A stretch of DNA of 64,000 nt from the IMG/VR virus record IMGVR_UViG_3300032254_000001, positions 1 through 64,000 of that record. One strand, 5' to 3'. This document shows positions 1 to 64,000 of this stretch, piece after piece (positions within the stretch are counted from its first letter, which is position 1; each line of letters opens with the position of its first letter). The position numbers were made by a program, and so were the translations under genes. Under the pieces are notes generated by a model. That model made no database searches. It was not told where the DNA came from and was given only the letters and a program-made list of their open reading frames with translations. This DNA comes from a virus (taxonomy: Duplodnaviria; Caudoviricetes).

Positions 1-11
1 TGTCAAACTTA

Positions 12-590
12 ATGGTATCCGAAGAACGCTTTAAAGAATACATAGATTACATTAAGAAGCTTTACGACAACGGAAAGATCAAACGCTTTGATATGACAGC
101 CAGCATTGATTGTTGGGGACCTGAGCAAGAGTATGTTCGCATGGGACTTGACTTAAATGTGTTTGAAAGGAACATGGAATACTTGCTAGCGCAAGACGAA
201 AGCTGGTTACGCATTAATGTGAACCAGACAGTAAGTGCGTTAACAATTAAAACAATGCCTGCGCTAATAGAAAAGATTAATGGCTGGAAGGCAAGACGTA
301 CAGAGTTCGGACATTACTTTCAGAAGTTAGTTGATCCGGAAGTAATGGCACCTACTATATTCCCTAAAGGTTATTGGGCTGAAGACTTTGAAAAGATAAT
401 GTCGTTAATGCAAAATGAAACCTGGGATGAAAAACATGCTTACAAAATGATGATAGGCATGATCAAACAAATCGAAGACGAGTCAGAGCTTGACGGCACG
501 TTAATAGATAATCTAAAAGCATACCTAACTGAAATAGACCAACGCCGCGGCACTAACTGGCAACCATTGTTTCCTTTCCTTAACTCATAA
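12..590 (+). CDS. radical SAM-like protein, C-terminal part (probably truncated by window edge)
   Basis: SIDCWGPEQEYVR..LD...FERNMEYL resembles the C-terminal half of phage radical SAM proteins; the CxxxCxxC motif is not in the window. Confidence 0.5.
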   Translation: MVSEERFKEYIDYIKKLYDNGKIKRFDMTASIDCWGPEQEYVRMGLDLNVFERNMEYLLAQDESWLRINVNQTVSALTIKTMPALIEKINGWKARRTEFGHYFQKLVDPEVMAPTIFPKGYWAEDFEKIMSLMQNETWDEKHAYKMMIGMIKQIEDESELDGTLIDNLKAYLTEIDQRRGTNWQPLFPFLNS

Positions 591-592
591 AA

Positions 593-616
593 AAACACTC
601 CTAAGAGTGTTTCTTT
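593..616. terminator. bidirectional intrinsic terminator
   Basis: AAACACTC-CTAA-GAGTGTTT hairpin with A/T tracts between convergent genes. Confidence 0.7.
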
Positions 617-621
617 GTGTA

Positions 622-696
622 TGGTGCCGGCAGGAGGATTCGAACCCCCGTCTGAGCCTTACAAGGGCTCTGCTAGACCAACTCAGCTATACCGGC
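622..696 (-). tRNA. tRNA-Thr(TGT)
   Basis: cloverleaf GCCGGTA..GAGCC-CTTGTAA-GGCTC..GGTTCGAAT..ACCA. Confidence 0.92.
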
Positions 697-697
697 G

Positions 698-856
698 TTA
701 TAATGTGTATCTAAAATCATAGTTGAAGTTGGCTTGCTCACGCATGTACTCGGCTTCAATTCTATCTCTTTCTTCTTGGCGTTTGTGAAATGCTTCAATA
801 GCTTCTTTGCTAAGGCTTTTCTCTTTCAATGCATTGATTAAATCTTCAACTGTCAT
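698..856 (-). CDS. small hypothetical protein (52 aa, below ORF-track cutoff)
   Basis: open frame MTVEDLINALKEKSLSKEAIEAFHKRQEER... filling the gap between genes. Confidence 0.5.
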   Translation of the reverse strand: MTVEDLINALKEKSLSKEAIEAFHKRQEERDRIEAEYMREQANFNYDFRYTL

Positions 857-869
857 TTGTGCCATGTTT

Positions 870-1118
870 TTATTTACCTTCTGTATCCTTCAACAATAAA
901 ATTGTTACTTCGGGATTGGTGTATGACGAAATCTCTGTTACCGTTGTTACGACTTTCAATAACCTGCCTGTTCCGTTACAGTCTCTGCATACTGTGTTCC
1001 ACTCTTTGTATTCGCCTCTGTGCGGATCCGATAGTTCACTATGCGACTGAGTGCCGTAGCCACTGCATGTATCACATAAGATGACATTTTGTGATGTGTG
1101 TTTATGCATTAATCCCAA
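870..1118 (-). CDS. small DnaJ-type zinc-finger protein
   Basis: CDTCSGYG and CRDCNGTG (CxxCxGxG) motifs. Confidence 0.6.
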   Translation of the reverse strand: MGLMHKHTSQNVILCDTCSGYGTQSHSELSDPHRGEYKEWNTVCRDCNGTGRLLKVVTTVTEISSYTNPEVTILLLKDTEGK

Positions 1119-1825
1119 AGCCCCTGGTAGTACTTGCCGAACAGAACTAGTCCTTTAGCAATACGTTTTTGATGTGCTTTGTAACCTTTCTTATCGAATA
1201 CGTGTGTATCCTTAGGACCAGTTTTCATTTCACTGTAAGTTTCACCTTCGACTTTCTCAAAGTAGATATCGTGCTCTCCAGTGTGGAATTGTGCATCGTT
1301 ATCTTCATCGTTAAGTTGTTCGAAAGTCCAGATAAGCTCGTCCATAACCCAATCCCAACGCTCGTGGATGTTGCTATCGCTATCCCAATCGTTTTCTTTT
1401 TCGTCAGCTTCAGTGCTACGTAGTCCTAGTCCTTTTGGAACATCTTTGTCCTCTACCATCGGGCTGCCGTGCTTAGTAGCTTTTAACTGTTTAAGCATTG
1501 GGAGGATAATCATGCTTAAAGTACCGTCCATGTTCCATGTATCCCATGGATCGATTTGGATCTTAACCTTGCGCTTTTTCTTGGATTCAATCCATTGTAG
1601 TAATTTGTATAGAAGTGTTTCGTGGCGCTCATTTCTGCTTAGTTTGAAGATCTTACCTTTCTTCTCGATATGACCGTGTGCTAGCCATTCGCCAAAGGTG
1701 TGAACCCATTCAGGCTTTTCTTTAAAGCCATTTTCGTCAGTGACAGGTTTAGCCCAAAAGCATAGCTTTTCAGCTAGCTGATATGGTCCAAGCCACGTAG
1801 TGAATTTTCCAATTTTAACTTTCAT
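1109..1825 (-). CDS. hypothetical phage protein
   Basis: 238 aa ORF with promoter upstream; no recognised domain. Confidence 0.7.
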   Translation of the reverse strand: MKVKIGKFTTWLGPYQLAEKLCFWAKPVTDENGFKEKPEWVHTFGEWLAHGHIEKKGKIFKLSRNERHETLLYKLLQWIESKKKRKVKIQIDPWDTWNMDGTLSMIILPMLKQLKATKHGSPMVEDKDVPKGLGLRSTEADEKENDWDSDSNIHERWDWVMDELIWTFEQLNDEDNDAQFHTGEHDIYFEKVEGETYSEMKTGPKDTHVFDKKGYKAHQKRIAKGLVLFGKYYQGLWD

Positions 1826-1831
1826 GCGCGT

Positions 1832-1860
1832 ATTGTATTACAAATACGCTGTGAGGTCAA
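1832..1860 (-). promoter_or_regulatory. sigma70-type promoter
   Basis: TTGACC-17 nt-TACAAT on minus strand. Confidence 0.7.
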
Positions 1861-1861
1861 C

Positions 1862-2284
1862 CTAAATTTTGCCGTTTTCGGTAAGGTAAGTGTAGTTTTC
1901 TAAATGAGATGCAGCAATGTCTGCCTTGCTTTGGCCTTGATATTCAACAGCATAACGCTCGTTAATTAGGAATTGATTTAGGTTTAATGTTTGGTTGTCT
2001 ACCCAAAGAGTACCAAGTATACGACCAAATTTGCCTTTGCCATCTAGCTGTGTTTCAACAAGGATACGTTCGCCAACTGGGCAAAATCCATCAACCACAG
2101 ATTTAGCAAGTAAGCCAAATTGTTTTTCTAGATCGTCACGTGTTCTGCATTCTGGTGTGTCTACACCAAATAAGCGAATACGCTGGTTTGCGTAAATAAC
2201 ACCAAAGCCTAAGTCGATATCTACATCTACTGTATCACCGTCGACTACGCGAGTTACAGTTGCATTGTATATAAAAGGTTTCAT
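1862..2284 (-). CDS. thermonuclease (SNase-like) family nuclease
   Basis: VVDGDTVDVDIDLGF, RIRLFGVDTPE, GKFGRILG motifs; start moved to MKPFIY. Confidence 0.9.
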   Translation of the reverse strand: MKPFIYNATVTRVVDGDTVDVDIDLGFGVIYANQRIRLFGVDTPECRTRDDLEKQFGLLAKSVVDGFCPVGERILVETQLDGKGKFGRILGTLWVDNQTLNLNQFLINERYAVEYQGQSKADIAASHLENYTYLTENGKI

Positions 2285-2288
2285 AATG

Positions 2289-2654
2289 TTATTTATCAGG
2301 TTGGGCAACAATAGGCGAGCTTGAACGTACTCTGCGATCGATTTTTGAATTATAATTAGTACTTTGCTCGGCTCTGCGGTTCACCGCAATGTTAACCGGC
2401 TTACTAGCGGTAGTGCTACAATAGACATTCATAGCAGCGGTGATCATAACAAATAAACAAGTTATTATTCCGTCTGGTGGCGGATGATCGCTGCCGCCAA
2501 TTGAAATAAAGTGCCAAACGGCGAATAAAACAATTATCAAACCGAACGCACCATTTAATGTGCCGAGGTTCTTAGTTAGTCGATATATCCATAACATACC
2601 TAGCACCGGTATTGCCACTGCTAGAGATGTCATAATTGCCATTAATGTTTCCAT
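2289..2654 (-). CDS. membrane protein (about 3 TM helices)
   Basis: three hydrophobic segments. Confidence 0.6.
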   Translation of the reverse strand: METLMAIMTSLAVAIPVLGMLWIYRLTKNLGTLNGAFGLIIVLFAVWHFISIGGSDHPPPDGIITCLFVMITAAMNVYCSTTASKPVNIAVNRRAEQSTNYNSKIDRRVRSSSPIVAQPDK

Positions 2655-2656
2655 GC

Positions 2657-3022
2657 TTACCCTGCCCCCGCTGCCTTAATAAAGTCTTGTAGCAAGTATA
2701 ACGCGACTGTAGTTAGAAGACCAACAACTGCCCATATAGCTTTTTCGTTAAAGTTAACTTGACGGTCAGCACCTGATTGTGTGATGTATAAATTTTGCAA
2801 TGACTTGTGAATTGATTCAACTGATGTTTCTAAGTTAGTCATATCTTCTTTGAGGTCAGCAAGCCTTTCGCGCATGTCACCACGAGAGCGTTCGATATCC
2901 TTGCCCATATTATCATTGATTATTTGAATATTTGAAGACAATGCCGCCATGCCTTGTTCAACTTCCCTAAGGCGTTCCTCTAGTCCTTCAAATCTTCTAT
3001 GTTGGAAACAATCTTCAGCCAT
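2657..3022 (-). CDS. coiled-coil protein with C-terminal TM helix (XhlA/holin-like)
   Basis: heptad-rich N-terminus then AIWAVVGLLTTVALYLL. Confidence 0.45.
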   Translation of the reverse strand: MAEDCFQHRRFEGLEERLREVEQGMAALSSNIQIINDNMGKDIERSRGDMRERLADLKEDMTNLETSVESIHKSLQNLYITQSGADRQVNFNEKAIWAVVGLLTTVALYLLQDFIKAAGAG

Positions 3023-3086
3023 GTGTATCTCCTTGCTTTATACTATTTATTTTTTAAAGCAGAAGATTAATGTAGGTTTAGAACTT

Positions 3087-3515
3087 TTACGTTAATATTG
3101 ATAGTGCGTGAAATCGGTAACACTTAGCAAAGATAGCATTACCATATTGATTTGGTGTTATGGAAGCTTTCTGTTCGTGTATAGTCCAAGCAAACTCGAT
3201 TAAGTCTCGTAGCTTTGCTAATTCACTGGCTCCGATGTATTCTGCATCTTGTGATAGTGCGAACCTATCCCATATTTGTAACTGTACCTTTAGCTTGACA
3301 TCACCTTTTGCATTTTGTAAAGCTTTAGCACCGATGCCTGCGCGTCTTTCGCATGTTAGTTGATTTTCTTCGGATAGTTGCGGACTTCTTACTTTGAAAG
3401 GAATAACCTGCATTTTAGGTTCTTTGAAAGTTTTCTTAAGAGGAATATTAGCGTATGCAGAGTGCATCCCTAAAGAAAATATAAGTAGTATCCATACCGC
3501 AGCTATTCTTCTCAT
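3087..3515 (-). CDS. hypothetical exported protein
   Basis: N-terminal signal peptide ending AYA. Confidence 0.55.
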   Translation of the reverse strand: MRRIAAVWILLIFSLGMHSAYANIPLKKTFKEPKMQVIPFKVRSPQLSEENQLTCERRAGIGAKALQNAKGDVKLKVQLQIWDRFALSQDAEYIGASELAKLRDLIEFAWTIHEQKASITPNQYGNAIFAKCYRFHALSILT

Positions 3516-3557
3516 AAAAGTACTTATGAGTAGAGTTAGCCGGTTACTGTAGGGTTA

Positions 3558-3890
3558 TTACTTGCCTAGTAGCTGATGTACCAAGTAAGGAGCTTCCATG
3601 TTCATACCACCAATCATAAACTTAAATTCTTTGGTTGGATATTTCATTGGGTCGCCTTGCGCTGCCCAGTCATAAATTGTTGCAATTTCGTAATCGAAAT
3701 CATCGTCATCTTCTAACGAATCTGGGACGCGGAATTGAATGCGCCATTCGTTATATATACCGCTACCATTGCCACGTTTTGGTTCGCCAAACACTCTGAC
3801 AATTTCACTGAACGTTGCTGTAATTGTGCCACGCTTGCTTGTGCCTTTGATATCAATATCGTTGTCTACTTCAAATGTTACTTTATTCAT
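3558..3890 (-). CDS. hypothetical phage protein
   Basis: 110 aa ORF in tightly packed minus-strand run. Confidence 0.6.
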   Translation of the reverse strand: MNKVTFEVDNDIDIKGTSKRGTITATFSEIVRVFGEPKRGNGSGIYNEWRIQFRVPDSLEDDDDFDYEIATIYDWAAQGDPMKYPTKEFKFMIGGMNMEAPYLVHQLLGK

Positions 3891-4086
3891 CTTTAATTAT
3901 TATCCCATCATTGCGGTAGCGTTCGAACAGCTCCATTTCCATTGGGTACCATGTATCACCTTGGTAAATGTAGCATCTTGATATTCCACTTTTGTAAGTA
4001 CGTATTTCAACTTTCTCGCGATTGCTGTTAATAGTCTTAAATTTTTGAACGCTTGTTGATATATATTTATGGCTCATGCAATTATG

Positions 4087-4323
4087 CTATTGTTTCCAAG
4101 ACTCTCCATTCTTTGGCTTCATACTTTTATCTGGCTTGCATGTCACATCACGTTGTGAACCGTTAGCAAAGAAACGTGGTTGATGTCCGGCAGCTAAACA
4201 TTCGTTATAAACTGTCGCTTCCGGCTCGCTCATTGGTAGTGGACCGTCGCAACCTGCTAGCATAAATGTAGCTAGTAAACCCATTAAAATTTTGATAACA
4301 CTGCTCCTAATATTGAAACGCAT
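4087..4323 (-). CDS. small lipoprotein
   Basis: lipobox LAGC after hydrophobic stretch. Confidence 0.6.
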   Translation of the reverse strand: MRFNIRSSVIKILMGLLATFMLAGCDGPLPMSEPEATVYNECLAAGHQPRFFANGSQRDVTCKPDKSMKPKNGESWKQ

Positions 4324-4495
4324 AATCCCATCATTACACTATTGAAATAAGTTATTGCAACAGTGCCGAAGAAGTTAACTACAACTAACATGATCCAGCC
4401 AATGAATGCAAAGGGTAGTGATACGATTAATACCACTACCACAATTAGCATTATAATAACCCCAAGTATTCCGATTACTTCTGCTAAGTCTCTCA

Positions 4496-5362
4496 TTAAA
4501 AGTCTCCGTAGTTAACTTGGAATACAGTTAAGCCCAAGTGACGCCACATGTGAACAACTTGATCACGGTCATCAAATACGCCCAACACATTGTAATTGTC
4601 TTTAATGTGTCGGTAGTAGATTTCCTCTTTGATCAACGTATCCTTGCGGTTATCACCTTCTGGGCGGATGTAGAAATGATCGTACTTTACGCCGATGTCG
4701 GCTAACCACTGAACAGTCAAGTCCTTGCAAACACCGTCACGACCACTTACCATAATAACTGTATGACCAGCGTCCTTCAATGTGTTGACAACGGAGATAA
4801 CATCCATACGAGGCAAGTCGGTATCAACCTTCATCCACTCAAATGGACCACGTCCGTTCATTTGTGCAACAGTACCGTCGATGTCTACTAAGTAGCAACC
4901 AGGCAAGCTTTCGTCCTGTGCAGGCGTAGGCCACCAATCTTCTTTGTTGCGTTCGTACATGCCCATGATAACTTTTGAACCAACTGGGAATTCACGACGC
5001 GCATCACGCTGGATTAATTCACCAACAGTAACATCGGTGAATAACTTTTCACGGTAAGAAGCACCCATATCTTTAGCAAGTTCTTTCCACGCACGGTTGC
5101 GGTCTGGGTTCAAGTTAGTGTCTGAGACAATAACTGACTTACCGTTCTGCAATGCAGCGATAACAGAATGACGTGCGATTTCACTAACAGTGTTTTCACG
5201 CCACTTGCTGAACTTGTTATAACGATCACGACCTTGCAACATCAATCGGATGTCGTCACGATTAACATTCACATATTCAGGATGTGTTTTGATGAATTCA
5301 ACTGCCCAAGTAGTTTTGCCACTTGCTGGCAATCCGACAGTTACGACTAATTCTTGTGTCAT
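4496..5362 (-). CDS. pseT: polynucleotide 5'-kinase/3'-phosphatase (T4 PseT-like)
   Basis: P-loop GLPASGKT, NRDDIR, HAD motif DIDGT, SGRD, FDDR; start moved to MTQELV. Confidence 0.95.
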   Translation of the reverse strand: MTQELVVTVGLPASGKTTWAVEFIKTHPEYVNVNRDDIRLMLQGRDRYNKFSKWRENTVSEIARHSVIAALQNGKSVIVSDTNLNPDRNRAWKELAKDMGASYREKLFTDVTVGELIQRDARREFPVGSKVIMGMYERNKEDWWPTPAQDESLPGCYLVDIDGTVAQMNGRGPFEWMKVDTDLPRMDVISVVNTLKDAGHTVIMVSGRDGVCKDLTVQWLADIGVKYDHFYIRPEGDNRKDTLIKEEIYYRHIKDNYNVLGVFDDRDQVVHMWRHLGLTVFQVNYGDF

Positions 5363-5755
5363 ACTTTTTCCTCTATTGTTTGAGCTATTGTCAGAGCGAA
5401 CAATAATTCCTCTAACATACAATCTTCAAAATCTTTAACACAAATGGCACAGTAAGAATCAGTTATGATTCCTGTTGATGTGAATCCTTCAATTCGCATT
5501 CCAGTAAACTCATCAACGTGTGCAAATGTCTCGCCGTCTTCTGTGTTATCAAATGTATAAAGACGGGTATAAACAGTGTCCGGTTTCTCGCCTGCTGGCG
5601 CATTAATTAGTTCTGCGGTGTTTTCAATATAGCCACTTTCCCACAAGCGTGGTTCAAGTATACGTTTGATTTTCTGTGTAATTTCAAACTTATGGTTATT
5701 AATTTGGATTAGGCCAATCATAAAAAACCCCTGCATTACTATAATCTATGTACTA

Positions 5756-5784
5756 ATTATAGCAATTTACAGGGGTTAGGTCAA
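5756..5784 (-). promoter_or_regulatory. sigma70-type promoter with nearby IHF site (5810-5822)
   Basis: TTGACC-17-TATAAT followed by TAGTACATAG; AATCAATGACTTA matches IHF consensus WATCAAN4TTR. Confidence 0.75.
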
Positions 5785-5826
5785 CCTTTTATTTGGTTAT
5801 TTGGAGCTGTAAGTCATTGATTTTGG

Positions 5827-6858
5827 TTAGAAGCCACCAGCTATCGCAGCACGGCTCCATATATCAGCTACACCATCTGTCCATGTTGTGTGGCAGATGT
5901 ATACAAAATTAGCATCAGCGCGTACCATGCCTGCTGTATGACCTGCCACGCCCTTGGCATTTGCTGGTATGCTATTGGTTCTAACTACAGTACCATTACC
6001 AGCCTCGATAGTTGAGATGCTAGAGTTAATTGGCGATACAGTGTTATCTACATATGCTTTGATACTTTGCTGAGTTGCTAGAGCGACATCACTATTGCTG
6101 CCCAACGAATCTTCATCATATATGTCAGTAACATTAAAGCCAGTTAATGTTAAGTTATTGGTGTGGATTGTCTCGCCGTGTATTTCGTTGAATTCGTTTG
6201 TGTTGTCAATGCCTAAGTTCAAGCCTAAGTTAGTATGTGGATATACTGCCGAACCATCAACCTTTAGTTGGTTTGTTTTAACGCTAGCAACATCAGTTGA
6301 AAATATAATAGTGTCTGTAACGCCATCAACTTCGACAACGTTGAGCCCGTCTGCTGTGCTTATTGATGTGTGAACTTTGTTATCTACATAAGCTTTAACA
6401 CTCTGTTGAGTTACTAAAGCAGTGTCACTATTTGCAGTTAATGTATCATCATCTAATATGCTTGAAACGACAACACCTGACGCCAATGCAAGTATAGCAA
6501 GGTTGGAAGTACCAGCAACATAAACGTCTTTAATTCTTGCGCCACTGCTGCCAAGGTCGATATCGTTAGTAAGAGTAGGTAAAATAGCTCCGTCTACGAT
6601 TGTAAGTTGCGAAGTTTTAACGCCAGTGTCGTTAATTGAAAATACAATTTCGTCGCCTATGCCGTTAATCCTAACTTCATTTAGATCAGCTGTGTCAGCT
6701 ATTACCGGAATGTATGCGCCATTGCCAACAGTCCCATCGTGTGTGTGGCCTGTAGAATTGTCAAATGCTGCTTCAATCGCAGTGTATTCCTGCTCAAATA
6801 AATTAACGGTAATTACTTCACCGTCTACACTTGTAAAACCTTCTGTATAACCTGCCAT
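5827..6858 (-). CDS. virion structural / tail-fibre-like protein
   Basis: MAGYT..GHTHDGT N-terminus and two copies of D(D/E)D.L..NSD.AL.TQQS.KAYVD, typical of marine phage fibre proteins. Confidence 0.65.
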   Translation of the reverse strand: MAGYTEGFTSVDGEVITVNLFEQEYTAIEAAFDNSTGHTHDGTVGNGAYIPVIADTADLNEVRINGIGDEIVFSINDTGVKTSQLTIVDGAILPTLTNDIDLGSSGARIKDVYVAGTSNLAILALASGVVVSSILDDDTLTANSDTALVTQQSVKAYVDNKVHTSISTADGLNVVEVDGVTDTIIFSTDVASVKTNQLKVDGSAVYPHTNLGLNLGIDNTNEFNEIHGETIHTNNLTLTGFNVTDIYDEDSLGSNSDVALATQQSIKAYVDNTVSPINSSISTIEAGNGTVVRTNSIPANAKGVAGHTAGMVRADANFVYICHTTWTDGVADIWSRAAIAGGF

Positions 6859-6909
6859 GCTGAACTCCTATGTAAATATAATACATATTTATCTAGAAGT
6901 TCAGTGAAG

Positions 6910-7689
6910 TTATACTTCGATTATGAGGCTTGGGTCGTACCCGCTATCTTCGTATATAGTTGTACCGGAATGGTAGTCTTTACGTGGGTAACCTTGTTGG
7001 TTGCTTATAACTTGAGTTCCGTTTATATCAGTAACATGTGAATCGTGTGTATGACCGTAAACCCAGTATTTTGCTTTGCTTGCTGCAATAGCCTCTTCTA
7101 AGCCAGTGTTACAGAAACCGTATGTAATGTCACTGAGTGGAAAACGCCTGTGCTCTAATACAATAGGACAATGGTGAGTAATAATAACATCCGCATCGTA
7201 GTTAATTTGTTCTCGTGTGCGAGTGTTAATATCAATAGAATGATCAGCAGTAAACGGACCGATTGAACCGTCTTCTTTCTCTCTGGTTATAACATAGAAA
7301 TCATTCATGCCGTGCCCGATCTTTTTCTTAACAAACCAGTCCCCACCATTGAGATCAGTCCATAGTGTGCTACCCCAAAAGGTAACGCCTTCTAGTTCTA
7401 AATCAGCAGTTCCTAACGCTTCGTCAAGTAAAAACACACCTTCTTCTTTAGCAAACTTGTCTGCCATGGTAAGTGCTTTATCGTAATCTGAATGATAAAA
7501 TTCGTGGTTACCTGGTACCCAGATAACGTGCTCTGCAGACTTGCGTAAGTTATTAAAGTACTTTGCAAGTGCTGGGAGATTGGATATTAACCCATTATCG
7601 CCGCAGCAAATGACAGTATCACATGCTACGGCAGGGTCTAGTGCGGTGCCCATTTCTATGTGGGTATCTGATTGTATATGTATTTTCAT
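6910..7689 (-). CDS. calcineurin-like metallophosphoesterase
   Basis: SDTHIE, CCGD, PGNHE, THH, GHTH motifs. Confidence 0.9.
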   Translation of the reverse strand: MKIHIQSDTHIEMGTALDPAVACDTVICCGDNGLISNLPALAKYFNNLRKSAEHVIWVPGNHEFYHSDYDKALTMADKFAKEEGVFLLDEALGTADLELEGVTFWGSTLWTDLNGGDWFVKKKIGHGMNDFYVITREKEDGSIGPFTADHSIDINTRTREQINYDADVIITHHCPIVLEHRRFPLSDITYGFCNTGLEEAIAASKAKYWVYGHTHDSHVTDINGTQVISNQQGYPRKDYHSGTTIYEDSGYDPSLIIEV

Positions 7690-8465
7690 TAAGCCTTCTC
7701 TGTGTACATTCTTTGGTCTGCAATGTTGATTAACTCATCAACACTGTCAGCTTCATTGCTTAGTGCAACACCGATACTACACGAGATTTCAACAGTGTGT
7801 TCGCGTATATGTATCGGTTCCTCAACAAGAGCTTTAATCTTCTCGCTTACGATAGCGGAAGTGTTGTGGTTACCGTCAACGACAATAACAAACTCATCGC
7901 CACCGTAGCGACAAAATAAATCAGTCTCACGTATAATGCCTTTGATTCGCTTCGCAACAGTCTTTAACACAAGGTCACCTGTAATGTGACCCATTGTATC
8001 GTTAACTGCTTTGAACTTATTCAAGTCAATAAACAACAGTGAGTAATCTGACTGCATTCGATTTAGTGCAACAAAAAACTGATCTCGGTTTAGTGTATCA
8101 GTTAGCGTATCGCCGGTTGAGTATTCAGTTGGATCGTGGAATATACCGTACGCCATACCTTCACTCAGTCCTTTAATTTTAATGCACATGTTTATATGCC
8201 TGCCGGACTTGGTAACACCAAATACGCGAGCATGTGAGTTCTCGTCCATTACTGCCCAAGAGTCATCGCTGATCTTGCTATGCAGAATGTAATCGTTTAG
8301 ATTAGTATCTAACAATTCTTCTGGGAGGTACTCAAGTAACCCTGCGCCAAATGTGTTTATGTCGACAATATTAAGATCGTCATCGAACATAACCATACCA
8401 ATTGGGCAGGTGTTAATAAGAGTGTACATTGTGTTATTGTCAATATTGGTCATAATCCTTACCAT
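7689..8465 (-). CDS. PAS-GGDEF diguanylate cyclase
   Basis: FIDLNKFKAVNDTMGHITGD, RETD I-site, RYGGDEF; PAS-like N-terminus. Confidence 0.92.
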   Translation of the reverse strand: MVRIMTNIDNNTMYTLINTCPIGMVMFDDDLNIVDINTFGAGLLEYLPEELLDTNLNDYILHSKISDDSWAVMDENSHARVFGVTKSGRHINMCIKIKGLSEGMAYGIFHDPTEYSTGDTLTDTLNRDQFFVALNRMQSDYSLLFIDLNKFKAVNDTMGHITGDLVLKTVAKRIKGIIRETDLFCRYGGDEFVIVVDGNHNTSAIVSEKIKALVEEPIHIREHTVEISCSIGVALSNEADSVDELINIADQRMYTEKA

Positions 8466-9517
8466 TCAATTTTCTTGATTGATCGTAACAGGAACTCTTT
8501 CCAGTTAGGTTCTGCAGCCTTGCTATAGTACTGCATAGCTGCTGGGAATTCTAACGAAGTTAGCACATCCTGGCCTTTGATTGCATACTCTTTGCGCGAC
8601 AAGTCTTTATTTTCTAACCAATAAGCTGTAACTGTGTTAACAAGCAAATTAGCCTTCTGAATAACCTTGTGTTGCAATTCCTGCATTTCCTTTAATACTT
8701 CCGGTTGGTCAGCAATTAAAGTAAACACATCGTCTGCCTCGTCCTTAAGTACCAACTCGATAAAAGCATTTGGTTGGTTTACAAAGTCCTTGGCGCGGTG
8801 GCGTTCTAAGTACCAATTGCACTTTTCTTTCCACCAGTTCCCCAAATCATCAACTACAACATAACCTTCTATGTTGGTAACTGAATCCAGTTCCAGCAAT
8901 GCATCGTGATCAGCAGTGCCGGTAAAATAGTTATCTGGCATTGATTCAATTGCCATGTACTCACCTGTGATGCGGTGTCGCACATTTAAAATAATTAATT
9001 GTGGTTCGTTGTAATACAACACAATACGGTACTTAGGGTCAGGTGACACCAGTTCCATATTTACTGTATAACCATCACGCTCGCACCATTTAACAAAGTC
9101 AAACAATTCAATGTCAGCGTACATTAATTCTGTTGCAAGTTGCGCATATTCAGAATGGATGCTAGTCTTAGACTTCAAAAGAAGCTTACCATCTGCAGAC
9201 GTAAATGAACTAATTAGTGAACCGTCAGCCTTAATCATAACGTGCTGTGGGTTACCGTAATTGATAAAGTCCACTTCACCTTTGTTGAAGAACTTTTGCA
9301 TTGGGCGCGAAGCTATACGAATGAACTCACCTTGCTCGGTTACTTCAAACATAATACCACGTGACTCTAACGCTGATGTTAACAACCATGAATCCTTATC
9401 AGTAAAGTGATAAGAGAAGATGCGATAGTGCTCATTTTCCAGTTGTGTGTCTGCATGGAAAAATGGAGTATCGTCATTGTTGCATAAAAGCATTAAGTTT
9501 TCGTAAAGTTCTTTCAT
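8459..9517 (-). CDS. rnlA: RNA ligase 1 (T4 Rnl1 family)
   Basis: ESRGIMF, SRPMQKFFN, KADGSL (motif I), EGYVV; start moved to MKELYE. Confidence 0.92.
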   Translation of the reverse strand: MKELYENLMLLCNNDDTPFFHADTQLENEHYRIFSYHFTDKDSWLLTSALESRGIMFEVTEQGEFIRIASRPMQKFFNKGEVDFINYGNPQHVMIKADGSLISSFTSADGKLLLKSKTSIHSEYAQLATELMYADIELFDFVKWCERDGYTVNMELVSPDPKYRIVLYYNEPQLIILNVRHRITGEYMAIESMPDNYFTGTADHDALLELDSVTNIEGYVVVDDLGNWWKEKCNWYLERHRAKDFVNQPNAFIELVLKDEADDVFTLIADQPEVLKEMQELQHKVIQKANLLVNTVTAYWLENKDLSRKEYAIKGQDVLTSLEFPAAMQYYSKAAEPNWKEFLLRSIKKIEW

Positions 9518-10038
9518 TCTGCTTCCTCTAAATACCCTTGGTATACAAAAACACTGCGGTAGTCGCCGTTCTGTTGTCGTATACAATTTCTTACTAAATC
9601 TGATTGGTTTGTAAATGTTGCCAGTCCTTTATCTGCTAATTTTTTAGCAGCTTGCACTTCGCGATTTCCAAACACTGAAGTCCTAGAATACTTGCTGTGT
9701 TTCATGCGTTCTAATAACTTCGTTTCAGTTTTATTAAGCTTCATTACTCGTCTGGTTCAACTTGGTTTACAAAAAACATCTTGTATGTTACTACATGGTC
9801 GCCTTTAATGGCATACCCTGCATGTTTATCTTTGCGCTTCCATTTAGTAACGCCCTGCTCTCCCGTTCTTCCTAGAAACTCTTCACATGTATCGATTGCG
9901 GTTTTTCGACTTGATGTCACGCCAACGATATTAGTGCTGTCCTCCTTGTCATGTGCTATATTATCTAAAATTACATAAGCTCTCATTTGACCTCTCCGAG
10001 TTTTAATAGCTCTGAGCTATATTACTTTTCATACTGTA

Positions 10039-10166
10039 ATTATAACAAACAAAGGGTAGAAGGTCAACCTTTTTCGCTGCCTATCTACCCTTTGTAATCA
10101 ATGACTTACAACTATTAGCATTATAGTAAAATCAATGACTTACGTGTCCTGTGTAAGTCATTGATT
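10039..10166 (-). promoter_or_regulatory. sigma70-type promoter with three IHF-like sites
   Basis: TTGACC-17-TATAAT (10039-10067); AATCAATGACTTA at 10096, 10130 and inverted at 10154. Confidence 0.75.
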
Positions 10167-10175
10167 TACAAGCTA

Positions 10176-11165
10176 TTAGTCGTCCCATTCCCATCCTGGA
10201 GGACCACTGTGACCGTGGTTGTCATCGCCATAGCCGTGTCCTGGACGGTCATCGTCGCCATCGTCGTGATCGCCTGGGCCGCCACAGTCATAACCGCATG
10301 GTGGTGGACCTGGTGGGAACGGATTAGTTGGACCTACTGGACCTTGTGGACCTACTGGACCTTGTGGACCTACTGGACCTTGTGGACCCATTGGACCTAC
10401 TGGACCTTGTGGACCCATTGGACCTGCTGGACCTTGTGGGCCAACTAAGCTATCGAGGAAGTCCTGCTCTGTGCCTTCGTTACCTTGGTCAACCCAGATA
10501 TCGTAAGCTGAAGCACCGTCTTGTCCGTCTGCACCATCAGCGCCATCTTGGCCGTCTGTAGCTTCGTTCGCTTCATCGTTAGTACGATTGTCATCTAAGT
10601 CTTTAAGTGCAAGACCAACAGTCAGGAAGTTTTCACCATGTTCTGGATTAAACGTACCGTAACGGTGTACAGCAATTTCCAAGTCAACGTCTTCATCGCC
10701 ATAGCCAACAGCTACACGGTTGAATACCTGGAAGTTACCAGTGTTACGCCAGTTAGTTCCATCTTCGTCTTGACCTTTAAAGTCTTTGTTTTCGCCCCAA
10801 GTGTAAGCTACACCAGGTGTCCAAGATGCATGTACGCTATCTTTATCGCCTGCTATACCTTCGTCTTCAGTGCTTATAACATAGCCAACACCAACAGCCA
10901 TCGCGTCGCGATCACAGTTTGGAGCACCACCATCGTCGTGCCACCATTTAGCTACGTGAGCCTCAACATCATTACGGCGGTAACGAATTGCGCCCATAAT
11001 CATTCGACCCTGGTTACGATTTTTGCAGAACAATGCTTTGTCGCTTGCATCAGATCGTCCACCACTTGAATCACCGAACCCAATACCGATCTCAAACATA
11101 ATTGATTGATCAGCTAATGCCGGGATTGGCAATAAAAGCATGAGTGTGAGTAATAATTTCTTCAT
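10176..11165 (-). CDS. exported beta-barrel-like (PagL-like) protein with collagen-like tail
   Basis: signal peptide, alternating beta strands, then GQDGADG and (GPQGPV)n repeats, C-terminal [18 protein letters not shown]. Confidence 0.6.
10329..10442 (+). repeat. 18-bp tandem repeat encoding collagen Gly-Pro-X
   Basis: TGGACC(T/C)A(C/T)TGGACCTTG repeated about 6 times with no spacers. Confidence 0.9.
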
Positions 11166-11204
11166 TTTGTTTTCTCCTTCATTTGATTTAAAAATTTTAT
11201 CAAT

Positions 11205-11735
11205 TTACCAGGTTATGTCTTCAAATTTCTTGTTGACTTTATCGTAAGTTGTAAACTTCCCATTTTTAATGTCCTGGTAGTTTACAGGTTTACCCCTGGT
11301 CATTTCAACACTGACGTTAACATACAATTCGTGCGCAACTCCTGTTGAATGTGTGTGCCCATGTATTACAGGCCTATGGTACAATTCACTTTCGTGAATT
11401 GGAAAGTGGCTAAGCCAGTGCCGTTTATATTTGATAGGCCCGATAATATCATCAAATATTTCTAAGTATTCAGTTATATGACGTTCGTCATGGTTACCAA
11501 GTAACAACTTCTTGCGCCCGGGTAATTTACCTAGTACGCTTAAATCGTATCCTAGATCGCCTAGGATGAAAATAACATCATTTTTCTTAACGGTGTCATT
11601 CCAATAATCATAAATCTTTTGATCGTGTTCGTCTATATTTTCTACGCCCATACACTGCGCACGAAAGCGGTCATGGAACTCAATGACTCGTCTGTGTCCT
11701 AAGTGTAAATCGCTGTTAAAGTATACTTGACTCAT
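11205..11735 (-). CDS. phage metallophosphoesterase
   Basis: SDLHLGH, LGDL, LGNHD, SHFP, HGHTH. Confidence 0.9.
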   Translation of the reverse strand: MSQVYFNSDLHLGHRRVIEFHDRFRAQCMGVENIDEHDQKIYDYWNDTVKKNDVIFILGDLGYDLSVLGKLPGRKKLLLGNHDERHITEYLEIFDDIIGPIKYKRHWLSHFPIHESELYHRPVIHGHTHSTGVAHELYVNVSVEMTRGKPVNYQDIKNGKFTTYDKVNKKFEDITW

Positions 11736-12010
11736 GTTTTTGTTTTTACTCTTTTTGTGTTTGCTTTATTAGCTCTTTGTCTTATTTGGTTTAAAATATT
11801 AGACGCACTTTCTTCTTTAGCAGGTTCAGCTGCTGGTTTAACCATTTTATAAATTAACTGGTACCTTTCCCAAGCTTCTTGCAATGCTGGATGTTTTTCA
11901 CGTAACAACTCATCCTCGGACTTAGGAGGGAGTTCGGCCCCGCTCTCTGCTTTCCTTTTGCGTATCTCATTGAGCAAGTTTTGTGCATTGCTTGTACCGC
12001 TGATCATTTG

Positions 12011-12286
12011 TTAGTCCGCTTTTTTACCTGGTGAAGACTGAATGGCAGTAATTGAATCAACTCTAAACGAACGGAAACCTTTTGCATCCATATCCCAAAC
12101 GGGCATAACTTCTTCGTTAATTTTCTTTGCATTGGTTCCAGGTTCTTTCTCAGGAACTGCTGGAAGCAGGTCTTCACGTAATGTACATTTCATCACACGG
12201 GTGTCACCATTCTTTTTGGTAAACGTAACTGTGAGGACATCTACGTGAAGTAAGTCGTTTAATGTTTCGCGATCTATATCAATCAT
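12011..12286 (-). CDS. WYL_2/Sm-like SH3-fold protein of T4-like phages
   Basis: VTFTKKNGDTRVMKCTL and VWDMDAKGFRSFR patterns. Confidence 0.7.
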   Translation of the reverse strand: MIDIDRETLNDLLHVDVLTVTFTKKNGDTRVMKCTLREDLLPAVPEKEPGTNAKKINEEVMPVWDMDAKGFRSFRVDSITAIQSSPGKKAD

Positions 12287-12880
12287 TTATTATATTTCCT
12301 AATTTGTAAAAGCATTTTAACATGCGGTATTTAAAAGGTCAACCTTAATTTACACATAAATGTCAATGAAATTGCCCTTTCGCTCAGTGATGTTATTAGC
12401 ACACTCGGTAATCTTTTCAACGTGCTTAACTGCGACTGGCGTTTCGATTTTGACACTTGTGACAGTTCGGTGTTGATTGTCGTGCTGGATATGAGTATAG
12501 TTTTCGATGTAGTTCATTAGAATGTCTCCAAGCTAATGTATTCGATTTTATCAACTGACAGTTCACAGCGGAAGGTATTAACTCTGCCATCAAACCCATC
12601 GTAGATGCGTGTCATGTCAAGTAACGCTGCTGTCATGATTCTGTCGCGCCATTCGAACTGGCTAATAGCGCCTGACTGATTAACAAACACATGCTCGACG
12701 CCTTTTGCAAATGCAGGACCACAGCGGTGGGTACCGGTTACTTCATATACTTCACCGTACGATGTTTTGATAGTAATGGTTTCTGTTACTCTGGGTTGAA
12801 CGTCTGGTGCAGCTAAAAAGATAATTGTAGAAAATACAATAAGTGCAATAACACTCCAAGTTACTGTAGAAAGTCTCATA

Positions 12881-13183
12881 TTAAATTACCTTGTTAGCCA
12901 TAATAGAGAATGAAAGATATTTTTCAACATCTTCTTTGAAGTACGGGAAAATAGTAAACAGTTGGAACGAGTCAACTTCGTCGTAAGTTTTCTTCTTGGT
13001 GCGCATTACTCTTTCAACGCTTGTCCATGAATCGTGCTTTTTAAAACGTATGGACTTACCACGAGCACCCCAGCCAGCATAGTAAGTATCACCTGCTTTG
13101 AATGCAGTCCACACCTTGTCAGATGTGACACCGTTTTTAGTTTGTTTACACCAACCAATAAATTCAAAGTCTATGTCACTCAT
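12881..13183 (-). CDS. WGR-domain-like protein
   Basis: SDKVW...YYAGWGARG; start moved to MSDIDFEF. Confidence 0.5.
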   Translation of the reverse strand: MSDIDFEFIGWCKQTKNGVTSDKVWTAFKAGDTYYAGWGARGKSIRFKKHDSWTSVERVMRTKKKTYDEVDSFQLFTIFPYFKEDVEKYLSFSIMANKVI

Positions 13184-13993
13184 ATCATTCACCTGTGTAA
13201 GGAGTGCCGTCTGCATTAATGCGAACACGGCTTTTATCAAACATGCCAGCTTTGATGTAATGAACACCAGTTTTGTGATCGACCCAAACTCGCAAACCGC
13301 TTTCGCCCTGTCCGAACTTATGCCATTTGGTCTTAGGCTTGTCGGTGCTGTCACGACCTGTGGAGTAATACATTAAGGCTTCGATAAACAAAACCATGCC
13401 TGCAATTGTAAAGAAGAAATCCATCTTAGTACTCGTACTTTAATTCAGAATGAGCGTGGTTGCATACTTCTTCAAGATCAACTACAGAACCAGGGCGGGC
13501 TTCGTTTTCAGCCTTAGCCCAAGCGTCAGCAGCTTCTGCGCTTGCAAACATTAGGAAGTCGTCATACAGTTCTTTGCCAGTTGCATCTAATCGTACTACT
13601 TTAAATTCGCGCATATCGGTATCCTTAAATTGCTTCGGGTAATTGATAAATGAAACTGTTAGCCGCTGTCTTTTTAATAACAACACCTAGTTCTTCTAAT
13701 TCTTTGTTGGTCTTGCGTACTGCTGACCTGTATTGGTTCTGCCCAGGTTTTTCAACTTTAATAGCTATGAACTTAGCACGGTAATTTGGCGGATAAACCT
13801 TAGCGCCAAAATATGCGTTATCAAGCAGACAGCGTATATCTTGCGCCCTTCCTTTTTGGTCCGATGTATACAGCCCTTCATACTTTGCATTATAGCGTTT
13901 CGCATCAATAGCCGCGAATTGTGGGTTTTGTGTGCGCTTTGCCTGTTCGTCTTCTGTATACATCTGCTTTACCTTTTATCTAACTATGTACTA

Positions 13994-14063
13994 ATTATAC
14001 GGTGATCTGGGGTAAAGGTCAACCTTTTATTGCATTATTTGTGGTATATAAATCAATGACTTA
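13994..14063 (-). promoter_or_regulatory. sigma70-type promoter plus IHF-like site
   Basis: TTGACC-17-TATAAT-TAGTACATAG (13994-14022); AATCAATGACTTA at 14051-14063. Confidence 0.75.
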
Positions 14064-14555
14064 GCAGTTTTTTGCCTCTTTAATGGATTTTCTGCCAGGA
14101 GTTTTACAGTCTCCGAACATATGGGTTTTAACTGTATGGCAGTTTGGGCACAGAGTTTGCAAATTATCCGGGTGATTATTATCCGGGTTTCCGTCAATAT
14201 GATCTACCTGTAAAAGTGCTGAAAATTCTTTGAAGGGCTTTTTAGGATATGTGCATTTAAAGTTCAGTCGCCCGTCGATGTTTTCGCAATAATTTTTTCT
14301 GTGTTTTCTATAAGGATGAGTGCTGTTAACATAATCAGCCACACTATCGAACCCCGCGTTCATTGCCACTACCTGAGCAACATTTTTTAAACCATGTTTT
14401 GCGCCAGTCCGTGTATCGTGGCATTGGCGACACCATTTACGATAATGTGTTCTGCCTGTGCCACGATAATTATGGTTTGTTGCAACTTGTAAATTATTGC
14501 ATCCCGGAGTGAAGCATGTCGCCTGAGTATACACATCGCGTTTCGTTGTTTGCAC
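14061..14555 (-). CDS. HNH endonuclease
   Basis: LQVDHIDGNPDNNHPDNLQTLCPNCH. Confidence 0.9.
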   Translation of the reverse strand: MQTTKRDVYTQATCFTPGCNNLQVATNHNYRGTGRTHYRKWCRQCHDTRTGAKHGLKNVAQVVAMNAGFDSVADYVNSTHPYRKHRKNYCENIDGRLNFKCTYPKKPFKEFSALLQVDHIDGNPDNNHPDNLQTLCPNCHTVKTHMFGDCKTPGRKSIKEAKNC

Positions 14556-14557
14556 GG

Positions 14558-15043
14558 TTATTTCCTTTTGTTGGGATTCTTCTTATTACTCATTATAGAC
14601 GAGTTAGTGTAGTTTGCAACCTTTTTCGCAACCCATTTGCCGAATTTCTGCATCCGTTCATCTTGCATTAATTTTTCAACAGTGTTGTAATCACGTGCAA
14701 GTTCTTTGTCCGTAAAGGTTGCATGTATGAAATCGTGACACACTCTGTGGATCCGTACTGTCTCCTTGCCCTTCTTACATTTAGGTATAAGGTGATGTTC
14801 CGACATTGTGTTGTCGTAAGGGCGGTAGCATATCGGACATAGGTCTTCAAAGCTATCGCTAAAATCTTTAAGGAATTGGTGTATGTTTTCTTCGGATTCG
14901 ATTGTGTGCTTTAAATCGTCGATAGCATTTTGCTTGTGAAAGTATTCGCCACTTTCGACTACGTCTCCAGAAGGAGTGGTGACATTAAAGCGCCACCACC
15001 CATCTTCATCTTCGTATACTCCTGATACTTCAAACTGCAACAT
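14558..15043 (-). CDS. HNH-fold protein with DUF1508/YegP-like N-terminus
   Basis: CPIC..EHHLIPK..HRVCHDFIH; N-terminal DEDGWWRFNVTTPSGDVVESGEYF. Confidence 0.6.
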   Translation of the reverse strand: MLQFEVSGVYEDEDGWWRFNVTTPSGDVVESGEYFHKQNAIDDLKHTIESEENIHQFLKDFSDSFEDLCPICYRPYDNTMSEHHLIPKCKKGKETVRIHRVCHDFIHATFTDKELARDYNTVEKLMQDERMQKFGKWVAKKVANYTNSSIMSNKKNPNKRK

Positions 15044-16493
15044 TAGCTCTTACTTCGTTAAAAGTAATTTCGTTGTATAAGTCACCTTTGTAGTACACTA
15101 GGTTCATAATATCTTCCAAGTTATCGTCTAGAGGTCCTTGGTCCAACCGTGCTGTAAACAATTCACCAGTTAGAATATCACGTGCAAGTGATAACACACC
15201 TTCCTTAGACTTCTTGCCAGGATCTGTAACAGGATCCTTTGCAATGCCAACCCATTGATCGTCTACTAAAATAGCACACGCCTTTTGAGCAAACTTCAAA
15301 GTATCGCGGTTAACTTTTTGCAGCAATGCACCACCGCTACCAAATATAACAGTGTCAGCAGCGTAGCCTAACTCTTCGGTAACCATATCAAGTACTTCGC
15401 TAATGATAGCGCGGTCGATTCCGTCCCCTTGAATTATGCCTACATTGTTTATCTGCTTGTAACCTTCTGGAGTGGTAGTAGTACCAAACGCTTCAGCTTG
15501 TAGCTTTAACAGCAATGGAATGTTTACCATCATGTCGCCACTGTCCGGACGGAATACAATCTTTGCTTTACTAGCAATGATCTCATCTTTAAGAACGGTA
15601 CAAAGCAATCTAGCTTCACGCTCCATGTCGTAACCATCAATTACAATTGATACAACAGTGCCTTCTACTGCTTGACTTAACTGCTGACGTAAGTAACGCA
15701 ATGCATCTTCTGTACCGCCACCGAACGAACATTGTATGCTGTGTTCAGTTGCGTAAACGCTGAAGCCTGACATTGCTTCTTTATAAAAGAAGTTTGCAGC
15801 TAGTACGCCTTCCACAGTGTCCGATCCTAAAAAGTTAACAAGGTGAGCAGCACCGCCAATTTCAGCAGTCTCAGCACTCGATACGCCACGTCCACCAAAG
15901 TCGTGCAATGCGAATGGCAGTAAGCCTTTGTCCGCACCAGTCTTATCGTAGTACGCTTCGATCTCATTCTTAACAATGTAGTCCATTGTTGCAATAGTTG
16001 TGGGATACCAGATAGCACGTTGGATGAGAGTTTCAAAACCCGCTGACATCCAGAACAGATCTTTGTCTAATACAGTAACGGAATAGATAGGCTGGCTACC
16101 ATTCATAACTGTACCTTCTGGAACTGCTCGGATTATAAGTGGAAGCTTACCGTTGTATTCGTTAACAACTTTCTCCCACGCTTCACGTGCAAACAACTTG
16201 CGACCAAAGTGAGCAACACTGAACTCTTCAGCTGCATCCACATCCGCCATTGTGATTGTTTGTGTAAGGTATCGCTTTAATAGCATCTGCATACCAAATG
16301 GTACAACAGTATCTTCAGGAGCAACACGGGTCTCACCGTATGATGTCATGCCTGCAATGCTAATGTCTGTTGGGTATGCGAAAGGGTGACTAAACTTATA
16401 GCTGTCAATTCTGCATATAAGACTAATGACAAATGTCTCGTCTTGTGTGTATGCGACATCAGTCGCCTTGGGTGTAAATATATCAGTATTCAT
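15030..16493 (-). CDS. nadV: nicotinamide phosphoribosyltransferase (NAMPT)
   Basis: DSYKFSH, LHDFGGRG, ATEHS, RPDSGD, QGDG, FGSGGALLQKVNRDT. Confidence 0.93.
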   Translation of the reverse strand: MNTDIFTPKATDVAYTQDETFVISLICRIDSYKFSHPFAYPTDISIAGMTSYGETRVAPEDTVVPFGMQMLLKRYLTQTITMADVDAAEEFSVAHFGRKLFAREAWEKVVNEYNGKLPLIIRAVPEGTVMNGSQPIYSVTVLDKDLFWMSAGFETLIQRAIWYPTTIATMDYIVKNEIEAYYDKTGADKGLLPFALHDFGGRGVSSAETAEIGGAAHLVNFLGSDTVEGVLAANFFYKEAMSGFSVYATEHSIQCSFGGGTEDALRYLRQQLSQAVEGTVVSIVIDGYDMEREARLLCTVLKDEIIASKAKIVFRPDSGDMMVNIPLLLKLQAEAFGTTTTPEGYKQINNVGIIQGDGIDRAIISEVLDMVTEELGYAADTVIFGSGGALLQKVNRDTLKFAQKACAILVDDQWVGIAKDPVTDPGKKSKEGVLSLARDILTGELFTARLDQGPLDDNLEDIMNLVYYKGDLYNEITFNEVRANVAV

Positions 16494-16508
16494 AATTAAA
16501 CTCCTTAA

Positions 16509-17417
16509 TTATTTTGAAAAACTTAACATTCTTTGGATTGGCTTTCTAGCTAGCTCAATTTCATCGTCTGTTAAATAGTCTATTGCGGTACCACCAGTAC
16601 CGTTAATTGCTGCCCGAACAGCCTCTATTGTATTCATCTTCATGAAAGGACAAATATTACAAGAACATCCATTATACCCTAAAGCAGGTCTAATGTCAAG
16701 CTCTTTTCGCGCTTTTCGCATGTCATTTAGTAGGCCTTCCTCAGTTGCTACCCAAATTGTGCCAACCTTATGGGGGAAATCCTTCACCCATTGTAGCATT
16801 TTATTGGTAGAACCAACGAAGTCCGCCATTTCTAGTAAATCCAGTTGAGCTTCTGGGTGGGCAAGGACGTACTTGCCTCCATCCGTCCACCCACGCATAT
16901 CCTTCTTAAGCTGGTCTGCATTCATCATATCGTGTACATCGCATACAGAAGTATAAACTCCCATATCGTAACCAAATTCCTTATTGATGTATGATCCCAT
17001 GTTAGCATCAGGGCTGAATATAACGTCATTACCGCTATCAATTTCTGCCTCTACAATTGCGTTAACATTTGCAGATGTAACAATAATGTCAGCCATGCCT
17101 TTCATTGCAACCGAGCTGTTAATGTACATGATGTGAGTTGCGTCGTGATTAGCTGTGCGCCATTTACGTAACTCGTCTAAGTCAGTCTGTTCAACTAATG
17201 AACACGTTGCCTTAAAATCAGGTATAATAACTTCAGTGTCCGGAAGCATAACCTTTGCAGTTTCTGCCATAAATCTAACACCGGCAAAAACTATACGCTT
17301 AGGATTAACTCGTTGCGCTTCTTCTATTAAGCCTAAGCTATCACCAACAAAGTCAGCCATGGCTTTAACTTCTTCAGGAGCGTACCAGTGTGCTAAAATT
17401 AAAGTATCTTTATTCAT
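16509..17417 (-). CDS. nadA: quinolinate synthase A
   Basis: LAHWY, GDS, GVRFMAETAK, CSL, YINS, CDVH, AHPE, GST, CPFMK (three Fe-S cysteines). Confidence 0.93.
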   Translation of the reverse strand: MNKDTLILAHWYAPEEVKAMADFVGDSLGLIEEAQRVNPKRIVFAGVRFMAETAKVMLPDTEVIIPDFKATCSLVEQTDLDELRKWRTANHDATHIMYINSSVAMKGMADIIVTSANVNAIVEAEIDSGNDVIFSPDANMGSYINKEFGYDMGVYTSVCDVHDMMNADQLKKDMRGWTDGGKYVLAHPEAQLDLLEMADFVGSTNKMLQWVKDFPHKVGTIWVATEEGLLNDMRKARKELDIRPALGYNGCSCNICPFMKMNTIEAVRAAINGTGGTAIDYLTDDEIELARKPIQRMLSFSK

Positions 17418-18372
17418 CGCCCACCTCCTGGATTATTTCAAATAGCCTTAGGCCTTTTGCTTCGTCAGTTGCGTGATCAATGCCATCAATTGCATTTTGT
17501 AAACTAGTCTTAATGGACTTTAGTTTCTTTGTGTCCATAGTACGTACAAATTCAGCAGCATTGTTGGCTTTTCTAATATCAAACGAAGCACCGCATACAA
17601 TGGAACTTTTGTTAAATGCTGTATCGGTTGCATTGCGGAATCCTAGTATCATTGCAATCTCTGACATTGATACGTCAACTAAGAACCCACCGTGTGTATC
17701 TGCTATGATCTTCATTTTGCACCTCCTACGATACCGTGACGTTGCAATACAGCAATCTCGTCTTCGTTAAGTTTATCAAGTGTTTGCTTAAGAAAAATGT
17801 CTTCCTCTTCTTCTTTAATTTCCTGGAAGACTTGCTGCATACGAACGACACGCATTGTACCAAAGTGTACTTTCTCTTTACCGTAGTACGATGTCATTTG
17901 TTTTGCAGAACGTAGCAATGCAAATGCCTTGCCTATTTCCTTAAACACGTTGCGGCTTTCAACCCGACTACTAAAGAAAGGATAGCCACCGCTGTGATCG
18001 TCAATACCAATGAAGCCGATGCCACCATCGGAGGTATCATAAATTACTGTATAACCTTTATCGATTTTGTTATTCATTTTGGCCTCCGTACTTTGTAGTC
18101 TATGATTTTAACTTTACGCTTTTTAGTAACATCTTCTAAACAAGTGTCTAGCTTTATGCCGTAAGCGTCAAGCTTAATGTATGCCTTGTACTGGTTTACA
18201 TAACGTGGAATACCCATGTCGTAGTATTCCTTACTTTCAAGTTTCCAGGTAACTTTGAAATCTTGTACTGACTCATCTGGCATCTGTAGTGTGATGCGAG
18301 ATAGTGCTGCGGTTACGTCAGTCTTATCGATTTCCCAATAAAGGTCTTCCCAGTTGTTAGTTATTTTAAGTC

Positions 18373-18777
18373 TCATCGTTCTGCTCCCATGGTGTCGTAG
18401 CCTGAACGCTCGTAACGTGGAGCTTCATCGCGCTTCTCAACTGCATTGCTTGCGCTTAACTCGTACAATGCATCGGCGCTATAATGTGGACGGTATATAG
18501 GTTGTCCCTTCCACTTAAACTGTTCACGCGCCTCGTGTTCTACTGCGGCGAGTACAGCTTTAAGACCTGTGCTAAGAATCTCTTCGTCGCACATATGAAA
18601 GCTCAACATCCATTTACGGCAGTTCTGCAATTGCATCTCACCATCTGGATTCATGTTGTCTTGTGCTAAGAACTTAACTTGTAAGTACGGCACATCGTTC
18701 GTATAACGTAACAGGATGTTCCAGTCGTTAAATGAAAGTTCGTTTACTAATTTTTCTAATGATTCTTTTGTTTGCAT
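18373..18777 (-). CDS. conserved hypothetical phage protein
   Basis: CRKWMLS..AVEHEAREQF pattern; in operon with NAD genes. Confidence 0.6.
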   Translation of the reverse strand: MQTKESLEKLVNELSFNDWNILLRYTNDVPYLQVKFLAQDNMNPDGEMQLQNCRKWMLSFHMCDEEILSTGLKAVLAAVEHEAREQFKWKGQPIYRPHYSADALYELSASNAVEKRDEAPRYERSGYDTMGAER

Positions 18778-18787
18778 GATAGTCTCC

Positions 18788-19828
18788 CTACGCTCTGCTT
18801 AACATGTTCTTTATGATTGAGTAGTGATCCTCAAACATAACGCCTTGCATTGTTTCAAATTCTGCAAGCGATACCCATTTAATATTTTGGGTTTCTTCGT
18901 TACCTTTTACTTTTGGTAACACGGCTGCGTTATCTAGTTGAAACAGAAATGCGTGTGTAATTGTGCGACCACGTGTTGAACGATTAGGATCATCAAAGTA
19001 GTCCTGGTGTGCGATAGAACCGCGTAGTACCTTTTCGGGTACCTTCAGTCTAGTCTCTTCACGTAGTTCGCGAAGTACAGTATTCTTTAACTTCTCACCT
19101 GGGTCAACAAAGCCGCCGGGCATTGCCCACAAACCTTTACCGGGGTAACCGTTACGCTGTATAAGCAAGATGTGTCCGCTTTGTTCTACTACGGCATCAG
19201 CAGTAACGAAGGTTGGCTCGTATGGTGCTGCTTTCCACGCTTTCTTGTAAGCTTCAACGTAATCCCATTCTTTTTGCAGCCCTTCAAACACATCAGACTT
19301 TAGAAAGTCACGTACTTGAGTACCTGGAACTACCCCATCAACAAACGATAATTGATTAGTAAACATCAGTTGCCTGATCTTAGTTGAATCAATTGTATCG
19401 CCTACTTCTGGATAAGCTGGCATTTCGATATATTCCCATTGGGGGAAATAGTTTAGGTAATAACTGCTGTGGTCTTTGTCGTGTCCGATAACTGCAACAC
19501 GGATACACTTTTCATCACGTAGACGAATATCCTGTACCGTTTTAGTAATCTTCTCACCTACTTGCTGGATCCATTCGTTATCGTTGTAACTGTAATCATT
19601 AAGACCATCAGTATACAAACTGATATCATCAAAGCTTGATTGAATAGCATCAGAGCGTTCGTCGTATGTCCAGGGGTTTCGTATGGTGCGCGGTCCGTTA
19701 GCAGAACCTATTAATACCAACACGTTGTTGGCAATGTTGCTAGCTACACGAACAGTTTCGCGGTGGCCTTTGTGGAATGGTTGAAATCTGCCAATGAAAA
19801 CTACTAAATCATATTTTTTATCATTCAT
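18788..19828 (-). CDS. nadM: bifunctional NMN adenylyltransferase / ADP-ribose pyrophosphatase (NadM-Nudix)
   Basis: GRFQPFHKGH (HxGH) and Nudix box GGFVDPGE....VLRELREET. Confidence 0.95.
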   Translation of the reverse strand: MNDKKYDLVVFIGRFQPFHKGHRETVRVASNIANNVLVLIGSANGPRTIRNPWTYDERSDAIQSSFDDISLYTDGLNDYSYNDNEWIQQVGEKITKTVQDIRLRDEKCIRVAVIGHDKDHSSYYLNYFPQWEYIEMPAYPEVGDTIDSTKIRQLMFTNQLSFVDGVVPGTQVRDFLKSDVFEGLQKEWDYVEAYKKAWKAAPYEPTFVTADAVVEQSGHILLIQRNGYPGKGLWAMPGGFVDPGEKLKNTVLRELREETRLKVPEKVLRGSIAHQDYFDDPNRSTRGRTITHAFLFQLDNAAVLPKVKGNEETQNIKWVSLAEFETMQGVMFEDHYSIIKNMLSRA

Positions 19829-19850
19829 TTTATAACTCCTATAAAATTTT

Positions 19851-20570
19851 ATGAATAAGTTAAAACCGATAAATAAAACTATGTTTATTGAAAATAAGTA
19901 TAAAACATGGTATTATAATATCATTGACTCGGCGCAATTTAGAAAAGTGCCGAGCATTACTGAAAAACATCATATTATTCCGAAATCGTTGGGCGGTAGT
20001 GATGCTCCTGAAAATCTTGCGTATCTTACTCCCCGAGAACATTATATTTGTCACGCTTGTTTGACAAAAATCACGCAAGGAGAAGCTCTGAACAAAATGA
20101 TTTATGCCTTTTGGTGTATGTCCAATCGATTTAATAAATCGCAATTTTCTAGGTCTAGGCTGTATGAGCAAGCCCGCAGTGCATTTGTAAAAACTAAGAG
20201 CGAAGCAATGAAAGGTGCTGGTAATCATTTTCATGGCCGCACCCACTCAAAAGAGACTCGGCGTAAGATGTCCGAAAATAATGCAATGCGTCGACTGGAG
20301 GTTCGAGAAAAATGTAAAGGTCCTCGGCCTGATTTCTTACCGCATAACCATTTTACTGGATGGAACGATGAGGTAAAAGCAAAGATTTCAAAATCACTTA
20401 GTGGTCGTAAATTATCTAAAGAAACAAAAGATAAAATGAAAGAATCAAAAGCTAATTTGGTTTGGGTGTATAAAGAGCATACCAAACCAAAACAAGTTGA
20501 TAGCTTGAATTTATCTACACTATTAGCTAGCGGTTGGTTGCGTGGACGAGGACCACGCAAATATTGGTAA
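19851..20570 (+). mobile_element. free-standing HNH/NUMOD3 homing endonuclease, opposite orientation
   Basis: EKHHIIPKSLGGSD..NL.YLTPREHYICH plus NUMOD3-like HSKETRRKMS repeats. Confidence 0.85.
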
Positions 20571-20616
20571 TTTGTATTCATCGTATTAGACTCCCTAATT
20601 GATGTTTCTTGTGCTA

Positions 20617-20645
20617 ATTATAGCAAGGTATAACTACTTAGTCAA
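20617..20645 (-). promoter_or_regulatory. sigma70-type promoter
   Basis: TTGACT-17-TATAAT upstream of NAD operon. Confidence 0.7.
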
Positions 20646-22370
20646 CCTATATGTTACCGATTTTTTATTGTAAACTTCCATTTTGTGGGGAAATCGATGG
20701 TCCCGCGTTGCTTCCTAATCTCTTTACATAGCAATTTTGCAGTTCTAAAGCCTTCTGCGTATGATTTCTTGAAGATAGTTAAGGTATTACTCTGCATACC
20801 ATGCGCAAATCCTGCGCGATAGCTCTCTTCATTTAAATAACTCGGTACTGATAATCCAAAGTCTTCTAACTGCATTAATTTATTTATCAGCAGGGCGTTT
20901 TAATTTCTTCCACATTTCCTGCTTTTCAGCTATTTTTCTTTCACGTTCTTCACGCGGTAAATCAACTCGCTTTTTGCCCCAAGTCTTGCCGCGGTACGAA
21001 ACACCAGTTGCTTCTAATAGCGCCTTGCGCTTTGCATACGGTCCTTCTGTTTTGGGCTCTTCAACAGTTGGAGCTGGTGCAGTTGCAACCAACATAATTG
21101 TTGATCTACTGCCAGTGGAAGTACGAACTCGTTTTACTAGCTCGCGGTTGAGAAGGCGTTTTACCACTTTCTTCTCAACACGGTCAGCACGAATCGAATC
21201 GTGTTTCCATATGTATTCTAATGTTTCTCGCACTAGAACTGTCATTGGCTTTTGTGCTGCTGACATGACTAGTCGCCTTTATCTTCTTGCTCGCGCATTT
21301 GCTTGCTGTGTAGTTCTATGTTAGCACATTCCAAATTGGTTATTACCGCATTGGCAACAGCAAGTAACATACCTGACAGTCCAGCTACCATACCCCAGAT
21401 TATTTCTAGTGTAATAGGTGCGATATCTATGTAGCTCCATAGTGGCATTGTAGTAAAAATAAACACACCCATTCCCCATGCAAAGAATATTAAGGTAACA
21501 AGGTTACCGGTAATACGTCTGCGAGTACAATTAGTATTAATCTTCATCACTCTTTTCCTTTTCGATTTCTTTAAGTCTTACTTTAATCTCTTCAGCACGT
21601 TCTGGTTTACGTACACATCTAAATGCAAGTTCCCAACGTAACTGTTCTTCTTCAAATGAAATTTGTGATGGTCTGCGCTTATCGCCTTTGCCCATGTTAA
21701 TTCTCCTCGTCTCCGCTATCACCTTTCTTTATGTAACTCTTAAACCAAGGGTTTGGTACTACTTTTTCTGTATGTTCGTTTTCTCTTGGAATACAGTGTT
21801 TAAGGTGATGATGATGTTTTTCATCTAACCACAAAAAGTGTGGCCATTTAATAAATTTAAATCTGTTAGTTCTGCACCAGCGTATTACTAAGTATCCGCC
21901 GTCGTTGTCATATTTCCTCATTGCCCAAGTAAGGCAGTTGTGTCGCTTCTTTCTAAATGGTGCAATAAAGAACCAAATGATCAACCACAATACCGCCCAA
22001 CATGTTATCTTAAAATATGACCACATTATTCCTCGCTTCTAATTTCTCGGATCCCAGTTGTCAATCGTCGAAACTGTAACTAGGTTATTATTTTCATCGT
22101 ACGCCAATGAAAGTGGACCGCGCGTGTCCGGGTAAGTGATGAAGTACGGTAATTGTTCAAAGTTTTTACCCTCTGTCCAAAACTTAACTTTTAACAAGTC
22201 ACTCATTCCAGTTGTACCTGTTTCGCCAGTCCAACGGTTCTTAACTACATTATACTCGGTTCCAGTAACTTCTACAACCATATCGAAGAATTGAATTACT
22301 CTATTAGTATTACCATCGAAACCATCTTCTGAGCGATACCACGTGCCTTTATAATTTACTAAGAACATTG

Positions 22371-22919
22371 TTACACCTTTATTAAATTGTTAATTTCTAT
22401 AGGTAACCAAAAGTCTTCCGAGCGTTCTGGATGCCAAACTACGCCAGCTAAATTGCCGTCGATCCATGCTTCAACGTTGCCATCCATGTCTGTTGCCAGT
22501 GGTGTTGCTGTACTGTGCAACTTTTTAATATTTAACGTATGATAGCTATTCACTAATATTTCTTCGTTGTTATATAAAATTGTGTGTTCTGTGTTATGAT
22601 GATTGTCGATTTCGGAAATTGTACTACCTAATAGGTCAGCTAGGAAAAAACACCCGTGGCAAACACCAAGTACCGGTTTATTCTGTTTAAGCATTTCCGA
22701 AGCTAGTTTAGTTTCGGTAACTCGACGTTTAATTGAATCGTCGCCACCTGTAATTATTAATAGGTCGATAGACTTTGCAATTTCTTTAAAATCTTGTGTG
22801 GGGATATTTGAGACAAAAAATAACGTATGACCCGTTAAATGATTGAACCAATTATGTTCAATCGAGTCATACGCTATATTGTTATGATAAAGGACCCTCT
22901 GTGTGAGTCCGATATTCAT
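22371..22919 (-). CDS. class I glutamine amidotransferase (peptidase C26-like)
   Basis: LIITGGDD, LGVCHG (nucleophile Cys), VNSYH, WHPE. Confidence 0.88.
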   Translation of the reverse strand: MNIGLTQRVLYHNNIAYDSIEHNWFNHLTGHTLFFVSNIPTQDFKEIAKSIDLLIITGGDDSIKRRVTETKLASEMLKQNKPVLGVCHGCFFLADLLGSTISEIDNHHNTEHTILYNNEEILVNSYHTLNIKKLHSTATPLATDMDGNVEAWIDGNLAGVVWHPERSEDFWLPIEINNLIKV

Positions 22920-23597
22920 TTACACGGCAACGGCTGTGTTAGCGTTGCTGATGCTCATTAAGTCAGCGCGGATTTGCGGAGCAAGTACATTAACTTCTTC
23001 GATAACTGAGCTGTCAGCTTCGATTAAGGTAGCTAATTTGCGTTCACCGATAGAAGCATGGAAGCCTTCATCACGTGCAATTTTAGCATAACGTGAAGAA
23101 ACAAATGTATCTTCGATGCAGTTAGCCATTTCGTCCCAAACTGCTTCAGCACGACCTTCAGCAATGAGCTGATATAAAGCTAATGAAACTGGGTTTGTAG
23201 AAGCTTCGTATTTTGTTAATAGTGTAGCACCTTTTGCCGCTGAACCAGTGTCTGTAGCTTCTGCTGCTGCTGATTTCATTTTAGCGTCAAGATCAATCTC
23301 ATCGCCTGCAATGTGCTCTATAACATCTTTAACCATTTTGAAGTGTACAGCTTCGTCAAAAGCTTGCTTAGAAAGTAATTCTAATTCTTCAGCAGGTGTA
23401 TCAAGCGGCATGTTAGCAACTTGCTTTGAAATTTCTACCATGTTCATACGTTCGTTAACCATACGGCCAACAAAGTGATCTACTAATTCTTCTTTTGAAG
23501 GATTGCTTGCGAAGTAGTTACGTGCATTTGCACGGCTAGCTTCGAATAATGTGTTGTTATCTTCTTTAATTTGTGAAATTACTGCTTTTGTATCCAT
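22920..23597 (-). CDS. ferritin-like diiron protein
   Basis: E(RMN)..DEAVH..E(GRA)..DEGFH ligand pattern; start moved to MDTKAV. Confidence 0.8.
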   Translation of the reverse strand: MDTKAVISQIKEDNNTLFEASRANARNYFASNPSKEELVDHFVGRMVNERMNMVEISKQVANMPLDTPAEELELLSKQAFDEAVHFKMVKDVIEHIAGDEIDLDAKMKSAAAEATDTGSAAKGATLLTKYEASTNPVSLALYQLIAEGRAEAVWDEMANCIEDTFVSSRYAKIARDEGFHASIGERKLATLIEADSSVIEEVNVLAPQIRADLMSISNANTAVAV

Positions 23598-24145
23598 TTT
23601 TATATTTTCCTCTGAGATTATTATACAAAGGGACGTCGTTGTTAGTCGGATATCCCAAATGGGTAGTAACATACTGGATATCGACTGATATCACAATCTA
23701 AATTCTTGAGTTGTTACTAACGTTTATTTATTTAAAAATTCACTTTACGATATTTTTATTAAAACTTACCACCGCCGAGCATTTCGTTAACAGCTTGCAT
23801 GTCTCGCCCAGGCTTATAAGATTCCATGTATGCGTTGATATTTATAGAAGCATCAACATCATGAAATGAAAATACATTCATCTCTAGCTGACCAGTTGTG
23901 TGATTTTTGTGGATTATCCACCTGTTGACGTCACCGGCTTCTACTTCGTCTGTGCGTTCGACAGCACCCCATTTGAATTTATCAACGTCTACAGATAGTT
24001 TAAGATAGGTTTTAACGGCATCCAACTCGCCGTCAAAATCCATTATAATGCGTGGTGGATACTTCTTGACGCCATCGGCGTCAAGAGTTCCTTCGTTTGA
24101 GATAGTGATCTTGAACTTCATGTTACTGCCCCTTAGGGTTACAAA

Positions 24146-26224
24146 TTACAAGTAATCTGAGTTAATGTCAACGATATCGTATGGTGTTACGTCTGCGTCA
24201 TCCATTGCAAATACAAAATCAGCTTCGTCGCGCTCTGTTACAAGTGTACCACGTGTCTTACCGTGGATCTCGAACAGCTCACCTAAGGTGATCTTATTGT
24301 CTAAGCTAGTGAATGCTTCAACCATATCCTGGATAGTAGCCTTGTTGTTTTCAACGTTGTTGCCACTGCGACCCCATTTCTGAGAATCATAACCGGTATC
24401 GAAACGCTTGCCGTTTGTGCTAATATCAGCCCAAATTGCCTTACGTTCTTTAAGGTCGAATATTACAGGTATAACATTCTTGCTTGCACTGCGTAGGTCA
24501 ATCTTCTGAGCAACAGTCTTTGGTTCAAAGATTTCGTTACTCTTAACCTTGTCGCGTGTCATCCAACCTGCGAAACATTCTTCATGCTCTGCAAATGTAG
24601 GACCACTGTACACTAGCACGTTCATTGCTACGTAGCGGTAGGTGCTATCGTAGTCAAGTACAGACTGAATGTCAACATCCACAAACTCACTTGCACCGCT
24701 AGGCGCACTGGTGATGTCACCTGAGTGAGCAGACTTGTAGCCACTAGACTTAAGGTTAGTGTATGATACGTGTCCAACTTGATTAAAGCTTTCATCGTGG
24801 AATGTAGCAGACAAATCAATGTCTTGGCCTTTCCAGTAGATGAAGAAGCGAAGTGCTGCTTTATCACCAATTGGCATACGTGTACCACGTGCTACTTCTT
24901 TCAAGCCTTCGCTTGCAGAACGCATTGCAGTTGGCAATGGGCATTCGTACAATGCTGGGTCGATGTAAACTTTACCAAGGGCGTCTAACGCGCTGAAACG
25001 TGTAGTTAGAGAAGTGGTAATAACATTCAATAAGTGTGTGCGAACCTCAGGTGCAAGACGTGCAACTTCATTACGAAGTACGTATGCACTTTGAACCATA
25101 CCCTTAGGGAATACAACACGCTTGTCAAGAACTTTGTCACGTGACTTAGTCGCGCCCCAAAGCTGTGTTAAGTTACGCGCTGGTACTTGGTCTACAACTT
25201 CTGCAAATGCATCAACAATACCTGAGTGGTCATGCACATCTTTATAGATCAAGTCAATGATCTTACGTGCAAAGATACCTGGGCGAGTCTTAAGCAATTT
25301 AATGCTAGTTGGGATATCACTCACTTGCATAGCTTCTTCGATCTTACCATTGAAGGTTTCGATCTTTTTGTTCTCACGAAGCTTTGCAGCGATATCATAT
25401 AGCTTTTGGCTATAGTCGCCTACGTGTAAGTTGTGAAGTAATTTAATCCACTTGTTGCTGTGACGTACAAAGTCTTCTTCTTTTGCTACACGTTCTAGGT
25501 CTTTAACTAATACCTTGCGAACTTTACGTGGCAATGATTTGAATTTAGTATTCTCAGCTAGAGAAATGTCGCCTTCATTTAAGAAGGTAACGATACGTAG
25601 AATGTCAGTTGTGTCCTTAACAAGATCACTGTTCCACATATCATTCTTAAGGAACAAACCTGCTAGTAAGCAAATGTTTTCCTTAAAGGGAATATTCTCC
25701 GGCATAGAAATATAACGGCCGGAGTCAACGTACCATTCTACTGTTTCTTTGCTAAATCCTGAAATAGAATCTGCAGACTGAAGTATTTTACCAAACACAT
25801 TATCGAGGTCAGCCTCAGTAACGACACCGAGTGTTTTGAATTTAACATTTTCAAAACTAACTGGACGCTTGTTGATAGCGAAGGCAGGTTGCCACTCGCC
25901 GTGTGTCCAATAATGTGCCTGAGCGTTAATGAATAGCTCAGCTTCATCAGCCTCCATGACTTGGTCTGGAAAGTTTGGGTAGAAAGGTTTGTGAACCACG
26001 TTTGCGCCCACCAGTTCCTTTAGGACTGGCATGACGTCTTTATATAGAGATGCAATATCTTCACGATCAAGCTCGCTTAACTCGTCTGCAAGTTCCGCAG
26101 TAGGCATGAAGCCATAAGACATCATGTCAGAGATGAACGCCAGGCTGTAGCCCTTCTGCTCATCAATACGGTTTTCAGGCAATGTAATACCATTGCAAAG
26201 TTTAATAGCGATTTTCTGTTTCAT
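24146..26224 (-). CDS. large helical protein with C-terminal TerD-like domain
   Basis: C-terminal DIDLSA..GHVSYTNL..HSGDITSAP.GASEFVDVD (TerD-like); about 450 aa helical N-terminus. Confidence 0.75.
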   Translation of the reverse strand: MKQKIAIKLCNGITLPENRIDEQKGYSLAFISDMMSYGFMPTAELADELSELDREDIASLYKDVMPVLKELVGANVVHKPFYPNFPDQVMEADEAELFINAQAHYWTHGEWQPAFAINKRPVSFENVKFKTLGVVTEADLDNVFGKILQSADSISGFSKETVEWYVDSGRYISMPENIPFKENICLLAGLFLKNDMWNSDLVKDTTDILRIVTFLNEGDISLAENTKFKSLPRKVRKVLVKDLERVAKEEDFVRHSNKWIKLLHNLHVGDYSQKLYDIAAKLRENKKIETFNGKIEEAMQVSDIPTSIKLLKTRPGIFARKIIDLIYKDVHDHSGIVDAFAEVVDQVPARNLTQLWGATKSRDKVLDKRVVFPKGMVQSAYVLRNEVARLAPEVRTHLLNVITTSLTTRFSALDALGKVYIDPALYECPLPTAMRSASEGLKEVARGTRMPIGDKAALRFFIYWKGQDIDLSATFHDESFNQVGHVSYTNLKSSGYKSAHSGDITSAPSGASEFVDVDIQSVLDYDSTYRYVAMNVLVYSGPTFAEHEECFAGWMTRDKVKSNEIFEPKTVAQKIDLRSASKNVIPVIFDLKERKAIWADISTNGKRFDTGYDSQKWGRSGNNVENNKATIQDMVEAFTSLDNKITLGELFEIHGKTRGTLVTERDEADFVFAMDDADVTPYDIVDINSDYL

Positions 26225-26247
26225 TAAAGCACCTCTGTTAAATAAAT

Positions 26248-26312
26248 GTGGAAAGTAGAAAGACTAAGTTTTTTTCAAATAAAAGTTAGAAGGAAGTCAA
26301 TTCAATAGCCAC
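26248..26312 (-). ncRNA. Y-RNA-like scaffold RNA, member D (minimal)
   Basis: GUGG-CUAU-stem-CUUCCUUCU...stem-ACUUU-CCAC; terminal pair covaries relative to the GAGG/CCUC members. Confidence 0.7.
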
Positions 26313-26328
26313 AAAATCGTTTGTTAGT

Positions 26329-26470
26329 ATAGGAAATTAGGGATAGTAATCCTAGTAGAATTTATGTAATCTACATAACATTGTTGGCTTGTTCCAGTTA
26401 AGGAGTTGCCAACATCATTGAGTTAGAAGGAACTACTGTTTCGGTATCTCACCGTGGCCCTATAGCCTAT
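26329..26470 (-). ncRNA. Y-RNA-like scaffold RNA, member E (two-hairpin payload)
   Basis: AUAGG-CUAU-AGGG..AGUAG-UUCCUUCU...CUACU..CCCU-AAUUU-CCUAU; payload hairpins UGUUGGC/GCCAACA and UUAUGUA/UACAUAA. Confidence 0.65.
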
Positions 26471-26477
26471 GTCGTGT

Positions 26478-26505
26478 ATTATACGCTTTTTAATCTAGTT
26501 GTCAA
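26478..26505 (-). promoter_or_regulatory. sigma70-type promoter for RNA E, RNA D and the TerD-domain gene
   Basis: TTGACA-16-TATAAT, about 8 nt upstream of RNA E. Confidence 0.7.
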
Positions 26506-26867
26506 CCCTTTTGGTTAAGCATTTATTGCTGATTCGTCCAAAAAGGCCAACAACTCATTATCATTATGTTTACCTTCAATGATGATACTTAGCTCATCAC
26601 TTGTAATCTCGCAGGTAGTACGCACTAAGCAAACCTTAGGGTACATATCCGAATTGAACCTTAGGCGCATTGACATACCTTGTAATGCAGAGTTATCATT
26701 GGATATCTCTTTCTTGCACCAGCTTTCGTCAAGCTTCTTCATAATCTTAGCTTGGTCGCCTGTCAAGCCGGATGGCACAGTTAACTCGTAAAATGAGTCA
26801 ACGGCTGGAGATTCGCCGAAACGCTGTCTCACTGTAAACAGGTATCTATGTTCGTCTGATTCGTCAC

Positions 26868-27455
26868 TCATCCTAATTCGCTCTTATGTCTTATGCATGA
26901 TGCACATTCACCACACGGCTTTTTCTGTGATGCTTCGCAGTACCGTACAGTGTTTAGTATTTGCTTATAGTACACGAAAGTTTCCATGCGGTCAAGTATA
27001 TGTTTTTTCGTATACCACTCGTACGGGAATTTAAGCGGTACAGTATCGCCATCACAAATTAATGAGTTCATTGCTTTGTACGCATTAACTATTTCGGTTT
27101 TATAATGCCACGCATCATCATACTTTACATAGGCGATGTTAACGCTGCTATGGTCTTTGATATTTGCTATATCAGCAGAAGCATTAATCCAAAGAGCAGG
27201 CTGTCCGTATACTGTTTTGTTCACAACAATATTACCGTAACTAAAGGTGTGTTCGTTTATGATCTTGCCCTTTAGGTTAGCGTCGGCAATAATGCATTTT
27301 AGCTTAGTGATTGCCTTTTTCTCGTACCGTTGTAACTCTTCGCTGTTTTCAAGGTTGACGTATAAAATATCAACGTCTTCCTCTATTAACAATTCAATTA
27401 ACAAAGCAGTACTATCAAATCCGCCTGACCATAATACCAATGGACGCTTAGACAT
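26868..27455 (-). CDS. QueC-like PP-loop ATPase
   Basis: LWSGGFDST PP-loop and C-terminal C....PCGECASC zinc site. Confidence 0.75.
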   Translation of the reverse strand: MSKRPLVLWSGGFDSTALLIELLIEEDVDILYVNLENSEELQRYEKKAITKLKCIIADANLKGKIINEHTFSYGNIVVNKTVYGQPALWINASADIANIKDHSSVNIAYVKYDDAWHYKTEIVNAYKAMNSLICDGDTVPLKFPYEWYTKKHILDRMETFVYYKQILNTVRYCEASQKKPCGECASCIRHKSELG

Positions 27456-29729
27456 ATTATTTCAACTTTGGCAAGTAGTCAGAAATCATTTCGACTAACA
27501 CTGGAAAACAACCTAAGATAACACTACCTGTCATTAAATATGCGATAAAATCATGCATTGTCTTACACCTCTTCTTTTACTGGAATAACGGATGGAACGT
27601 GTTCTAACTCTTTTAACTCTTCTAGTGGATACAAACGCTTTCTACCTTTTACACTTACATAGTATCCGCCTGTAAGTTGTACACGGGTACCGTCTTTAAG
27701 TTTAAACAGGTACTGGTGCATGTGATTAAAGTGGTTAGGTCTGTGGAACCTTAAAGGCTTAAGCACACCGTCGACTTTCATGCTGTACAGCTTCTCGTCT
27801 TTAATATTAAAGAAGTATCCTGGATACTTTGTTGCAATAAAATCCGGAGTAAATGTTACAAACGGTTCGGTAGTCATTACTTGTCTCTCTGTGCTTGTTT
27901 CAGTTTATACATTGTAATAAGTTGCGGGTCTAGCTTAACTAAGTCACTTGCTGTTCTAAGGTTTACTGAATCAGTTCCGACACGTTGCACTCTAACCTTT
28001 AGGCGTGTAAAGTTTATTATCTGGAACAATTGCGGGGTCATGTACTGCTGGCTTGAACCGAGCACATAATCGCCTTCTTCAATTGGTTGTCCTAGAAAGT
28101 CTTCGTGCTCGGCCATCTTAGTTACCTTTCTTGCGTTCCGCTGCACCAACGTAAGTCAATGCGGCCATTACACCAAGGATCGTAATATTATAAAAGACCC
28201 ATGGCATTGATAAAACGGTTATTCCTAGTGTAGCAACATTTAAAAATATTAGGTAACTTGCTTTCATAATTAAATCCAAGGTTGACTTAAAATGTGTGTA
28301 CGAAGCATGAATTGATTAAAGTCTGTACCATCATCAATTGTAACATCGAACAGTGTTTCTTTAAAATTTACTTCCAATGGGTTACATTGAAAATAACCGT
28401 TGTACTGACCAAGCAGTTTTTGAACATACCGGCCGCACTTTGTCGGAGCATAAAATGTTGCGCTTGCCATTATTTGTGGTCCTTAGTTAAGCAATGCATT
28501 GTAACAAGAAGCGGATCAACTTTGATTAGGTCAGTTGGAAATCTTCTTGCTTGCGCAATGTGCGAATTGCCGTATATTTTTTTCAATTTAACATGCATCG
28601 CCGGAAATGCTACAACTTCAAACACGACTGGATCTACATATGTACCGTCGGAGCCGTATACATAATCACCAACTTTGAGTTCTTGTCCGACGTGGTCGAA
28701 CGACTTTTTGATTAACGATGCTCTTACTGCTGCTGCATCAACCTTGACAAGATCTTCGGCGAATTTCAGTAGCGAAGACTCCGGGCTATATATAGGATGC
28801 AATCTTGCTTTCTTAGCAGTGAACCCATATATCTCGTACACCTCTGGCGTTTCATTCTCGGATTTTAATCCAGCAACATAATCACCAATAACTAATTCTT
28901 GTCCGATACAGTCTTTCATGCTTTGGCCTTTGCAATTAATCTAGCAATCTCTGCCTGCTTAATTCTAGCCAAATTCATTGCGGCATTTAGTGAGCCAAGG
29001 TGACTGATAGCGCGGTCTGAAATACCGCCATCACCGTGCTCGAAGTCCAAACCGTCCATCGCATCATCCATATCTTGGATAAGCTCTTTAACTACCCTAA
29101 GGGCAGCACGGTATTCGTCTTTGTTATATTCGCTCATATCTTGCCTTGTAATTTAAGTTCGGTTTCGAGTTCTTGCATAACAGCATAATTATCTGCTAGC
29201 CCAAATATATTGTCAGGCTGCTCCTCGCGCATCATGTGTAGATCGTTGCGCATTGATTGAAGCCTCCATGCCAGCATGTTTCACCACTGGCGCATTTGCC
29301 GCGTAAACAATTCTCACATTTTTCTGGCTTACATTCTGAGTTTTTCATAATCATTCCCTTGGGGTTGATAATTGTTTATAGTGTAGTCTTACGACCGGTT
29401 AAAACATTAACTACAGTTGAGCCAGCGCCAAATGCTGCTCGCATTTCGCTCTTTTCTTCTGCGCTTGCTTCGCCTGAATGGTTAGCAACATATTCAGCTA
29501 AAAACTCTGCTTCATGTTTTCCGCGAGCTACTGCTGTATCCATAACATGGTTTTGAGTTACAAAACCTTCGTTGTATAATTCATCCATTGCATCTTGCAT
29601 TAGTGGACGGAACTCACCATCATCAAATTCCCAGCCACATACCTGTCCGCGTATTTTAACTTCGCCTGCTTCGAATTTGTCTGTCATGTAGCTCATATAT
29701 CTTGTCCTGTTTAATTAACCTATGTACTA

Positions 29730-29974
29730 ATTATATGATTATACACCCAAAAGGTCAACCTTTTTGTTAATTATTTGCCCTTTAAAAATCAATGACTTAC
29801 AAATTAGTTTAAAATAATACAAAATAGGGCGGTTTTGTGCATTGTTGGGGGTAACTACGCACATCTACAAATTACAAACAAATTATTTTCCACTATTCTT
29901 ATATAAATCAACGACTTAGCTCAAATCTACTCAGTTAATACATTTATAAAAAGTGCTTATAAATCAATGACTTA
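29730..29974 (-). promoter_or_regulatory. AT-rich regulatory region: sigma70 promoter plus three IHF-like sites
   Basis: TTGACC-17-TATAAT (29730-29758); AATCAA(T/C)GACTTA at 29787, 29906, 29962. Confidence 0.7.
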
Positions 29975-29980
29975 CAAAGC

Positions 29981-30568
29981 TTACGGTATATACTTGCGAA
30001 TATTGCTGTTTGCATAGGCACTTGGCAGAACTACATCAAAAGTATCAAATACTTTGCTATCTGGAGAACCCACGTAATTAAAGCCCAAAATGTACAGATC
30101 ATCAAAGTGGTTAATATCCAGCATATATCCGCTAGAACCTGGACCCATGCTATCCGCTTTGTATGTCTTCATTTTCTCAGGATGCTTATCAATCATGTAC
30201 TCCATCCAGTGACGTATTTCTGCTGTACGGAATAAGATTGCTTTGACGCATTTAAGCCCTTTGTCCATGCCGGGTTTTACAACTAAGTACAGATCACTTT
30301 CGGTTGTAAATATCCCAGATAAGTCCCCATTGCCTTTTAAGATTTCTATATAGATGCCTGTACTGCCAGTCACCTTTATTTCAATTTTGGAGCGATTAAG
30401 TATTTTGTCGTAACGTGGGTCGAAGCCTGTAGTTCCACCGTTTGATTGGAGTTCGTGGTAATAGCTTACTGCATTAATGATAGCATCTTCGGCGCGATCA
30501 TTGTACGAAAAGTCCGTACCGCCTTTGGTTTGGTTTAGTTTGCTAATTTCAATTTTCATTGTTTCCAA
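29981..30568 (-). CDS. hypothetical protein, possible PD-(D/E)xK nuclease fold
   Basis: YDKIL..IEIK..IYIE pattern; weak. Confidence 0.4.
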   Translation of the reverse strand: METMKIEISKLNQTKGGTDFSYNDRAEDAIINAVSYYHELQSNGGTTGFDPRYDKILNRSKIEIKVTGSTGIYIEILKGNGDLSGIFTTESDLYLVVKPGMDKGLKCVKAILFRTAEIRHWMEYMIDKHPEKMKTYKADSMGPGSSGYMLDINHFDDLYILGFNYVGSPDSKVFDTFDVVLPSAYANSNIRKYIP

Positions 30569-31103
30569 TCGCCATTTAGTATTCTAGGTTGAAGAGGTCT
30601 ATTGAATAGTCTTGCTGTTATGATTTCTTTTTCCATGTACGCGGCGAGGTACCTGCGGGACTCAACAAGCTTGTCGTGGAACCGAAATCTGTATTTTTTG
30701 ATATCGCTTAACACTATGAGTTGCCATTCGTCGTCGGGTAGTTCGTGCCACGGGTGTCCTGGAAACTCTGGATATCTCTGTTGATATTCAATCATAAGAG
30801 TAGTATATGATATTCTTACAGCAAGGTCAACTAGATTAGATAAATATTGATATGGCACAATTAAATGGTTACACAAACTCAGATGGCGTATTCGTAGATA
30901 AGGTTCCGCGTCCAGTGGATAGATATTCACCAAACGGAATTGCTCGAATCACACCTCCATTAAGTCGAGGTTATGCTAAACTAGCGTACAAAGCTTGGGT
31001 AGAAGGTGGAATGGCTAGTCCTTGGGACGGCACATACACAGATCATGAAGGCGCCCAGGATTTACAATATTTTGACGAACCATAACACAAGGTAAATAAT
31101 ATT

Positions 31104-31505
31104 ATGAAAGATCACAAAGAAACTTAGGTACACCCTTCACTATCACTCTGGAAATGGGGCAATGATCGCTTCAGCCATCTAGGGTATAAAATATTTACAA
31201 TAGCCTACATCAAAGGCATTTTCGATTGCTACCTTTTTTATTACAAGAAAGGTTCATACATTCCAAAGCACAAAGACCCGCACAAACACGGTAAACAGTA
31301 CAGGTTTAATATTGTACTGCGTAAGCCTACCTCTGGCGGTGAATTTGTGTGTAACGGAAAACATTTTAATTTATGGAATCGGTTTATCTTATTTAGAGCA
31401 GACCGTGACTATCATTACATTAATAAAATTACCCAGGGCACAAGGCTTATGCTTAGTTTTGGGTTTTATTTCAAACACAAAGGAGAACATCATGTCAAAT
31501 TTTGA
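31104..31505 (+). CDS. 2OG-Fe(II) oxygenase-like gene with in-frame TAG at codon 8 (missed by ORF track)
   Basis: frame encodes YIPKHKDP (HxD), GGEF, YHY, R.MLSFG; ATG at 31104 preceded by AAGGT. Confidence 0.6.
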
Positions 31506-32019
31506 AACAAAAGAACAATACCTGAACTTTATTTCCGCCTGGAAATCATCAACAAACGCTGAAGAATGCAAATCCAAAAGGGTTGTGTGCAACCACACGC
31601 AATACAGATGGAATAACAGTTTCAGCGCCGAAGAGAAAGCACGGTTCGAAGAACTAGGCTACATTAACATAAGCAATTACTCGTACGAAGTGCCAGATGG
31701 CGGCCATTATAAAACTAAAGGCTGGCTCAATGCATCACATTACATATTCCGTAACATGATGCTAGGCAAAGATCCAATGCGTGGCTTTAGCCCTAAATCA
31801 GAACGTAAGCTAGAGTACGGTGAAAACCCGTGGTCAGCATTTGAAGCTGGTGAATGGGAATTGCGAATGGTTATTAAGGATGCAAAGCTTTATGTAGACG
31901 AGCTTGGTAAAGGTAAAACACCAGCATACGGCAGAAGGGCAAAAGCATTCCTTGAACCATTCCAGGGCAAGATTGCGATAGCGGACTTACTAAAGATCGA
32001 AGAGCCTGCTCATCGCTAA
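31492..32019 (+). CDS. hypothetical protein
   Basis: start MSNFETK after GGAG RBS. Confidence 0.65.
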   Translation: MSNFETKEQYLNFISAWKSSTNAEECKSKRVVCNHTQYRWNNSFSAEEKARFEELGYINISNYSYEVPDGGHYKTKGWLNASHYIFRNMMLGKDPMRGFSPKSERKLEYGENPWSAFEAGEWELRMVIKDAKLYVDELGKGKTPAYGRRAKAFLEPFQGKIAIADLLKIEEPAHR

Positions 32020-32291
32020 GGATGATGCTGTTCTTTTGGAACCTTTGGATACACTTTGTATCTTAGGATAACTAAGATAATAACAATGTTGAATGCGTAG
32101 TTAGCGACTAATGGATACAGAATGGTTGGTTGGGCGAGTACATATATTAATACGAGTACTTCGCCCCACAGCCACATTTGGAGGAATGGCATATTGACGC
32201 CATGCGTGTGTCCTTCTTTGCAACTCTGCCAGGCCATTGGCACACCGCAAAATGTTAACAAGAAGCTACCTACCCATCCAATAATTTCCAT
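32016..32291 (-). CDS. PQ-loop/SemiSWEET-like small membrane protein
   Basis: IGWVGSFLL..VPMAW, three TM helices. Confidence 0.6.
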   Translation of the reverse strand: MEIIGWVGSFLLTFCGVPMAWQSCKEGHTHGVNMPFLQMWLWGEVLVLIYVLAQPTILYPLVANYAFNIVIILVILRYKVYPKVPKEQHHP

Positions 32292-32318
32292 CGTGTTTCC
32301 TCACTACTAAATATCACT

Positions 32319-32618
32319 ATGAATGATATAATCTCAAATTGGATACTTGAAACATTAAGTGTCAAACATCCTGCGTTTAATAACATGCCACCTTGTCCGT
32401 ACGCAAAGAAAGCATTGTTAGACGGTAACGTCAAAGTCCTTGAAGTAACAGACTTTGAAGAACAATTCGATCAACATAAAGATGTTGAGAAAGGACACGT
32501 CGTTGTATTTCTATTTAACCCAACAGACATCACCCCGGAAGAATTAACTGCCCTAGCTGGGACGTATGCTATTTGCCAGGCCAGTCATGGGGTAAGGTAC
32601 AAGAATTTACTAAAATGA
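32319..32618 (+). pseudogene. N-terminal fragment of a DUF1415-like phage protein
   Basis: NNMPPCPYAKKA motif, then frame runs out of phase into the amidinotransferase fragment. Confidence 0.45.
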
Positions 32619-32965
32619 AGCGCAAGGTTGGCGGCAAGTGGTGGGTTCCTGGGCAAGAGGATAATGACGAGTTTACTGACTTTGTTGAAACATGGTTACA
32701 GGATTGGGTTGGATTCTGCGAGGAAACAGTATTTGATGTGAATAGCTTTGTGCTAGACGAACACCATGTATGTGTATCGCAAATGAATCCACAAGTTAAT
32801 GAGTTTCTTGCAAAGCACGATATGACACCAATTCATATTCCATGGCGCCACAGGTACTTCTGGGATGGTGGGTTGCATTGCATTACACTTGATTTGGAAA
32901 GAGAAGGCACACAGAAGGACTTATTCATTAACAGAACAGGTCCAGTCACATGTATGGGATATTAA
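32556..32965 (+). pseudogene. C-terminal fragment of an amidinotransferase
   Basis: VFDVN, WRHRYFWDGGLHCITLDL (catalytic Cys region) with no N-terminal half and no convincing start. Confidence 0.7.
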
Positions 32966-32996
32966 TAATAAATACTGTTACATTAAGGAACCCATC

Positions 32997-33467
32997 ATGA
33001 GATTCACAGAGATAGCAAAGAAGAAGCCAGTTAAATCAAAACCTAAAACGAAAGCTGAAATAGAAGAGCTACGTTATTCCATCCAAGCTGGCACAGTTAC
33101 ACAGCGCCAGGCATTTAGTATAAAGAAATTACTTGTTGGTATTATTGGAAAATATGCTACAGGAGATGATTGGGCTGTTAAGCAGAACTTTTTAGATGCG
33201 GGATTATATTACGAAGGTGAAGACCTGAATGAGGCTAATCGTATTGGAAAGGAAATAGTTGGTGCGCTATATGGATTCTTCCAAGATGGAGCGCGTCGAA
33301 GTGTTACTAAGCTGAAGCGTGAAGAAGATAATCAAACAATGTCATTTACTGCTATACCTATGGATGACCAAGGTAATAAAGCACCTCCTCAGATATCATT
33401 TACATGGTATAAGAATGCACAAACAGGCGGCCCTGTTATTGCTATCAACATCAACGCTCCGCGTTAA
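32997..33467 (+). CDS. hypothetical protein
   Basis: MRFTEI start after AGGA RBS. Confidence 0.6.
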   Translation: MRFTEIAKKKPVKSKPKTKAEIEELRYSIQAGTVTQRQAFSIKKLLVGIIGKYATGDDWAVKQNFLDAGLYYEGEDLNEANRIGKEIVGALYGFFQDGARRSVTKLKREEDNQTMSFTAIPMDDQGNKAPPQISFTWYKNAQTGGPVIAININAPR

Positions 33468-33468
33468 T

Positions 33469-33542
33469 TGGATCTCCGGGTAGGACTCGAACCTACATTC
33501 CGGCAGTCAAAGTGCCGTGTCCTGCCATTAGACGACCAGAGA
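33469..33542 (-). tRNA. tRNA-Gln(TTG)
   Basis: CGGCA-CTTTGAC-TGCCG, CCA end. Confidence 0.9.
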
Positions 33543-33548
33543 ATAAAT

Positions 33549-33622
33549 TGGATACCCCTACAGGACTTGAACCTATAACTACTGAGTCAGAGTCAGTCGT
33601 TTTACCATTAAACTAAAGGGCA
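33549..33622 (-). tRNA. tRNA-Gln(CTG)
   Basis: ACTGA-CTCTGAC-TCAGT, CCA end. Confidence 0.9.
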
Positions 33623-33632
33623 TTAAATTAAA

Positions 33633-33750
33633 TTGTTTAGCAGGATTCGAACCTACGCTCTCCACTGCGGAATTTACGTTACCATATTCAAGGAGGAATC
33701 GAACCTCAACTACCCTCGGGCGGATGTACTAACCGCTATACTATAAACAA
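33633..33750 (-). ncRNA. tRNA-like RNA with a second T-arm inside the anticodon loop
   Basis: acceptor TTGTTTA/TAAACAA, D arm, stem TCCGC/GTGGA enclosing about 55 nt that include GAGG-TTCGATT-CCTC; no CCA. Confidence 0.6.
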
Positions 33751-33939
33751 AGACTTACGAGAAACGCTTAACAGCTTGGTCTCGCGCTTCACTATCATTT
33801 CTTGCAACAACCCAAAGACTTCGTTCAACCCATTGCTTCTTAACAATAGCTTTATAAAAGATCTCATAAATGCGTTCAGGCCCTGGACCTCCAGGGGACA
33901 ACCTAACGTCAGTTATTTCGAACTTTCTCATCTTCATGA

Positions 33940-34458
33940 TTATTCCTTTGCGTTATTTTGTGCCCAATCTAAATCAAGCACTTCGCCGTATTCTTCCACC
34001 ATCTCAATAGGACCTTCGTAGTCTGGAAGTCCATCTATATCCATATCGTTTATGTCATATGAGAAAGTGATGTGTGTTTTGTATTCTGGAAAATCGAATG
34101 TAGCATTATGCTCATCCATTAAGTAATCATGTCTTTCGTTTAGCTCAGGACAATCAAATTCTAAAACTAAACATTGCGGGCAATGTCCGTCATCGTCTGC
34201 TTGTCCTTCCCAAACATGCCATTCACCTGGCGTACCATGTAGAGCAGGATTAAGTTCACCCTGCGGCTTGTAATTTGGACATCTTCGTCTGCTATACAAT
34301 AAAGTAGAATGTAACTTATCTACTGGTGTAGCATTCGGGATATTGTTATTCTTAATGTATTCAACAATAGCATTCTTTGTTTCTTCACTAAAATGCACAC
34401 CTGCGTATGTACCTTTGTGATGTGTCTTTCTTATAAATTCATTTGACTTCATTTGCAT
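33940..34458 (-). CDS. acb1: anti-CBASS 2H phosphoesterase Acb1 (T4 gp57B-like)
   Basis: GTYAGVHFSEET, KLHSTLLYSR, ATFDFPEYKTHITFSY, EVLDLDW parallel T4 57B; two HxT motifs. Confidence 0.88.
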   Translation of the reverse strand: MQMKSNEFIRKTHHKGTYAGVHFSEETKNAIVEYIKNNNIPNATPVDKLHSTLLYSRRRCPNYKPQGELNPALHGTPGEWHVWEGQADDDGHCPQCLVLEFDCPELNERHDYLMDEHNATFDFPEYKTHITFSYDINDMDIDGLPDYEGPIEMVEEYGEVLDLDWAQNNAKE

Positions 34459-35417
34459 AAACGGTAGGAATTTTTTCCTGCCTCCTTAACTTCGTACATT
34501 GCAATATCAGCACCTTCGATTAACTCATTGGTGTTGATAATACATTTCTCTCCGCTACTAAAGCAGATGCCTACGCTTGCTGTTTGTATTATTTCATTGC
34601 CATCATGTACACATGGCTTATTAAACAGATGCACTAAGTCAGCACATTTTTTAAGTAGGTCTTCTTTTTTATTATCTAGGCACGATACAACAAATTCATC
34701 ACCGCCGTAACGGGCAACAACATCTGTTTTTCTTGAAAACACAGATCTAATCTTTTCAGCAAAGTCTACAATAATTGCGTCACCTGCTACGTGTCCGTAT
34801 GTGTTATTGACTACGCTAAAGTCGTCCATGTCTAATAGGATTAACCCAACTGACGTTTTTGTTCTGTTTGCATTGTGTATTGTTCCTTCCATTTGTTCTA
34901 AGAAGAAACGCCTGTTGTACAAATCAGTGCCTGGATCTCTAAATGCTAATGCTTTTAATTCTTCTTCGTAACGTTTACGCTCTGTAATATCAGTTATCAT
35001 TGCAATGATAACTGATTCGTTACCATTTACAAACTGTAGCCTGACTTCGATCTCGTAAGTTGAGCCGTCTTTTCTTAGATGCGTAGTCTGGAATCTTAGT
35101 ATGTCTAACTCAAAAGTACGTAACGGCTGAATCATTTCAATGAACTCTGCTCGCGTAAATTCTGGCTTAACATCAAGTGGAGTCATACCTTTCATTTCAT
35201 CTAACGTGTACCCAAGGTTTTTAAGTGCGCCTTGACTAACTTCTGAGAATAGTAAGGTTTCACAATCAAATACATAAATCTCCTCAAATGAGTGTTCGAG
35301 GATCCTTTTGTATCTTGCCCTTTTATCATTAACTTCGTCTGTGATATCACATGTGGTTCCATCACGTGAACAATCGATTTTAGGCAACGGGGGGAATTTG
35401 TTTTTCTTATCGTCCAT
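34449..35417 (-). CDS. PAS-GGDEF diguanylate cyclase
   Basis: PAS/PAC (HLRKDGSTYEIEVRL), DPGTDLYNRR, LLDMDDFSVVNNTYGHVAGD, RKTD I-site, RYGGDEF. Confidence 0.93.
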   Translation of the reverse strand: MDDKKNKFPPLPKIDCSRDGTTCDITDEVNDKRARYKRILEHSFEEIYVFDCETLLFSEVSQGALKNLGYTLDEMKGMTPLDVKPEFTRAEFIEMIQPLRTFELDILRFQTTHLRKDGSTYEIEVRLQFVNGNESVIIAMITDITERKRYEEELKALAFRDPGTDLYNRRFFLEQMEGTIHNANRTKTSVGLILLDMDDFSVVNNTYGHVAGDAIIVDFAEKIRSVFSRKTDVVARYGGDEFVVSCLDNKKEDLLKKCADLVHLFNKPCVHDGNEIIQTASVGICFSSGEKCIINTNELIEGADIAMYEVKEAGKNSYRLCK

Positions 35418-35670
35418 AGCGGTATTTATACGTACATTATTACATTAACTTAATACCGTGCTCTATTTATTGTGGGGCAAATCCTACTTCTGTATTGCCG
35501 CAGCAAGGGCATATTGCTTTGGCATTTTGCTTAACGTACTTCTCGTACGACGAGCGCCTAAGCACTGCGGTCCAAGTTGTTTCACATGTAACACAGACCG
35601 CGGATAGTATTACATATTGTGGTGAAAAGGATATTACATTTGACATAATATTACTTATACACTTTAAATT

Positions 35671-35744
35671 TGGAGCTGGTGAGAGGTATCGATCCTCCGT
35701 CTGAAACTTACCAAGTTCCTATTCTACCATTGAAATACACCAGC
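35671..35744 (-). tRNA. tRNA-Thr(GGT)
   Basis: GGAAC-TTGGTAA-GTTTC; T-loop ATCGATA. Confidence 0.85.
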
Positions 35745-35809
35745 TTAATAACATTAATATTGCACACTAACTAACATCCATTCTGTTAATGTGCAAGGTT
35801 TAATGTTAC

Positions 35810-36286
35810 TCAGTGAGTAAACTTACCACGAGCACCACGGTCACCTGCGTGTGATGCAGCCCAAGCGTCTGGCTTAGGAATACCGTCGATACCAGTCATA
35901 CCCTTAACATAACCTAACGCTTCGCGTAAAACAATGCTAGAGTTGAACTGTTCATCTGAGTTGATGTCAATGTGGATTTCTACAGGCAAGTCTTCCAAAA
36001 GCTCTGCGAATTCCATATATACGCCAACTGCTTTATACACTTCGTTCATTAAGCGCATACGTGGCTTTTCTTTCTTAGGGTCATAATCACGTTCTACTTC
36101 TGTAGTGTGGAAAATCTTACCACCGTGCTTTGACGCAATATGTATGATAAACGCAACATTATAACGAGCGTACCATACACCTTTCTTCTTGTACTTTACT
36201 GAGTCAGCACCGATATATACCGTGCTTCCTTCTGGCATATCGTTCAAGTACTGTGTGATTTCTGCTTTTTCTACTTCAGTGAACAT
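35810..36286 (-). CDS. RNase H-like YkuK (DUF458) family protein
   Basis: VYIGADS, RLMNEV, VEIHIDIN, PDAWAASHAGD. Confidence 0.8.
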   Translation of the reverse strand: MFTEVEKAEITQYLNDMPEGSTVYIGADSVKYKKKGVWYARYNVAFIIHIASKHGGKIFHTTEVERDYDPKKEKPRMRLMNEVYKAVGVYMEFAELLEDLPVEIHIDINSDEQFNSSIVLREALGYVKGMTGIDGIPKPDAWAASHAGDRGARGKFTH

Positions 36287-36325
36287 GGTCCACCCCCTCT
36301 TGGTTATGTATTACTTATAGTAATT

Positions 36326-36398
36326 TGGTGGTTACCGAGGGGTTCGGACCCTACCTGGCCATCCTTATGAGGGACGGATGTCTCCGCTGACTGTAACC
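36326..36398 (-). tRNA. atypical tRNA with CAT anticodon
   Basis: CCGTCC-CTCATAA-GGATGG, CCA end; missing U8/A9 linker, T-loop TCCGAAC. Confidence 0.5.
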
Positions 36399-36437
36399 GT
36401 TATGCGGAGGAAGGTAGGTGTAAGTTGCTACCTTCCG

Positions 36438-36848
36438 TTATTCTATCCTGCTTGTGGTACCACTTCCAAACTTACCGTGGTTCCAATTGCCTGTTCCTAA
36501 TTCGTCTAAACTGTGTATATGGATTTCGCAATACGCTGTATCGTGGTCTGCACCATTCCATGCGTTCCAATCCCATTCACATTTATACCATGCTTTCTCA
36601 TCTGCACCTAAATCCTTGTACAGTGAAATTGCTCCGCTTACTGCATGACCCCATGGCGGAATATTGTGATGGCTAATTAAACCAGCATTTTCAGTTACCG
36701 CTGTATAGCGTTGTCCTTCGTGCCAGTAAATAGCTTCTACTTCACCGCCGGATGATCTCGGCTCGCTTGAGCAACCTGCAATAAATGCACCTGCAACAAA
36801 CATAACGACTAACGTGTTAAATGCAGTTGATATAGTTTCGAGTTTCAT
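36438..36848 (-). CDS. lipoprotein
   Basis: lipobox IAGC; start moved to MKLETI. Confidence 0.65.
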   Translation of the reverse strand: MKLETISTAFNTLVVMFVAGAFIAGCSSEPRSSGGEVEAIYWHEGQRYTAVTENAGLISHHNIPPWGHAVSGAISLYKDLGADEKAWYKCEWDWNAWNGADHDTAYCEIHIHSLDELGTGNWNHGKFGSGTTSRIE

Positions 36849-37126
36849 AGGATTCCTATTAGTTAGTTTACAATTTGTTCTTTCGATTCTGCTAACTGGC
36901 GGGCAATGTCTTCGGCTACTGCAATCTCTTTGCGTATCCAACGCATGAACAATATAGCCTTGTCCTCTGCGTTCATTGCTGCGGTACCTACATCACTAAC
37001 TGGAACTGGAAATTTAAATCCACATTCTGTAGTGTACCATAACTCACCTTCTTTGTAAAAGAGAAACGTCACTTTCTTATCTTTAATCATATCTTTAATG
37101 TTCATGCAGTTTCTCCTTTATTGCAT

Positions 37127-37205
37127 TGTTGCTAGCGATCAGGAGTCGAACCTGAGGTGTGACTATTAAGAGTCTAATGGTGTCCCCGTCCTCGGGGTCA
37201 CTAGC
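37127..37205 (-). ncRNA. tRNA-like RNA with 8-bp acceptor (8/5 fold)
   Basis: GCTAGTGA/TCGCTAGC, CCCCG-AGGA-CGGGG, GACT-CTTAAT-AGTC, TCAGG-TTCGACT-CCTGA; ends AACA. Confidence 0.5.
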
Positions 37206-37207
37206 GG

Positions 37208-37675
37208 TTATTTTAATACGTCTTTAACGATACCTGACGCAGACTTACCATCGTATAGACCATTGTGTCTGGCCTTAAGCAGTTTCATAACTTCGCCCAT
37301 CATACGTGGTGACTTTTCAGGAAGTTCAACGTCTACTATGTCAACAACTATAGCACGTAGTTCTTCATTAGTCATTAACTTAGGCATATACTTTTCAAGA
37401 ATATCAATCTCTAGTTGAAGCTCTAAAATCTTTGAAGCTTCGGGACTTTCAGCATGGGTACCTGTCTTTATTAAATGCCCCATAGTCTCATTTGCATTCT
37501 TGAGAAACTTCTTCATAACTGCTTGAACTTCAGCATCGGTAGATTCACGATTGCCGTCATTCTTACCAGGCATTGAAGCTTCGCCGATAAGGGTTGTTAA
37601 AATGCTAGCAGCCTCTTTATCTCTAATCTTGCGAGCCGTTAGCTGATCTGCTTTTACCGTTGCCATTAATGACAT
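37208..37675 (-). CDS. GatB/YqeY domain protein
   Basis: EIDILEKYMPKLMTNEEL..MMGEVMKLLK...DGK. Confidence 0.85.
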   Translation of the reverse strand: MSLMATVKADQLTARKIRDKEAASILTTLIGEASMPGKNDGNRESTDAEVQAVMKKFLKNANETMGHLIKTGTHAESPEASKILELQLEIDILEKYMPKLMTNEELRAIVVDIVDVELPEKSPRMMGEVMKLLKARHNGLYDGKSASGIVKDVLK

Positions 37676-37697
37676 ATTGCTTCTCCTGGTTATTGTT

Positions 37698-37780
37698 TGG
37701 TACGTCTGGAGGGAGTCGAACCCTCAAGGGATCGGGGTTTAAACCCGTTAGCTGTGCCAATTTACATAATCCACAGACGC
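37698..37780 (-). tRNA. tRNA-Leu(TAA), no variable arm, enlarged D arm
   Basis: CGGG-TTTAAAC-CCCG, A73-CCA, D region GATTATGTAAATTGGCACAGC. Confidence 0.7.
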
Positions 37781-37790
37781 ATTGTTAATA

Positions 37791-37906
37791 GGGTGATTAC
37801 CATAGGATTCGAACCTACAAGACGACAGTCTAACAGTGTGACCAAAACTAAGCTATACAAAGTTCCAGCCTAACCACCGAATGTGCTACCAATACACGTG
37901 ATAATC
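37791..37906 (-). ncRNA. tRNA-like RNA with long insertion in anticodon arm
   Basis: acceptor GATTATC/GGTAATC, D arm GTGT/GCAC, variable hairpin AGAC/GTCT, canonical T arm; ends ACCC. Confidence 0.5.
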
Positions 37907-37912
37907 ATTGTT

Positions 37913-37989
37913 TGGCAGGGGAGGAGAGATTCGAACTCCCAACACGCGGATTTGGAGACCGCTGCTCTAGCCATTGGAGCTACACCCCT
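37913..37989 (-). tRNA. tRNA-Trp(CCA)
   Basis: GCGGT-CTCCAAA-TCCGC, G73-CCA. Confidence 0.92.
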
Positions 37990-39120
37990 TTAAATCATAC
38001 TCCAGTAATTAGTACGTGGAGTTTCTACATTCTTTGCAATGAAAATAAACTTGTCTGTTTCGTAAACTAGCTTACCTTCTTTCTCGTAAGCTAAGTCTTC
38101 GTCCTGTACGTAAATTTCATCGTATAAATCATCTGGATCAAGCTCAGGAATATCAGCTCTACCCCTAACTTGGTCTGTCCTGGCTACTGCCTTGATCTTA
38201 ATGTAAGTATATCTGTTAGCACTACCTGGCTTAGAAACAAATGGCGTTTCAAATATTTCACGCTCTGTGTCTGTGCCACGTTCGATAATTTTAACAATTT
38301 CAAGCATTGCACCTGAGCTTTCACGTAAGTCAATGTTTAAATCTTCTGTAGTATCTGCAATAGCAGTACCGAAACGTAAATGCTCTTCAACAATTGATTG
38401 TAACATATCAAAGCTGAATATGTTCGAGCGTCTTGATACATCGGTAATATCTTTAACTATTTCTTTGCTTACTCCATTGTCTTGGCAGTAACCAACAATG
38501 CTACCTTCATCCAACTTCTTGTACTTGAAGTGGTAGTAAACACGACTTGGGCGATTCAGCATAAAGTCGTTAATATCAAGTTCGCTGTTCTCAGTCAATA
38601 TGAACATACGCTTTGTTTTATCAACACCGTCCATAAGTGACAACAGTGCCTTTTGTGGTATTTCACCTTCGTTGTTATGTCTATCTGACGATGCATACAT
38701 TTTACCAAATTCATCAAATACAACAGCGCATTCGCCAATTGTTTCAATAAAGTCTGTAAACTGTGAACCAGCATATGCATCTTTAATTAACAGAACTGGT
38801 AGCTCTAAATCAGTGACTACTTTGTTTGCAAGTAAAGACATTAGTAATGTTTTACCTGTACCTTTGTCTCCTGTCAGGAGAATGCCTGTTGAAGTATCGC
38901 GATCCTTGTAAGTGTTTAAACACTTTTCAACGCGACCTGGAGTTTTACCATAAATCTTTTCAGGAAGCTCCAGCTGGTCCTTTGTAATTGTAAGGTAAAA
39001 ACCTTGCAACTGACTATACTGAACAGTATAAATTCTTGGAGGCAAAGCGTCCAGCGTTGTTTCTTCATTCATATTGAATACGTGTACGGTTGAACCGCTT
39101 ACAAAGAACTTAGTTTTCAT
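37990..39120 (-). CDS. AAA+ ATPase
   Basis: Walker A GDKGTGKT, Walker B VVFDEF, LLSLMDG, NRPSR. Confidence 0.9.
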   Translation of the reverse strand: MKTKFFVSGSTVHVFNMNEETTLDALPPRIYTVQYSQLQGFYLTITKDQLELPEKIYGKTPGRVEKCLNTYKDRDTSTGILLTGDKGTGKTLLMSLLANKVVTDLELPVLLIKDAYAGSQFTDFIETIGECAVVFDEFGKMYASSDRHNNEGEIPQKALLSLMDGVDKTKRMFILTENSELDINDFMLNRPSRVYYHFKYKKLDEGSIVGYCQDNGVSKEIVKDITDVSRRSNIFSFDMLQSIVEEHLRFGTAIADTTEDLNIDLRESSGAMLEIVKIIERGTDTEREIFETPFVSKPGSANRYTYIKIKAVARTDQVRGRADIPELDPDDLYDEIYVQDEDLAYEKEGKLVYETDKFIFIAKNVETPRTNYWSMI

Positions 39121-39202
39121 GTATTAGCCTTAGGTATGTGTTTATTAACTTTTAAGTATTATATGACACTTTTGAGCATTGAGCAACTATTTTGGTAAAA
39201 AT

Positions 39203-39289
39203 TGGTATTCCGGACGGGAATCGAACCCGCTAATTGCTTTCGCAAAGCCTGAGTGAAAGTCAGGTGACCGACCGTTAGTCATCCGGAAT
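39203..39289 (-). tRNA. tRNA-Glu(TTC) with long variable arm
   Basis: CCTGA-CTTTCAC-TCAGG then TTGC-GAAA-GCAA arm. Confidence 0.8.
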
Positions 39290-39295
39290 ATAATT

Positions 39296-39382
39296 TGGAG
39301 CCAAGAGTGAGATTCGAACTCACGACGGGGTTACCCCTCCGGCTTACAAAACCGGTGCAATCGTCCACTATGCGACCTTGGC
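39296..39382 (-). tRNA. tRNA-Thr(TGT) with long variable arm
   Basis: CCGGT-TTTGTAA-GCCGG then GGGG-TAA-CCCC arm. Confidence 0.8.
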
Positions 39383-39398
39383 AAGATAAAATGTACTT

Positions 39399-39475
39399 TG
39401 GGGTGAAGGACGAGATTTGAACTCGCATCTGACTCATTCACAGTGAGGGGCTTTACCAATTAAGCTACCGACACC
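39399..39475 (-). tRNA. tRNA-His(GTG)
   Basis: CTCA-CTGTGAA-TGAG, genomic G-1, C73-CCA. Confidence 0.88.
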
Positions 39476-39490
39476 CCAAAATACACTCGT

Positions 39491-39515
39491 AAAAAAGCAG
39501 ACCGGAGTCTGCTTT
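39491..39515 (-). terminator. intrinsic terminator
   Basis: AAAGCAGAC-TCCG-GTCTGCTTT followed by T tract on minus strand. Confidence 0.75.
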
Positions 39516-39517
39516 AT

Positions 39518-39686
39518 GGTTGTGGGACGCGGACTTGAACCGCTGGTAGATTTCCTTCCCAACTAATTTAGCTATGGGCTTCAACTCCACAGCCCAAGAC
39601 AGTAACTCAAATACTTGCCCGAGGCGGTCGACTAGGTAGTCCCCAAGTTATGAGCAAGGGCGATTTATTGTGTAGTCGATACCACA
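39518..39686 (-). ncRNA. unassigned structured RNA ending in T-arm and CCA
   Basis: 3' GCGG-TTCAAGT-CCGC..TCCCACA-A-CCA; internal stems CTTGCTC/GGGCAAG and GGGCT/AGCCC. Confidence 0.45.
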
Positions 39687-39713
39687 CCGAAGTGCCTAAC
39701 TAAAATTCTAAAA

Positions 39714-39831
39714 TGGTGCCTCCCGCGAGACTTGAACTCGCATGACTTTCGTCGGGGGATTTTATCGAACACCCTTATTTAAAGATGCTCTGTAAAAGTC
39801 CCCTGTGTATGCCTGATTCCACCAGAGAGGC
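39714..39831 (-). tRNA. tRNA-Leu(TAA) interrupted by a 32-nt hairpin insertion
   Basis: class II body; GGGGA-CT[32 nt]TAAAA-TCCCC. Confidence 0.75.
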
Positions 39832-39895
39832 TTTGTTTTTGTTTATTTATTATAACATCATGTGCTTCAAATAAATACCGTATAGGAGAAACACA

Positions 39896-40510
39896 ATGAA
39901 TAGAATACAAGAATACTTACCAAGCTACTGCTACAGTTCATCTAAGATGAAAAGCGTAGATGGTATTGTTATCCACTATTTCAGTGGTAAGTATCAATTT
40001 GCAGATGATCCGTTTAACACTGAAAAATGTTTAAATCTTTTTAAAGACTTAAACCGTCCCGCTAAAGAGCGAGAACACTTTAAGATGAACGATGTGCAAA
40101 AGCGTATGTACGCTTCAGCACACTTCATGATTGCACGAGACGGTACAATATATGATCTAGTTCCACTTCCACAACGTGCATGGCATGCTGGTAAATCCGA
40201 ATGGAACGGTAAGTCGCATTGCAATAACTGGATGGTTGGTATCGAAATGGTTGCTACTGGTAGCAGCGGATACACAGACGAACAGTATAAAGCACTTATT
40301 AATCTTACTGAAGAACTAATTAAAGAACACGATATCTCTTGGGATAACATCACAGGACACGAAAATGTCGCTCCTGGACGTAAAAGAGATCCAGGTTCAA
40401 AGTTTGATTGGGATCGTTATCGCGCAATGAAAGAACCAGCTAAGTTAGCATATGCTGCCGCTATGGCTGAATACATTCCGTGGGCTGACGACGAAGACGA
40501 CGATTTTTAA
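39896..40510 (+). CDS. N-acetylmuramoyl-L-alanine amidase (Amidase_2/AmpD-like)
   Basis: IVIHY, SAHFMI..DG, AWHAG, IGIEM-like VGIEM, GHENVAPGRKRDPG. Confidence 0.92.
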   Translation: MNRIQEYLPSYCYSSSKMKSVDGIVIHYFSGKYQFADDPFNTEKCLNLFKDLNRPAKEREHFKMNDVQKRMYASAHFMIARDGTIYDLVPLPQRAWHAGKSEWNGKSHCNNWMVGIEMVATGSSGYTDEQYKALINLTEELIKEHDISWDNITGHENVAPGRKRDPGSKFDWDRYRAMKEPAKLAYAAAMAEYIPWADDEDDDF

Positions 40511-40512
40511 TT

Positions 40513-40598
40513 TGGTGCGCCGGGTGGGTTTCGAACCCACACGCTCTTTCGAGCACGAGGTTCTTAGCCTCGCATGTCTGCCATTCCATCACCAGCGC
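40513..40598 (-). tRNA. tRNA-Leu(AAG)
   Basis: CGAGG-CTAAGAA-CCTCG, long variable arm, A73-CCA. Confidence 0.88.
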
Positions 40599-40600
40599 AT

Positions 40601-40683
40601 TGGTACGTCCGGTGGGATTCGAACCCACAAAGGTCTGGTGTTTGAAACCAGTAGCTGTGCCAATTTACATTAACCACGGACGC
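40601..40683 (-). tRNA. tRNA-Leu(CAA), no variable arm, enlarged D arm
   Basis: CTGGT-TTCAAAC-ACCAG; D region GTTAATGTAAATTGGCACAGC. Confidence 0.75.
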
Positions 40684-40691
40684 ATTACATT

Positions 40692-47274: not shown

Positions 47275-47952
47275 TTATTCTTGTTTTAATACTCTACCTT
47301 TTTTAAAACCTTCTGGTATAGTATCATTCTTTTTGATCTTTTTATTAATTGTTCCGTCTGTTATCCACATCGTTCCGTACTGTGAATTGCCACTGCCTTG
47401 CTGACACTTAGATGAATTTGCACCTATAGCATCTTTTGTTTCTTGTGTATGCTTCTTATTTTTAAATGTACCGTGACCGTAGCGTTCAAGTATAGTTGCT
47501 TTAATCTTTTGTCCTGCTTGCTTGAACGATTCAGGCGTTCTATTTTTACCTGACATTTTACCAATGATACTCTTGAAATCATCACCGTACTTTTCTAGTA
47601 ATATACTATCTGTTATTTCTCGTGCCCTGCGATTCTTTTGAATACGTGCCTCTTCGTTAGAGTTTATATAATCCCATCCACCAAAGCCACCAACCTTAAG
47701 ATTGTATGTATTTTCTTCTGCAATAAAGTCTTTATTAACTATTTCGGCTTCTTTATTAAACATATCTTCTGGATTGTCAAATACATGTAAAATTTCTTTG
47801 CTAAAATTTTCAACACCGTGTTTATTAATTGCATAGTTAAGGTACTTTCCTGAACCTAAATAACCATCGTTTAAGTTACTGGTCTTATGCGCGCCTATAT
47901 AGACCTTGCCTGTAACTTTATTTGACGTCTTATAAATTGTATAGTAAACCAT
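47275..47952 (-). mobile_element. GIY-YIG homing endonuclease (NUMOD3 C-terminus) between two tRNA-Gly genes
   Basis: TIYKTSNKVTGKVYIGAH..DGYLGSG, HTQETKDAIG; start moved to MVYY. Confidence 0.9.
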
Positions 47953-47993
47953 ACTATTATTTATGACGTTCGAGTCCATATCGAACTCTAATG

Positions 47994-48072
47994 AGCGGGT
48001 GACGAGAATCGAACTCGCCATGCTTTCGCGTCTGGTTGGAAACCAGGTTCCACACCTTGTGGACTCACCCGC
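47994..48072 (-). tRNA. tRNA-Gly(TCC) with extended variable arm, no encoded CCA
   Basis: CTGG-TTTCCAA-CCAG then GC-GAAA-GC arm, U73. Confidence 0.75.
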
Positions 48073-48197
48073 ATAAATTAAATTTGTAGCCTTGCCCATT
48101 ACTCGCAAATGTCACACTGGTCCTCAGAATTGAACTGCCACGGGCGGGTATATTCTGCCCCGCCCTGCAAACCATTGCTAACCAGCACTACAAAATT

Positions 48198-48278
48198 TGG
48201 CGTCCAGCGTCGGTATTGCACCGCACTCCTACTCCAGTAACGTTATCTCTGGAGCAACACGTCTCATGTTGACTGAAC
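48198..48278 (-). ncRNA. tRNA-like RNA with 6-bp D stem and 11-nt anticodon loop
   Basis: GTTCAGT/GCTGGAC-G-CCA, CAACAT/GTGTTG, CTCCAG/CTGGAG, T-loop TGCAATA. Confidence 0.5.
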
Positions 48279-48287
48279 ATATAAAGT

Positions 48288-48360
48288 AGAGGAAAGTGAA
48301 AACACTATTCGGTTTGATTAAAAGTCAATTTTTAGAAGGAAGTGAACTTTCATAGCCTCT
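48288..48360 (-). ncRNA. Y-RNA-like scaffold RNA, member A (tRNA-Lys(UUU) anticodon stem-loop payload)
   Basis: AGAGG-CUAU..CACUUCCUUCU..UUGA-CUUUUAA-UCAA..ACUUU-CCUCU. Confidence 0.75.
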
Positions 48361-48365
48361 TTATT

Positions 48366-48384
48366 TGGTGCCCTGTTACAGGGC
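48366..48384 (-). ncRNA. CCA-terminated microhelix
   Basis: GCCCTG-TAA-CAGGGC-A-CCA. Confidence 0.5.
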
Positions 48385-48390
48385 GATATT

Positions 48391-48465
48391 TGGCGACGTA
48401 GAAGGGAATCGAACCCTCATTGTACTGATAGACAATCAGCTGCATTACCAATCTGCCACTACGCC
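48391..48465 (-). tRNA. tRNA-Asp(GTC)
   Basis: GCTGA-TTGTCTA-TCAGT, G73-CCA. Confidence 0.9.
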
Positions 48466-48722
48466 GTAATTCTTTTCTTACATCCCCAAGTATCTGTTTG
48501 TCTATGACAGTTAGGGCAAAGCAATCTTAAGTTAGATGGAAATGCATTTTCTACATCTCCGTCTATATGATCTAAATCTAATACAATTGGCTTATTTTGC
48601 CATTCGTTTATTCCGCATATTGCACAGAACTCACCGTCTCTTTCCACGACATACTTTCCTGCTTCTATCAGTGGTACTTGTACAGTTTTCCATTGATAAG
48701 CTTGCTGACATGTGTTGTTGCA
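48459..48722 (-). pseudogene. degenerate HNH endonuclease
   Basis: CAICG..DHIDGDVENAFPSNLRLLCPNCH; upstream CNNTCQQ zinc-finger part is cut off by an in-frame TAA and has no proper start. Confidence 0.65.
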
Positions 48723-48783
48723 AGGCGCTTATTACTCCTTTTGGAACCCTTCGCATTATATCGCAGTTGATACTATTTAAAAT

Positions 48784-48859
48784 TGGTCTCTCTGCGAGGA
48801 TTTGAACCTCGGACGCTCCGCCCCAAACGGACCATGTTACCAGACTACACTACAGAGAG
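48784..48859 (-). tRNA. tRNA-Pro(TGG)
   Basis: TCCG-TTTGGGG-CGGA, C1-G72, A73. Confidence 0.9.
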
Positions 48860-48870
48860 ATTAAACTAAT

Positions 48871-48954
48871 GAGGAAATTGATATTACTAAACCAGTTGCC
48901 CTAAGGGCATCTTTGGAGTCGAACCAAAATAGAAGGAAGCAATATCATAGCCTC
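48871..48954 (-). ncRNA. Y-RNA-like scaffold RNA, member C (T-arm plus microhelix payload)
   Basis: GAGG-CUAU-GAUAUUG-CUUCCUUCU..UUUGG-UUCGACU-CCAAA, UGCCC-UUA-GGGCA..UAAUAUC-AAUUU-CCUC. Confidence 0.75.
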
Positions 48955-48958
48955 GAAA

Positions 48959-49032
48959 TGGTCAGGGTGGCGAGAGTCGAACTCGCTTCTTGAGTGTCCA
49001 AGACACACGGATTGCCGTTTTCCCACACCCTG
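48959..49032 (-). tRNA. tRNA-Pro(TGG)
   Basis: loop CTTGGAC, C1-G72, A73. Confidence 0.85.
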
Positions 49033-49071
49033 TTAATCACACGTCTTACGGCTCTAATGCCTGCGCTATGT

Positions 49072-49145
49072 TGGTATCCCGAAGGGGTATCGATCCCCTG
49101 TTGCCAAGTTGAAAGCCTGGAGTTCTACCATTAAACTACCGGGAT
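49072..49145 (-). tRNA. tRNA-Glu(TTC)
   Basis: CCAGG-CTTTCAA-CTTGG; T-loop ATCGATA. Confidence 0.85.
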
Positions 49146-49675
49146 ATAAATTAGTTGGGCCTATATTTTGTAACCGGGCCTTACGGTTACTTCTTTTTTC
49201 AAAAACAATTAAAAGGTTGAAGAAGCCAGTTATGTATTCACTGACTAACCTATTTCCTTTCCAGTGGATGCATACTGTGTATGCTTGTACCCACGTGCCT
49301 GGCCGCTTATCTAGTGTTTATATCTAGGCGGAGTTGCTATATACAGGGAGGGGGCTTTCACCACTTGCTCTTACTGTATACACCGTCTTTGAAAATCTTA
49401 AAACTTTTACTACTTCATAAAAAAACCCGCTTAACTTTCGTTTTGCGGGTTCTTTTTAAACTGTTTGTATGTGCTGTTTTACATACAAGTTCTCCAAGAA
49501 CCCTTCGTATCATAACCTCGTTCTAAATTAATATTAAAACTTGGTGTCCACGACTGCATCGGTGCTGACGCCACAATACATCCGCGTATCCCTGAGGCTA
49601 CTAGTTGTTTAAGTTGTATTGTAGTATGTCTTGAAGTCATTGTCTCTTCTCTTCTCTTTAATTAAGTATGTAGCT

Positions 49676-49850
49676 ATTATAATGTAGCTAACTTACTGTG
49701 TCAACCTCTATTTTAAATTAATTTAAAAATAGTGGCTAACGCCGTGTTGTTTATTAAGTATGTAGCTATTATATGACAGCTAATATACTGTGTCAACTAC
49801 TTTTTGCATTTTATTTGCCAAAATAGGCAATTTTCGCTAAGTTGTTGATT
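49676..49850 (-). promoter_or_regulatory. tandem duplicated sigma70 promoters upstream of the tRNA array, plus IHF-like site
   Basis: TTGACA-17-TATAAT at 49676-49704 and 49768-49796, both followed by AGCTACATACTTAAT; AATCAACAACTTA at 49838-49850. Confidence 0.78.
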
Positions 49851-50010
49851 TGTAAAAGGTTACCATAAAACGTGGGTCTTTTACTGCTCTTCAGTGGTTA
49901 TATTACTAACATTTATTTCTATTGTCAACCTATTATTAAGCTGAAGTGCATTTATCTTTGTAACATTTTTATTTATGCAAGTATAACAGAAAGTAAAAAT
50001 AAGTCTAGTT

Positions 50011-50967
50011 TTATGGTATAATTCCTTGCTGTACCTGCATATAGAAGTATTTCGCTATTGCAGCATTAACGCGCTCGGACATATGATACCCATCCCTGTT
50101 ACATAATAATATTCTTTTTGCATAGCCTAAGAATATAGTTATTAGTCTGTGGTCACATGGCTGGAAGTGCTTGTAAACATTTTCGCCCATTACGCAAAGC
50201 TTACAGAATTCCATGTACGGCATCCAACTCTCGCCTGCGTTGTGATTGTACTTTTCTAATAAGAACTCTGACGATAAGAAAGAGTTTATATTAATGTCAC
50301 GGAAGTCAGTCTTTACTAACTTCATGTAATCATGTACATCCGGAAAGTGTTCGTATATACACTTTAGTTCATCTTCGCGGAAAGTCCACGGAGGTAAGAA
50401 CTGTGTATGTGCGCCATGTATCCAGTAATTTTTCTTAAAGCTAACTATAGTTCCGTCGATGCCTGCGTGTACGCCTGCACCGGTTTTAGTTAACTTAATT
50501 CTAGATTCTACGTTGTTGTCTTCGTATAAGTTCTGTAAAACAAAAACGTGTTGAACATCAAAGAACTCTTTTGCTTTTTCGAGTAGCTCTGGATAATACA
50601 CAAATGAAGTTCGACTAAGGCCAAAATTCAATGTTGGTATATCAAAGTACTTTCCTAGTTGGTAAGGCCAACTGTGTTCAACTGGACCACCTACGTTGGA
50701 AGTAAAGCTATCGCCTAAGCAAATGTTTATCTTCTGTCCGTACAGTGATTCAAAATCCCTATCCCTGGCACCCCATGAATTAAAACTGTAATCAAAATCG
50801 GTTAATGGATAATGATCCCAATATGATTTGCCTAGTATACATTCCTCGGGGTTGTCTCTACTGAACGGAGCTTGAAAAACTTTGTTTGCCCTACGTGCGG
50901 CCTTTATCCAGACTGAACGAGGCAAACCCCATTTCTTTATTATATCATTTGATATTGTTGATTTCAT
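50011..50967 (-). CDS. SGNH/GDSL-like protein
   Basis: CLGDSFT..HSWPYQL..TLNFGLS; C-terminal RDGYH. Confidence 0.55.
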   Translation of the reverse strand: MKSTISNDIIKKWGLPRSVWIKAARRANKVFQAPFSRDNPEECILGKSYWDHYPLTDFDYSFNSWGARDRDFESLYGQKINICLGDSFTSNVGGPVEHSWPYQLGKYFDIPTLNFGLSRTSFVYYPELLEKAKEFFDVQHVFVLQNLYEDNNVESRIKLTKTGAGVHAGIDGTIVSFKKNYWIHGAHTQFLPPWTFREDELKCIYEHFPDVHDYMKLVKTDFRDININSFLSSEFLLEKYNHNAGESWMPYMEFCKLCVMGENVYKHFQPCDHRLITIFLGYAKRILLCNRDGYHMSERVNAAIAKYFYMQVQQGIIP

Positions 50968-51560
50968 TATACCAAATGATTCAAGTACGTATGACGTGCT
51001 TTCTTTTCAGCATCGGTTAATTTCTTAATACCAAATTCAGCTTCGTAGATATCATCAATGTCAATGCCAAGTGTATCACAACCATCAAGGAAGTTATCCC
51101 AGCTTAAGCCATTATCAAATTCAACTTCAATCCACTGTCCTTCGGCTGCTACAGTATCTGCTCTAGGATGATCCATTATTTGCTTAATGTATCTACAGCT
51201 AGTATCGTCATCAACGGCAATAAACTTATCACCTTCTTTGCTGAATTGCTGCAACCACCAAACAATTTCACTACCTCTAGAGCTAGTCATTTTCTTTGGA
51301 GTAAGTATTTCATCGTGGTAATCAAACCCAAGACCGTTGTGTAACATGATTGCCTTTAGCTCATCAACTGAGTAATTATGTGCCCACGCTGTGCTAAACA
51401 CAATCTTAGCGTTGCCGTACTTTGCCCAAAGGTTAAACGCACGAATAGAGAACGCATCAAATTGAGGATGGTTCTCTTTACCTGTTTTACGATTCTGATG
51501 GAACATGTGCATCTTACGAGGTATCAGTGGTCCATCAATGTCTACAAAAATTATATTCAT
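50967..51560 (-). CDS. HAD-superfamily protein (Swiss-army-knife RNA-repair-like HAD)
   Basis: IFVDIDGPL, IVFSTAW, RGSEI..W, FIAVDDD. Confidence 0.8.
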   Translation of the reverse strand: MNIIFVDIDGPLIPRKMHMFHQNRKTGKENHPQFDAFSIRAFNLWAKYGNAKIVFSTAWAHNYSVDELKAIMLHNGLGFDYHDEILTPKKMTSSRGSEIVWWLQQFSKEGDKFIAVDDDTSCRYIKQIMDHPRADTVAAEGQWIEVEFDNGLSWDNFLDGCDTLGIDIDDIYEAEFGIKKLTDAEKKARHTYLNHLV

Positions 51561-52440
51561 TTTCTTTCAATCCATAGTCCAAGTTCGTTCTTCATAAAGG
51601 TTTTGCCATGTTCATGTTTAAACACCGAACTATGTGTTGGGCCACGATTGTCAAACCCTATGTTCATACAGTCCTGACACATATGATGACCGTTCCACCA
51701 TTGTGCGCCGAAATGAACTGAGCTTTCCAGTGTTTCGTCACGTGGGAACGACATAGTTGGTTTTGATTCTTTACACCAATCACATGTACAGTTATCTTCA
51801 GTAAATACAACATCAGCCTTTTCGTTCAATTCTTTCTTAGTACATTCTGGGCAAATGCCCTGAGTACTATTTTGGAATATTAGACGCTTGCCGTGTATCT
51901 CTGAGTCAAACTGAACAGTGTTGAAGTTAGACTTCGAGCCACATTTGGTACATGAAAACCCACCAGTGAGTTTAAACTGTGCAATCTTTGCCCAGCGTAT
52001 AAAGTCACGCTTTTCCGGAATTTCAATTTTAATCTGTCTCATCGTCTTTGCTACTCGTTGTGTTAGTATCTACTATTATACTAGATTTATTAAATTTGTC
52101 AAGTGAATTCAGATCACAAAGGAAGTTTTCTGGAGGATCTAAAAATTCTGGGTCATCACCCGTTAACACAGACATGGCAAATATCATTCCATTTGCCATG
52201 CCGTGCATGTACGGACTATGATCCCAATTACCGTCTTGGCATTGAACTTCTAGTAGGTCCTGGAGTACTGCTAAGTTTTTAATTTTGGACATTTTTCCCT
52301 TTCGTGAAATCCTGTCGCACAATAACCATTACAAAAATAAAGGCGCGGGTTACCCTCACGCCAGTATTTAGTATCGATGCGTTGCCCGTGTGCGCCGAGC
52401 ACTACACCAATGTTCTTACCGCAAAATGCACACGTAACCA

Positions 52441-53067
52441 TTAGTCCGAAGTAGGTGTTAACTTATCAATAGCATCTGCAAAGGCACCATCTTCAGTTAA
52501 ACTAACCGCAGCTGATGCAACTAGACCGCCACTGCGATATGCTGTAGTAGTGCTGCTGAAGTTTGCATACGTATTCTCTGTACCGAATACTGTGTTAGAT
52601 ACATTTGCATTACGTGTGAAACCTAAGTTACCACCAATTGATTGTGCATTAAGGTCACCTGCTACGAAAATAAATTCCCATTTCTTTTTAAGTGAATCTA
52701 CCATTTCCTTAACGTGTGAAGCATTGTACTGTGTGCTTGAGTTTTCATCGCCGTCTGTATGAATTAATACAATAGCTTTTTCTTTGTCAAGCATCTTAGT
52801 AAGAGTCTTGCCTATTGCATCGTTCATTGCAGTACAGCCCTGGATCTTAAATGTGTCACGGTTAAGTGGCTTAATGTTTTCAAGCTTAACTCTATCGTAA
52901 ACCATTTCGTAACCGCTATCAAAAAGTACTAAGGTCATTTTAGCCTTGCCTTCAATTGATTGCTGCTCTTCTAAAAACTTGTTAAAGTTGCGGATAACCT
53001 CATCTTGTAGGCCGCCCATTGATGTTGATCTATCTAGTATACATATAATGTGTGTTGTTTTTGACAT
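52441..53067 (-). CDS. vWA domain protein
   Basis: ILDRSTSM (MIDAS), TAMNDAIG, IHTDGDEN. Confidence 0.88.
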   Translation of the reverse strand: MSKTTHIICILDRSTSMGGLQDEVIRNFNKFLEEQQSIEGKAKMTLVLFDSGYEMVYDRVKLENIKPLNRDTFKIQGCTAMNDAIGKTLTKMLDKEKAIVLIHTDGDENSSTQYNASHVKEMVDSLKKKWEFIFVAGDLNAQSIGGNLGFTRNANVSNTVFGTENTYANFSSTTTAYRSGGLVASAAVSLTEDGAFADAIDKLTPTSD

Positions 53068-53069
53068 GT

Positions 53070-53792
53070 TTAATCCTCGTCGTTGAATTTCATTTTACGG
53101 CCGAGTTGCCATCCTTCTGGAATTTCATCAGTTGATCTGATCTTTTTACTTTGTTTTTCTTCCAGCGAATGTATCCAGCGTGTACCGAATTGCGAATTTC
53201 CTTCGCCTGCTTGGTGTACTGAATTAGCCGCGCCTATCGCCAGTTTTGCTCTGTCAGACATTCCTGTGCATTGCGTATAGGCTCTAGTAACATCGGAAGG
53301 ATGGTATGCTGTTATGAGATCCGAATCATATAAAGAATTCACACTGTTAAATGTCGCTAGTACTTCTCCGGGTCCTGCTGCGGTAGTTGAAAAATTAATA
53401 GCAACTCCACCGTCTGGATAAGTATACTTTTTAAGTACAATGTTCCTTGGTCGCATATACGAGAATTGTGTTTTTAAACTCTCGTATATGCGACTTGACC
53501 TAATAGGATATCTTTTTGAATCGAGCATCATGTTTATTGCATATAGCATCTTTTCTAATGCGTTTCCTGTTAAGAACTTAGTAAGCAATACGTGGGCAAT
53601 ATAATGTTCTCTCAGTGTTAGTGAGGCAACATTAGTATTGGGTACAATTGAAGATGGAATATAATGGTGCAATTCGTATTCATCTAAATCTCTACTTTGG
53701 AATGAATTTTCAATAATCGCACAATAGATATCCAAATATCTATTTTCAATAATACCTGGTATTTGCTCAAGTAATTGTTTTTTAATGTTCAT
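53070..53792 (-). mobile_element. free-standing HNH-type homing endonuclease
   Basis: ELHHYIPSSI..LTLREHYIAHVLL; C-terminal GNSQFGTRWI..IPEGWQLGR. Confidence 0.75.
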
Positions 53793-54424
53793 ACTTTTAT
53801 TTATCTACTATTGAACTAATCGAACTTTTTATCGTACCAAAGTCGAACCATTTCCTTATCCAAAATCACTTTCTTGTTTTACGTATAATAACTCGCACAA
53901 CTGGTTCGAAAGTAACTGCGTCTGTGCTTGTAGAAATATCGGTTACTGTGTATTCAGCGTCTAGCTTGTCTTGTAAATCAGCAATTATTTCACGTACTTG
54001 ATCAGACTGACTTTCGGGTGTTGGAGCAGTTGAAATCTTTTCCCTAACGTAGTCCGAAAGTATTAATTCTTTCTTAGCTAGCTTCTTCCAAACTTTTTCT
54101 TCGGGCTTCATGGCTTTCTAGTTAACCTCCACCATGTAGGCATTGCGTCTCGCTTGTGGTAAGCTGCATCCCATGCTTCTGCTGCATAGTACGTGCTGTC
54201 GTTGCCTTCGATTACGGTAGGACGAATAGGACGTTCAATCCAACATTCGCATATTCCATGTTCACTCCATTCACTGTGATAACCTAGGAATGGCTCTGCG
54301 CATATATAACCGCGCGTGTTTGACATTGGTTTTCCATCTGTGCCTGGATGAGAGCGATCAACATAACGCCATTTACAGGAGCAACAACATTGGCCCCATT
54401 GTTCAATTTGGCATTCTTCGCCCA

Positions 54425-54823
54425 TTACTCATCAGCTCCAAATGTTTTGCGTCTTGCATCAAGCATGTCGCCTATGTCGCCGTCTAGCACAACCTTCTTA
54501 TAAGACTGTTTAAGTCCAGACGCTTTATCAAGCACTTCATTACGTACTCCGTGATAATTGCGTATTGTTTCGTTTGATATTTGCCTTTCGGTATTACCTT
54601 GTTCGTTGTACCATGCAATAACTAGCTTGGCAAGTTTACTGAATGCTGAACGTTGGTTCTCAACACGACTGCGGCTTTCAGTGCCGTTAACAGTAATGCC
54701 ACTTTCGATGTGTGTTATGCGGCAACAATTTTGATGTTTGTTCCTGTGCTGCCCGCCAGCACCTTGCCCGCTAAACCACTCCAGCTTAAAGTCTTTCTTA
54801 GTTAGATGTATTTCTTCGTTCAT
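54425..54823 (-). CDS. peptide chain release factor-like protein (RF-1 domain, ArfB/PrfH-like)
   Basis: GAGGQHRNK (GGQ), RITH..SGI, ESRSRVENQ, IRNY. Confidence 0.88.
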   Translation of the reverse strand: MNEEIHLTKKDFKLEWFSGQGAGGQHRNKHQNCCRITHIESGITVNGTESRSRVENQRSAFSKLAKLVIAWYNEQGNTERQISNETIRNYHGVRNEVLDKASGLKQSYKKVVLDGDIGDMLDARRKTFGADE

Positions 54824-55422
54824 GTCGTTTATCCCAGTCGCTTTTCCAGCACCAGTGCTTTGTTAAATATACTTCTTGATTTTGAGTTTCGGGTTCTTCA
54901 CCGGCAGCTACATGTCTTACTTCAGCCCTACCAATTGGATGGGCTATGTAGTAATGTACTTTCTCTCTGCGTTCGGTCATGCTGTTAAGGCCTTCCAAAT
55001 TGCATCTCTTGCATTCTTCTTAACAAGCAAAAGAATACTAATGCCTACACTAAACGATACGAACGCAGAAGAGAAAGTCCACCATGTAGGGTTTAGAGAA
55101 GTGACGTATAACCATAAGTTAAAATAGCCTACAATTATATTAAGGCCCGCAGCATACATCATTGGTCTGAGGTTACTCGGTAACATCAGGCTTCCTACGA
55201 TCTTCAGGATCTTTTTGTGCAAGTATTAGACATGCAGCTTGATTCTGTTCGCTAGGGTTATACAAGCATGATATCTCTAACGGGTCATAACCTTTCTCAA
55301 CTAATTCCTTAATGATCAGATCCTCTCGGTGTCCTGCGTGTGATATAGTGGTTATCAGTATTACAAATGCAGTACCGATGCCACTCCACATTATAATCCA
55401 AAATTGCTCTGTTGAAATATCT

Positions 55423-55749
55423 TTAAAGAGTTTCATTTCTGCCTTTCACTTCTAAGTAGTTGTTAAGTAGACCAGTAATGTTTCCTGCGCCTACAGGGTT
55501 CGCGCTATGCACGTGGTATTCAAAATCTTTAGGAATAAACGCACCTTTATCATTAAGGTCACGCTCAACAAGCCATTTAGCTATATCGAATCCTGTTAGT
55601 TCATGCGCATCACCTAAGTCGTGGTCAAACGAAATAACTGATGGGCAACCGTTTTTACGAATGTACCCAACTGCTTCTGAGTACGATCGAACAACAACAA
55701 AGTCAGTATCAACTGGGTCTCTGATGTCATCGATGAAAAGTTTGTTCAT
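55423..55749 (-). CDS. cyclic-phosphate processing receiver-domain protein
   Basis: LFIDDIRDP, ISFDHDLGD, TGFDIAKWL, VHSANPVG; start moved to MNKLF. Confidence 0.8.
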   Translation of the reverse strand: MNKLFIDDIRDPVDTDFVVVRSYSEAVGYIRKNGCPSVISFDHDLGDAHELTGFDIAKWLVERDLNDKGAFIPKDFEYHVHSANPVGAGNITGLLNNYLEVKGRNETL

Positions 55750-56237
55750 ATTAATTTCAGTAACTTTAGTTTCGCTAGAGTTGAAGCTGGATCTGTGTGT
55801 AGTATGCCTACGCCGCCGTGTTCTATCCATAGTTTAATGTTGCGGTCGTAATCATCTATTAACAAAGCTCCAGGATTCTTTTCAAGGAATTTGTATTTGT
55901 TCTTACCGCCTTCGATAGTGTTAACAACAATCGAATCATCCACGTATTCATGGAACCATCTACGTTTGTCATCACACGAAGTGGCAAGCTCCTTTGTTGG
56001 CAATGGTGCACCAGTAAGTACCTCAACAACTTCCGGACCGTGAATATCTAAAACTAGCTTAAACATTTCATAAGCATTTGGAAGTAGCTCCAGAGTATAA
56101 TAAAACTCTGGAACTGTGTCGATCAGGTGCCAAAACTTATCTGTGGTACGATCCCAATAATGCATACCGCATTGTTCAACAATACCTTTTTCAAAGTTTG
56201 CCATTACACCATCTAAATCAAAATATATCTTTTTCAT
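55746..56237 (-). CDS. 5'(3')-nucleotidase-like HAD protein
   Basis: IYFDLDGVMANF, VLTG, LLIDDYDRNI..W. Confidence 0.82.
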   Translation of the reverse strand: MKKIYFDLDGVMANFEKGIVEQCGMHYWDRTTDKFWHLIDTVPEFYYTLELLPNAYEMFKLVLDIHGPEVVEVLTGAPLPTKELATSCDDKRRWFHEYVDDSIVVNTIEGGKNKYKFLEKNPGALLIDDYDRNIKLWIEHGGVGILHTDPASTLAKLKLLKLI

Positions 56238-57214
56238 TATACCACCGGGTTAATTAATACGTCAGTGTAAACACCAACTAACCATTCGTTCCAGCTGTTA
56301 ACATCTACCCTTGCAGGCAAGTCACTTACTAGTACCAACTCGTCAATTTCTTCAACAAGTGATTCAAGTACATCTGAAACTTCTGTTTTGTAATCACAGT
56401 CACCGTTCTTAACATTACGCAAGAACTCAGTTTCTGCAAGAGGGTACGCAAATGAGCCGTTCTTTAAGATCGAACGCAATTGGTAACCTGCACGTAACGC
56501 ATGACTAACTGCCTTCCAGTCAACGCCTTCATTCTTTTCTGCAAGTAACGCACGAGCACCGTAACCAGCTAATGCCTTCTGAACACGATCTAAAACATAT
56601 TCAGTAGTATTAGTATCTTGGTACTTCTTGCCGTTAACTTCGTAGAACCTGTTAACTACACCAGTCTTCTCTTGCGCCAGTTCGATCTTGTTAGCGTACT
56701 CGTTTTCAGGAAGCTTATCCCAAACGTCACTTAAAGGGTATTCGCCTTTAGGCATACCTTCTAAGAATTCAATTGAGTCACGCATTGCTGAAATACGAGA
56801 ACCTTTAAGGCCGTACTTTGCTGCCTGTCGCTTAACGTAACCCATGTACGCTTTCAAGTTCTTAGTGTAGAACAGTTCGCGAATGCTAACAAGGTGTTCC
56901 CAAATCCAACCGTACTCTGGATCAATTTCGACTGCAACCAAATCAGGGTTAACATGCAACATATCTAATGCAACCGTTTCACCTTTGGTAGCAAGCTTAA
57001 TGAACTCGGCCAGAGAGTACCAATCGTCATCAATGTCACCAGCACCGTTCTTGGAATTATCATCACCAGTTGAATGGCTGATGTTTTTCGCAGCGGTGCC
57101 CAAAAGCAACTCGTCCAATTCGGGCAAGTAGATACCTTTGTAGTCCATGTCTGAGTTTGGGGTGTTAAGGCCGTACATGTGAGAGCCAAAAACCATTCGT
57201 ACAATCTTTTTCAT
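56237..57214 (-). CDS. nucleotidyltransferase (T4 NrdC.11-like, pol-beta superfamily)
   Basis: FGSHMYGLNTPNSDMDYKGIY, VDWKAVSHALR. Confidence 0.85.
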   Translation of the reverse strand: MKKIVRMVFGSHMYGLNTPNSDMDYKGIYLPELDELLLGTAAKNISHSTGDDNSKNGAGDIDDDWYSLAEFIKLATKGETVALDMLHVNPDLVAVEIDPEYGWIWEHLVSIRELFYTKNLKAYMGYVKRQAAKYGLKGSRISAMRDSIEFLEGMPKGEYPLSDVWDKLPENEYANKIELAQEKTGVVNRFYEVNGKKYQDTNTTEYVLDRVQKALAGYGARALLAEKNEGVDWKAVSHALRAGYQLRSILKNGSFAYPLAETEFLRNVKNGDCDYKTEVSDVLESLVEEIDELVLVSDLPARVDVNSWNEWLVGVYTDVLINPVV

Positions 57215-57921
57215 TATGTGTTCCTATTGTTAATAATGCTAGTATAGCATTTAGAATGGTGGGTTGTCAAGTACTTTAAATTTCTTATCTTTCAGCACGT
57301 TAAAGGTTTGTTCGTGCTCTAGTGCTAGTTGTGCTTCATTTGCTACTTTTATAAGGAAATCCCTGATATCTGTGCGGTAATTTAGGATAAAGTTCATGTA
57401 TGGCTTCCAGCCACCACATTCACAGTCTTCTGCAAAGTGCATGCCGTTTATCTCAATCATCCAAAGATCACTTTCCGTTTCATTTATGACTACATTATCA
57501 TCGGTTTCAGCACGTTCTCTGAAATCTGCTGCCATTAGCCTATCTTCGTCGTCATTGTCAAAGTAATAAGAATTGATGCATACATGCTCACGACCGCAGT
57601 TACATTCTATTACAGCACTACCAGAGCGTGTAAAACACTCTTGAAAAGCACGATCTAAGTCTAGGTCTAAGATGTTCATAAGTCTGTAATCCATTTCCCA
57701 CAGTGTGGGCAGTCGGGTGGAACTTCTCTATCAAGCTCGTCTCTTAGGTCTTCTAATTCGTCCTTGTACTGACAGTGGTGATCACGTCCGTCGTATTCGG
57801 TTGGCATATCTAGTACACGTTTACCAAGTTCAAGTAATGCTCCTTGGTCGCCTGCTATGCCCCAACTCTGTAATTCACTAAATGTAAAATGCTTGTAATC
57901 CATGGTGATCCTTTATCACCG

Positions 57922-57948
57922 AAAAAGCCCACACGAGGTGGGCTTTTT
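57922..57948. terminator. intrinsic terminator
   Basis: AAAAGCCCAC-ACGAG-GTGGGCTTTT. Confidence 0.8.
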
Positions 57949-57967
57949 CTATTGCTGGTAAGTTAAA

Positions 57968-59572
57968 TTACTTCTTAACTTTCATATCCAGTGCAAGGTC
58001 TTTAGCAGCCTTTACACCTAACATTTCGATAATGCTCATTGCTGCATTACCACCGTTAGTACCACTGGTACCCATTTGTACTTCAGCTACCCATTTCTGC
58101 TTACCAAATTCACGAGCGTAGTTCTCGTTAACTTTTACATAAGCATCAAGTTTCTGTTGTAACGCGCCATCAGCTTCGATAACTTGCTTCTTGTATGCTG
58201 CATCACCTTCACCACGTAAAGTTTGTTCCTTCTTGTAGTGAACCGCTGCTAGCTGCTTTTCAAGTGCTTCAAGTTTACCTTGTGCTGCAACATCAACTAA
58301 CTGCTCAGCTTTGATAACTGCAACTTCAGCAACTCGCTGTGCAACAACAACCGCTTTCTGCTTGATAACTTCTTCTTCGTACTGTGCCTTCTTAACGTTA
58401 GCAAGACCTTGCTGCTCTGCTGTAATCGCATCCTGCTTCGCACGTTCTGCGTTAGCTTTAGAAGTGATGATAGCCATAGTAGCTTCACGCTTGTCACTGA
58501 TCTGTTTCAAAGTTTTATCTTCGTAACCCCAGTCAACCATGTTAAAGCCAGACAGTGTGATACCGTACTGCTTCAGGTCGTTTGCAACATGTACTGGCAC
58601 GCCATCTTTTGTTGCGATGATTGGAATGATCTTTTTAGTTTTCTTAACATTGTGGCACTCTTTCTTAAGTTCCTTAGTTAAGTTTTCACCTAAACAAAAT
58701 TCCATACCAGCTTCAACAGTAGTGATTTCACTCTGTACAGTTGAGAACTTACCGTTGTTAAGCTGTGTCTTAGCACGTTGCGTATATGTACCACGATCCG
58801 TATAAGATTCTTCAGAGCTTACAAGACCAGCTGTGTGGTTCATAATTTCTTCAGTTGTATTCTTAACAATCTTGTGTGCTACACCAGCATTGCTTCGGAA
58901 TTCCTTATGGATCTTAGCCATATCAACTTCAGTTGATGGTAGGCGGAAACGTGCAATACCAAATACTGTACCAGTACCACCATCTTGGTAACGTACTGCG
59001 ATACCGTTCTGGTCAAGTGTTGCGCCTTCTGCGTTTTGTGACTTATCAAAGTCGAAAGTAATGATATCGTTGTAAACTTCTACGTTACCAAACCATTGCA
59101 TGTATAAACCTGGGTCAAACTTGTATGACAGTGTTCCGTTTGGAAACTGGATAACAGTTCTGTGACCTGCGTCATTAATGCCAATTAGTAATGGTGATAC
59201 CAATAGTGTAAGTACTAGGACTGCTATTGCTGTCACTGATTTCCAATTTAAGTTCATGTTATATCCTCTAGGTTGTGATGGTGGTTGAGTTGAGTCATTA
59301 TCGCCTGCGCCACCGCCGCCTGCATTAATGTTTTCTTTCTTTGAAAAAAGGTTATTAAAAGTAGCTCCGATAAATGCCGCTGCTTTTGCTATATGATCTG
59401 CAATAACATCTTCCCACTGTATATCGCCGAAGCGATCTTTGTATTGATCAAAGTAGGCTTTGTTTTTGTTGTCATTGTCGTCTATGTTAGAACCATAACG
59501 GTTCTGATAGTCGTTTGTTTCGTTACGAATTTTGCGTAGCAATTCTTCGTATTCATCTGTGCCGCGGCTCAT
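57968..59572 (-). CDS. SPFH/band-7 (flotillin-like) membrane protein
   Basis: TM helix, IGINDAGHRTVIQ, coiled-coil AE/AQ-rich tail. Confidence 0.8.
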   Translation of the reverse strand: MSRGTDEYEELLRKIRNETNDYQNRYGSNIDDNDNKNKAYFDQYKDRFGDIQWEDVIADHIAKAAAFIGATFNNLFSKKENINAGGGGAGDNDSTQPPSQPRGYNMNLNWKSVTAIAVLVLTLLVSPLLIGINDAGHRTVIQFPNGTLSYKFDPGLYMQWFGNVEVYNDIITFDFDKSQNAEGATLDQNGIAVRYQDGGTGTVFGIARFRLPSTEVDMAKIHKEFRSNAGVAHKIVKNTTEEIMNHTAGLVSSEESYTDRGTYTQRAKTQLNNGKFSTVQSEITTVEAGMEFCLGENLTKELKKECHNVKKTKKIIPIIATKDGVPVHVANDLKQYGITLSGFNMVDWGYEDKTLKQISDKREATMAIITSKANAERAKQDAITAEQQGLANVKKAQYEEEVIKQKAVVVAQRVAEVAVIKAEQLVDVAAQGKLEALEKQLAAVHYKKEQTLRGEGDAAYKKQVIEADGALQQKLDAYVKVNENYAREFGKQKWVAEVQMGTSGTNGGNAAMSIIEMLGVKAAKDLALDMKVKK

Positions 59573-59940
59573 TACTTATCCGCCGTTGGTGCCGCTTTCT
59601 TTTTAGCAGGCGCTTTCTTTTTTGGTGCTGCTTTCTTCTTAGGAGCTGCCTTTTTAACAGGTGCTTTCTTAGGTGCTGGTGTTACTGCTTCTGTGCTAAG
59701 TACTACCGCTTTATCAGCAATTTCAGCTCTACGAGCTTTTAACTTAACTTTAGCATCAACAACATCTTCTTCAACATCTGCTTTAAACAGGTCCTTGTTA
59801 ACTGCATTCAGTTCGTCGCGAAGCTCTTTACCTAGCTCTTCGCGTTCCTTATCTTTCTTGCTCTTTCCAAAAGCTTGCTGTATGATTACAACTATGCAAC
59901 CAACAATGATCAAGCCTATTAGTAATTTTGCTAATCCCAT
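59572..59940 (-). CDS. membrane-anchored protein with PAKK histone-like tail
   Basis: N-terminal TM, C-terminal KKAAPKKK repeats. Confidence 0.65.
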   Translation of the reverse strand: MGLAKLLIGLIIVGCIVVIIQQAFGKSKKDKEREELGKELRDELNAVNKDLFKADVEEDVVDAKVKLKARRAEIADKAVVLSTEAVTPAPKKAPVKKAAPKKKAAPKKKAPAKKKAAPTADK

Positions 59941-59979
59941 CTGTTTTGTCTCCGAAATGTTTTATTTCTTAGTGTGTAT

Positions 59980-60008
59980 ATTATACTAGTTTCTAGGCCT
60001 GCGGTCAA
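59980..60008 (-). promoter_or_regulatory. sigma70-type promoter
   Basis: TTGACC-17-TATAAT. Confidence 0.72.
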
Positions 60009-60043
60009 TTTTAATCTTACCGAATTTGCCCAAAATGACCATA

Positions 60044-60071
60044 AAAAAGCCACCTAAATGGGTGGCTTTTT
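60044..60071. terminator. intrinsic terminator
   Basis: AAAAAAGCCACC-TAAATG-GGTGGCTTTTT. Confidence 0.8.
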
Positions 60072-60073
60072 AT

Positions 60074-60175
60074 CTATCCTAGCTCTAGCTTACCACTTAA
60101 ATGATACGCCTGTGCTGTGAATGTCGTTACCGACATTGATGCGGCCAATGCGACCGCAAGTATTTTCTTATTCAA
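60074..60175 (-). pseudogene. signal-peptide-only remnant of an exported/porin gene
   Basis: TTG-start MNKKILAVALAASMSVTTFTAQA-YHLSGKLELG-stop with AAGGA RBS. Confidence 0.45.
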
Positions 60176-60549
60176 ATTAGTTCCTTTAGATTAGATTAGA
60201 GTTATAGTTCTTTAGTACAATGCGTATGTTATATTGTTTGGTAAGATTTGTCGACTATTCTGGCAACATTAAGAAATGAATTCGTAAAGCTTAACATTCT
60301 TTCGCCAAACATTGAACTTGCTCATTGGTACTTTAAAAGCTGTAGTCTTGCCTTTAGTTGATTGATGCACTGGTTTTATTCTAGCGACAACGTGCATGGA
60401 ATCGTCACTGGAATCGTACTCAGCACTTACCAAACCATAAGCATATTTCGGTCCGAAGTACTTGGTAAAATGAAGTTGATGTTTGAGTGCTACATGATGA
60501 GCACTCAAACGATCATCAGAGTTAATAGGCATTGTGCTAGTGTCAGTCA

Positions 60550-61329
60550 TTAAGCTTCTACAGCTTCTAGTGACTGTTCAACGTAGCTACGATCGCCTGT
60601 AAAGATAGGTATTTCTCTATCGATTCTAATTTCACGATTTGGAGCAGTTTCCAATTCACGACGTGTTACACAAGTGCCGCGCTTCTTCCACGTTTCGATA
60701 TCGTTCCAATTAACACCGTGCGTAAGCATAAGCATATCTTGCACTTGACTAACATTTTTCCCATGTAGTTCTTTGTGGGAGAAGTAGTGCTGTGCCAACA
60801 TGTTAATGCTGTTACGGGTTGCGTCCTGCTGGCGCCATACGAAGTAGTTAGTAACTTCTTCTTTTGGCAAGTTCCAAACACGCGCATCAAATAGAGCAGG
60901 AGCTGCTTCTTTAGTTGCGTCAGTTCCAACAAGGTGCGCAAAGGTTTGGTTGAAGTAAGCCGTTGCCATACTTGCTGCAACAGATACAATCTTCTGTACG
61001 TTGTTACCAAACCACTGATCAGTTGTTAACGTAGACCAATCGTTTAATAGGATTGAAATCTCGTCAGACTGGGTGTAGCCAAGAACAGCATTCTGGATAT
61101 TCGCTACCAGTTTCTCAGTAGTAATGGCCATAGTTTGGTTCATTACATCGCTGAATGGATCCTGTTCCAGACTAGGATCAACATGCTTTAAGCATTTGGT
61201 CCAAGTGTGAAATGCCTTTCCATCAAGGCGGATTATTACTGGAGTTCGTTTCGTTAGGGTAGTTTTAGATACATGTTCGTATTCCTTCATTCGTGTTCCT
61301 AACGAATCTTTACTGTACTTTTGGCTCAT
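60550..61329 (-). CDS. thg1: tRNA(His) guanylyltransferase Thg1-like protein
   Basis: IIRLDGKAFHTWT, YTQSDEISIL, FDAR, YFVWRQQDATRNS. Confidence 0.93.
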   Translation of the reverse strand: MSQKYSKDSLGTRMKEYEHVSKTTLTKRTPVIIRLDGKAFHTWTKCLKHVDPSLEQDPFSDVMNQTMAITTEKLVANIQNAVLGYTQSDEISILLNDWSTLTTDQWFGNNVQKIVSVAASMATAYFNQTFAHLVGTDATKEAAPALFDARVWNLPKEEVTNYFVWRQQDATRNSINMLAQHYFSHKELHGKNVSQVQDMLMLTHGVNWNDIETWKKRGTCVTRRELETAPNREIRIDREIPIFTGDRSYVEQSLEAVEA

Positions 61330-61999
61330 GGCTCCCCCAGTTTTGGTGTACGTTTCTGTGACACGGTCTACATAATGTAATACCGTTTTCTAAATTTTCA
61401 TCGATAATTTTGGGTTGTTTTAATAACCAATCTACCTTTTCTATTTTTGATAAATTATTTTTATCTATAAGTAGTTCTTTAATAATTGTTGCCAGTGGTA
61501 CAATATGATGCACATCTAAATTTTTTGTTGCTAGGCAATGCTGGCATGTTTTATTGTCACGTTCCATGACTCGGTGAAACCAATTATAAAGACGTTGCGT
61601 ACCAGACTTAACCATTTTGTTAACACCTGCTTTTCCGCCTTTCCAATTTGTTGCTTTTGGTCCGGTTCGGTTCTTCCAAATCTTCGCACGTTTAATTTTG
61701 GATGCAGTAGAAAAAGTTTTGCCGAACATGCCGTTATTGGAACCACTTGTATCCCTATTTTTGATTGCTTCGTAGTATGCTTCGCTCTTCATATTGTCTT
61801 GCCAAAATTCTTTGCTATTTTGTGGGCGTTTCGCGGCCCCAGCCTTTCTCGCACACTGCAAACATAAATCAATTTTACCTTCTTGCCGTCTTCTTGCAGT
61901 TTTAACATTCTTTAATTTCCGATCAAATATCGTCGGGCATTCATCGCATTGGACGGTTACTATATCGTTATTTGTTACTTTGTCTTTTGTAATAATCAT
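61310..61999 (-). mobile_element. free-standing HNH homing endonuclease
   Basis: NWKGG, RDNKTCQHC..LDVHHI..NGITLCRPCH. Confidence 0.85.
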
Positions 62000-62045
62000 A
62001 ATATTATTTATGCTTATTTCATTCTATCACCTAGGCTATCTTTCT

Positions 62046-62876
62046 TCACGTGTGCCATCCCATTTTAAGTTTTAAATTGTTGAAAAAGTTCCAATCAATT
62101 GGCTGTACAAGGTTAATTGTACGCTTCTTGCAAGTAATTACAACCTTTCCTTCTCCAAAATCATCTAAGCGACGACCGTCTGCAAATATGTTGACTTTGC
62201 GATCCCAGCTAACAGTTATCTTATCCGAATCTGGAAAGATGATCGGACGCGATGTTAATGTATGTGGGAGCATTGGTACCACTTCCAAAACGCCGCTGTT
62301 TGGCGAAAGGATTGAACCACCTGCTGACAATGCAAGTCCTGTTGACCCAAACGGTGTAGAAATTACTATACCAGAACTTTTAGTTTCAAAGTACGAATCC
62401 TTGTCGCCGATTGATACCTTGAAGTCTGCTGCCGAACCATTTGCTGCTGGAACAAAATAGAAATCGTTTACAGCATCGTGACAGCCACGAAACTTTCTTC
62501 GAAAGTTAAGCAAAGGTAATTCGTAATTGGTTACCTTGTATTCTGCAATATCGTCTTCTGTAATTAAATCGTAAATTAGTCTATCTAACTTACCTGTTAA
62601 TTGCGCACCTGTCGTTGCTACGTCTGGTACTAAGTACCCAAGGTTGCCGTAGTTAAACCCTGTAACAAATGCACGACTTTCAGCGGCAAGATGTATAGCT
62701 GACAGCATAGTACCGTCACCACCTAATGCAAGTATTAACGTGCTGGCATCAATTTCATCAGTGTCGCGAATAATGTATAAGTCGCGCTTACGAATAATGT
62801 CGCCAACTTCAACTAATAGCGAATCGCTAATGCCATTATCACCCGGACGGGTGCGTATGTAAACATTCTTAATCAT
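62046..62876 (-). CDS. nadK: NAD kinase
   Basis: LGGDGTML, GNLGYL, AVND, GIVISTPFGSTG..LSAGG. Confidence 0.9.
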   Translation of the reverse strand: MIKNVYIRTRPGDNGISDSLLVEVGDIIRKRDLYIIRDTDEIDASTLILALGGDGTMLSAIHLAAESRAFVTGFNYGNLGYLVPDVATTGAQLTGKLDRLIYDLITEDDIAEYKVTNYELPLLNFRRKFRGCHDAVNDFYFVPAANGSAADFKVSIGDKDSYFETKSSGIVISTPFGSTGLALSAGGSILSPNSGVLEVVPMLPHTLTSRPIIFPDSDKITVSWDRKVNIFADGRRLDDFGEGKVVITCKKRTINLVQPIDWNFFNNLKLKMGWHT

Positions 62877-63089
62877 TACTTAATCCAAACCCCTGAAAGG
62901 TATAGTACTCGTGTGAAGCACACCAATAAAAGATATATCATGCCACCTATTGCTACTGCGATGTTCGGCGTTCCTGCTGCAATGATCCCAGGTATAACAA
63001 GTCCAAAGAATAAAAGGAAGCGTAGTGGTTCTTTCATACCATCGTACTTCTTGTTCCAACGGTACAGAAAATTGTGTTTAACTTTAGCT

Positions 63090-63572
63090 TCATTTGCCAT
63101 CGTCGTCTTCCTCTTCGCTACGTCTGTAAATTTCGTCTATCTGTCTGCCTAGTTCTTTTGCTACTGCATCAGTGCCGAACTGTGCGATACTGCTCTGCAA
63201 CCTTTTTGCTGCTTCTATAACATCCGGGTTAGCTTTGCCTTCTGTTATAATCTCGCCGTTAGCTTTAATAGTAATAGATGAAGCGTTTCCATCCTGGTCT
63301 GTCATACGAACGACAGCGTCTGGCTTTTCGAAGTTTTGTTCTTTAGCTTGATCGAACAAACGTTTAAACTCTTTCTGGCGTTCAGTTTGTTCGGGCTCAT
63401 CACTCTCCCGTTGAACAGCTGGTGTCTCACGTTTGAACATTCCAAACAAGTCCATAATCAGAAACGATACTGAAAATGCAAGTGGAATAGCACCGCCCGG
63501 AAAGGTGTCGGAGGTCCAGTGTATAATCCATAAAGCAATACACGATCCAAATATAACGTTATAGCTTTTCAT
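63090..63572 (-). CDS. membrane-anchored hypothetical protein
   Basis: two N-terminal TM segments then soluble domain. Confidence 0.55.
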   Translation of the reverse strand: MKSYNVIFGSCIALWIIHWTSDTFPGGAIPLAFSVSFLIMDLFGMFKRETPAVQRESDEPEQTERQKEFKRLFDQAKEQNFEKPDAVVRMTDQDGNASSITIKANGEIITEGKANPDVIEAAKRLQSSIAQFGTDAVAKELGRQIDEIYRRSEEEDDDGK

Positions 63573-64000
63573 ATTAATTCCTTATCTTTTTAATCGGGCT
63601 ACTGTGTTTTTCAATTGTTGAACTTCACTCTTTGCTTTACGCACATCGCGTTCAGCTTGATCAAGACGTTTACTCAACGGACGTACAGCATTATTAATTA
63701 ATGCTAAAATTCTTTGTTCTTCTTTTGTTATCATTTTTGGGTTCCTGGGTTGTACCACATCATCTCCCAGTACGGATAACCGTTGCTGGCGTTACAATAA
63801 TCTGTTACTTTTAATAATACAATATCCGGACATTCAGTCCAATCACGCATGAATGCTTCAATTGCTTTTGGATCGCGATCAGTCCAGTACTGGCCTTCGT
63901 TGCCAAAGTGCTTTCGCATTAGGCTGTTACACCTGGTCCAACTGGTCATTATTTTATCTGTGTCAGTATAACATAGTTTATCGTTTGCAAGTTTAGCCCA

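Follow-up and report, generated by a model that had tools for sequence, protein, structure and literature searches.

Sensor cyclases, phage GGDEF genes and T4

The solved sensor cyclases, among them the LOV-activated enzyme 8C05, the P. aeruginosa PAS-GGDEF protein PA0861/RbdA, T. maritima TM1788 (4URS), PleD and WspR, have the domain order and fold of the two phage proteins described here, GGDEF-A and GGDEF-B. As in enzymes of the PAS/LOV-linker-GGDEF type, the GGDEF hairpin, the metal and guanine residues and an RxxD motif at canonical spacing are found in both. However, the solved enzymes are only 23-32% identical to the phage-encoded pair, and they differ from it in the active site: K332 and D336 (PleD numbering, used throughout) are replaced in family B, and family A is without the R446 strand.

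Iyer et al. reportedly described, in 2017, GGDEF modules in virion-delivered polyvalent proteins. There the GGDEF domain is one part of a large virion or ejection protein and as a rule lacks an I-site. GGDEF-A (258 aa) and GGDEF-B (322 aa) do not belong to this class, since each is an ORF of its own, has an I-site and lies in a non-structural operon. Other phage-carried GGDEF genes are the 'DGC' auxiliary gene of a Mu-like virus from the Cariaco Basin (PMC7785012) and gp350 of Bacillus phage G, a 'probable diguanylate cyclase' (PMC12484599). Unlike all of these, the present phage has two separate small cytoplasmic PAS-gated I-site enzymes and an EAL gene, with neither virion cargo nor a prophage moron involved, and a conserved phosphoesterase partner for each cyclase. 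In the literature searched we found no functional test of a phage-borne GGDEF gene, and in a review of jumbo phages GGDEF appears in the reference list only (PMC7824862). The YfiN-interacting peptides of Pseudomonas phages raise host c-di-GMP by binding the host cyclase (PMC8085984); we propose that host c-di-GMP is likewise raised here, but by enzymes that the phage itself supplies.

Both members of the T4 pair of Rnl1 and polynucleotide kinase/phosphatase (PNKP) have counterparts in this phage, with the expected domains. In T4 the pair repairs tRNA and counters the anticodon nuclease PrrC; in this phage clade, by contrast, the repair genes flank a GGDEF-metallophosphoesterase pair, an arrangement of which we found no description in the literature searched. 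The gene that follows GGDEF-B shares PF23474 and both HxT motifs with T4 Acb1, but T4 acb1 has no cyclase partner, whereas the predicted Acb1 is here translationally coupled to a GGDEF gene. T4 Acb1 leaves 3',3'-cGG uncut (PMC10312549, citing Hobbs 2022), and Acb2 spares it too.

Phage origin and conserved residues of the two proteins

The window is the whole stretch of DNA analysed, 64,000 nucleotides long (positions 1 to 64,000 of IMG/VR record IMGVR_UViG_3300032254_000001). The record, from a microbial-mat metagenome, has 344,483 bp, direct terminal repeats and a CheckV score of 100%, and therefore represents a complete uncultured phage. Its GC content is even along its length, and it has 38 tRNAs and a Gp23-type capsid gene that is closest to those of jumbo phages of the PA5oct/Rak2/XaC1 type. 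The carrier of both GGDEF genes is a virulent-type T4-like jumbo phage. Both ORFs lie where the first-pass annotation had placed them:

7689..8465, minus strand: GGDEF-A, 258 aa, with PAS at about residues 13-111 and GGDEF at residues 119-257
34449..35417, minus strand: GGDEF-B, 322 aa, with an N-terminal Cys-containing tail, PAS at about residues 35-146, a linker helix and GGDEF at residues 158-320

The gene caller starts GGDEF-A at 8453, which gives 254 aa. The GGDEF profile PF00990 (cut-off 23.8) matched GGDEF-A with 120 bits (1.1e-34) and GGDEF-B with 130.8 bits (5e-38), and TIGR00254 scored 120.6 and 131.8 bits, respectively. The PAS sensor previously assigned to each protein was confirmed by profiles above cut-off, namely PAS (25.5 bits, cut-off 22.6) and PAS_8 (23.6, cut-off 21.8) for GGDEF-A, and PAS_9 (28.1, cut-off 27) and the NCBIfam sensory_box (67.2, cut-off 22.9) for GGDEF-B. 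AlphaFold2 models of both (mean pLDDT ~86.5) contain the PAS fold, a five-stranded sheet with flanking helices, as well as the GGDEF fold, and the GGDEF part of the GGDEF-B model lies within 1.6-2.3 A of solved active cyclases. Neither PAS domain has a flavin-binding Cys motif or any other cofactor signature that could be recognised.

A survey of GGDEF genes in phage genomes, which had been suggested earlier, found metagenomic phage families, but the GenBank phage set of 50,697 genomes held no close homologue of either protein: every match was below 60% identity, and the highest among the matches listed was 41%. Family A has 16 members (36-59% identity) and family B has 32 (46-66%). In the tree each forms a monophyletic phage clade of its own that takes in sequences of other jumbo-phage records, and neither clade is sister to the other; identity falls steeply from each family to the cellular enzymes. 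Each GGDEF gene thus belongs to its own old phage family. The members of both families come from metagenomes only.

Many GGDEF matches in 'viral' collections sit on short or host-like contigs, examples being IMG/VR fragments with GGDEF-EAL fusions and phage records that are in fact mislabelled bacterial assemblies. By the same token, the present genes might belong to a host, on a contig that is chimeric or contaminated with prophage, or be decaying passengers; the first-pass annotation had itself raised the possibility of a chimera. This reading has next to no probability. The contig is complete and not chimeric; the GGDEF genes overlap the phage genes for Rnl1, a metallophosphoesterase and Acb1; several other jumbo-phage contigs carry the same genes in synteny; the phage clades are monophyletic and deeply diverged; and the functional residues are invariant. 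GGDEF-A and GGDEF-B are true phage genes.

The metal-binding Asp D327, the guanine-binding N335 and D344, and GG[D/E]EF are reported to be essential (PMC7288161). Their equivalents are D143, N151 and D160 in GGDEF-A and D196, N204 and D213 in GGDEF-B. The RxxD I-site stands five residues before GGDEF (R175-E-T-D178 in A, R229-K-T-D232 in B), and the equivalents of R366, GGDEF and K442 are also kept. All of these positions are invariant across the 16 and 32 relatives. A motif scan found Asp at D344 in every A and B member found (15/16 and 32/33 ids scanned), not the Ser/Thr of Hypr GGDEF domains, and a cGAMP-making Hypr activity is therefore ruled out.

The active sites had been called intact, with N-D-x-x-G-H in both proteins. 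This stands for the GGDEF motif, the metal Asp, the guanine-binding Asn and Asp and RxxD, but not for the accessory catalytic set formed by K332, a transition-state stabiliser, and the phosphate residues K442 and R446 (PMC12943098, PMC7288161), in which each family has one gap. GGDEF-A keeps K148 and K253 at K332 and K442, but family A (16/16) ends 1-12 residues past the K442 lysine, so that both the final strand and the counterpart of R446 are missing. GGDEF-B keeps K311 and the GKN lysine, but has Ser201 at K332 and Asn205 at D336, so that its motif reads N-N-T-Y-G-H; in 32/32 members of family B the first position is S, G or N and the second is N. Among 176 other GGDEF proteins drawn from the match lists of this analysis, K332 is K in 172 and D336 is D in 170 (~97-98%).

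As judged from the alignments, the catalytic, guanine-specificity and feedback residues of both proteins are under purifying selection. Since the essential residues are so conserved in sensor-linked GGDEF proteins, signal-dependent synthesis of c-di-GMP by the phage is the likeliest activity, and A and B probably make this dinucleotide. The earlier proposal that the phage manipulates host c-di-GMP in a signal-dependent way thus stands as a prediction; the consequences suggested with it (receptor shutdown, superinfection exclusion, aggregation or a drain of GTP) are conjectural. With K332 and D336 changed in B and the R446 strand missing in A, either enzyme could nevertheless be slow, altered or non-catalytic.

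Phosphoesterase genes coupled to the two cyclase genes

GGDEF-A lies in an RNA-repair cluster with the following features:

10039..10067, minus strand: sigma-70-like promoter candidate (TTGACC, 17 nt, TG-TATAAT; 11/12)
8459..9586, minus strand: T4-type RNA ligase 1, Rnl1 (RNA_lig_T4_1 2.2e-19, T4_Rnl1_C 5e-8)
6910..7689, minus strand: metallophosphoesterase, 259 aa (Metallophos 3.9e-10, Metallophos_2 6.6e-11)
5784-5756: second sigma-70-like promoter candidate, a consensus match before PNKP
4496..5422, minus strand: PNKP, at the far end of the cluster (HAD_PNKP 2.3e-51, AAA_33 1.3e-17)
4440-4414: terminator-like hairpin

The first promoter candidate heads a gene run that includes Rnl1, GGDEF-A and the metallophosphoesterase; both promoter calls are consensus matches, whose counts are no higher than in shuffled sequences. 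The end of Rnl1 overlaps the longest GGDEF-A ORF by 7 nt, and the GGDEF-A stop shares one base with the ATG of the metallophosphoesterase (TAATG), in which the DxH, GD, GNHE, HH and GHTH motifs are invariant. GGDEF-A and the metallophosphoesterase are adjacent, within the Rnl1/PNKP cluster, in 5/5 close relatives. Records in which the two adjoin are L007, L160, L161 and L162; Rnl1 is immediately upstream of GGDEF-A in L160 and L162 too, and PNKP follows the pair in L160, L161 and L007.

This location, and the coupling of a hydrolase to each cyclase, could suit a metabolic and not a signalling role of each pair, in which GTP is drained, as the first-pass annotation had considered, or linear products of the pGpG/GMP type are made that would act on nucleotide pools or on the RNA metabolism of the host in infection. 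Product inhibition at RxxD would limit flux, contrary to a bulk drain, and c-di-GMP is not cut by T4 Acb1; we consider this reading quite improbable.

The neighbours of GGDEF-B are as follows:

35810..36286, minus strand: RNaseH_like gene (PF04308), the conserved upstream neighbour of GGDEF-B
35423..35430, minus strand: T4-late-type TATAAATA box, 5 nt upstream of the GGDEF-B ATG
33940..34452, minus strand: Acb1-type 2H phosphoesterase (PF23474, 7.5e-36, 123.4 bits, cut-off 27)

A tRNA-Thr gene lies between the RNaseH_like gene and GGDEF-B. In L010, L011, L013 and L015 the RNaseH_like gene has the same place upstream and is 71-85% identical; in L165, L166 and L167 a Pfam match identifies it there. 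The genome has 13 TATAAATA octamers against ~44 expected from base composition, and 4 of the 13 have an ORF ATG 1-6 nt downstream. An identical box with the same spacing precedes GGDEF-B in L164, and ATAAATA-like boxes occur in L165 and L166 and, before acb1, in L010. The Acb1 homologue keeps both HxT motifs (LHSTLLYS and THITFSY, conserved in six homologues), and the start that it has in common with its homologues (MKSNEFI) overlaps the GGDEF-B stop as ATGA (34452-34449). Acb1 adjoins GGDEF-B in 6/10 family-B lineages (among them records L010, L013/L014, L164, L166 and L167), with the order reversed in one, L010. Each cyclase gene is thus translationally coupled to a phosphoesterase gene, in an arrangement conserved in relatives.

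One reading of the second locus is that GGDEF-B and Acb1 form a counter-defence pair, in which Acb1 destroys adenine-containing immune cyclic oligonucleotides and GGDEF-B takes care of c-di-GMP, which Acb1 leaves uncut. GGDEF-B could make c-di-GMP that competes at or pacifies effectors that sense dinucleotides, or Panoptes-type decoy-guard systems; alternatively, its I-site could be a sponge for host-made c-di-GMP against c-di-GMP-signalling CBASS. The stop/start overlap, an adjacency kept in L010 despite the reversed order, and a common late-type box before whichever gene is first would all suit such a pair, as would the sparing of 3',3'-cGG by Acb1 and Acb2. Over-expression of Acb1 lowered colony formation of cells with Panoptes (VnOptSE) (PMC12657218), and the K332/D336 changes of family B could signal an altered function. 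On the other hand, five of the six adjacencies are arranged in the same way and may go back to a single inherited block, Acb1 is not adjacent in four family-B lineages, and in G003 and G005 it lies far from the GGDEF gene. An invariant A-site core would be unusual for a pure binder, no effector is known to be antagonised by c-di-GMP, and against c-di-GMP signals the phage would have a simpler weapon in its EAL enzyme. We regard this reading as unlikely.

Alternatively, the GGDEF domains might be mainly nucleotide-binding regulators, whose PAS input and GTP or c-di-GMP binding gate Acb1 and the metallophosphoesterase, the latter in the healing of RNA ends or the hydrolysis of nucleotides. Caulobacter PdeA, in which a GTP-sensing degenerate GGDEF domain activates an EAL domain, is a precedent (PMC7288161). 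A phosphoesterase gene follows both cyclase genes with stop/start overlap, the A pair never leaves the repair cluster in the five close relatives, and one accessory catalytic residue is missing per family. Adjacency alone, however, demonstrates no physical or regulatory link, and the invariant GGDEF, metal, base-binding and feedback residues are those of working cyclases, which makes this an improbable account. The coupling to phosphoesterases was absent from the first-pass annotation, and it is the most informative feature of the two loci.

The proposed c-di-GMP circuit

No EAL or HD-GYP partner had been noted in the window, and the window indeed has neither, but the genome encodes an EAL protein outside it:

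genome 153,833-154,657, plus strand: standalone EAL phosphodiesterase (PF00563, 173.8 bits)

The EAL, ELTE, DDFGTGYSS, KxD, EGVE and QGY motifs are all present in its translation. Related records have both kinds of gene as well, with three GGDEF and two EAL genes in G001 and one of each in G002. Neither an HD_5 (HD-GYP) nor a PilZ match was found in the genome. A search of the genome for c-di-GMP-I/II riboswitches found none, but it was a weak one, in which the RF01051 control matched nowhere either.

We favour the reading that the phage runs its own signal-gated c-di-GMP circuit in the infected cell, and consider it reasonably probable. The genes are identified, of phage origin and conserved in their residues and operon structure; from them we infer the activity, timing and targets of the circuit. 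When their sensor domains permit dimerisation, the two PAS-gated enzymes would condense GTP to c-di-GMP; product inhibition at the RxxD I-sites would cap the output, and the standalone EAL enzyme would clear the signal. The unit with GGDEF-A may be read from the sigma-70-like promoter, among the tRNA-repair genes, and that with GGDEF-B from the T4-late-type TATAAATA box, with Acb1. As A and B lie in different transcription units, c-di-GMP probably rises at two different stages, or in two different conditions. Since no phage-encoded receptor was found, host c-di-GMP receptors are the most likely targets, and through them the circuit could act on motility, pili, matrix and surface polysaccharide, and possibly RNA turnover. 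Host receptors as targets would fit a microbial-mat host. Because T4 Acb1 does not cleave c-di-GMP, the signal can coexist with the anti-CBASS nuclease of the phage.

A bolder version, which we think distinctly unlikely, would make GGDEF-B and Acb1 a two-part counter-defence device, with the GGDEF-A and metallophosphoesterase pair tying c-di-GMP to the repair of RNA damage. If this were true, Acb1 would erase adenine-containing signals while c-di-GMP is supplied or captured, and effectors would be jammed or Panoptes-like guards would stay silent.

The PAS-GGDEF proteins and their phage origin

The two PAS-GGDEF open reading frames described in the first-pass annotation were recovered as stated:

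7689-8465, minus strand: GGDEF-A, 258 aa
34449-35417, minus strand: GGDEF-B, 322 aa

Both match the GGDEF Pfam family (1.1e-34 for GGDEF-A, 5e-38 for GGDEF-B) and NCBIfam TIGR00254 (120.6 and 131.8 bits, respectively), and the PAS sensor ascribed to each was borne out by N-terminal Pfam PAS matches exceeding the cut-offs, with a sensory_box match of 67 bits in GGDEF-B. The closest sequences of known structure belong to active cyclases (T. maritima TM1788, DgcR, PleD, DosC and WspR). AlphaFold2 models built from the family alignments place PAS before the GGDEF domain (mean pLDDT about 86.5). For GGDEF-B, Foldseek ranked a LOV-activated cyclase, the PA0861 PAS-GGDEF and DosP at the top, with isolated GGDEF domains of the matches superposing at 1.6-2.3 A. 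Despite the LOV cyclase being the best structural match, a LOV-type PAS was rejected for GGDEF-B, because its sequence shows no flavin-binding Cys motif. Residues 1-30 of GGDEF-B form a poorly modelled tail with two cysteines (C16, C23), and Cys in this tail also occurs in most family-B members; the tail may act as a cap that senses redox state or a metal.

That these genes are host contamination is refuted and barely conceivable, because the 344,483-bp IMG/VR record, whose initial 64 kb make up the window, has direct terminal repeats, a CheckV estimate of 100% and a capsid gene, the GC content is even (0.38-0.46), the cyclase genes overlap with phage genes, and their products fall into phage clades. 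The DNA is thus genuinely that of a phage and not a chimera. The capsid gene is of the Gp23 type, and its closest DNA relatives (66-69%) are PA5oct, Rak2-like and XaC1-type jumbo phages. GGDEF-A overlaps the upstream Rnl1 gene and has one base in common with the start codon that follows it, and GGDEF-B overlaps acb1. The phage DNA was detected in microbial-mat metagenomes, in two DNA runs (one of them probably the source), with no RNA run listed.

The window also encodes fibre-like proteins, Rnl1, PNKP, Acb1 and 38 tRNA genes. Within the tRNA array, ARAGORN called two tRNA-like genes whose anticodon loops are irregular, the anticodons counting 2 and 4 bases (43711-43784 and 45446-45518, minus strand). 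A NAD+ cluster (15030-19828), which we take to resemble the NAD-reconstitution pathway NARP2 with an added de novo step, comprises:

15030-16493, minus strand: NAMPT
16509-17417, minus strand: quinolinate synthase NadA
18788-19828, minus strand: bifunctional NMNAT/Nudix

Two families with deviating active sites

GGDEF-B has about 32 metagenomic homologues (family B; 46-66% identity, E <1e-75), after which cellular cyclases rank at only about 32-35% identity, and the 15 homologues of GGDEF-A (family A; 36-59%) show a similar fall beyond. When 123 GGDEF domains were placed in a maximum-likelihood tree, each family came out as a single clade (family A with 17 rows and support 97, family B with 35 rows and support 95), and the two are not sisters. 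Copies from other jumbo-phage records lie inside both clades, and both families co-occur on a 117-kb contig and on the 250-kb virus record G001. The survey of phage genomes suggested in the first-pass annotation yielded no GenBank phage record with a close homologue: against 50,697 GenBank phage records, a set from which close records may be missing, a near-identity DNA search with the two regions gave no match, and tblastn gave only distant GGDEF matches, all below 60% identity (highest listed 41%), many of them on mislabelled bacterial assemblies. A metagenome-contig scan with the family-B alignment gave, among the matches listed, only cellular GGDEFs at no more than 39% identity, and a single-sequence scan of viral contigs with GGDEF-B found nothing.

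The claim that both active sites are intact holds in part. In PleD numbering, D327, N335, D344, R366, the GGDEF motif and K442 are invariant in both families, as is the RxxD I-site at canonical spacing, so that both proteins retain D327, N335 and D344, the three reported to be essential; retention of Asp at 344 excludes the Hypr, cGAMP-synthase type, which was rejected for both. However, positions 332 and 336 are changed in GGDEF-B, and R446 is missing from GGDEF-A. All 32 family-B proteins have S, G or N in place of K332, described as a transition-state stabiliser (PMC12943098), and all 32 have Asn in place of D336, which turns their motif into N-N-x-x-G-H; in the 176 other GGDEFs of the hit lists, Lys and Asp occupy these positions in 172 and 170, respectively. 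Every family-A protein ends 1-12 residues past the K442 lysine and therefore lacks the last strand with R446, a residue that touches the GTP phosphates (PMC7288161). Judged by these residues, cyclase activity of both proteins is likely but not assured, and the K332/D336 changes and the absent R446 strand offer natural variants for studying GGDEF mechanism.

Phosphoesterase partners and candidate transcription signals

GGDEF-A lies in an RNA-repair cluster, in the order Rnl1, GGDEF-A, metallophosphoesterase, fibre-like ORF, 125-aa ORF and PNKP. Among related contigs, L160 has Rnl1, GGDEF-A, Metallophos and PNKP, L162 has the first three, and L161 and L007 share the order GT2, unknown, 81 aa, GGDEF-A, Metallophos and, further on, PNKP (and Rnl2). 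The cyclase-Metallophos pair is present in 5/5 close relatives, always inside such a cluster, and absent from a more distant homologue (37%). The metallophosphoesterase retains every signature motif; sequence and profile searches gave marginal matches only in the PDB, sub-threshold YfcE/CpdA matches in NCBIfam and generic phage metallophosphoesterase clusters in the Atlas. A complex prediction for this protein with GGDEF-A scored 0.01, which counts neither for nor against a contact. Three genes upstream of GGDEF-A, L007 (2458-3789) and L161 (3001-4332) encode a 443-aa processive family-2 glycosyltransferase with chitin/cellulose-synthase-like Pfam matches; in cells, such enzymes are often activated by c-di-GMP.

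Acb1, an anti-CBASS 2H phosphoesterase, adjoins GGDEF-B in 6 of 10 lineages. It lies downstream, with stop and start overlapping or abutting, in the window, L013/L014, L164, L166 and L167, and upstream in L010; a search for a cryptic Acb1 beside GGDEF-B in L011, L015, L016 and L165 found none. The homologues retain both HxT motifs. In the window the stop of GGDEF-B overlaps the acb1 start as ATGA, and the start MKSNEFI is conserved among homologues. An RNaseH_like (PF04308) gene precedes GGDEF-B in most lineages. The Acb1 of L167 (4168-5109), directly after GGDEF-B, has 313 aa, of which about 140 form a C-terminal extension. In L013, L014, L165 and L166 the surroundings of GGDEF-B include a Paired_CXXCH_1 multihaem-cytochrome-like gene as well as TctA/DctP transporter-like genes, which is unusual cargo for a phage.

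That GGDEF-B and Acb1 form a true functional pair in counter-defence seems rather unlikely, their adjacency in 6 lineages standing beside the two virus records G003 and G005, in which one GGDEF and one Acb1 gene lie far apart. Less probable again is that the GGDEF domains are nucleotide-sensing regulators of the neighbouring phosphoesterases. A make-and-cut metabolic pair, or a drain on GTP, is slightly more improbable still, being disfavoured by the I-sites.

Promoters and boxes were called as consensus matches only:

10067-10039, minus strand: sigma-70-like promoter candidate (11/12, extended -10) ahead of Rnl1, GGDEF-A and the metallophosphoesterase
35430, minus strand: TATAAATA box 5 nt before the GGDEF-B ATG

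A second, twin promoter candidate precedes PNKP, which is followed by a terminator-like hairpin. The TATAAATA octamer is depleted in the genome (13 copies against about 44 expected), and in 4 of the 13 an ORF ATG follows within 1-6 nt (genome 273009(+), 197689(+), 181013(-) and window 35430(-)). These four sites suggest that the phage makes a small set of late-type transcripts with almost no leader. The longer context GTACGTATAAATA is common to two copies. The same box and spacer precede GGDEF-B in L164. In L165 and L166, and in L010 ahead of acb1 (there the leading gene), an ATAAATA-like box stands 5-6 nt upstream of the first ATG. Together, the sigma-70-like promoter and the late-type box suggest that GGDEF-A may be co-expressed with early genes and the GGDEF-B/acb1 unit made as a late-type, nearly leaderless transcript.

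A putative c-di-GMP circuit

The window contains no EAL or HD-GYP partner, as previously annotated, but a standalone EAL gene lies elsewhere in the genome, and related genomes carry others:

153,833-154,657 of the genome, plus strand: standalone EAL (174 bits; EAL, ELTE, DDFGTGYSS, KxD, EGVE and QGY motifs)
171384-172631 and 150956-152627 of G001 (IMGVR_UViG_3300033143_001962): two loci holding a GGDEF-EAL fusion, a standalone EAL and a B-type GGDEF

The count for G001 is three GGDEF genes and two of the EAL type; its standalone EAL lies directly upstream of the B-type GGDEF. Another virus record, G002, has one of each. The third G001 enzyme is a 669-aa GGDEF-EAL fusion. Searches of the genome for PilZ, HD_5 and the c-di-GMP-II riboswitch found none; the c-di-GMP-I riboswitch search had no working positive control.

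The best-supported reading, which we consider reasonably probable, is that the phage runs a c-di-GMP circuit of its own, gated by sensors, limited by feedback and acting on host receptors. PAS-gated phage GGDEF enzymes would raise c-di-GMP, host receptors would respond, feedback would limit the output, and the phage EAL would switch the signal off. According to PMC10312549, 3',3'-cGG is neither cleaved by T4 Acb1 nor bound by Acb2, so a phage can signal by c-di-GMP while erasing CBASS messengers.

Phage GGDEF genes were noted earlier in a Mu-like virus (PMC7785012) and as gp350 of phage G (PMC12484599), and a jumbo-phage review (PMC7824862) has GGDEF only in its references; the literature searched held untested annotations and no functional study. 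The one published phage route to altered c-di-GMP found there is indirect, through peptides binding a host cyclase. New here, in T4-like jumbo phages, are two dedicated phage GGDEF families together with an EAL; also new are the conserved phosphoesterase partners of the cyclases, in the RNA-repair cluster and with Acb1, and the departure from K332/D336 throughout one family and from R446 throughout the other. Two cyclase lineages and a phosphodiesterase have been retained by a giant-phage clade over deep divergence, which argues that control of c-di-GMP output, be it the host sessile/motile switch or another output, pays off when these phages infect lytically in biofilm-like habitats. Each cyclase has its fixed phosphoesterase partner, in one case a known anti-CBASS nuclease by which c-di-GMP is spared, and this coupling could tie second-messenger signalling of the housekeeping kind to the arms race between phages and host defences.

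Follow-up and report, generated by a model that had tools for sequence, protein, structure and literature searches.

The window analysed here, a stretch of 64,000 nucleotides, belongs to an uncultured jumbo phage with a complete genome of 344,483 bp, recovered as a single contig that is terminally repeated and carries a T4-type capsid gene. A tightly packed minus-strand operon, with overlaps of 4-8 nt, runs from NadM-Nudix through four small open reading frames to NadA and then to NAMPT/NadV, and a gene for NAD kinase lies apart from it (Table 1). The four gene calls of the initial annotation, nadM-Nudix, nadA, nadV and nadK, hold in place and identity, each with a profile match. The GC content of nadA is the same as that of the surrounding DNA. 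The HNH-NUMOD3 gene is on the strand opposite to the operon and sits between the more distant of the two predicted promoters and nadM.

Table 1. Genes and predicted promoters of the NAD operon and its surroundings, with the distant NAD kinase gene
Feature	Position	Strand	Remark
Predicted sigma-70-type promoter TTGACT-N17-TATAAT, extended TG	20617..20645	-	11/12 match
HNH-NUMOD3 homing endonuclease gene	19851..20570	+	PF07460 E 4e-9, PF01844
nadM-Nudix, bifunctional NMN adenylyltransferase / Nudix (ADP-ribose pyrophosphatase type)	18788..19828	-	operon gene 1
134-aa ORF, function unassigned	18373..18777	-	phrog_1540 (unknown function), E 2.4e-20
100-aa ORF	18074..18376	-	start overlaps upstream stop by 4 nt
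121-aa ORF	17712..18077	-	4-nt overlap
101-aa ORF	17410..17715	-	8-nt overlap with nadA start
nadA, quinolinate synthase, [4Fe-4S] enzyme, 302 aa	16509..17417	-	PF02445
Predicted sigma-70-type promoter TTGACA-N17-TATAAT	16671..16699	-	inside 3' part of nadA
nadV, nicotinamide phosphoribosyltransferase (NAMPT)	15030..16493	-	final operon gene
Pair of HNH-type nuclease genes directly 3' of nadV, listed singly in the next two rows	14061..15043	-	NF058586 57.7 bits; PF01844, PF13392
HlpB-like nuclease gene	14558-15043	-
HNH nuclease gene	14061-14555	-
nadK, NAD kinase	62046..62876	-	42 kb from operon

The phage quinolinate synthase and its partners

NadA matches PF02445 over profile positions 10-294 of 295 with 260.8 bits (cutoff 27; E 1.8e-77) and aligns over its full length with NadA in the PDB (E 2e-43). 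Its scores fall just short of the NCBIfam equivalog cutoffs (NF006878, 286.5 against 294; TIGR00550, 231.4 against 262.9), and the protein is therefore placed on a divergent branch. The initial annotation had described its Fe-S cysteines and catalytic residues as intact, which was borne out by alignment to T. maritima NadA. The [4Fe-4S] ligands C72, C159 and C256 correspond to C81, C168 and C254; H10, Y12, S27, F49, Y98 and N100 correspond to H19, Y21, S36, F58, Y107 and N109; and S115, H162, H187, E189 and T204 correspond to S124, H171, H193, E195 and T210. Apart from F58 and H171, these T. maritima counterparts of the non-cysteine residues are the substrate-binding and catalytic residues of the structural literature. 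The ligands and the aligned active-site residues are invariant across 34 clade members, and so is a CxCxxC motif that places two additional cysteines ahead of a ligand cysteine in the phage-type proteins. An AF2 model (pLDDT 93, pTM 0.89) has the three-domain NadA fold and superposes by Foldseek on 6f4l and 4p3x with a TM of 0.85 and an rmsd of 2.4 A over 298 columns. Family, fold, cysteine ligands and substrate-binding residues are thus common to the phage protein and the bacterial enzymes of T. maritima, P. horikoshii and E. coli, whereas the phage protein differs in that the virus encoding it lacks NadB and NadC, in its scores below the equivalog cutoffs and in its extra CxCxxC.

Strong purifying selection acts on nadA, with dN of 0.18-0.22, saturated dS and a dN/dS (omega) of ~0.1. 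NadA is also the best conserved member of the module, being 58% identical to its counterpart in a 363-kb relative, against 40% for NadM, 37% for NAMPT and 29% for NadK. Judged by alignment and modelled structure, the phage NadA is intact and is predicted to be fully functional.

The other NAD enzymes are recognizable as well. NAMPT/NadV reaches 463.2 bits with NF006629 (cutoff 405), matches PF18127 and PF04095, and resembles a solved bacterial NAMPT at E 2e-104 with the DFG-RG, EHS, RPDSGD, QGDG and GSGG motifs retained. NadM-Nudix reaches 405.1 bits with NF003786 (cutoff 397) and matches PF01467 and PF00293; its translation contains the HxGH motif, as HKGH, together with a Nudix box in which the catalytic glutamates are present. 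Both domains of NadK pass the Pfam thresholds (PF20143, 71.2 bits, cutoff 23.7; PF01513, 31.2 bits, cutoff 25.5). A second nucleotidyltransferase of the HIGH family, with weak similarity to NMNAT/NaMNAT, is encoded at ~118 kb.

Other enzymes of the de novo pathway are missing. NadB and NadC, which the initial annotation had not seen in the window, were not found in the complete genome either, nor were NadX and NadE, leaving the pathway incomplete; the Prs family likewise had no match in the whole genome at E <= 0.1. There is no NadE-like amidotransferase, and a nearby GATase pairs with a rubrerythrin-like protein, not with a PP-loop enzyme. For the conversion of NaMN to NAD the phage enzymes offer no candidate besides NadM, whose use of NaMN is putative.

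NARP2, composed of NAMPT and NMNAT, is an experimentally established NAD-rebuilding counter-defence, and the NadV/NatV genes of Vibrio phage KVP40 restore NAD and overcome NADase defences (bioRxiv 10.1101/2024.02.11.579819; 10.64898/2026.01.28.702374). Both NARP2 enzymes, a KVP40-type NAMPT and NadM-Nudix, are present in the phage operon, each above its curated cutoff. In NARP1 a Prs-like Adps stands next to the NAMPT homologue; since Prs/Adps is missing here, the phage module is of the PRPP-dependent NARP2 type and not of the NARP1 type. NARP2 as described only recycles nicotinamide, whereas here the ring-forming NadA stands between its two genes, and an NAD kinase that is not part of NARP2 as described has been added to the set. 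NARP1 (Adps and Namat) and NARP3 (PnuC and NadR) are likewise pathways by which phages rebuild NAD during infection, but both start from a ready-made pyridine in the form of nicotinamide or nicotinamide riboside, whereas NadA would supply new rings.

Relatives in phages and bacteria

More than 100 relatives, at 55-81% identity, were found on phage-like contigs. In clade A, a large uncultured jumbo-phage clade, NadA lies beside NadM, NAMPT or NadK in most relatives. The proposal of a NadA set within a NARP2-type salvage operon was confirmed in the window, and the arrangement proved to be conserved across the clade. In diverged relatives only a few genes at most separate nadA from NadM, NAMPT or NadK, even though the gene order is rearranged, and NadK directly adjoins NadA in relatives L005 and L007 and in a 272-kb contig. 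Clade B, a second and phylogenetically separate viral clade, is carried by phages of 277-279 kb that also encode NAMPT; this second jumbo-phage lineage acquired its different NadA independently. In clade B and in the clade A lineage G004, NadA is not adjacent to salvage genes.

The NadA clade is mostly viral and long-branched, with a stem of 1.4-1.8 substitutions per site. A phage-type NadA is the sole NadA of four bacteria, namely two species of Vogesella, a Chitinibacter and a Paludibacterium, in which the gene has a housekeeping neighbourhood and NadB and NadC are present. Because it is the only NadA alongside NadB and NadC, it is a putative normal quinolinate synthase there.

When nadA was counted in phage databases, as the initial annotation had proposed, none was found in PHROGs, in BFVD or among the bona fide GenBank (isolated) phages searched. 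Neither NadB nor NadC occurs in any of 19 NadA-carrying viral records that were searched for them, six of which are >=90% complete, and NAMPT occurs in 12 of the 19 and in five of the six. NadA goes unmentioned in the papers on NARP1, NARP2 and NARP3 and in a viral NAD survey of 2022, and no paper describing a phage boost of de novo NAD production was found.

A proposed role in NAD supply

NAD is a central battleground of bacteria and phages, and the pyridine ring must be preformed for each of the three phage pathways described so far as rebuilding NAD (NARP1, NARP2 and NARP3). The quinolinate synthase of jumbo phages, which is conserved, under selection and twice acquired, suggests that phages draw on de novo synthesis as well and can boost the production of new NAD besides recycling it. 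The reading judged probable, if not strongly so, is that the phage provides the labile Fe-S step of the host de novo pathway so that net synthesis of NAD is added to salvage of the NARP2 type. In this mechanism the early-infection products of the operon would include an active [4Fe-4S] NadA besides NadM-Nudix and NAMPT, and NadA would condense iminoaspartate with dihydroxyacetone phosphate to quinolinate. The iminoaspartate would come from host NadB, freed of NAD feedback inhibition once NAD drops; host NadC would turn quinolinate into NaMN, NAD would be completed by host NadE together with either host NadD or, possibly, phage NadM, and phage NadK would carry it on to NADP. Host NadB, NadC, NadD and NadE are assumed to be present. 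In E. coli the pathway is sensitive to oxygen at NadA, and iminoaspartate has a short lifetime. The phage would thus supply only the step whose enzyme is labile to oxygen, scarce and not re-made after host gene expression stops, and new pyridine rings would join an enzyme set otherwise limited to the recycling of nicotinamide. The benefit would be a bigger or sturdier NAD(P) pool, both for the demand of the phage itself and when NADase defences drain NAD. We infer that NadA is active in the infected cell, draws on host NadB and NadC and brings such a benefit; one supplied enzyme raises flux only if its step is limiting. The logic would be that of other labile bottleneck enzymes carried by phages, such as psbA of cyanophages in a different pathway: the virus carries the host-pathway enzyme that fails or turns over first, and the host does the rest.

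The initial annotation suggested an extended NAD-restoring counter-defence in which NadA raises de novo synthesis in the host upon loss of nicotinamide. This is plausible, and the frequent link with NAD kinase speaks for plain NAD(P) supply no less than for counter-defence. More tentatively, with judgement leaning against it, phage NadA might constitute a fourth NAD-restoring strategy, fed by aspartate and triose phosphate in place of nicotinamide, ADP-ribose or nicotinamide riboside. Such a strategy would therefore still work after loss of the pyridine ring itself, whether by deamidation through host PncA, by leakage from the cell or by destruction through an as yet undescribed defence. The mostly viral clade with its CxCxxC may be adapted to an NAD-restoring role, for example by oxygen tolerance or escape from host regulation, and its biochemistry may depart from that of the textbook enzyme. 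If labile-step provision is true, the repertoire of counter-defence and auxiliary metabolism would be wider, some defences or host backgrounds would be predicted to leave salvage insufficient, and NadA would be identified as the step at which the pathway, in infected cells, is limited in flux or most vulnerable; nadM, nadA, nadV and nadK form a simple, testable gene set.

Other explanations fit parts of the data. Natural loss of nadA is known in some bacteria, and the phage gene, carried alone and never with NadB or NadC, could restore niacin-free NAD synthesis in hosts that have NadB and NadC but no working NadA. This is unlikely, as it demands nadA-deficient hosts for two independent lineages and for a clade diverged to 55% identity, while loss of nadA with nadB and nadC retained is usually short-lived and the cellular relatives of the phage-type NadA have complete pathways. 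A role outside NAD, in which the phage needs quinolinate for its own sake (as a metal chelator, or as the precursor of another product) or exploits a side activity of NadA, would agree with the lack of a downstream NAD enzyme in the phage and with clade B, where the neighbour of NadA is a ferritin-like gene away from the NAD genes. It is very unlikely in view of the repeated embedding of clade A NadA among NadM, NAMPT and NadK and of the retention of all residues for the canonical reaction; to our knowledge, no bacterial enzyme except NadC consumes quinolinate.

Less probable still is a complete novel branch that bypasses NadC, with quinolinate turned into NMN or NAD by a promiscuous NAMPT, the small operon ORFs or the ~118 kb nucleotidyltransferase. 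NadA does recur with NAMPT, which is a homologue of NadC among the type II phosphoribosyltransferases, the small ORFs are translationally coupled within the operon, and the extra HIGH-family enzyme has its weak NMNAT/NaMNAT similarity. However, NAMPT keeps DFG-RG, the aspartate of which selects the amide of nicotinamide, and this speaks against a dicarboxylate as substrate; conservation of the small ORFs does not extend across the clade, and the nearby GATase has its rubrerythrin-like partner in place of a NadE-like arrangement. That nadA is a mere passenger, captured recently from a host without benefit or introduced by assembly or binning, would agree with its lack in all bona fide isolated phages searched, but has a negligible probability given the single terminally repeated contig with its capsid gene, the GC content like that of the flanks, the many diverged relatives on phage-like contigs, and the low omega with saturated dS. 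The conservation data effectively refute it.

Small reading frames and promoters of the operon

The 134-aa ORF beside nadM, for which an Atlas search gave no usable match, is conserved in relatives, L002 having a 132-aa ORF at the same position. Neither the 100-aa nor the 121-aa ORF matched a family above threshold in Pfam, NCBIfam or PHROG. The 101-aa ORF, with neither a family nor an Atlas match, is 35-39% identical to ORFs immediately upstream of nadA in L002 and L004 and not alignable to the corresponding ORFs of L005 and L007, being kept only in the closest relatives.

The strong promoter upstream of nadM is likely that of the operon, and no terminator was predicted on the minus strand between it and nadV. 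The operon promoters are of sigma-70 type, and a T4 late motif is absent. The promoter within nadA matches the consensus at 12/12 positions and lies ~160 nt upstream of nadV. Its hexamers are missing where relatives encode the same amino acids by other codons, and L010, a relative, has both hexamers at the homologous nadA codons around a diverged spacer.

The NAD operon and its NadA protein

A functional-looking de novo NAD enzyme, NadA, is present as an orphan within the NAD salvage module of a clade of jumbo phages; the finding is real and well supported and, as far as could be found, undescribed. The source contig, of which the window forms the first 64 kb, is a single sequence of 344,483 bp with direct terminal repeats and was rated 100% complete. 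Its major capsid gene is of the T4 type, with 62-67% identity to Sinorhizobium phage Phosso, Vibrio phage 2.275.O, Pseudomonas phage PA5oct and Rak2-like Salmonella phages; it was accordingly classed as a jumbo myovirus, uncultured and probably infecting a proteobacterium. No close DNA relatives were found among GenBank phages. The NAD operon consists of seven minus-strand ORFs that overlap by 4-8 nt or stand no more than 15 nt apart. The initial annotation, which had placed nadM-Nudix, nadA and nadV in one minus-strand run and nadK apart from them, was right in every point, with profile matches at the positions tabulated here.

Features of the phage and of related loci (window positions unless a locus is named)
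Feature	Position	Strand	Remark
NadM-Nudix	18788-19828	-	above curated NCBIfam cutoff
Four small ORFs between NadM-Nudix and NadA		-	134, 100, 121, 101 aa
NadA	16509-17417	-	Pfam PF02445, 260.8 bits
NAMPT/NadV	15030-16493	-	above curated NCBIfam cutoff
NAD kinase	62046-62876	-	call confirmed
CxCxxC codons of nadA	within 16650-16670		residues 251-256
TTGACA-N17-TATAAT	16671-16699	-	inside nadA
Two HNH-type genes	14061-15043	-
HNH-NUMOD3 gene	19851-20570	+
HNH-type gene	61310-61999	-	adjoins nadK
Strong promoter	20617-20645
116-aa ORF	20231-20581	-	good RBS
Class-I glutamine amidotransferase	22371-22919	-
Amidotransferase/rubrerythrin-like pair	22371-23672	-
223-aa nucleotidyltransferase	G000:C1:117558-118229 (= L114:1059-1730)	-	complete genome (G000); same gene as locus L114
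Thg1-like gene	60550-61329	-	near nadK
Thg1-like gene, clade B phage	L018:12423-13196		near NadA
RlaP-type gene	56237-57214
Two irregular tRNA genes	43711-43784, 45446-45518	-	2-base 'tg' and 4-base 'gtga' anticodon loops

NadA aligned over its full length with the T. maritima NadA structures (E 2e-43). In this alignment the cluster ligands C72, C159 and C256 are all kept, as are H10, Y12, S27, F49, Y98, N100, S115, H162, H187, E189 and T204, the residues known to contact substrate or intermediate. Ligand and contact residues are invariant in 34 clade members, bearing out the three Fe-S cysteines and catalytic motifs read earlier from the sequence. An AlphaFold2 model built on this alignment reached pLDDT 93 and pTM 0.89, and was superposed on solved NadA with a TM of 0.85 and an rmsd of 2.4 Å over 298 columns. 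Pairwise dN of nadA is 0.18-0.22, dS is saturated (>1.3) and omega is ~0.1. Furthermore, NadA is the best conserved of the NAD set between this phage and a 363-kb relative, with 58% identity as against 40% for NadM, 37% for NAMPT and 29% for NadK. NadA scored below the cutoffs of the best NCBIfam equivalog models by a small margin, in keeping with its long-branch position. In clade A, the mostly viral and metagenomic clade to which it belongs, NadA has an invariant CxCxxC, in which two additional cysteines stand 3 and 5 residues ahead of the cluster-ligand cysteine. The motif resembles the cysteine pair of E. coli NadA reported to make a regulatory disulfide, and by analogy could act as a redox switch.

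Distribution of viral NadA and its bacterial relatives

No PHROG family and no BFVD structure matched NadA. When nadA was counted in phage databases, as had been proposed, matches were found in only nine of 50,697 GenBank phage records, all below 35% identity and none from a bona fide phage: the top match is a mislabelled piece of bacterial DNA in which copA, argJ and tRNAs surround nadA, and another that was checked is an unverified record. NAMPT, by contrast, has matches in 2,015 GenBank phage records. In IMG/VR, an alignment-based query returned 22 NadA loci and a single-protein query returned none. A 2022 survey that covered NAD/ADP-ribose systems across 21,191 viral proteomes names no NAD-synthesis enzymes in phages beyond NadV, NadM and NadR and makes no mention of quinolinate, and no phage NadA is mentioned in the NARP1/NARP2 preprint, the aRES preprint or the 2026 NARP3 paper (PnuC + NadR). 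Literature searches combining quinolinate with jumbo phages, auxiliary metabolic genes or phage encoding found nothing relevant.

Over 100 proteins from metagenomes share 55-81% identity with the phage NadA, and many of these are encoded on 185-363-kb contigs. Where the gene context was inspected, NadM-Nudix and NAMPT are found a few genes away from NadA, which often immediately precedes NAD kinase; the order of the NAD genes varies between lineages, and in one clade A lineage (G004) NadA and the other NAD genes lie apart. NAD-dependent ligase, NADAR and PurA, which adjoin NadA in the 363-kb relative, have no homologues in the genome of this phage. A 112-row NadA tree placed the phage protein in clade A with strong support and a long stem. 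Clade B, a second viral clade, groups nine records, among them terminally repeated genomes of 277-279 kb; its position in another part of the tree, within ordinary bacterial NadAs, suggests that NadA was acquired there independently. The 277-279-kb genomes also carry NAMPT, and the neighbours of clade B NadA are a glycosyltransferase, a ferritin-like protein, an ATP-dependent ligase and Thg1. A Thg1-like tRNA-His guanylyltransferase gene is found near nadK in the window as well.

Among the bacterial genomes returned, a NadA of clade A occurs in only seven (at 50-53% identity, all others being at most 42%): two Vogesella species, Paludibacterium, Chitinibacter, Deefgea and two gammaproteobacterial MAGs. 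These genes lie in housekeeping neighbourhoods. In four of the five bacterial genomes searched, all Chromobacteriaceae/Chitinibacteraceae (Vogesella, Chitinibacter and Paludibacterium; L032, L033, L034 and L108), the clade A type is the sole NadA beside full-scoring NadB and NadC, so clade A enzymes would appear to cooperate with proteobacterial partners in the canonical de novo route. An Ectothiorhodospiraceae MAG (L031) has both a clade A and an ordinary NadA. The distribution implies probable gene exchange, in either direction, between jumbo phages and these bacteria; the base of clade A is a polytomy in the tree. The carriage of clade A NadA by Chromobacteriaceae/Chitinibacteraceae may hint at the phage host range.

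Pathway partners and proposed role

When the complete genome was searched with profiles in six frames, NadB, NadC, NAD synthetase, PRPP synthetase and aspartate dehydrogenase (NadX) had no match at E <= 0.1, and the same searches gave matches in control genomes. The initial annotation had seen neither nadB nor nadC and had suggested looking for them and prs in the rest of the genome; their absence holds throughout it, and NadX is ruled out as a stand-in for NadB. Likewise, NadB and NadC were found in none of 19 NadA-carrying viral records searched whole, six of which are at least 90% complete. NAMPT was found in 12 of the 19 (five of the six near-complete ones), NadM-Nudix in eight and NadK in four. 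The 101-aa ORF coupled upstream of nadA was rejected as a universal NadA partner, being conserved in the closest relatives only; Atlas matches for this ORF and for the 134-aa ORF were below noise. A second HIGH-superfamily nucleotidyltransferase, also present in two related genomes, has a weak similarity to NMN/NaMN adenylyltransferases that is far under every cutoff.

NadA uses iminoaspartate and DHAP, and turning its product into NAD takes NadC, an adenylyltransferase and NadE. Judging from established NAD biochemistry, the phage must therefore depend on host enzymes for the steps around NadA. Carrying NadA alone would be sensible if flux in infected cells were limited at this step. The oxygen-sensitive Fe-S step in E. 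coli is that of NadA; iminoaspartate decays within minutes, NadB is freed from NAD feedback as NAD falls, and after host shut-off no further NadA is made by the cell. Salvage by NAMPT and NadM would recycle nicotinamide only; net synthesis would come on top through NadA, and NadK would carry it through to NADP. The benefit could be NADase counter-defence, favoured by the embedding of NadA in a NARP2 module (NAMPT and NMN adenylyltransferase), or plain NAD(P) supply, favoured by its linkage with NAD kinase; the two are compatible.

Other, less probable explanations were weighed against this boost of host de novo synthesis. Phage NadA could instead complete the pathway in nadA-deficient hosts, or quinolinate could serve a non-NAD role. 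A NadC-independent phage route from quinolinate would require an unrecognised enzyme, but no candidate was found. The nearby class-I glutamine amidotransferase abuts a protein of ~225-250 aa from a very large metagenomic family named rubrerythrin, not an ATP-pyrophosphatase; with no PP-loop ATPase similarity in this 250-aa partner, a hidden NAD/NMN synthetase was rejected, and the pair is not NAD synthetase. That nadA is a passenger gene is effectively excluded, being contradicted by its conservation.

Promoters and neighbouring genes

The perfect promoter sequence inside nadA spans codons L-D-I ... Y-N, ~160 nt before nadV. At a related locus (L010), where NadA is 68% identical and nadV also lies directly downstream, the same hexamers occur at the homologous codons with a diverged spacer, and there are relatives that encode the same amino acids by other codons without the hexamers. 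Judged from these sequences, selection appears to have kept the hexamers as an internal nadV promoter. Sigma-70-type promoters at the NAD operon, together with the absence of T4 late motifs, would fit early expression. A leader hairpin with a GAYAGAC loop was matched eight times where 11.8 matches were expected, and never at a NAD gene, so the motif was dropped for the window.

HNH-type homing endonuclease genes flank the NAD genes; the HNH-NUMOD3 gene stands on the opposite strand, between a strong promoter and nadM, with the 116-aa ORF antisense to it. Homing could aid the spread of the NAD module among co-infecting phages. Also in the window are a gene for an RlaP-type RNA-repair nucleotidyltransferase and 38 tRNA genes, two of which have irregular anticodon loops according to ARAGORN.

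What the first reader, a model, noticed from the sequence alone, without database searches (positions are those of the whole stretch)
48288..48384. tRNA-Lys(UUU) anticodon decoy plus a CCA microhelix
Seen: scaffold member A carries UUGA-CUUUUAA-UCAA, the same 7-nt loop as both tRNA-Lys(UUU) genes in the window. Immediately upstream in the transcript is GCCCUG-UAA-CAGGGC-A-CCA, an acceptor-only microhelix. Known: tRNA-Lys(UUU) anticodon loops are the target of PrrC, which T4 counters with Pnk and Rnl1, both encoded here. Inference: separated anticodon and acceptor parts acting as nuclease sponges or substrates.
Basis: partly seen in the sequence, partly recalled or inferred. Interest (0 to 1): 0.7.

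Follow-up and report, generated by a model that had tools for sequence, protein, structure and literature searches.

The report
tRNA-Lys anticodon mimic on Y-like RNA
A giant uncultured phage makes, inside its tRNA operon, a small RNA whose conserved "handle" belongs to a widespread family encoded beside a Ro60-shaped protein, and whose tip is an exact copy of the bacterial lysine-tRNA anticodon arm; this tip is probably bait for a protein that normally grips or cuts that tRNA, while the neighbouring CCA "microhelix" looks like a stripped-down tRNA slot rather than a second decoy.

Summary
Both sequence features are present exactly as described. The hairpin UUGA-CUUUUAA-UCAA (48328-48314, minus strand) is more than a shared loop. 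All 15 nt equal the E. coli-type tRNA-Lys(UUU) anticodon arm, and the 15-mer is unique in the 344-kb genome.

It is the variable "payload" of member A (48359-48289) of a covarying, uncatalogued RNA family: P1, a CUAU/RNUUU loop, P2, a CUUCCUU bulge, P3, then the payload. This phage has five copies, and there are more than 100 in other phages and bacteria. The family travels with a ~690-aa protein with a Ro60-like ring and a TerD domain (window 24146-26224).

Anticodon-arm payloads are strongly enriched. The Lys version (GA-CUUUUAA-UC core) recurs on at least six different stems, and pair 29:41 shows all four Watson-Crick pairs.

Function is inferred. Most likely it is a decoy or bait for an anticodon-arm-directed tRNase (PrrC, RloC or PARIS AriB type), alongside the Pnk and Rnl1 genes encoded here. 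A Y-RNA-style tether is the main rival.

The microhelix is unique to this phage. It sits in a tRNA slot that holds a whole tRNA-like gene in the nearest syntenic relative, so it is probably a tRNA remnant or processing signal.

This scan had already met the handle family on other DNA. The Lys anticodon-arm payload analysis is new.

The parts
48289..48359 (-). Member A, a handle-plus-payload small RNA of 71 nt. Parts: P1 GAGG (48359-48356) with CCUC (48292-48289); J1/2 CUAU (48355-48352); P2 5' strand 48351-48343 with 3' strand 48304-48298; conserved CUUCCUUCUAA (48342-48332); P3 CUA with UAG (48307-48305); J2/1 ACUUU (48297-48293).
   Evidence: Covariance model R1 scores it 55.5 bits, E 1e-11. 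Family covariation is shown. It is one of five exact-pattern hits in the genome, all on the minus strand, with 0 in the control.
48314..48328 (-). Payload: anticodon-stem-loop mimic UUGA-CUUUUAA-UCAA. This corresponds to tRNA positions 28-42 of E. coli-type tRNA-Lys(UUU).
   Evidence: The 15 nt are identical to E. coli tRNA-Lys. The 15-mer is unique in G000 even at 1 mismatch. The same core recurs on other stems. The hairpin is in the minimum-free-energy fold but not the centroid; it is a weak 4-bp stem.
48366..48384 (-). Microhelix GCCCUG-UAA-CAGGGC plus ACCA. Read as 7+7 complementary bases (GCCCUGU / ACAGGGC) it is an acceptor stem without a tRNA body.
   Evidence: Folds at -10.3 kcal/mol, z -3.7. 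It follows the array syntax of 6-nt spacers. Its 3' strand is 7/7 and its 5' strand 6/7 identical to the acceptor of the tRNA-like gene at 45446-45518. It is unique. The G006 slot holds a whole tRNA-like gene.
48391..48465 (-). tRNA-Asp(GUC) with encoded CCA; the upstream neighbour in the operon.
   Evidence: ARAGORN and Rfam, 58.1 bits. The same tRNA-Asp-to-A order is seen in G006.
48871..48954 (-). Member B. Same handle; the payload is a T-arm-like hairpin (UUGG-UUCGACU-CCAA) plus a GCCC-UUA-GGGC hairpin.
   Evidence: R1 51.5 bits, and it was not in the training set. Fold z -3.5.
44544..44677 (-). Member C. Same handle; the payload is a permuted tRNA body (T arm, loop-closed acceptor, D arm).
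   Evidence: R1 37 bits. The payload weakly matches Rfam YrlA positions 30-81, 18.1 bits, E 0.49.
26248..26469 (-). Members D (26312-26248) and E (26469-26330), directly upstream of the partner protein gene.
   Evidence: R1 60 bits and 14.9 bits. Sequence shown.
24146..26224 (-). 692-aa partner protein: an N-terminal helical ring of Ro60-like fold plus a C-terminal TerD-fold domain.
   Evidence: No Pfam hit. AF2 model pLDDT 86.5. TerD match Z 15.6; four Ro60 structures at Z 10.1-10.4 over about 300 residues; the next unrelated match is Z 6.5. Homologs lie in 47 loci that were fetched by the RNA motif alone.
4496..5422 (-). Polynucleotide kinase-phosphatase (T4 Pnk type).
   Evidence: AAA_33 plus HAD_PNKP, E 2e-51.
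8459..9586 (-). RNA ligase 1 (T4 Rnl1 type).
   Evidence: RNA_lig_T4_1 plus T4_Rnl1_C.
40781..41031 (-). The phage's own tRNA-Lys(UUU) x2 and tRNA-Lys(CUU). The loops are CUUUUAA, but the stems (GCGG/CCGU and CCUGA/UCAGA) differ from the payload.

Best explanation
Shown:
- Member A is one of five small RNAs of this phage built on a conserved, covarying handle. The handle marks a large, uncatalogued RNA family encoded beside, or in the same genomes as, a protein with a Ro60-like fold and a TerD domain.
- The variable tip of A is a copy of the bacterial tRNA-Lys(UUU) anticodon arm. This is a recurrent payload type of the family.

Inferred:
- A is transcribed with the tRNAs from the two consensus promoters at about 49.7 kb. 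It is cut out by the tRNA-processing machinery: RNase P at the 5' ends of the flanking acceptor helices, followed by trimming.
- Its handle is bound by the Ro60-like protein, as Y RNAs are bound by Ro60.
- The exposed anticodon arm is then offered to a protein that normally recognises this arm. I consider the most likely client to be a host anticodon-arm-directed tRNase (PrrC or RloC type, which cut in the loop, or PARIS AriB type, which cuts U36AAUC|A41).
- The particle would act as a competitive decoy or bait. It would work next to the phage's other answers to tRNA-Lys attack: Pnk plus Rnl1 repair, and its own tRNA-Lys genes with altered stems.
- The microhelix is not a second decoy. It is a tRNA-derived acceptor stub that occupies a tRNA slot, and at most it serves as a processing punctuation mark between tRNA-Asp and A.
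For: The family is real:
- The exact pattern gives 5 hits against 0 in the control.
- Handle pairs are 91% paired against 61% in shuffles and 35-53% when slid.
- Model R1 finds members B, C and E, which were not in the training set, and more than 100 further copies.

The protein link:
- tblastn finds the protein in 47 loci fetched by the RNA motif only.
- Tandem RNA arrays lie directly upstream of the gene in L125.
- Fold search gives Ro60 at Z about 10 and TerD at Z 15.6.

The anticodon-arm mimicry:
- The 15-nt payload is identical to E. coli-type tRNA-Lys and unique in the genome.
- CU-NNN-AA loops number 16 against 0.34 expected.
- The Lys arm recurs on stems UUGA, UUUGA, UCGA, UUAGA, CGGA and UAGA. 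Pair 29:41 appears as C-G, A-U, U-A and G-C. The arm is 95.6% paired against 75.8% in shuffles, 0/500.
- In four bacterial genomes the payload keeps the loop and the two loop-proximal pairs of that genome's own tRNA-Lys, but differs further out.

The nuclease link:
- PrrC's main recognition cues lie in the anticodon stem-loop, and T4 offsets the damage with Pnk and RNA ligase 1 (PMC1484252).
- AriB targets tRNA-Lys(UUU), Thr(UGU) and Asn(GUU), which share U36AAUC (PMC12409363). Family payloads include UUU, UGU, GUU, GGU and GAU arms with that same GA...UAAUC core.
- Pnk and Rnl1 are in the window.

Transcription context:
- Two 12/12 consensus promoters lie upstream, and there is no minus-strand terminator before A.
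Against: - No expression or end-mapping data exist for this RNA.
- The host and its defence genes are unknown.
- The family and its Lys payload also sit in bacterial chromosomes and MAGs (Aliikangiella, a Lentisphaerales MAG). This favours a housekeeping or RNA quality-control role over a purely anti-defence one.
- The closest syntenic ortholog (G006) has UCA-ACUUUUA-UGA and has lost the GA/UC core.
- A's stem has only 4 bp and is absent from the centroid fold.
- Natural anticodon nucleases can depend on base modifications that a mimic may lack.
- The AT-rich loops overlap the loop types expected in AT-rich sequence, although shuffles do not reproduce them.
- Members of alignment A1 were picked with a pairing filter, so part of the handle statistic is circular.
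Confidence: 0.45

Rival explanations
1. Y-RNA-style tether. The anticodon arm is an adaptor that brings a tRNA-binding enzyme to the Ro60-like/TerD protein, for RNA surveillance or for control of tRNA metabolism. Candidate enzymes are LysRS, the t6A37 or xm5s2U34 modification enzymes, and a tRNA repair or decay enzyme. No nuclease attack is involved.
For: - Bacterial Y RNAs tether Ro60 to effectors, and YrlA carries a tRNA-like module that tRNA enzymes recognise (PMC4201824).
- Family payloads are modular tRNA parts: anticodon arm, T arm, elbow.
- The family occurs in bacterial genomes as well as phages.
- Payload 'anticodons' are nearly all NNU or NNA followed by A37-A38. This is the class of tRNAs that carry t6A37 or i6A37; that assignment is from my own knowledge.
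Against: - No client has been identified.
- The invariant part extends into the stem (G30-C40, A31-U39). That is where AriB cuts, and it is less critical for LysRS, which reads the anticodon bases (own knowledge).
- The phage context is rich in counter-defence and repair genes: Acb1, Pnk, Rnl1 and HAD_SAK_2.
Confidence: 0.3
2. Bait or sensor. The payload is meant to be cut. Cleavage of the displayed anticodon arm by an invading or host tRNase changes the RNP, for example by releasing or activating the TerD-domain protein, and so signals tRNA damage.
For: - Ro60/Y-RNA genes sit in an RNA-repair operon regulated by damaged tRNAs in Salmonella (PMC7790460, seen only in the listing).
- TerD domains are described as ligand-binding or sensing parts of Ter stress systems (PMC7824862).
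- Bacterial copies exist.
Against: This is entirely inferential. No signalling output domain was recognised in the protein.
Confidence: 0.1
3. The anticodon hairpin and the CCA microhelix are two halves of a split decoy, aimed specifically at PrrC and at an acceptor-end enzyme.
For: - The two lie next to each other.
- The microhelix has a perfect stem, A73 and CCA.
- In other family members a small hairpin sits just 5' of the Lys arm, inside the payload.
Against: - The microhelix lies outside the handle.
- It is found in none of the other members inspected.
- It is absent from G006, where the slot holds a whole tRNA-like gene.
- Hairpin plus NCCA is common in the genome.
- Nothing singles out PrrC over other nucleases.
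Confidence: 0.08
4. No dedicated function for this copy. A is a decaying paralogue whose hairpin was copied from a tRNA-Lys gene by recombination, and the microhelix is a deletion scar of a tRNA gene.
For: - The G006 ortholog has a degraded arm.
- A lacks the inner hairpin that accompanies the Lys arm in other lineages.
- The microhelix's acceptor resembles that of the tRNA-like gene at 45446-45518.
Against: - A keeps an intact handle (55.5 bits).
- Its arm is a perfect 15-nt match.
- The payload type recurs in many lineages with compensatory changes.
Confidence: 0.07

Closest known systems
YrlA-type Y RNAs with Ro60/Rsr (Rfam RF02553; Chen et al. 2014, PMC4201824)
   Same: - A small RNA with a terminal protein-binding stem and a variable module that mimics tRNA.
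- Several paralogous RNAs per genome, encoded beside the protein gene.
- Found in bacteria and phages, and linked to RNA-repair genes.
- The partner protein has a Ro60-like ring fold.
   Different: - The handle sequence and structure differ (CUAU/RNUUU loop and CUUCCUU bulge instead of the GNCGAAN0-1G motif).
- There is no Rfam match for A or B.
- The protein has no TROVE Pfam hit and carries a TerD domain where Ro60 has vWA.
- A's payload is an isolated anticodon arm, the one tRNA part that YrlA lacks.
T4 Pnk + Rnl1 repair of PrrC-cleaved tRNA-Lys (PMC1484252)
   Same: The target is tRNA-Lys(UUU), recognised through its anticodon stem-loop. Homologs of both repair enzymes are encoded in the window.
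   Different: T4 repairs the damage after the cut. Here a mimic of the target is made, and no PrrC is known for the (unknown) host. T4's own tRNA-cluster stable RNAs rnaC and rnaD do not match the handle model.
Phage T5 tRNA variants that neutralise PARIS AriB (PMC11464382, PMC12409363)
   Same: - A phage-encoded RNA answer to cleavage of the anticodon arm of tRNA-Lys(UUU), Thr(UGU) and Asn(GUU).
- The shared U36AAUC motif is the invariant core of the Lys, Thr, Asn and Ile payloads of this family.
- One of this phage's own tRNA-Lys genes has changes at positions 39 and 41.
   Different: T5 supplies functional, cleavage-resistant whole tRNAs. Member A is a bare arm on a non-tRNA scaffold, cannot decode, and matches the cleavable host-type sequence.
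Anticodon-arm mimics that bind synthetases (E. coli thrS operator; yeast aaRS mRNA anticodon mimics, PMC6542539)
   Same: An isolated hairpin that copies a cognate anticodon loop is used as a protein-binding site outside a tRNA.
   Different: Those are cis-acting mRNA operators for autoregulation. This is a payload on a trans-acting small-RNA scaffold with its own protein partner. The thrS case is from my own knowledge and was not checked here.
Minimal RNase P / CCA-enzyme substrates (acceptor microhelices, external-guide-sequence substrates; own knowledge)
   Same: The microhelix is a 6-7-bp helix followed by A73-CCA, placed where a tRNA would be in the operon.
   Different: It is a natural genomic element of unknown processing, and no T-stem extension is present. 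It was not tested here.

Membership tests
Handle RNA family of this scan (model R1; not in Rfam) | P1 and P2 helices that covary around a conserved CUAU / RNUUU internal loop | tested here: met
   Member A scores 55.5 bits. Across the family, pairs are 91% paired against 61% in shuffles and 35-53% when slid; P1 pairs occur as GC, UA, AU and CG. Caveat: the training rows were chosen with a pairing filter. Members B, C and E and the L125 array were found independently.
Handle RNA family of this scan (model R1; not in Rfam) | Invariant pyrimidine bulge (C)UUCCUUCU followed by P3 (CUA with UAG) that encloses a variable payload | tested here: met
   CUUCCUUCUAA lies at 48342-48332 and UAG at 48307-48305.
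Handle RNA family of this scan (model R1; not in Rfam) | Genomic linkage to the ~690-aa Ro60-fold/TerD protein | tested here: met
   The protein is in the same genome (24146-26224), with D and E directly upstream. Homologs lie in 47 loci fetched by RNA motif alone. Arrays sit upstream of the gene in L125, L243, L231 and others.
YrlA / Y RNA (RF02553) | Reaches the Rfam gathering score (69 bits) | tested here: not met
   No hit for member A or B at E <= 10. Only member C's payload reaches 18.1 bits, E 0.49.
YrlA / Y RNA (RF02553) | Ro60-binding motif GNCGAAN0-1G near the 5' end (Chen et al. 2014) | tested here: not met
   The 5' strand of the handle is NNGG-CUAU-P2, with no such motif.
YrlA / Y RNA (RF02553) | Partner is a TROVE-domain Ro60/Rsr encoded nearby | tested here: not met
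   PF05731 is absent from the whole 344-kb genome. The linked protein has no Pfam hit, though its fold resembles Ro60 (Z about 10).
YrlA / Y RNA (RF02553) | tRNA-like T-arm/D-arm domain | tested here: not met
   Member A carries only an anticodon-arm hairpin. Sister member C does have the T/D domain.
tRNA (RF00005) | Cloverleaf with acceptor, D, anticodon and T arms | tested here: not met
   Neither ARAGORN nor Rfam calls anything in 48289-48390. The microhelix has only the acceptor stem plus ACCA, and A has only the anticodon arm.
tRNA-Lys(UUU) anticodon-arm mimic | Sequence identity with a genuine tRNA-Lys(UUU) arm, including a 7-nt loop C32 U33 UUU A37 A38 | tested here: met
   15/15 nt match E. 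coli tRNA-Lys positions 28-42 and the phage tRNA-Lys genes of L168 and L173.
tRNA-Lys(UUU) anticodon-arm mimic | Conservation of the loop in homologous RNAs with compensatory stem changes | tested here: met
   At least six stems carry the loop, with all four Watson-Crick pairs at 29:41. Caveat 1: eight rows were retrieved with a pattern that fixed GA-CUUUUAA-UC. Caveat 2: the G006 positional ortholog keeps only ACUUUUA.
Anticodon-nuclease decoy / sponge | Binding or cleavage by an anticodon nuclease, and protection of tRNA or phage | not testable with these tools
   Sequence fit only: PrrC's cues lie in the anticodon stem-loop, and the AriB motif U36AAUC|A41 is present in A.
Ro60 (TROVE) protein family, for the partner protein | HEAT-repeat ring plus a vWA domain | tested here: inconclusive
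   The ring-like helical part aligns to four Ro60 structures at Z 10.1-10.4, rmsd 4.2-4.8, 296-312 residues, with the next unrelated match at Z 6.5. Foldseek probability is 0.98 for Rsr. The C-terminal domain is TerD, not vWA, and there is no sequence-level TROVE signal.

The most novel reading that the evidence does not exclude
Phages and some bacteria possess a Ro60-like/TerD ribonucleoprotein whose interchangeable RNA tips display isolated tRNA parts: anticodon arms of Lys, Thr, Asn, Ser, Tyr and others, plus T arms and elbows. These tips would act as decoys or tripwires for tRNA-cleaving immune or toxin nucleases. In this reading, member A is the tRNA-Lys(UUU) cartridge of such a programmable anti-tRNase shield.
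Probability: 0.3. Interest if true: 0.85.

Novelty: new variant of a known kind. Interest (0 to 1): 0.68.

Why it matters
tRNA cleavage is emerging as a common bacterial answer to phage (PrrC, RloC, PARIS, retron-linked and Cas13-linked nucleases). The known phage answers are repair (Pnk and Rnl1) and resistant replacement tRNAs.

A scaffolded, protein-bound copy of just the targeted arm would be a third strategy. Because the payload is a short exchangeable cartridge, its sequence would report which host tRNAs are under attack in uncultured systems.

Independently of that reading, the data define a concrete, testable payload class: the GA-CNNNUAA-UC anticodon arms. It belongs to an uncatalogued Y-RNA-like family present in many phages and bacteria. 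This gives a handle on what the Ro60-like/TerD particle does, and extends the known repertoire of tRNA mimicry by Y-type RNAs to the anticodon arm.

Tried and rejected
- **Small-ORF reading of the scaffold.** Rejected. The conserved CUUCCUUCUAA falls in three different frames relative to the upstream AUG or GUG in members A-D.
- **Rfam.** At the gathering threshold and at E <= 10 there is nothing but tRNAs for A, B and the microhelix.
- **Microhelix as an intrinsic terminator.** Rejected. It has no U tract, and the scan gives no minus-strand terminator.
- **T4 species 1 and 2 RNAs (rnaC, rnaD) as relatives.** No R1 hit at E <= 1.
- **Search for other microhelices.**
  - The exact 3' strand plus NCCA occurs once in the window.
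  - 29 loci carry ACCA just before a scaffold. In those that hold real scaffold RNAs (several of the 29 are chance matches), ACCA ends a tRNA or another scaffold RNA, never a microhelix.
  - Other hairpin-NCCA sites in the genome are not in tRNA syntax.
- **Closer relatives of member A.**
  - IMG/VR holds only G006.
  - The record behind L199 (84%-identical protein) is not held.
  - The metagenome scan with the 318-aa neighbour gave only 32-33% relatives.
  - The search with the 427-aa ORF showed it to be a FadL-like host-derived gene, best hits Gammaproteobacteria, and gave no phage relatives.
- **Sequencing runs.** No RNA holder is listed. The contigs laid were identical to the window or were only tRNA-sized fragments, so they give no variation or end information.
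- **Upstream CCA as a general feature of scaffolds.** Only 26 of 86 have one, so it is not a rule.
- **Literature.** Searches of the held library for anticodon-arm decoys, phage tRNA sponges, or a TerD-Ro60 particle found no description. This is not proof that none exists.
Full report
**What is there**

The window is the first 64 kb of a 344,483-bp IMG/VR phage genome with terminal repeats. At least 38 tRNA genes lie on the minus strand between 33 and 49 kb. All but a few odd tRNA-like calls have an encoded CCA, and where they are adjacent they are typically separated by 6-nt A-rich spacers.

On the minus strand the layout is as follows:
- tRNA-Asp (48465-48391)
- AAUAUC
- the hairpin GCCCUG-UAA-CAGGGC plus ACCA (48384-48366)
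- AAUAAA
- a 71-nt element (48359-48289) that contains UUGA-CUUUUAA-UCAA (48328-48314)

Both tRNA-Lys(UUU) genes of the window have the loop CUUUUAA. A T4-type Pnk (4496-5422) and Rnl1 (8459-9586) are encoded in the window.

**The scaffold is a real RNA family**

The 71-nt element shares one architecture with four other minus-strand loci: 48954-48871, 44677-44544, 26312-26248 and 26469-26330. The architecture is:
- P1 (NNGG/CCNN)
- an internal loop CUAU / RNUUU
- a roughly 7-bp P2
- a bulged CUUCCUU
- a short P3 (CUA/UAG)
- a variable payload

The exact pattern occurs five times in the genome, all on one strand, with no hits of the reversed control. It cannot be a small ORF, because the conserved block lies in three different frames.

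A pattern scan of IMG/VR plus a structural filter recovered about 25 further members with different P1 and P2 sequences. On a 16-sequence alignment the 14 handle pairs are 91% paired, against 61% in column shuffles and 35-53% when the partner is slid, with many double changes. There is a caveat: the rows were selected with a pairing filter.

The covariance model R1 then found members that were not used to build it:
- B at 51.5 bits, C at 37 bits and E at 14.9 bits
- nine tandem copies in L125
- 76 copies in the pattern loci
- arrays in bacterial contigs

It found nothing else in the window and nothing in the T4 tRNA region, including rnaC and rnaD. Rfam 15 has no match for A or B even at E <= 10.

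**The partner protein**

Members D and E lie directly upstream of a 692-aa ORF (24146-26224) that has no Pfam hit.

- A tblastn of this protein against loci fetched only by the RNA motif found homologs in 47 of them.
- In the 49%-identical relative L125, at least nine scaffold RNAs precede the gene, some with their own TTGACA-17-TATAAT promoters.
- The protein family has more than 700 members. Nearly all are unnamed; a few are called 'TerD family', and some lie in bacterial genomes.
- An AlphaFold model (pLDDT 86.5) has a C-terminal TerD fold (Z 15.6).
- Its helical part aligns to all four Ro60 structures offered (Thermus phage phiLo, Xenopus, human, Deinococcus Rsr) at Z 10.1-10.4 over about 300 residues. 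The next unrelated hit is at Z 6.5.
- No TROVE domain exists anywhere in the genome.

I therefore read the system as an analogue of Ro60 with Y RNAs, not as a member of that family. Other reports of this scan reached the same view on this and on other genomes. I re-tested the linkage and the fold here.

**The payload of member A is a tRNA-Lys(UUU) anticodon arm**

The 15 nt UUGACUUUUAAUCAA equal positions 28-42 of E. coli tRNA-Lys, and of the phage tRNA-Lys genes in L168 and L173. The window's own tRNA-Lys genes have other stems. The 15-mer occurs once in the genome, even with one mismatch allowed.

Across 99 distinct payloads:
- Hairpins with a stem of at least 4 bp and a 7-nt loop of the form C-U-NNN-A-A number 16. 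Shuffled payloads give 0.34, with a maximum of 2 in 200 shuffles.
- The looser form Y-U-NNN-R-N gives 25 against 4.0.
- The loops read UUU, UGU, GGU, GUU, GAU-like, GCU-like, UGA, GAA, GUA, GCA, UAG and AAU.

So anticodon arms are a regular payload class. The other classes are T-arm hairpins (member B) and permuted tRNA bodies (member C, which weakly hits Rfam YrlA positions 30-81).

**Is the Lys loop conserved?**

A scan for the bulge motif followed by GA-CUUUUAA-UC found the payload in further phage lineages: the L019/L034/L069/L118/L188 clade, L154/L159, and L193. It also found it in bacterial or MAG contigs: a Lentisphaerales MAG, Aliikangiella coralliicola, and three others. All were confirmed as family members by R1.

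The stems are UUGA, UUUGA, (U)UCGA, UUAGA, CGGA and UAGA. On an alignment that also includes the Thr-type payloads of L066 and L087, the five stem pairs are 95.6% paired, against 75.8% in shuffles (0/500) and 14-47% when slid. Pair 29:41 occurs as C-G, A-U, U-A and G-C.

The invariance of GA...UC in eight rows follows from the search pattern. L066 and L087 were retrieved without that pattern and still have it.

In four bacterial genomes the payload shares the loop and the two loop-proximal pairs with that genome's genuine tRNA-Lys(UUU), but differs from pair 29:41 outward.

One result goes against strict conservation. The only syntenic ortholog I could reach is G006 (62% protein identity, with the order tRNA-Glu, Pro, Pro..., Asp, X, A'). 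Its payload is UCA-ACUUUUA-UGA: the U-run is kept, but the register is shifted and the GA/UC core is lost.

**The microhelix**

It folds well (-10.3 kcal/mol, z -3.7). It obeys the spacing rules of the array, and read as GCCCUGU/ACAGGGC it has exactly seven complementary bases per strand plus A73-CCA.

Evidence against a decoy role:
- A 6-bp hairpin followed by NCCA is not rare here: 20 sites against 10.6 +/- 3.5 in shuffles. The other sites are not in tRNA syntax.
- None of the other family members inspected has such an element. Where a CCA precedes a scaffold, it belongs to a tRNA or to another scaffold RNA.
- In G006 the same slot between tRNA-Asp and A' holds a complete 75-nt tRNA-like gene with an unrelated acceptor stem.

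Its 3' strand is 7/7 and its 5' strand 6/7 identical to the acceptor of the odd tRNA-like gene at 45518-45446, which has an 8-nt anticodon loop and no CCA. Allowing for complementarity and about 40 comparisons, I estimate by hand (not from a tool) a chance probability of roughly 0.003-0.05, so this is suggestive only.

The simplest reading is a tRNA-derived stub left in, or retained as, a tRNA slot. From general knowledge of RNase P model substrates, a short helix plus NCCA could still direct a cut that separates tRNA-Asp from A. I could not test this.

**How it probably works**

Two perfect consensus promoters (49796-49768 and 49704-49676) precede the array, and no minus-strand terminator lies before A. 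Ten nucleotides after A a further tRNA-like element with GCCA begins (48278-48198; read by eye). So A is most likely excised from the tRNA precursor by the tRNA-processing enzymes.

By analogy with Y RNAs (PMC4201824), the handle would be held by the Ro60-like protein and the payload offered to a client. Two facts make a tRNase the most likely client for the Lys arm:
- PrrC reads mainly the anticodon stem-loop of tRNA-Lys, and T4 counters it with Pnk and RNA ligase 1 (PMC1484252).
- PARIS AriB cuts tRNA-Lys(UUU), Thr(UGU) and Asn(GUU) at the shared U36AAUC|N41 (PMC12409363). This is precisely the invariant core of the Lys, Thr, Asn and Ile-type payloads.

The phage also carries a tRNA-Lys(UUU) with changes at positions 39 and 41, as well as Acb1 and a 'Swiss-army-knife' RNA-repair HAD domain in the same region.

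All of this is circumstantial. The host is unknown. A FadL-like auxiliary gene points to Gammaproteobacteria, and the sample is a microbial mat. No RNA data exist. The presence of the family in bacterial chromosomes favours a broader tether or sensor role.

**Novelty**

tRNA mimicry by Y-type RNAs is known, and this scan has met the handle family repeatedly on other DNA. New here are:
- the isolated anticodon-arm payload class
- its Lys prototype, which has host-type sequence
- its covarying stem
- its overlap with a known nuclease recognition motif

I found no description of any of this in the held literature.

Noticed in passing
window 48198-48278 (-): Ten nt downstream of member A lies an 81-nt tRNA-like element that ARAGORN and Rfam do not call. 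It has acceptor GUUCAGU/GCUGGAC, a GCCA end, a 6-bp 'anticodon' stem enclosing an 11-nt loop, and a non-canonical T loop (UGCAAUA). Its 5' end would define A's 3' trailer.
   Followed up: partly
window 47995-48072 (-) and 48085-48195 (-): A tRNA-Sec-like gene (Rfam RF01852, 37.8 bits, below gathering; anticodon-loop UCC, long extra arm). Before it lies a ~110-nt element with acceptor-like ends UUUGUAG/CUACAAA and a GC-rich inserted hairpin.
   Followed up: partly
window 45446-45518 (-): A tRNA-like gene with an 8-nt anticodon loop (ARAGORN 'gtga'), a C5.A68 mismatch and no CCA. Its acceptor stem is nearly the same as that of the microhelix.
   Followed up: partly
window 39203-47040 (-): Eight tRNAs with anticodons of class-I type (Glu, Thr, Lys, Ile x2, Met, Gln, Asn) are 86-92 nt long with a long variable arm. 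This was also noted by another report of this scan (e1-5364918).
   Followed up: no
window 33940-35417, 7689-8465, 50967-51560: The tRNA region is interleaved with counter-defence and signalling genes: Acb1 anti-CBASS (E 7e-36), two PAS-GGDEF diguanylate cyclases, and a HAD_SAK_2 RNA-repair domain protein. HNH (48459-48647) and GIY-YIG-like (47275-48108) homing-endonuclease ORFs sit between tRNAs.
   Followed up: partly
window 41492-42775 (-): A FadL/Toluene_X-type outer-membrane transporter gene lies inside the tRNA array. It is 55-59% identical to proteins of marine Gammaproteobacteria, which makes it a likely host-derived auxiliary gene and a clue to the host.
   Followed up: partly
window 49676-49796 (-): Two perfect 12/12 sigma-70 consensus promoters lie 92 nt apart upstream of the tRNA operon.
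   Followed up: partly
L168:3307-3379 vs L173:6849-6921: Orthologous scaffold RNAs, each placed just after tRNA-Lys(UUU), differ by one base in the payload loop: CUGUAAA (Tyr-type) against CUGCAAA (Cys-type). This is a single-nucleotide 'anticodon switch' on an unchanged stem.
   Followed up: no
L160:17-84, L156, L177, L169: In some family members P1 is followed directly by ACCA, so the handle itself ends like an acceptor stem with discriminator and CCA.
   Followed up: no
L052:206-268, L029:1176-1238: Another recurrent payload reads like a ribosome-binding site with a start codon (AAGGAGAAUGAAA / UUGGAAUGAAA) rather than a tRNA part.
   Followed up: no
L168:977-1376: A phage contig with the handle family also carries a tmRNA gene inside its tRNA cluster.
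   Followed up: no
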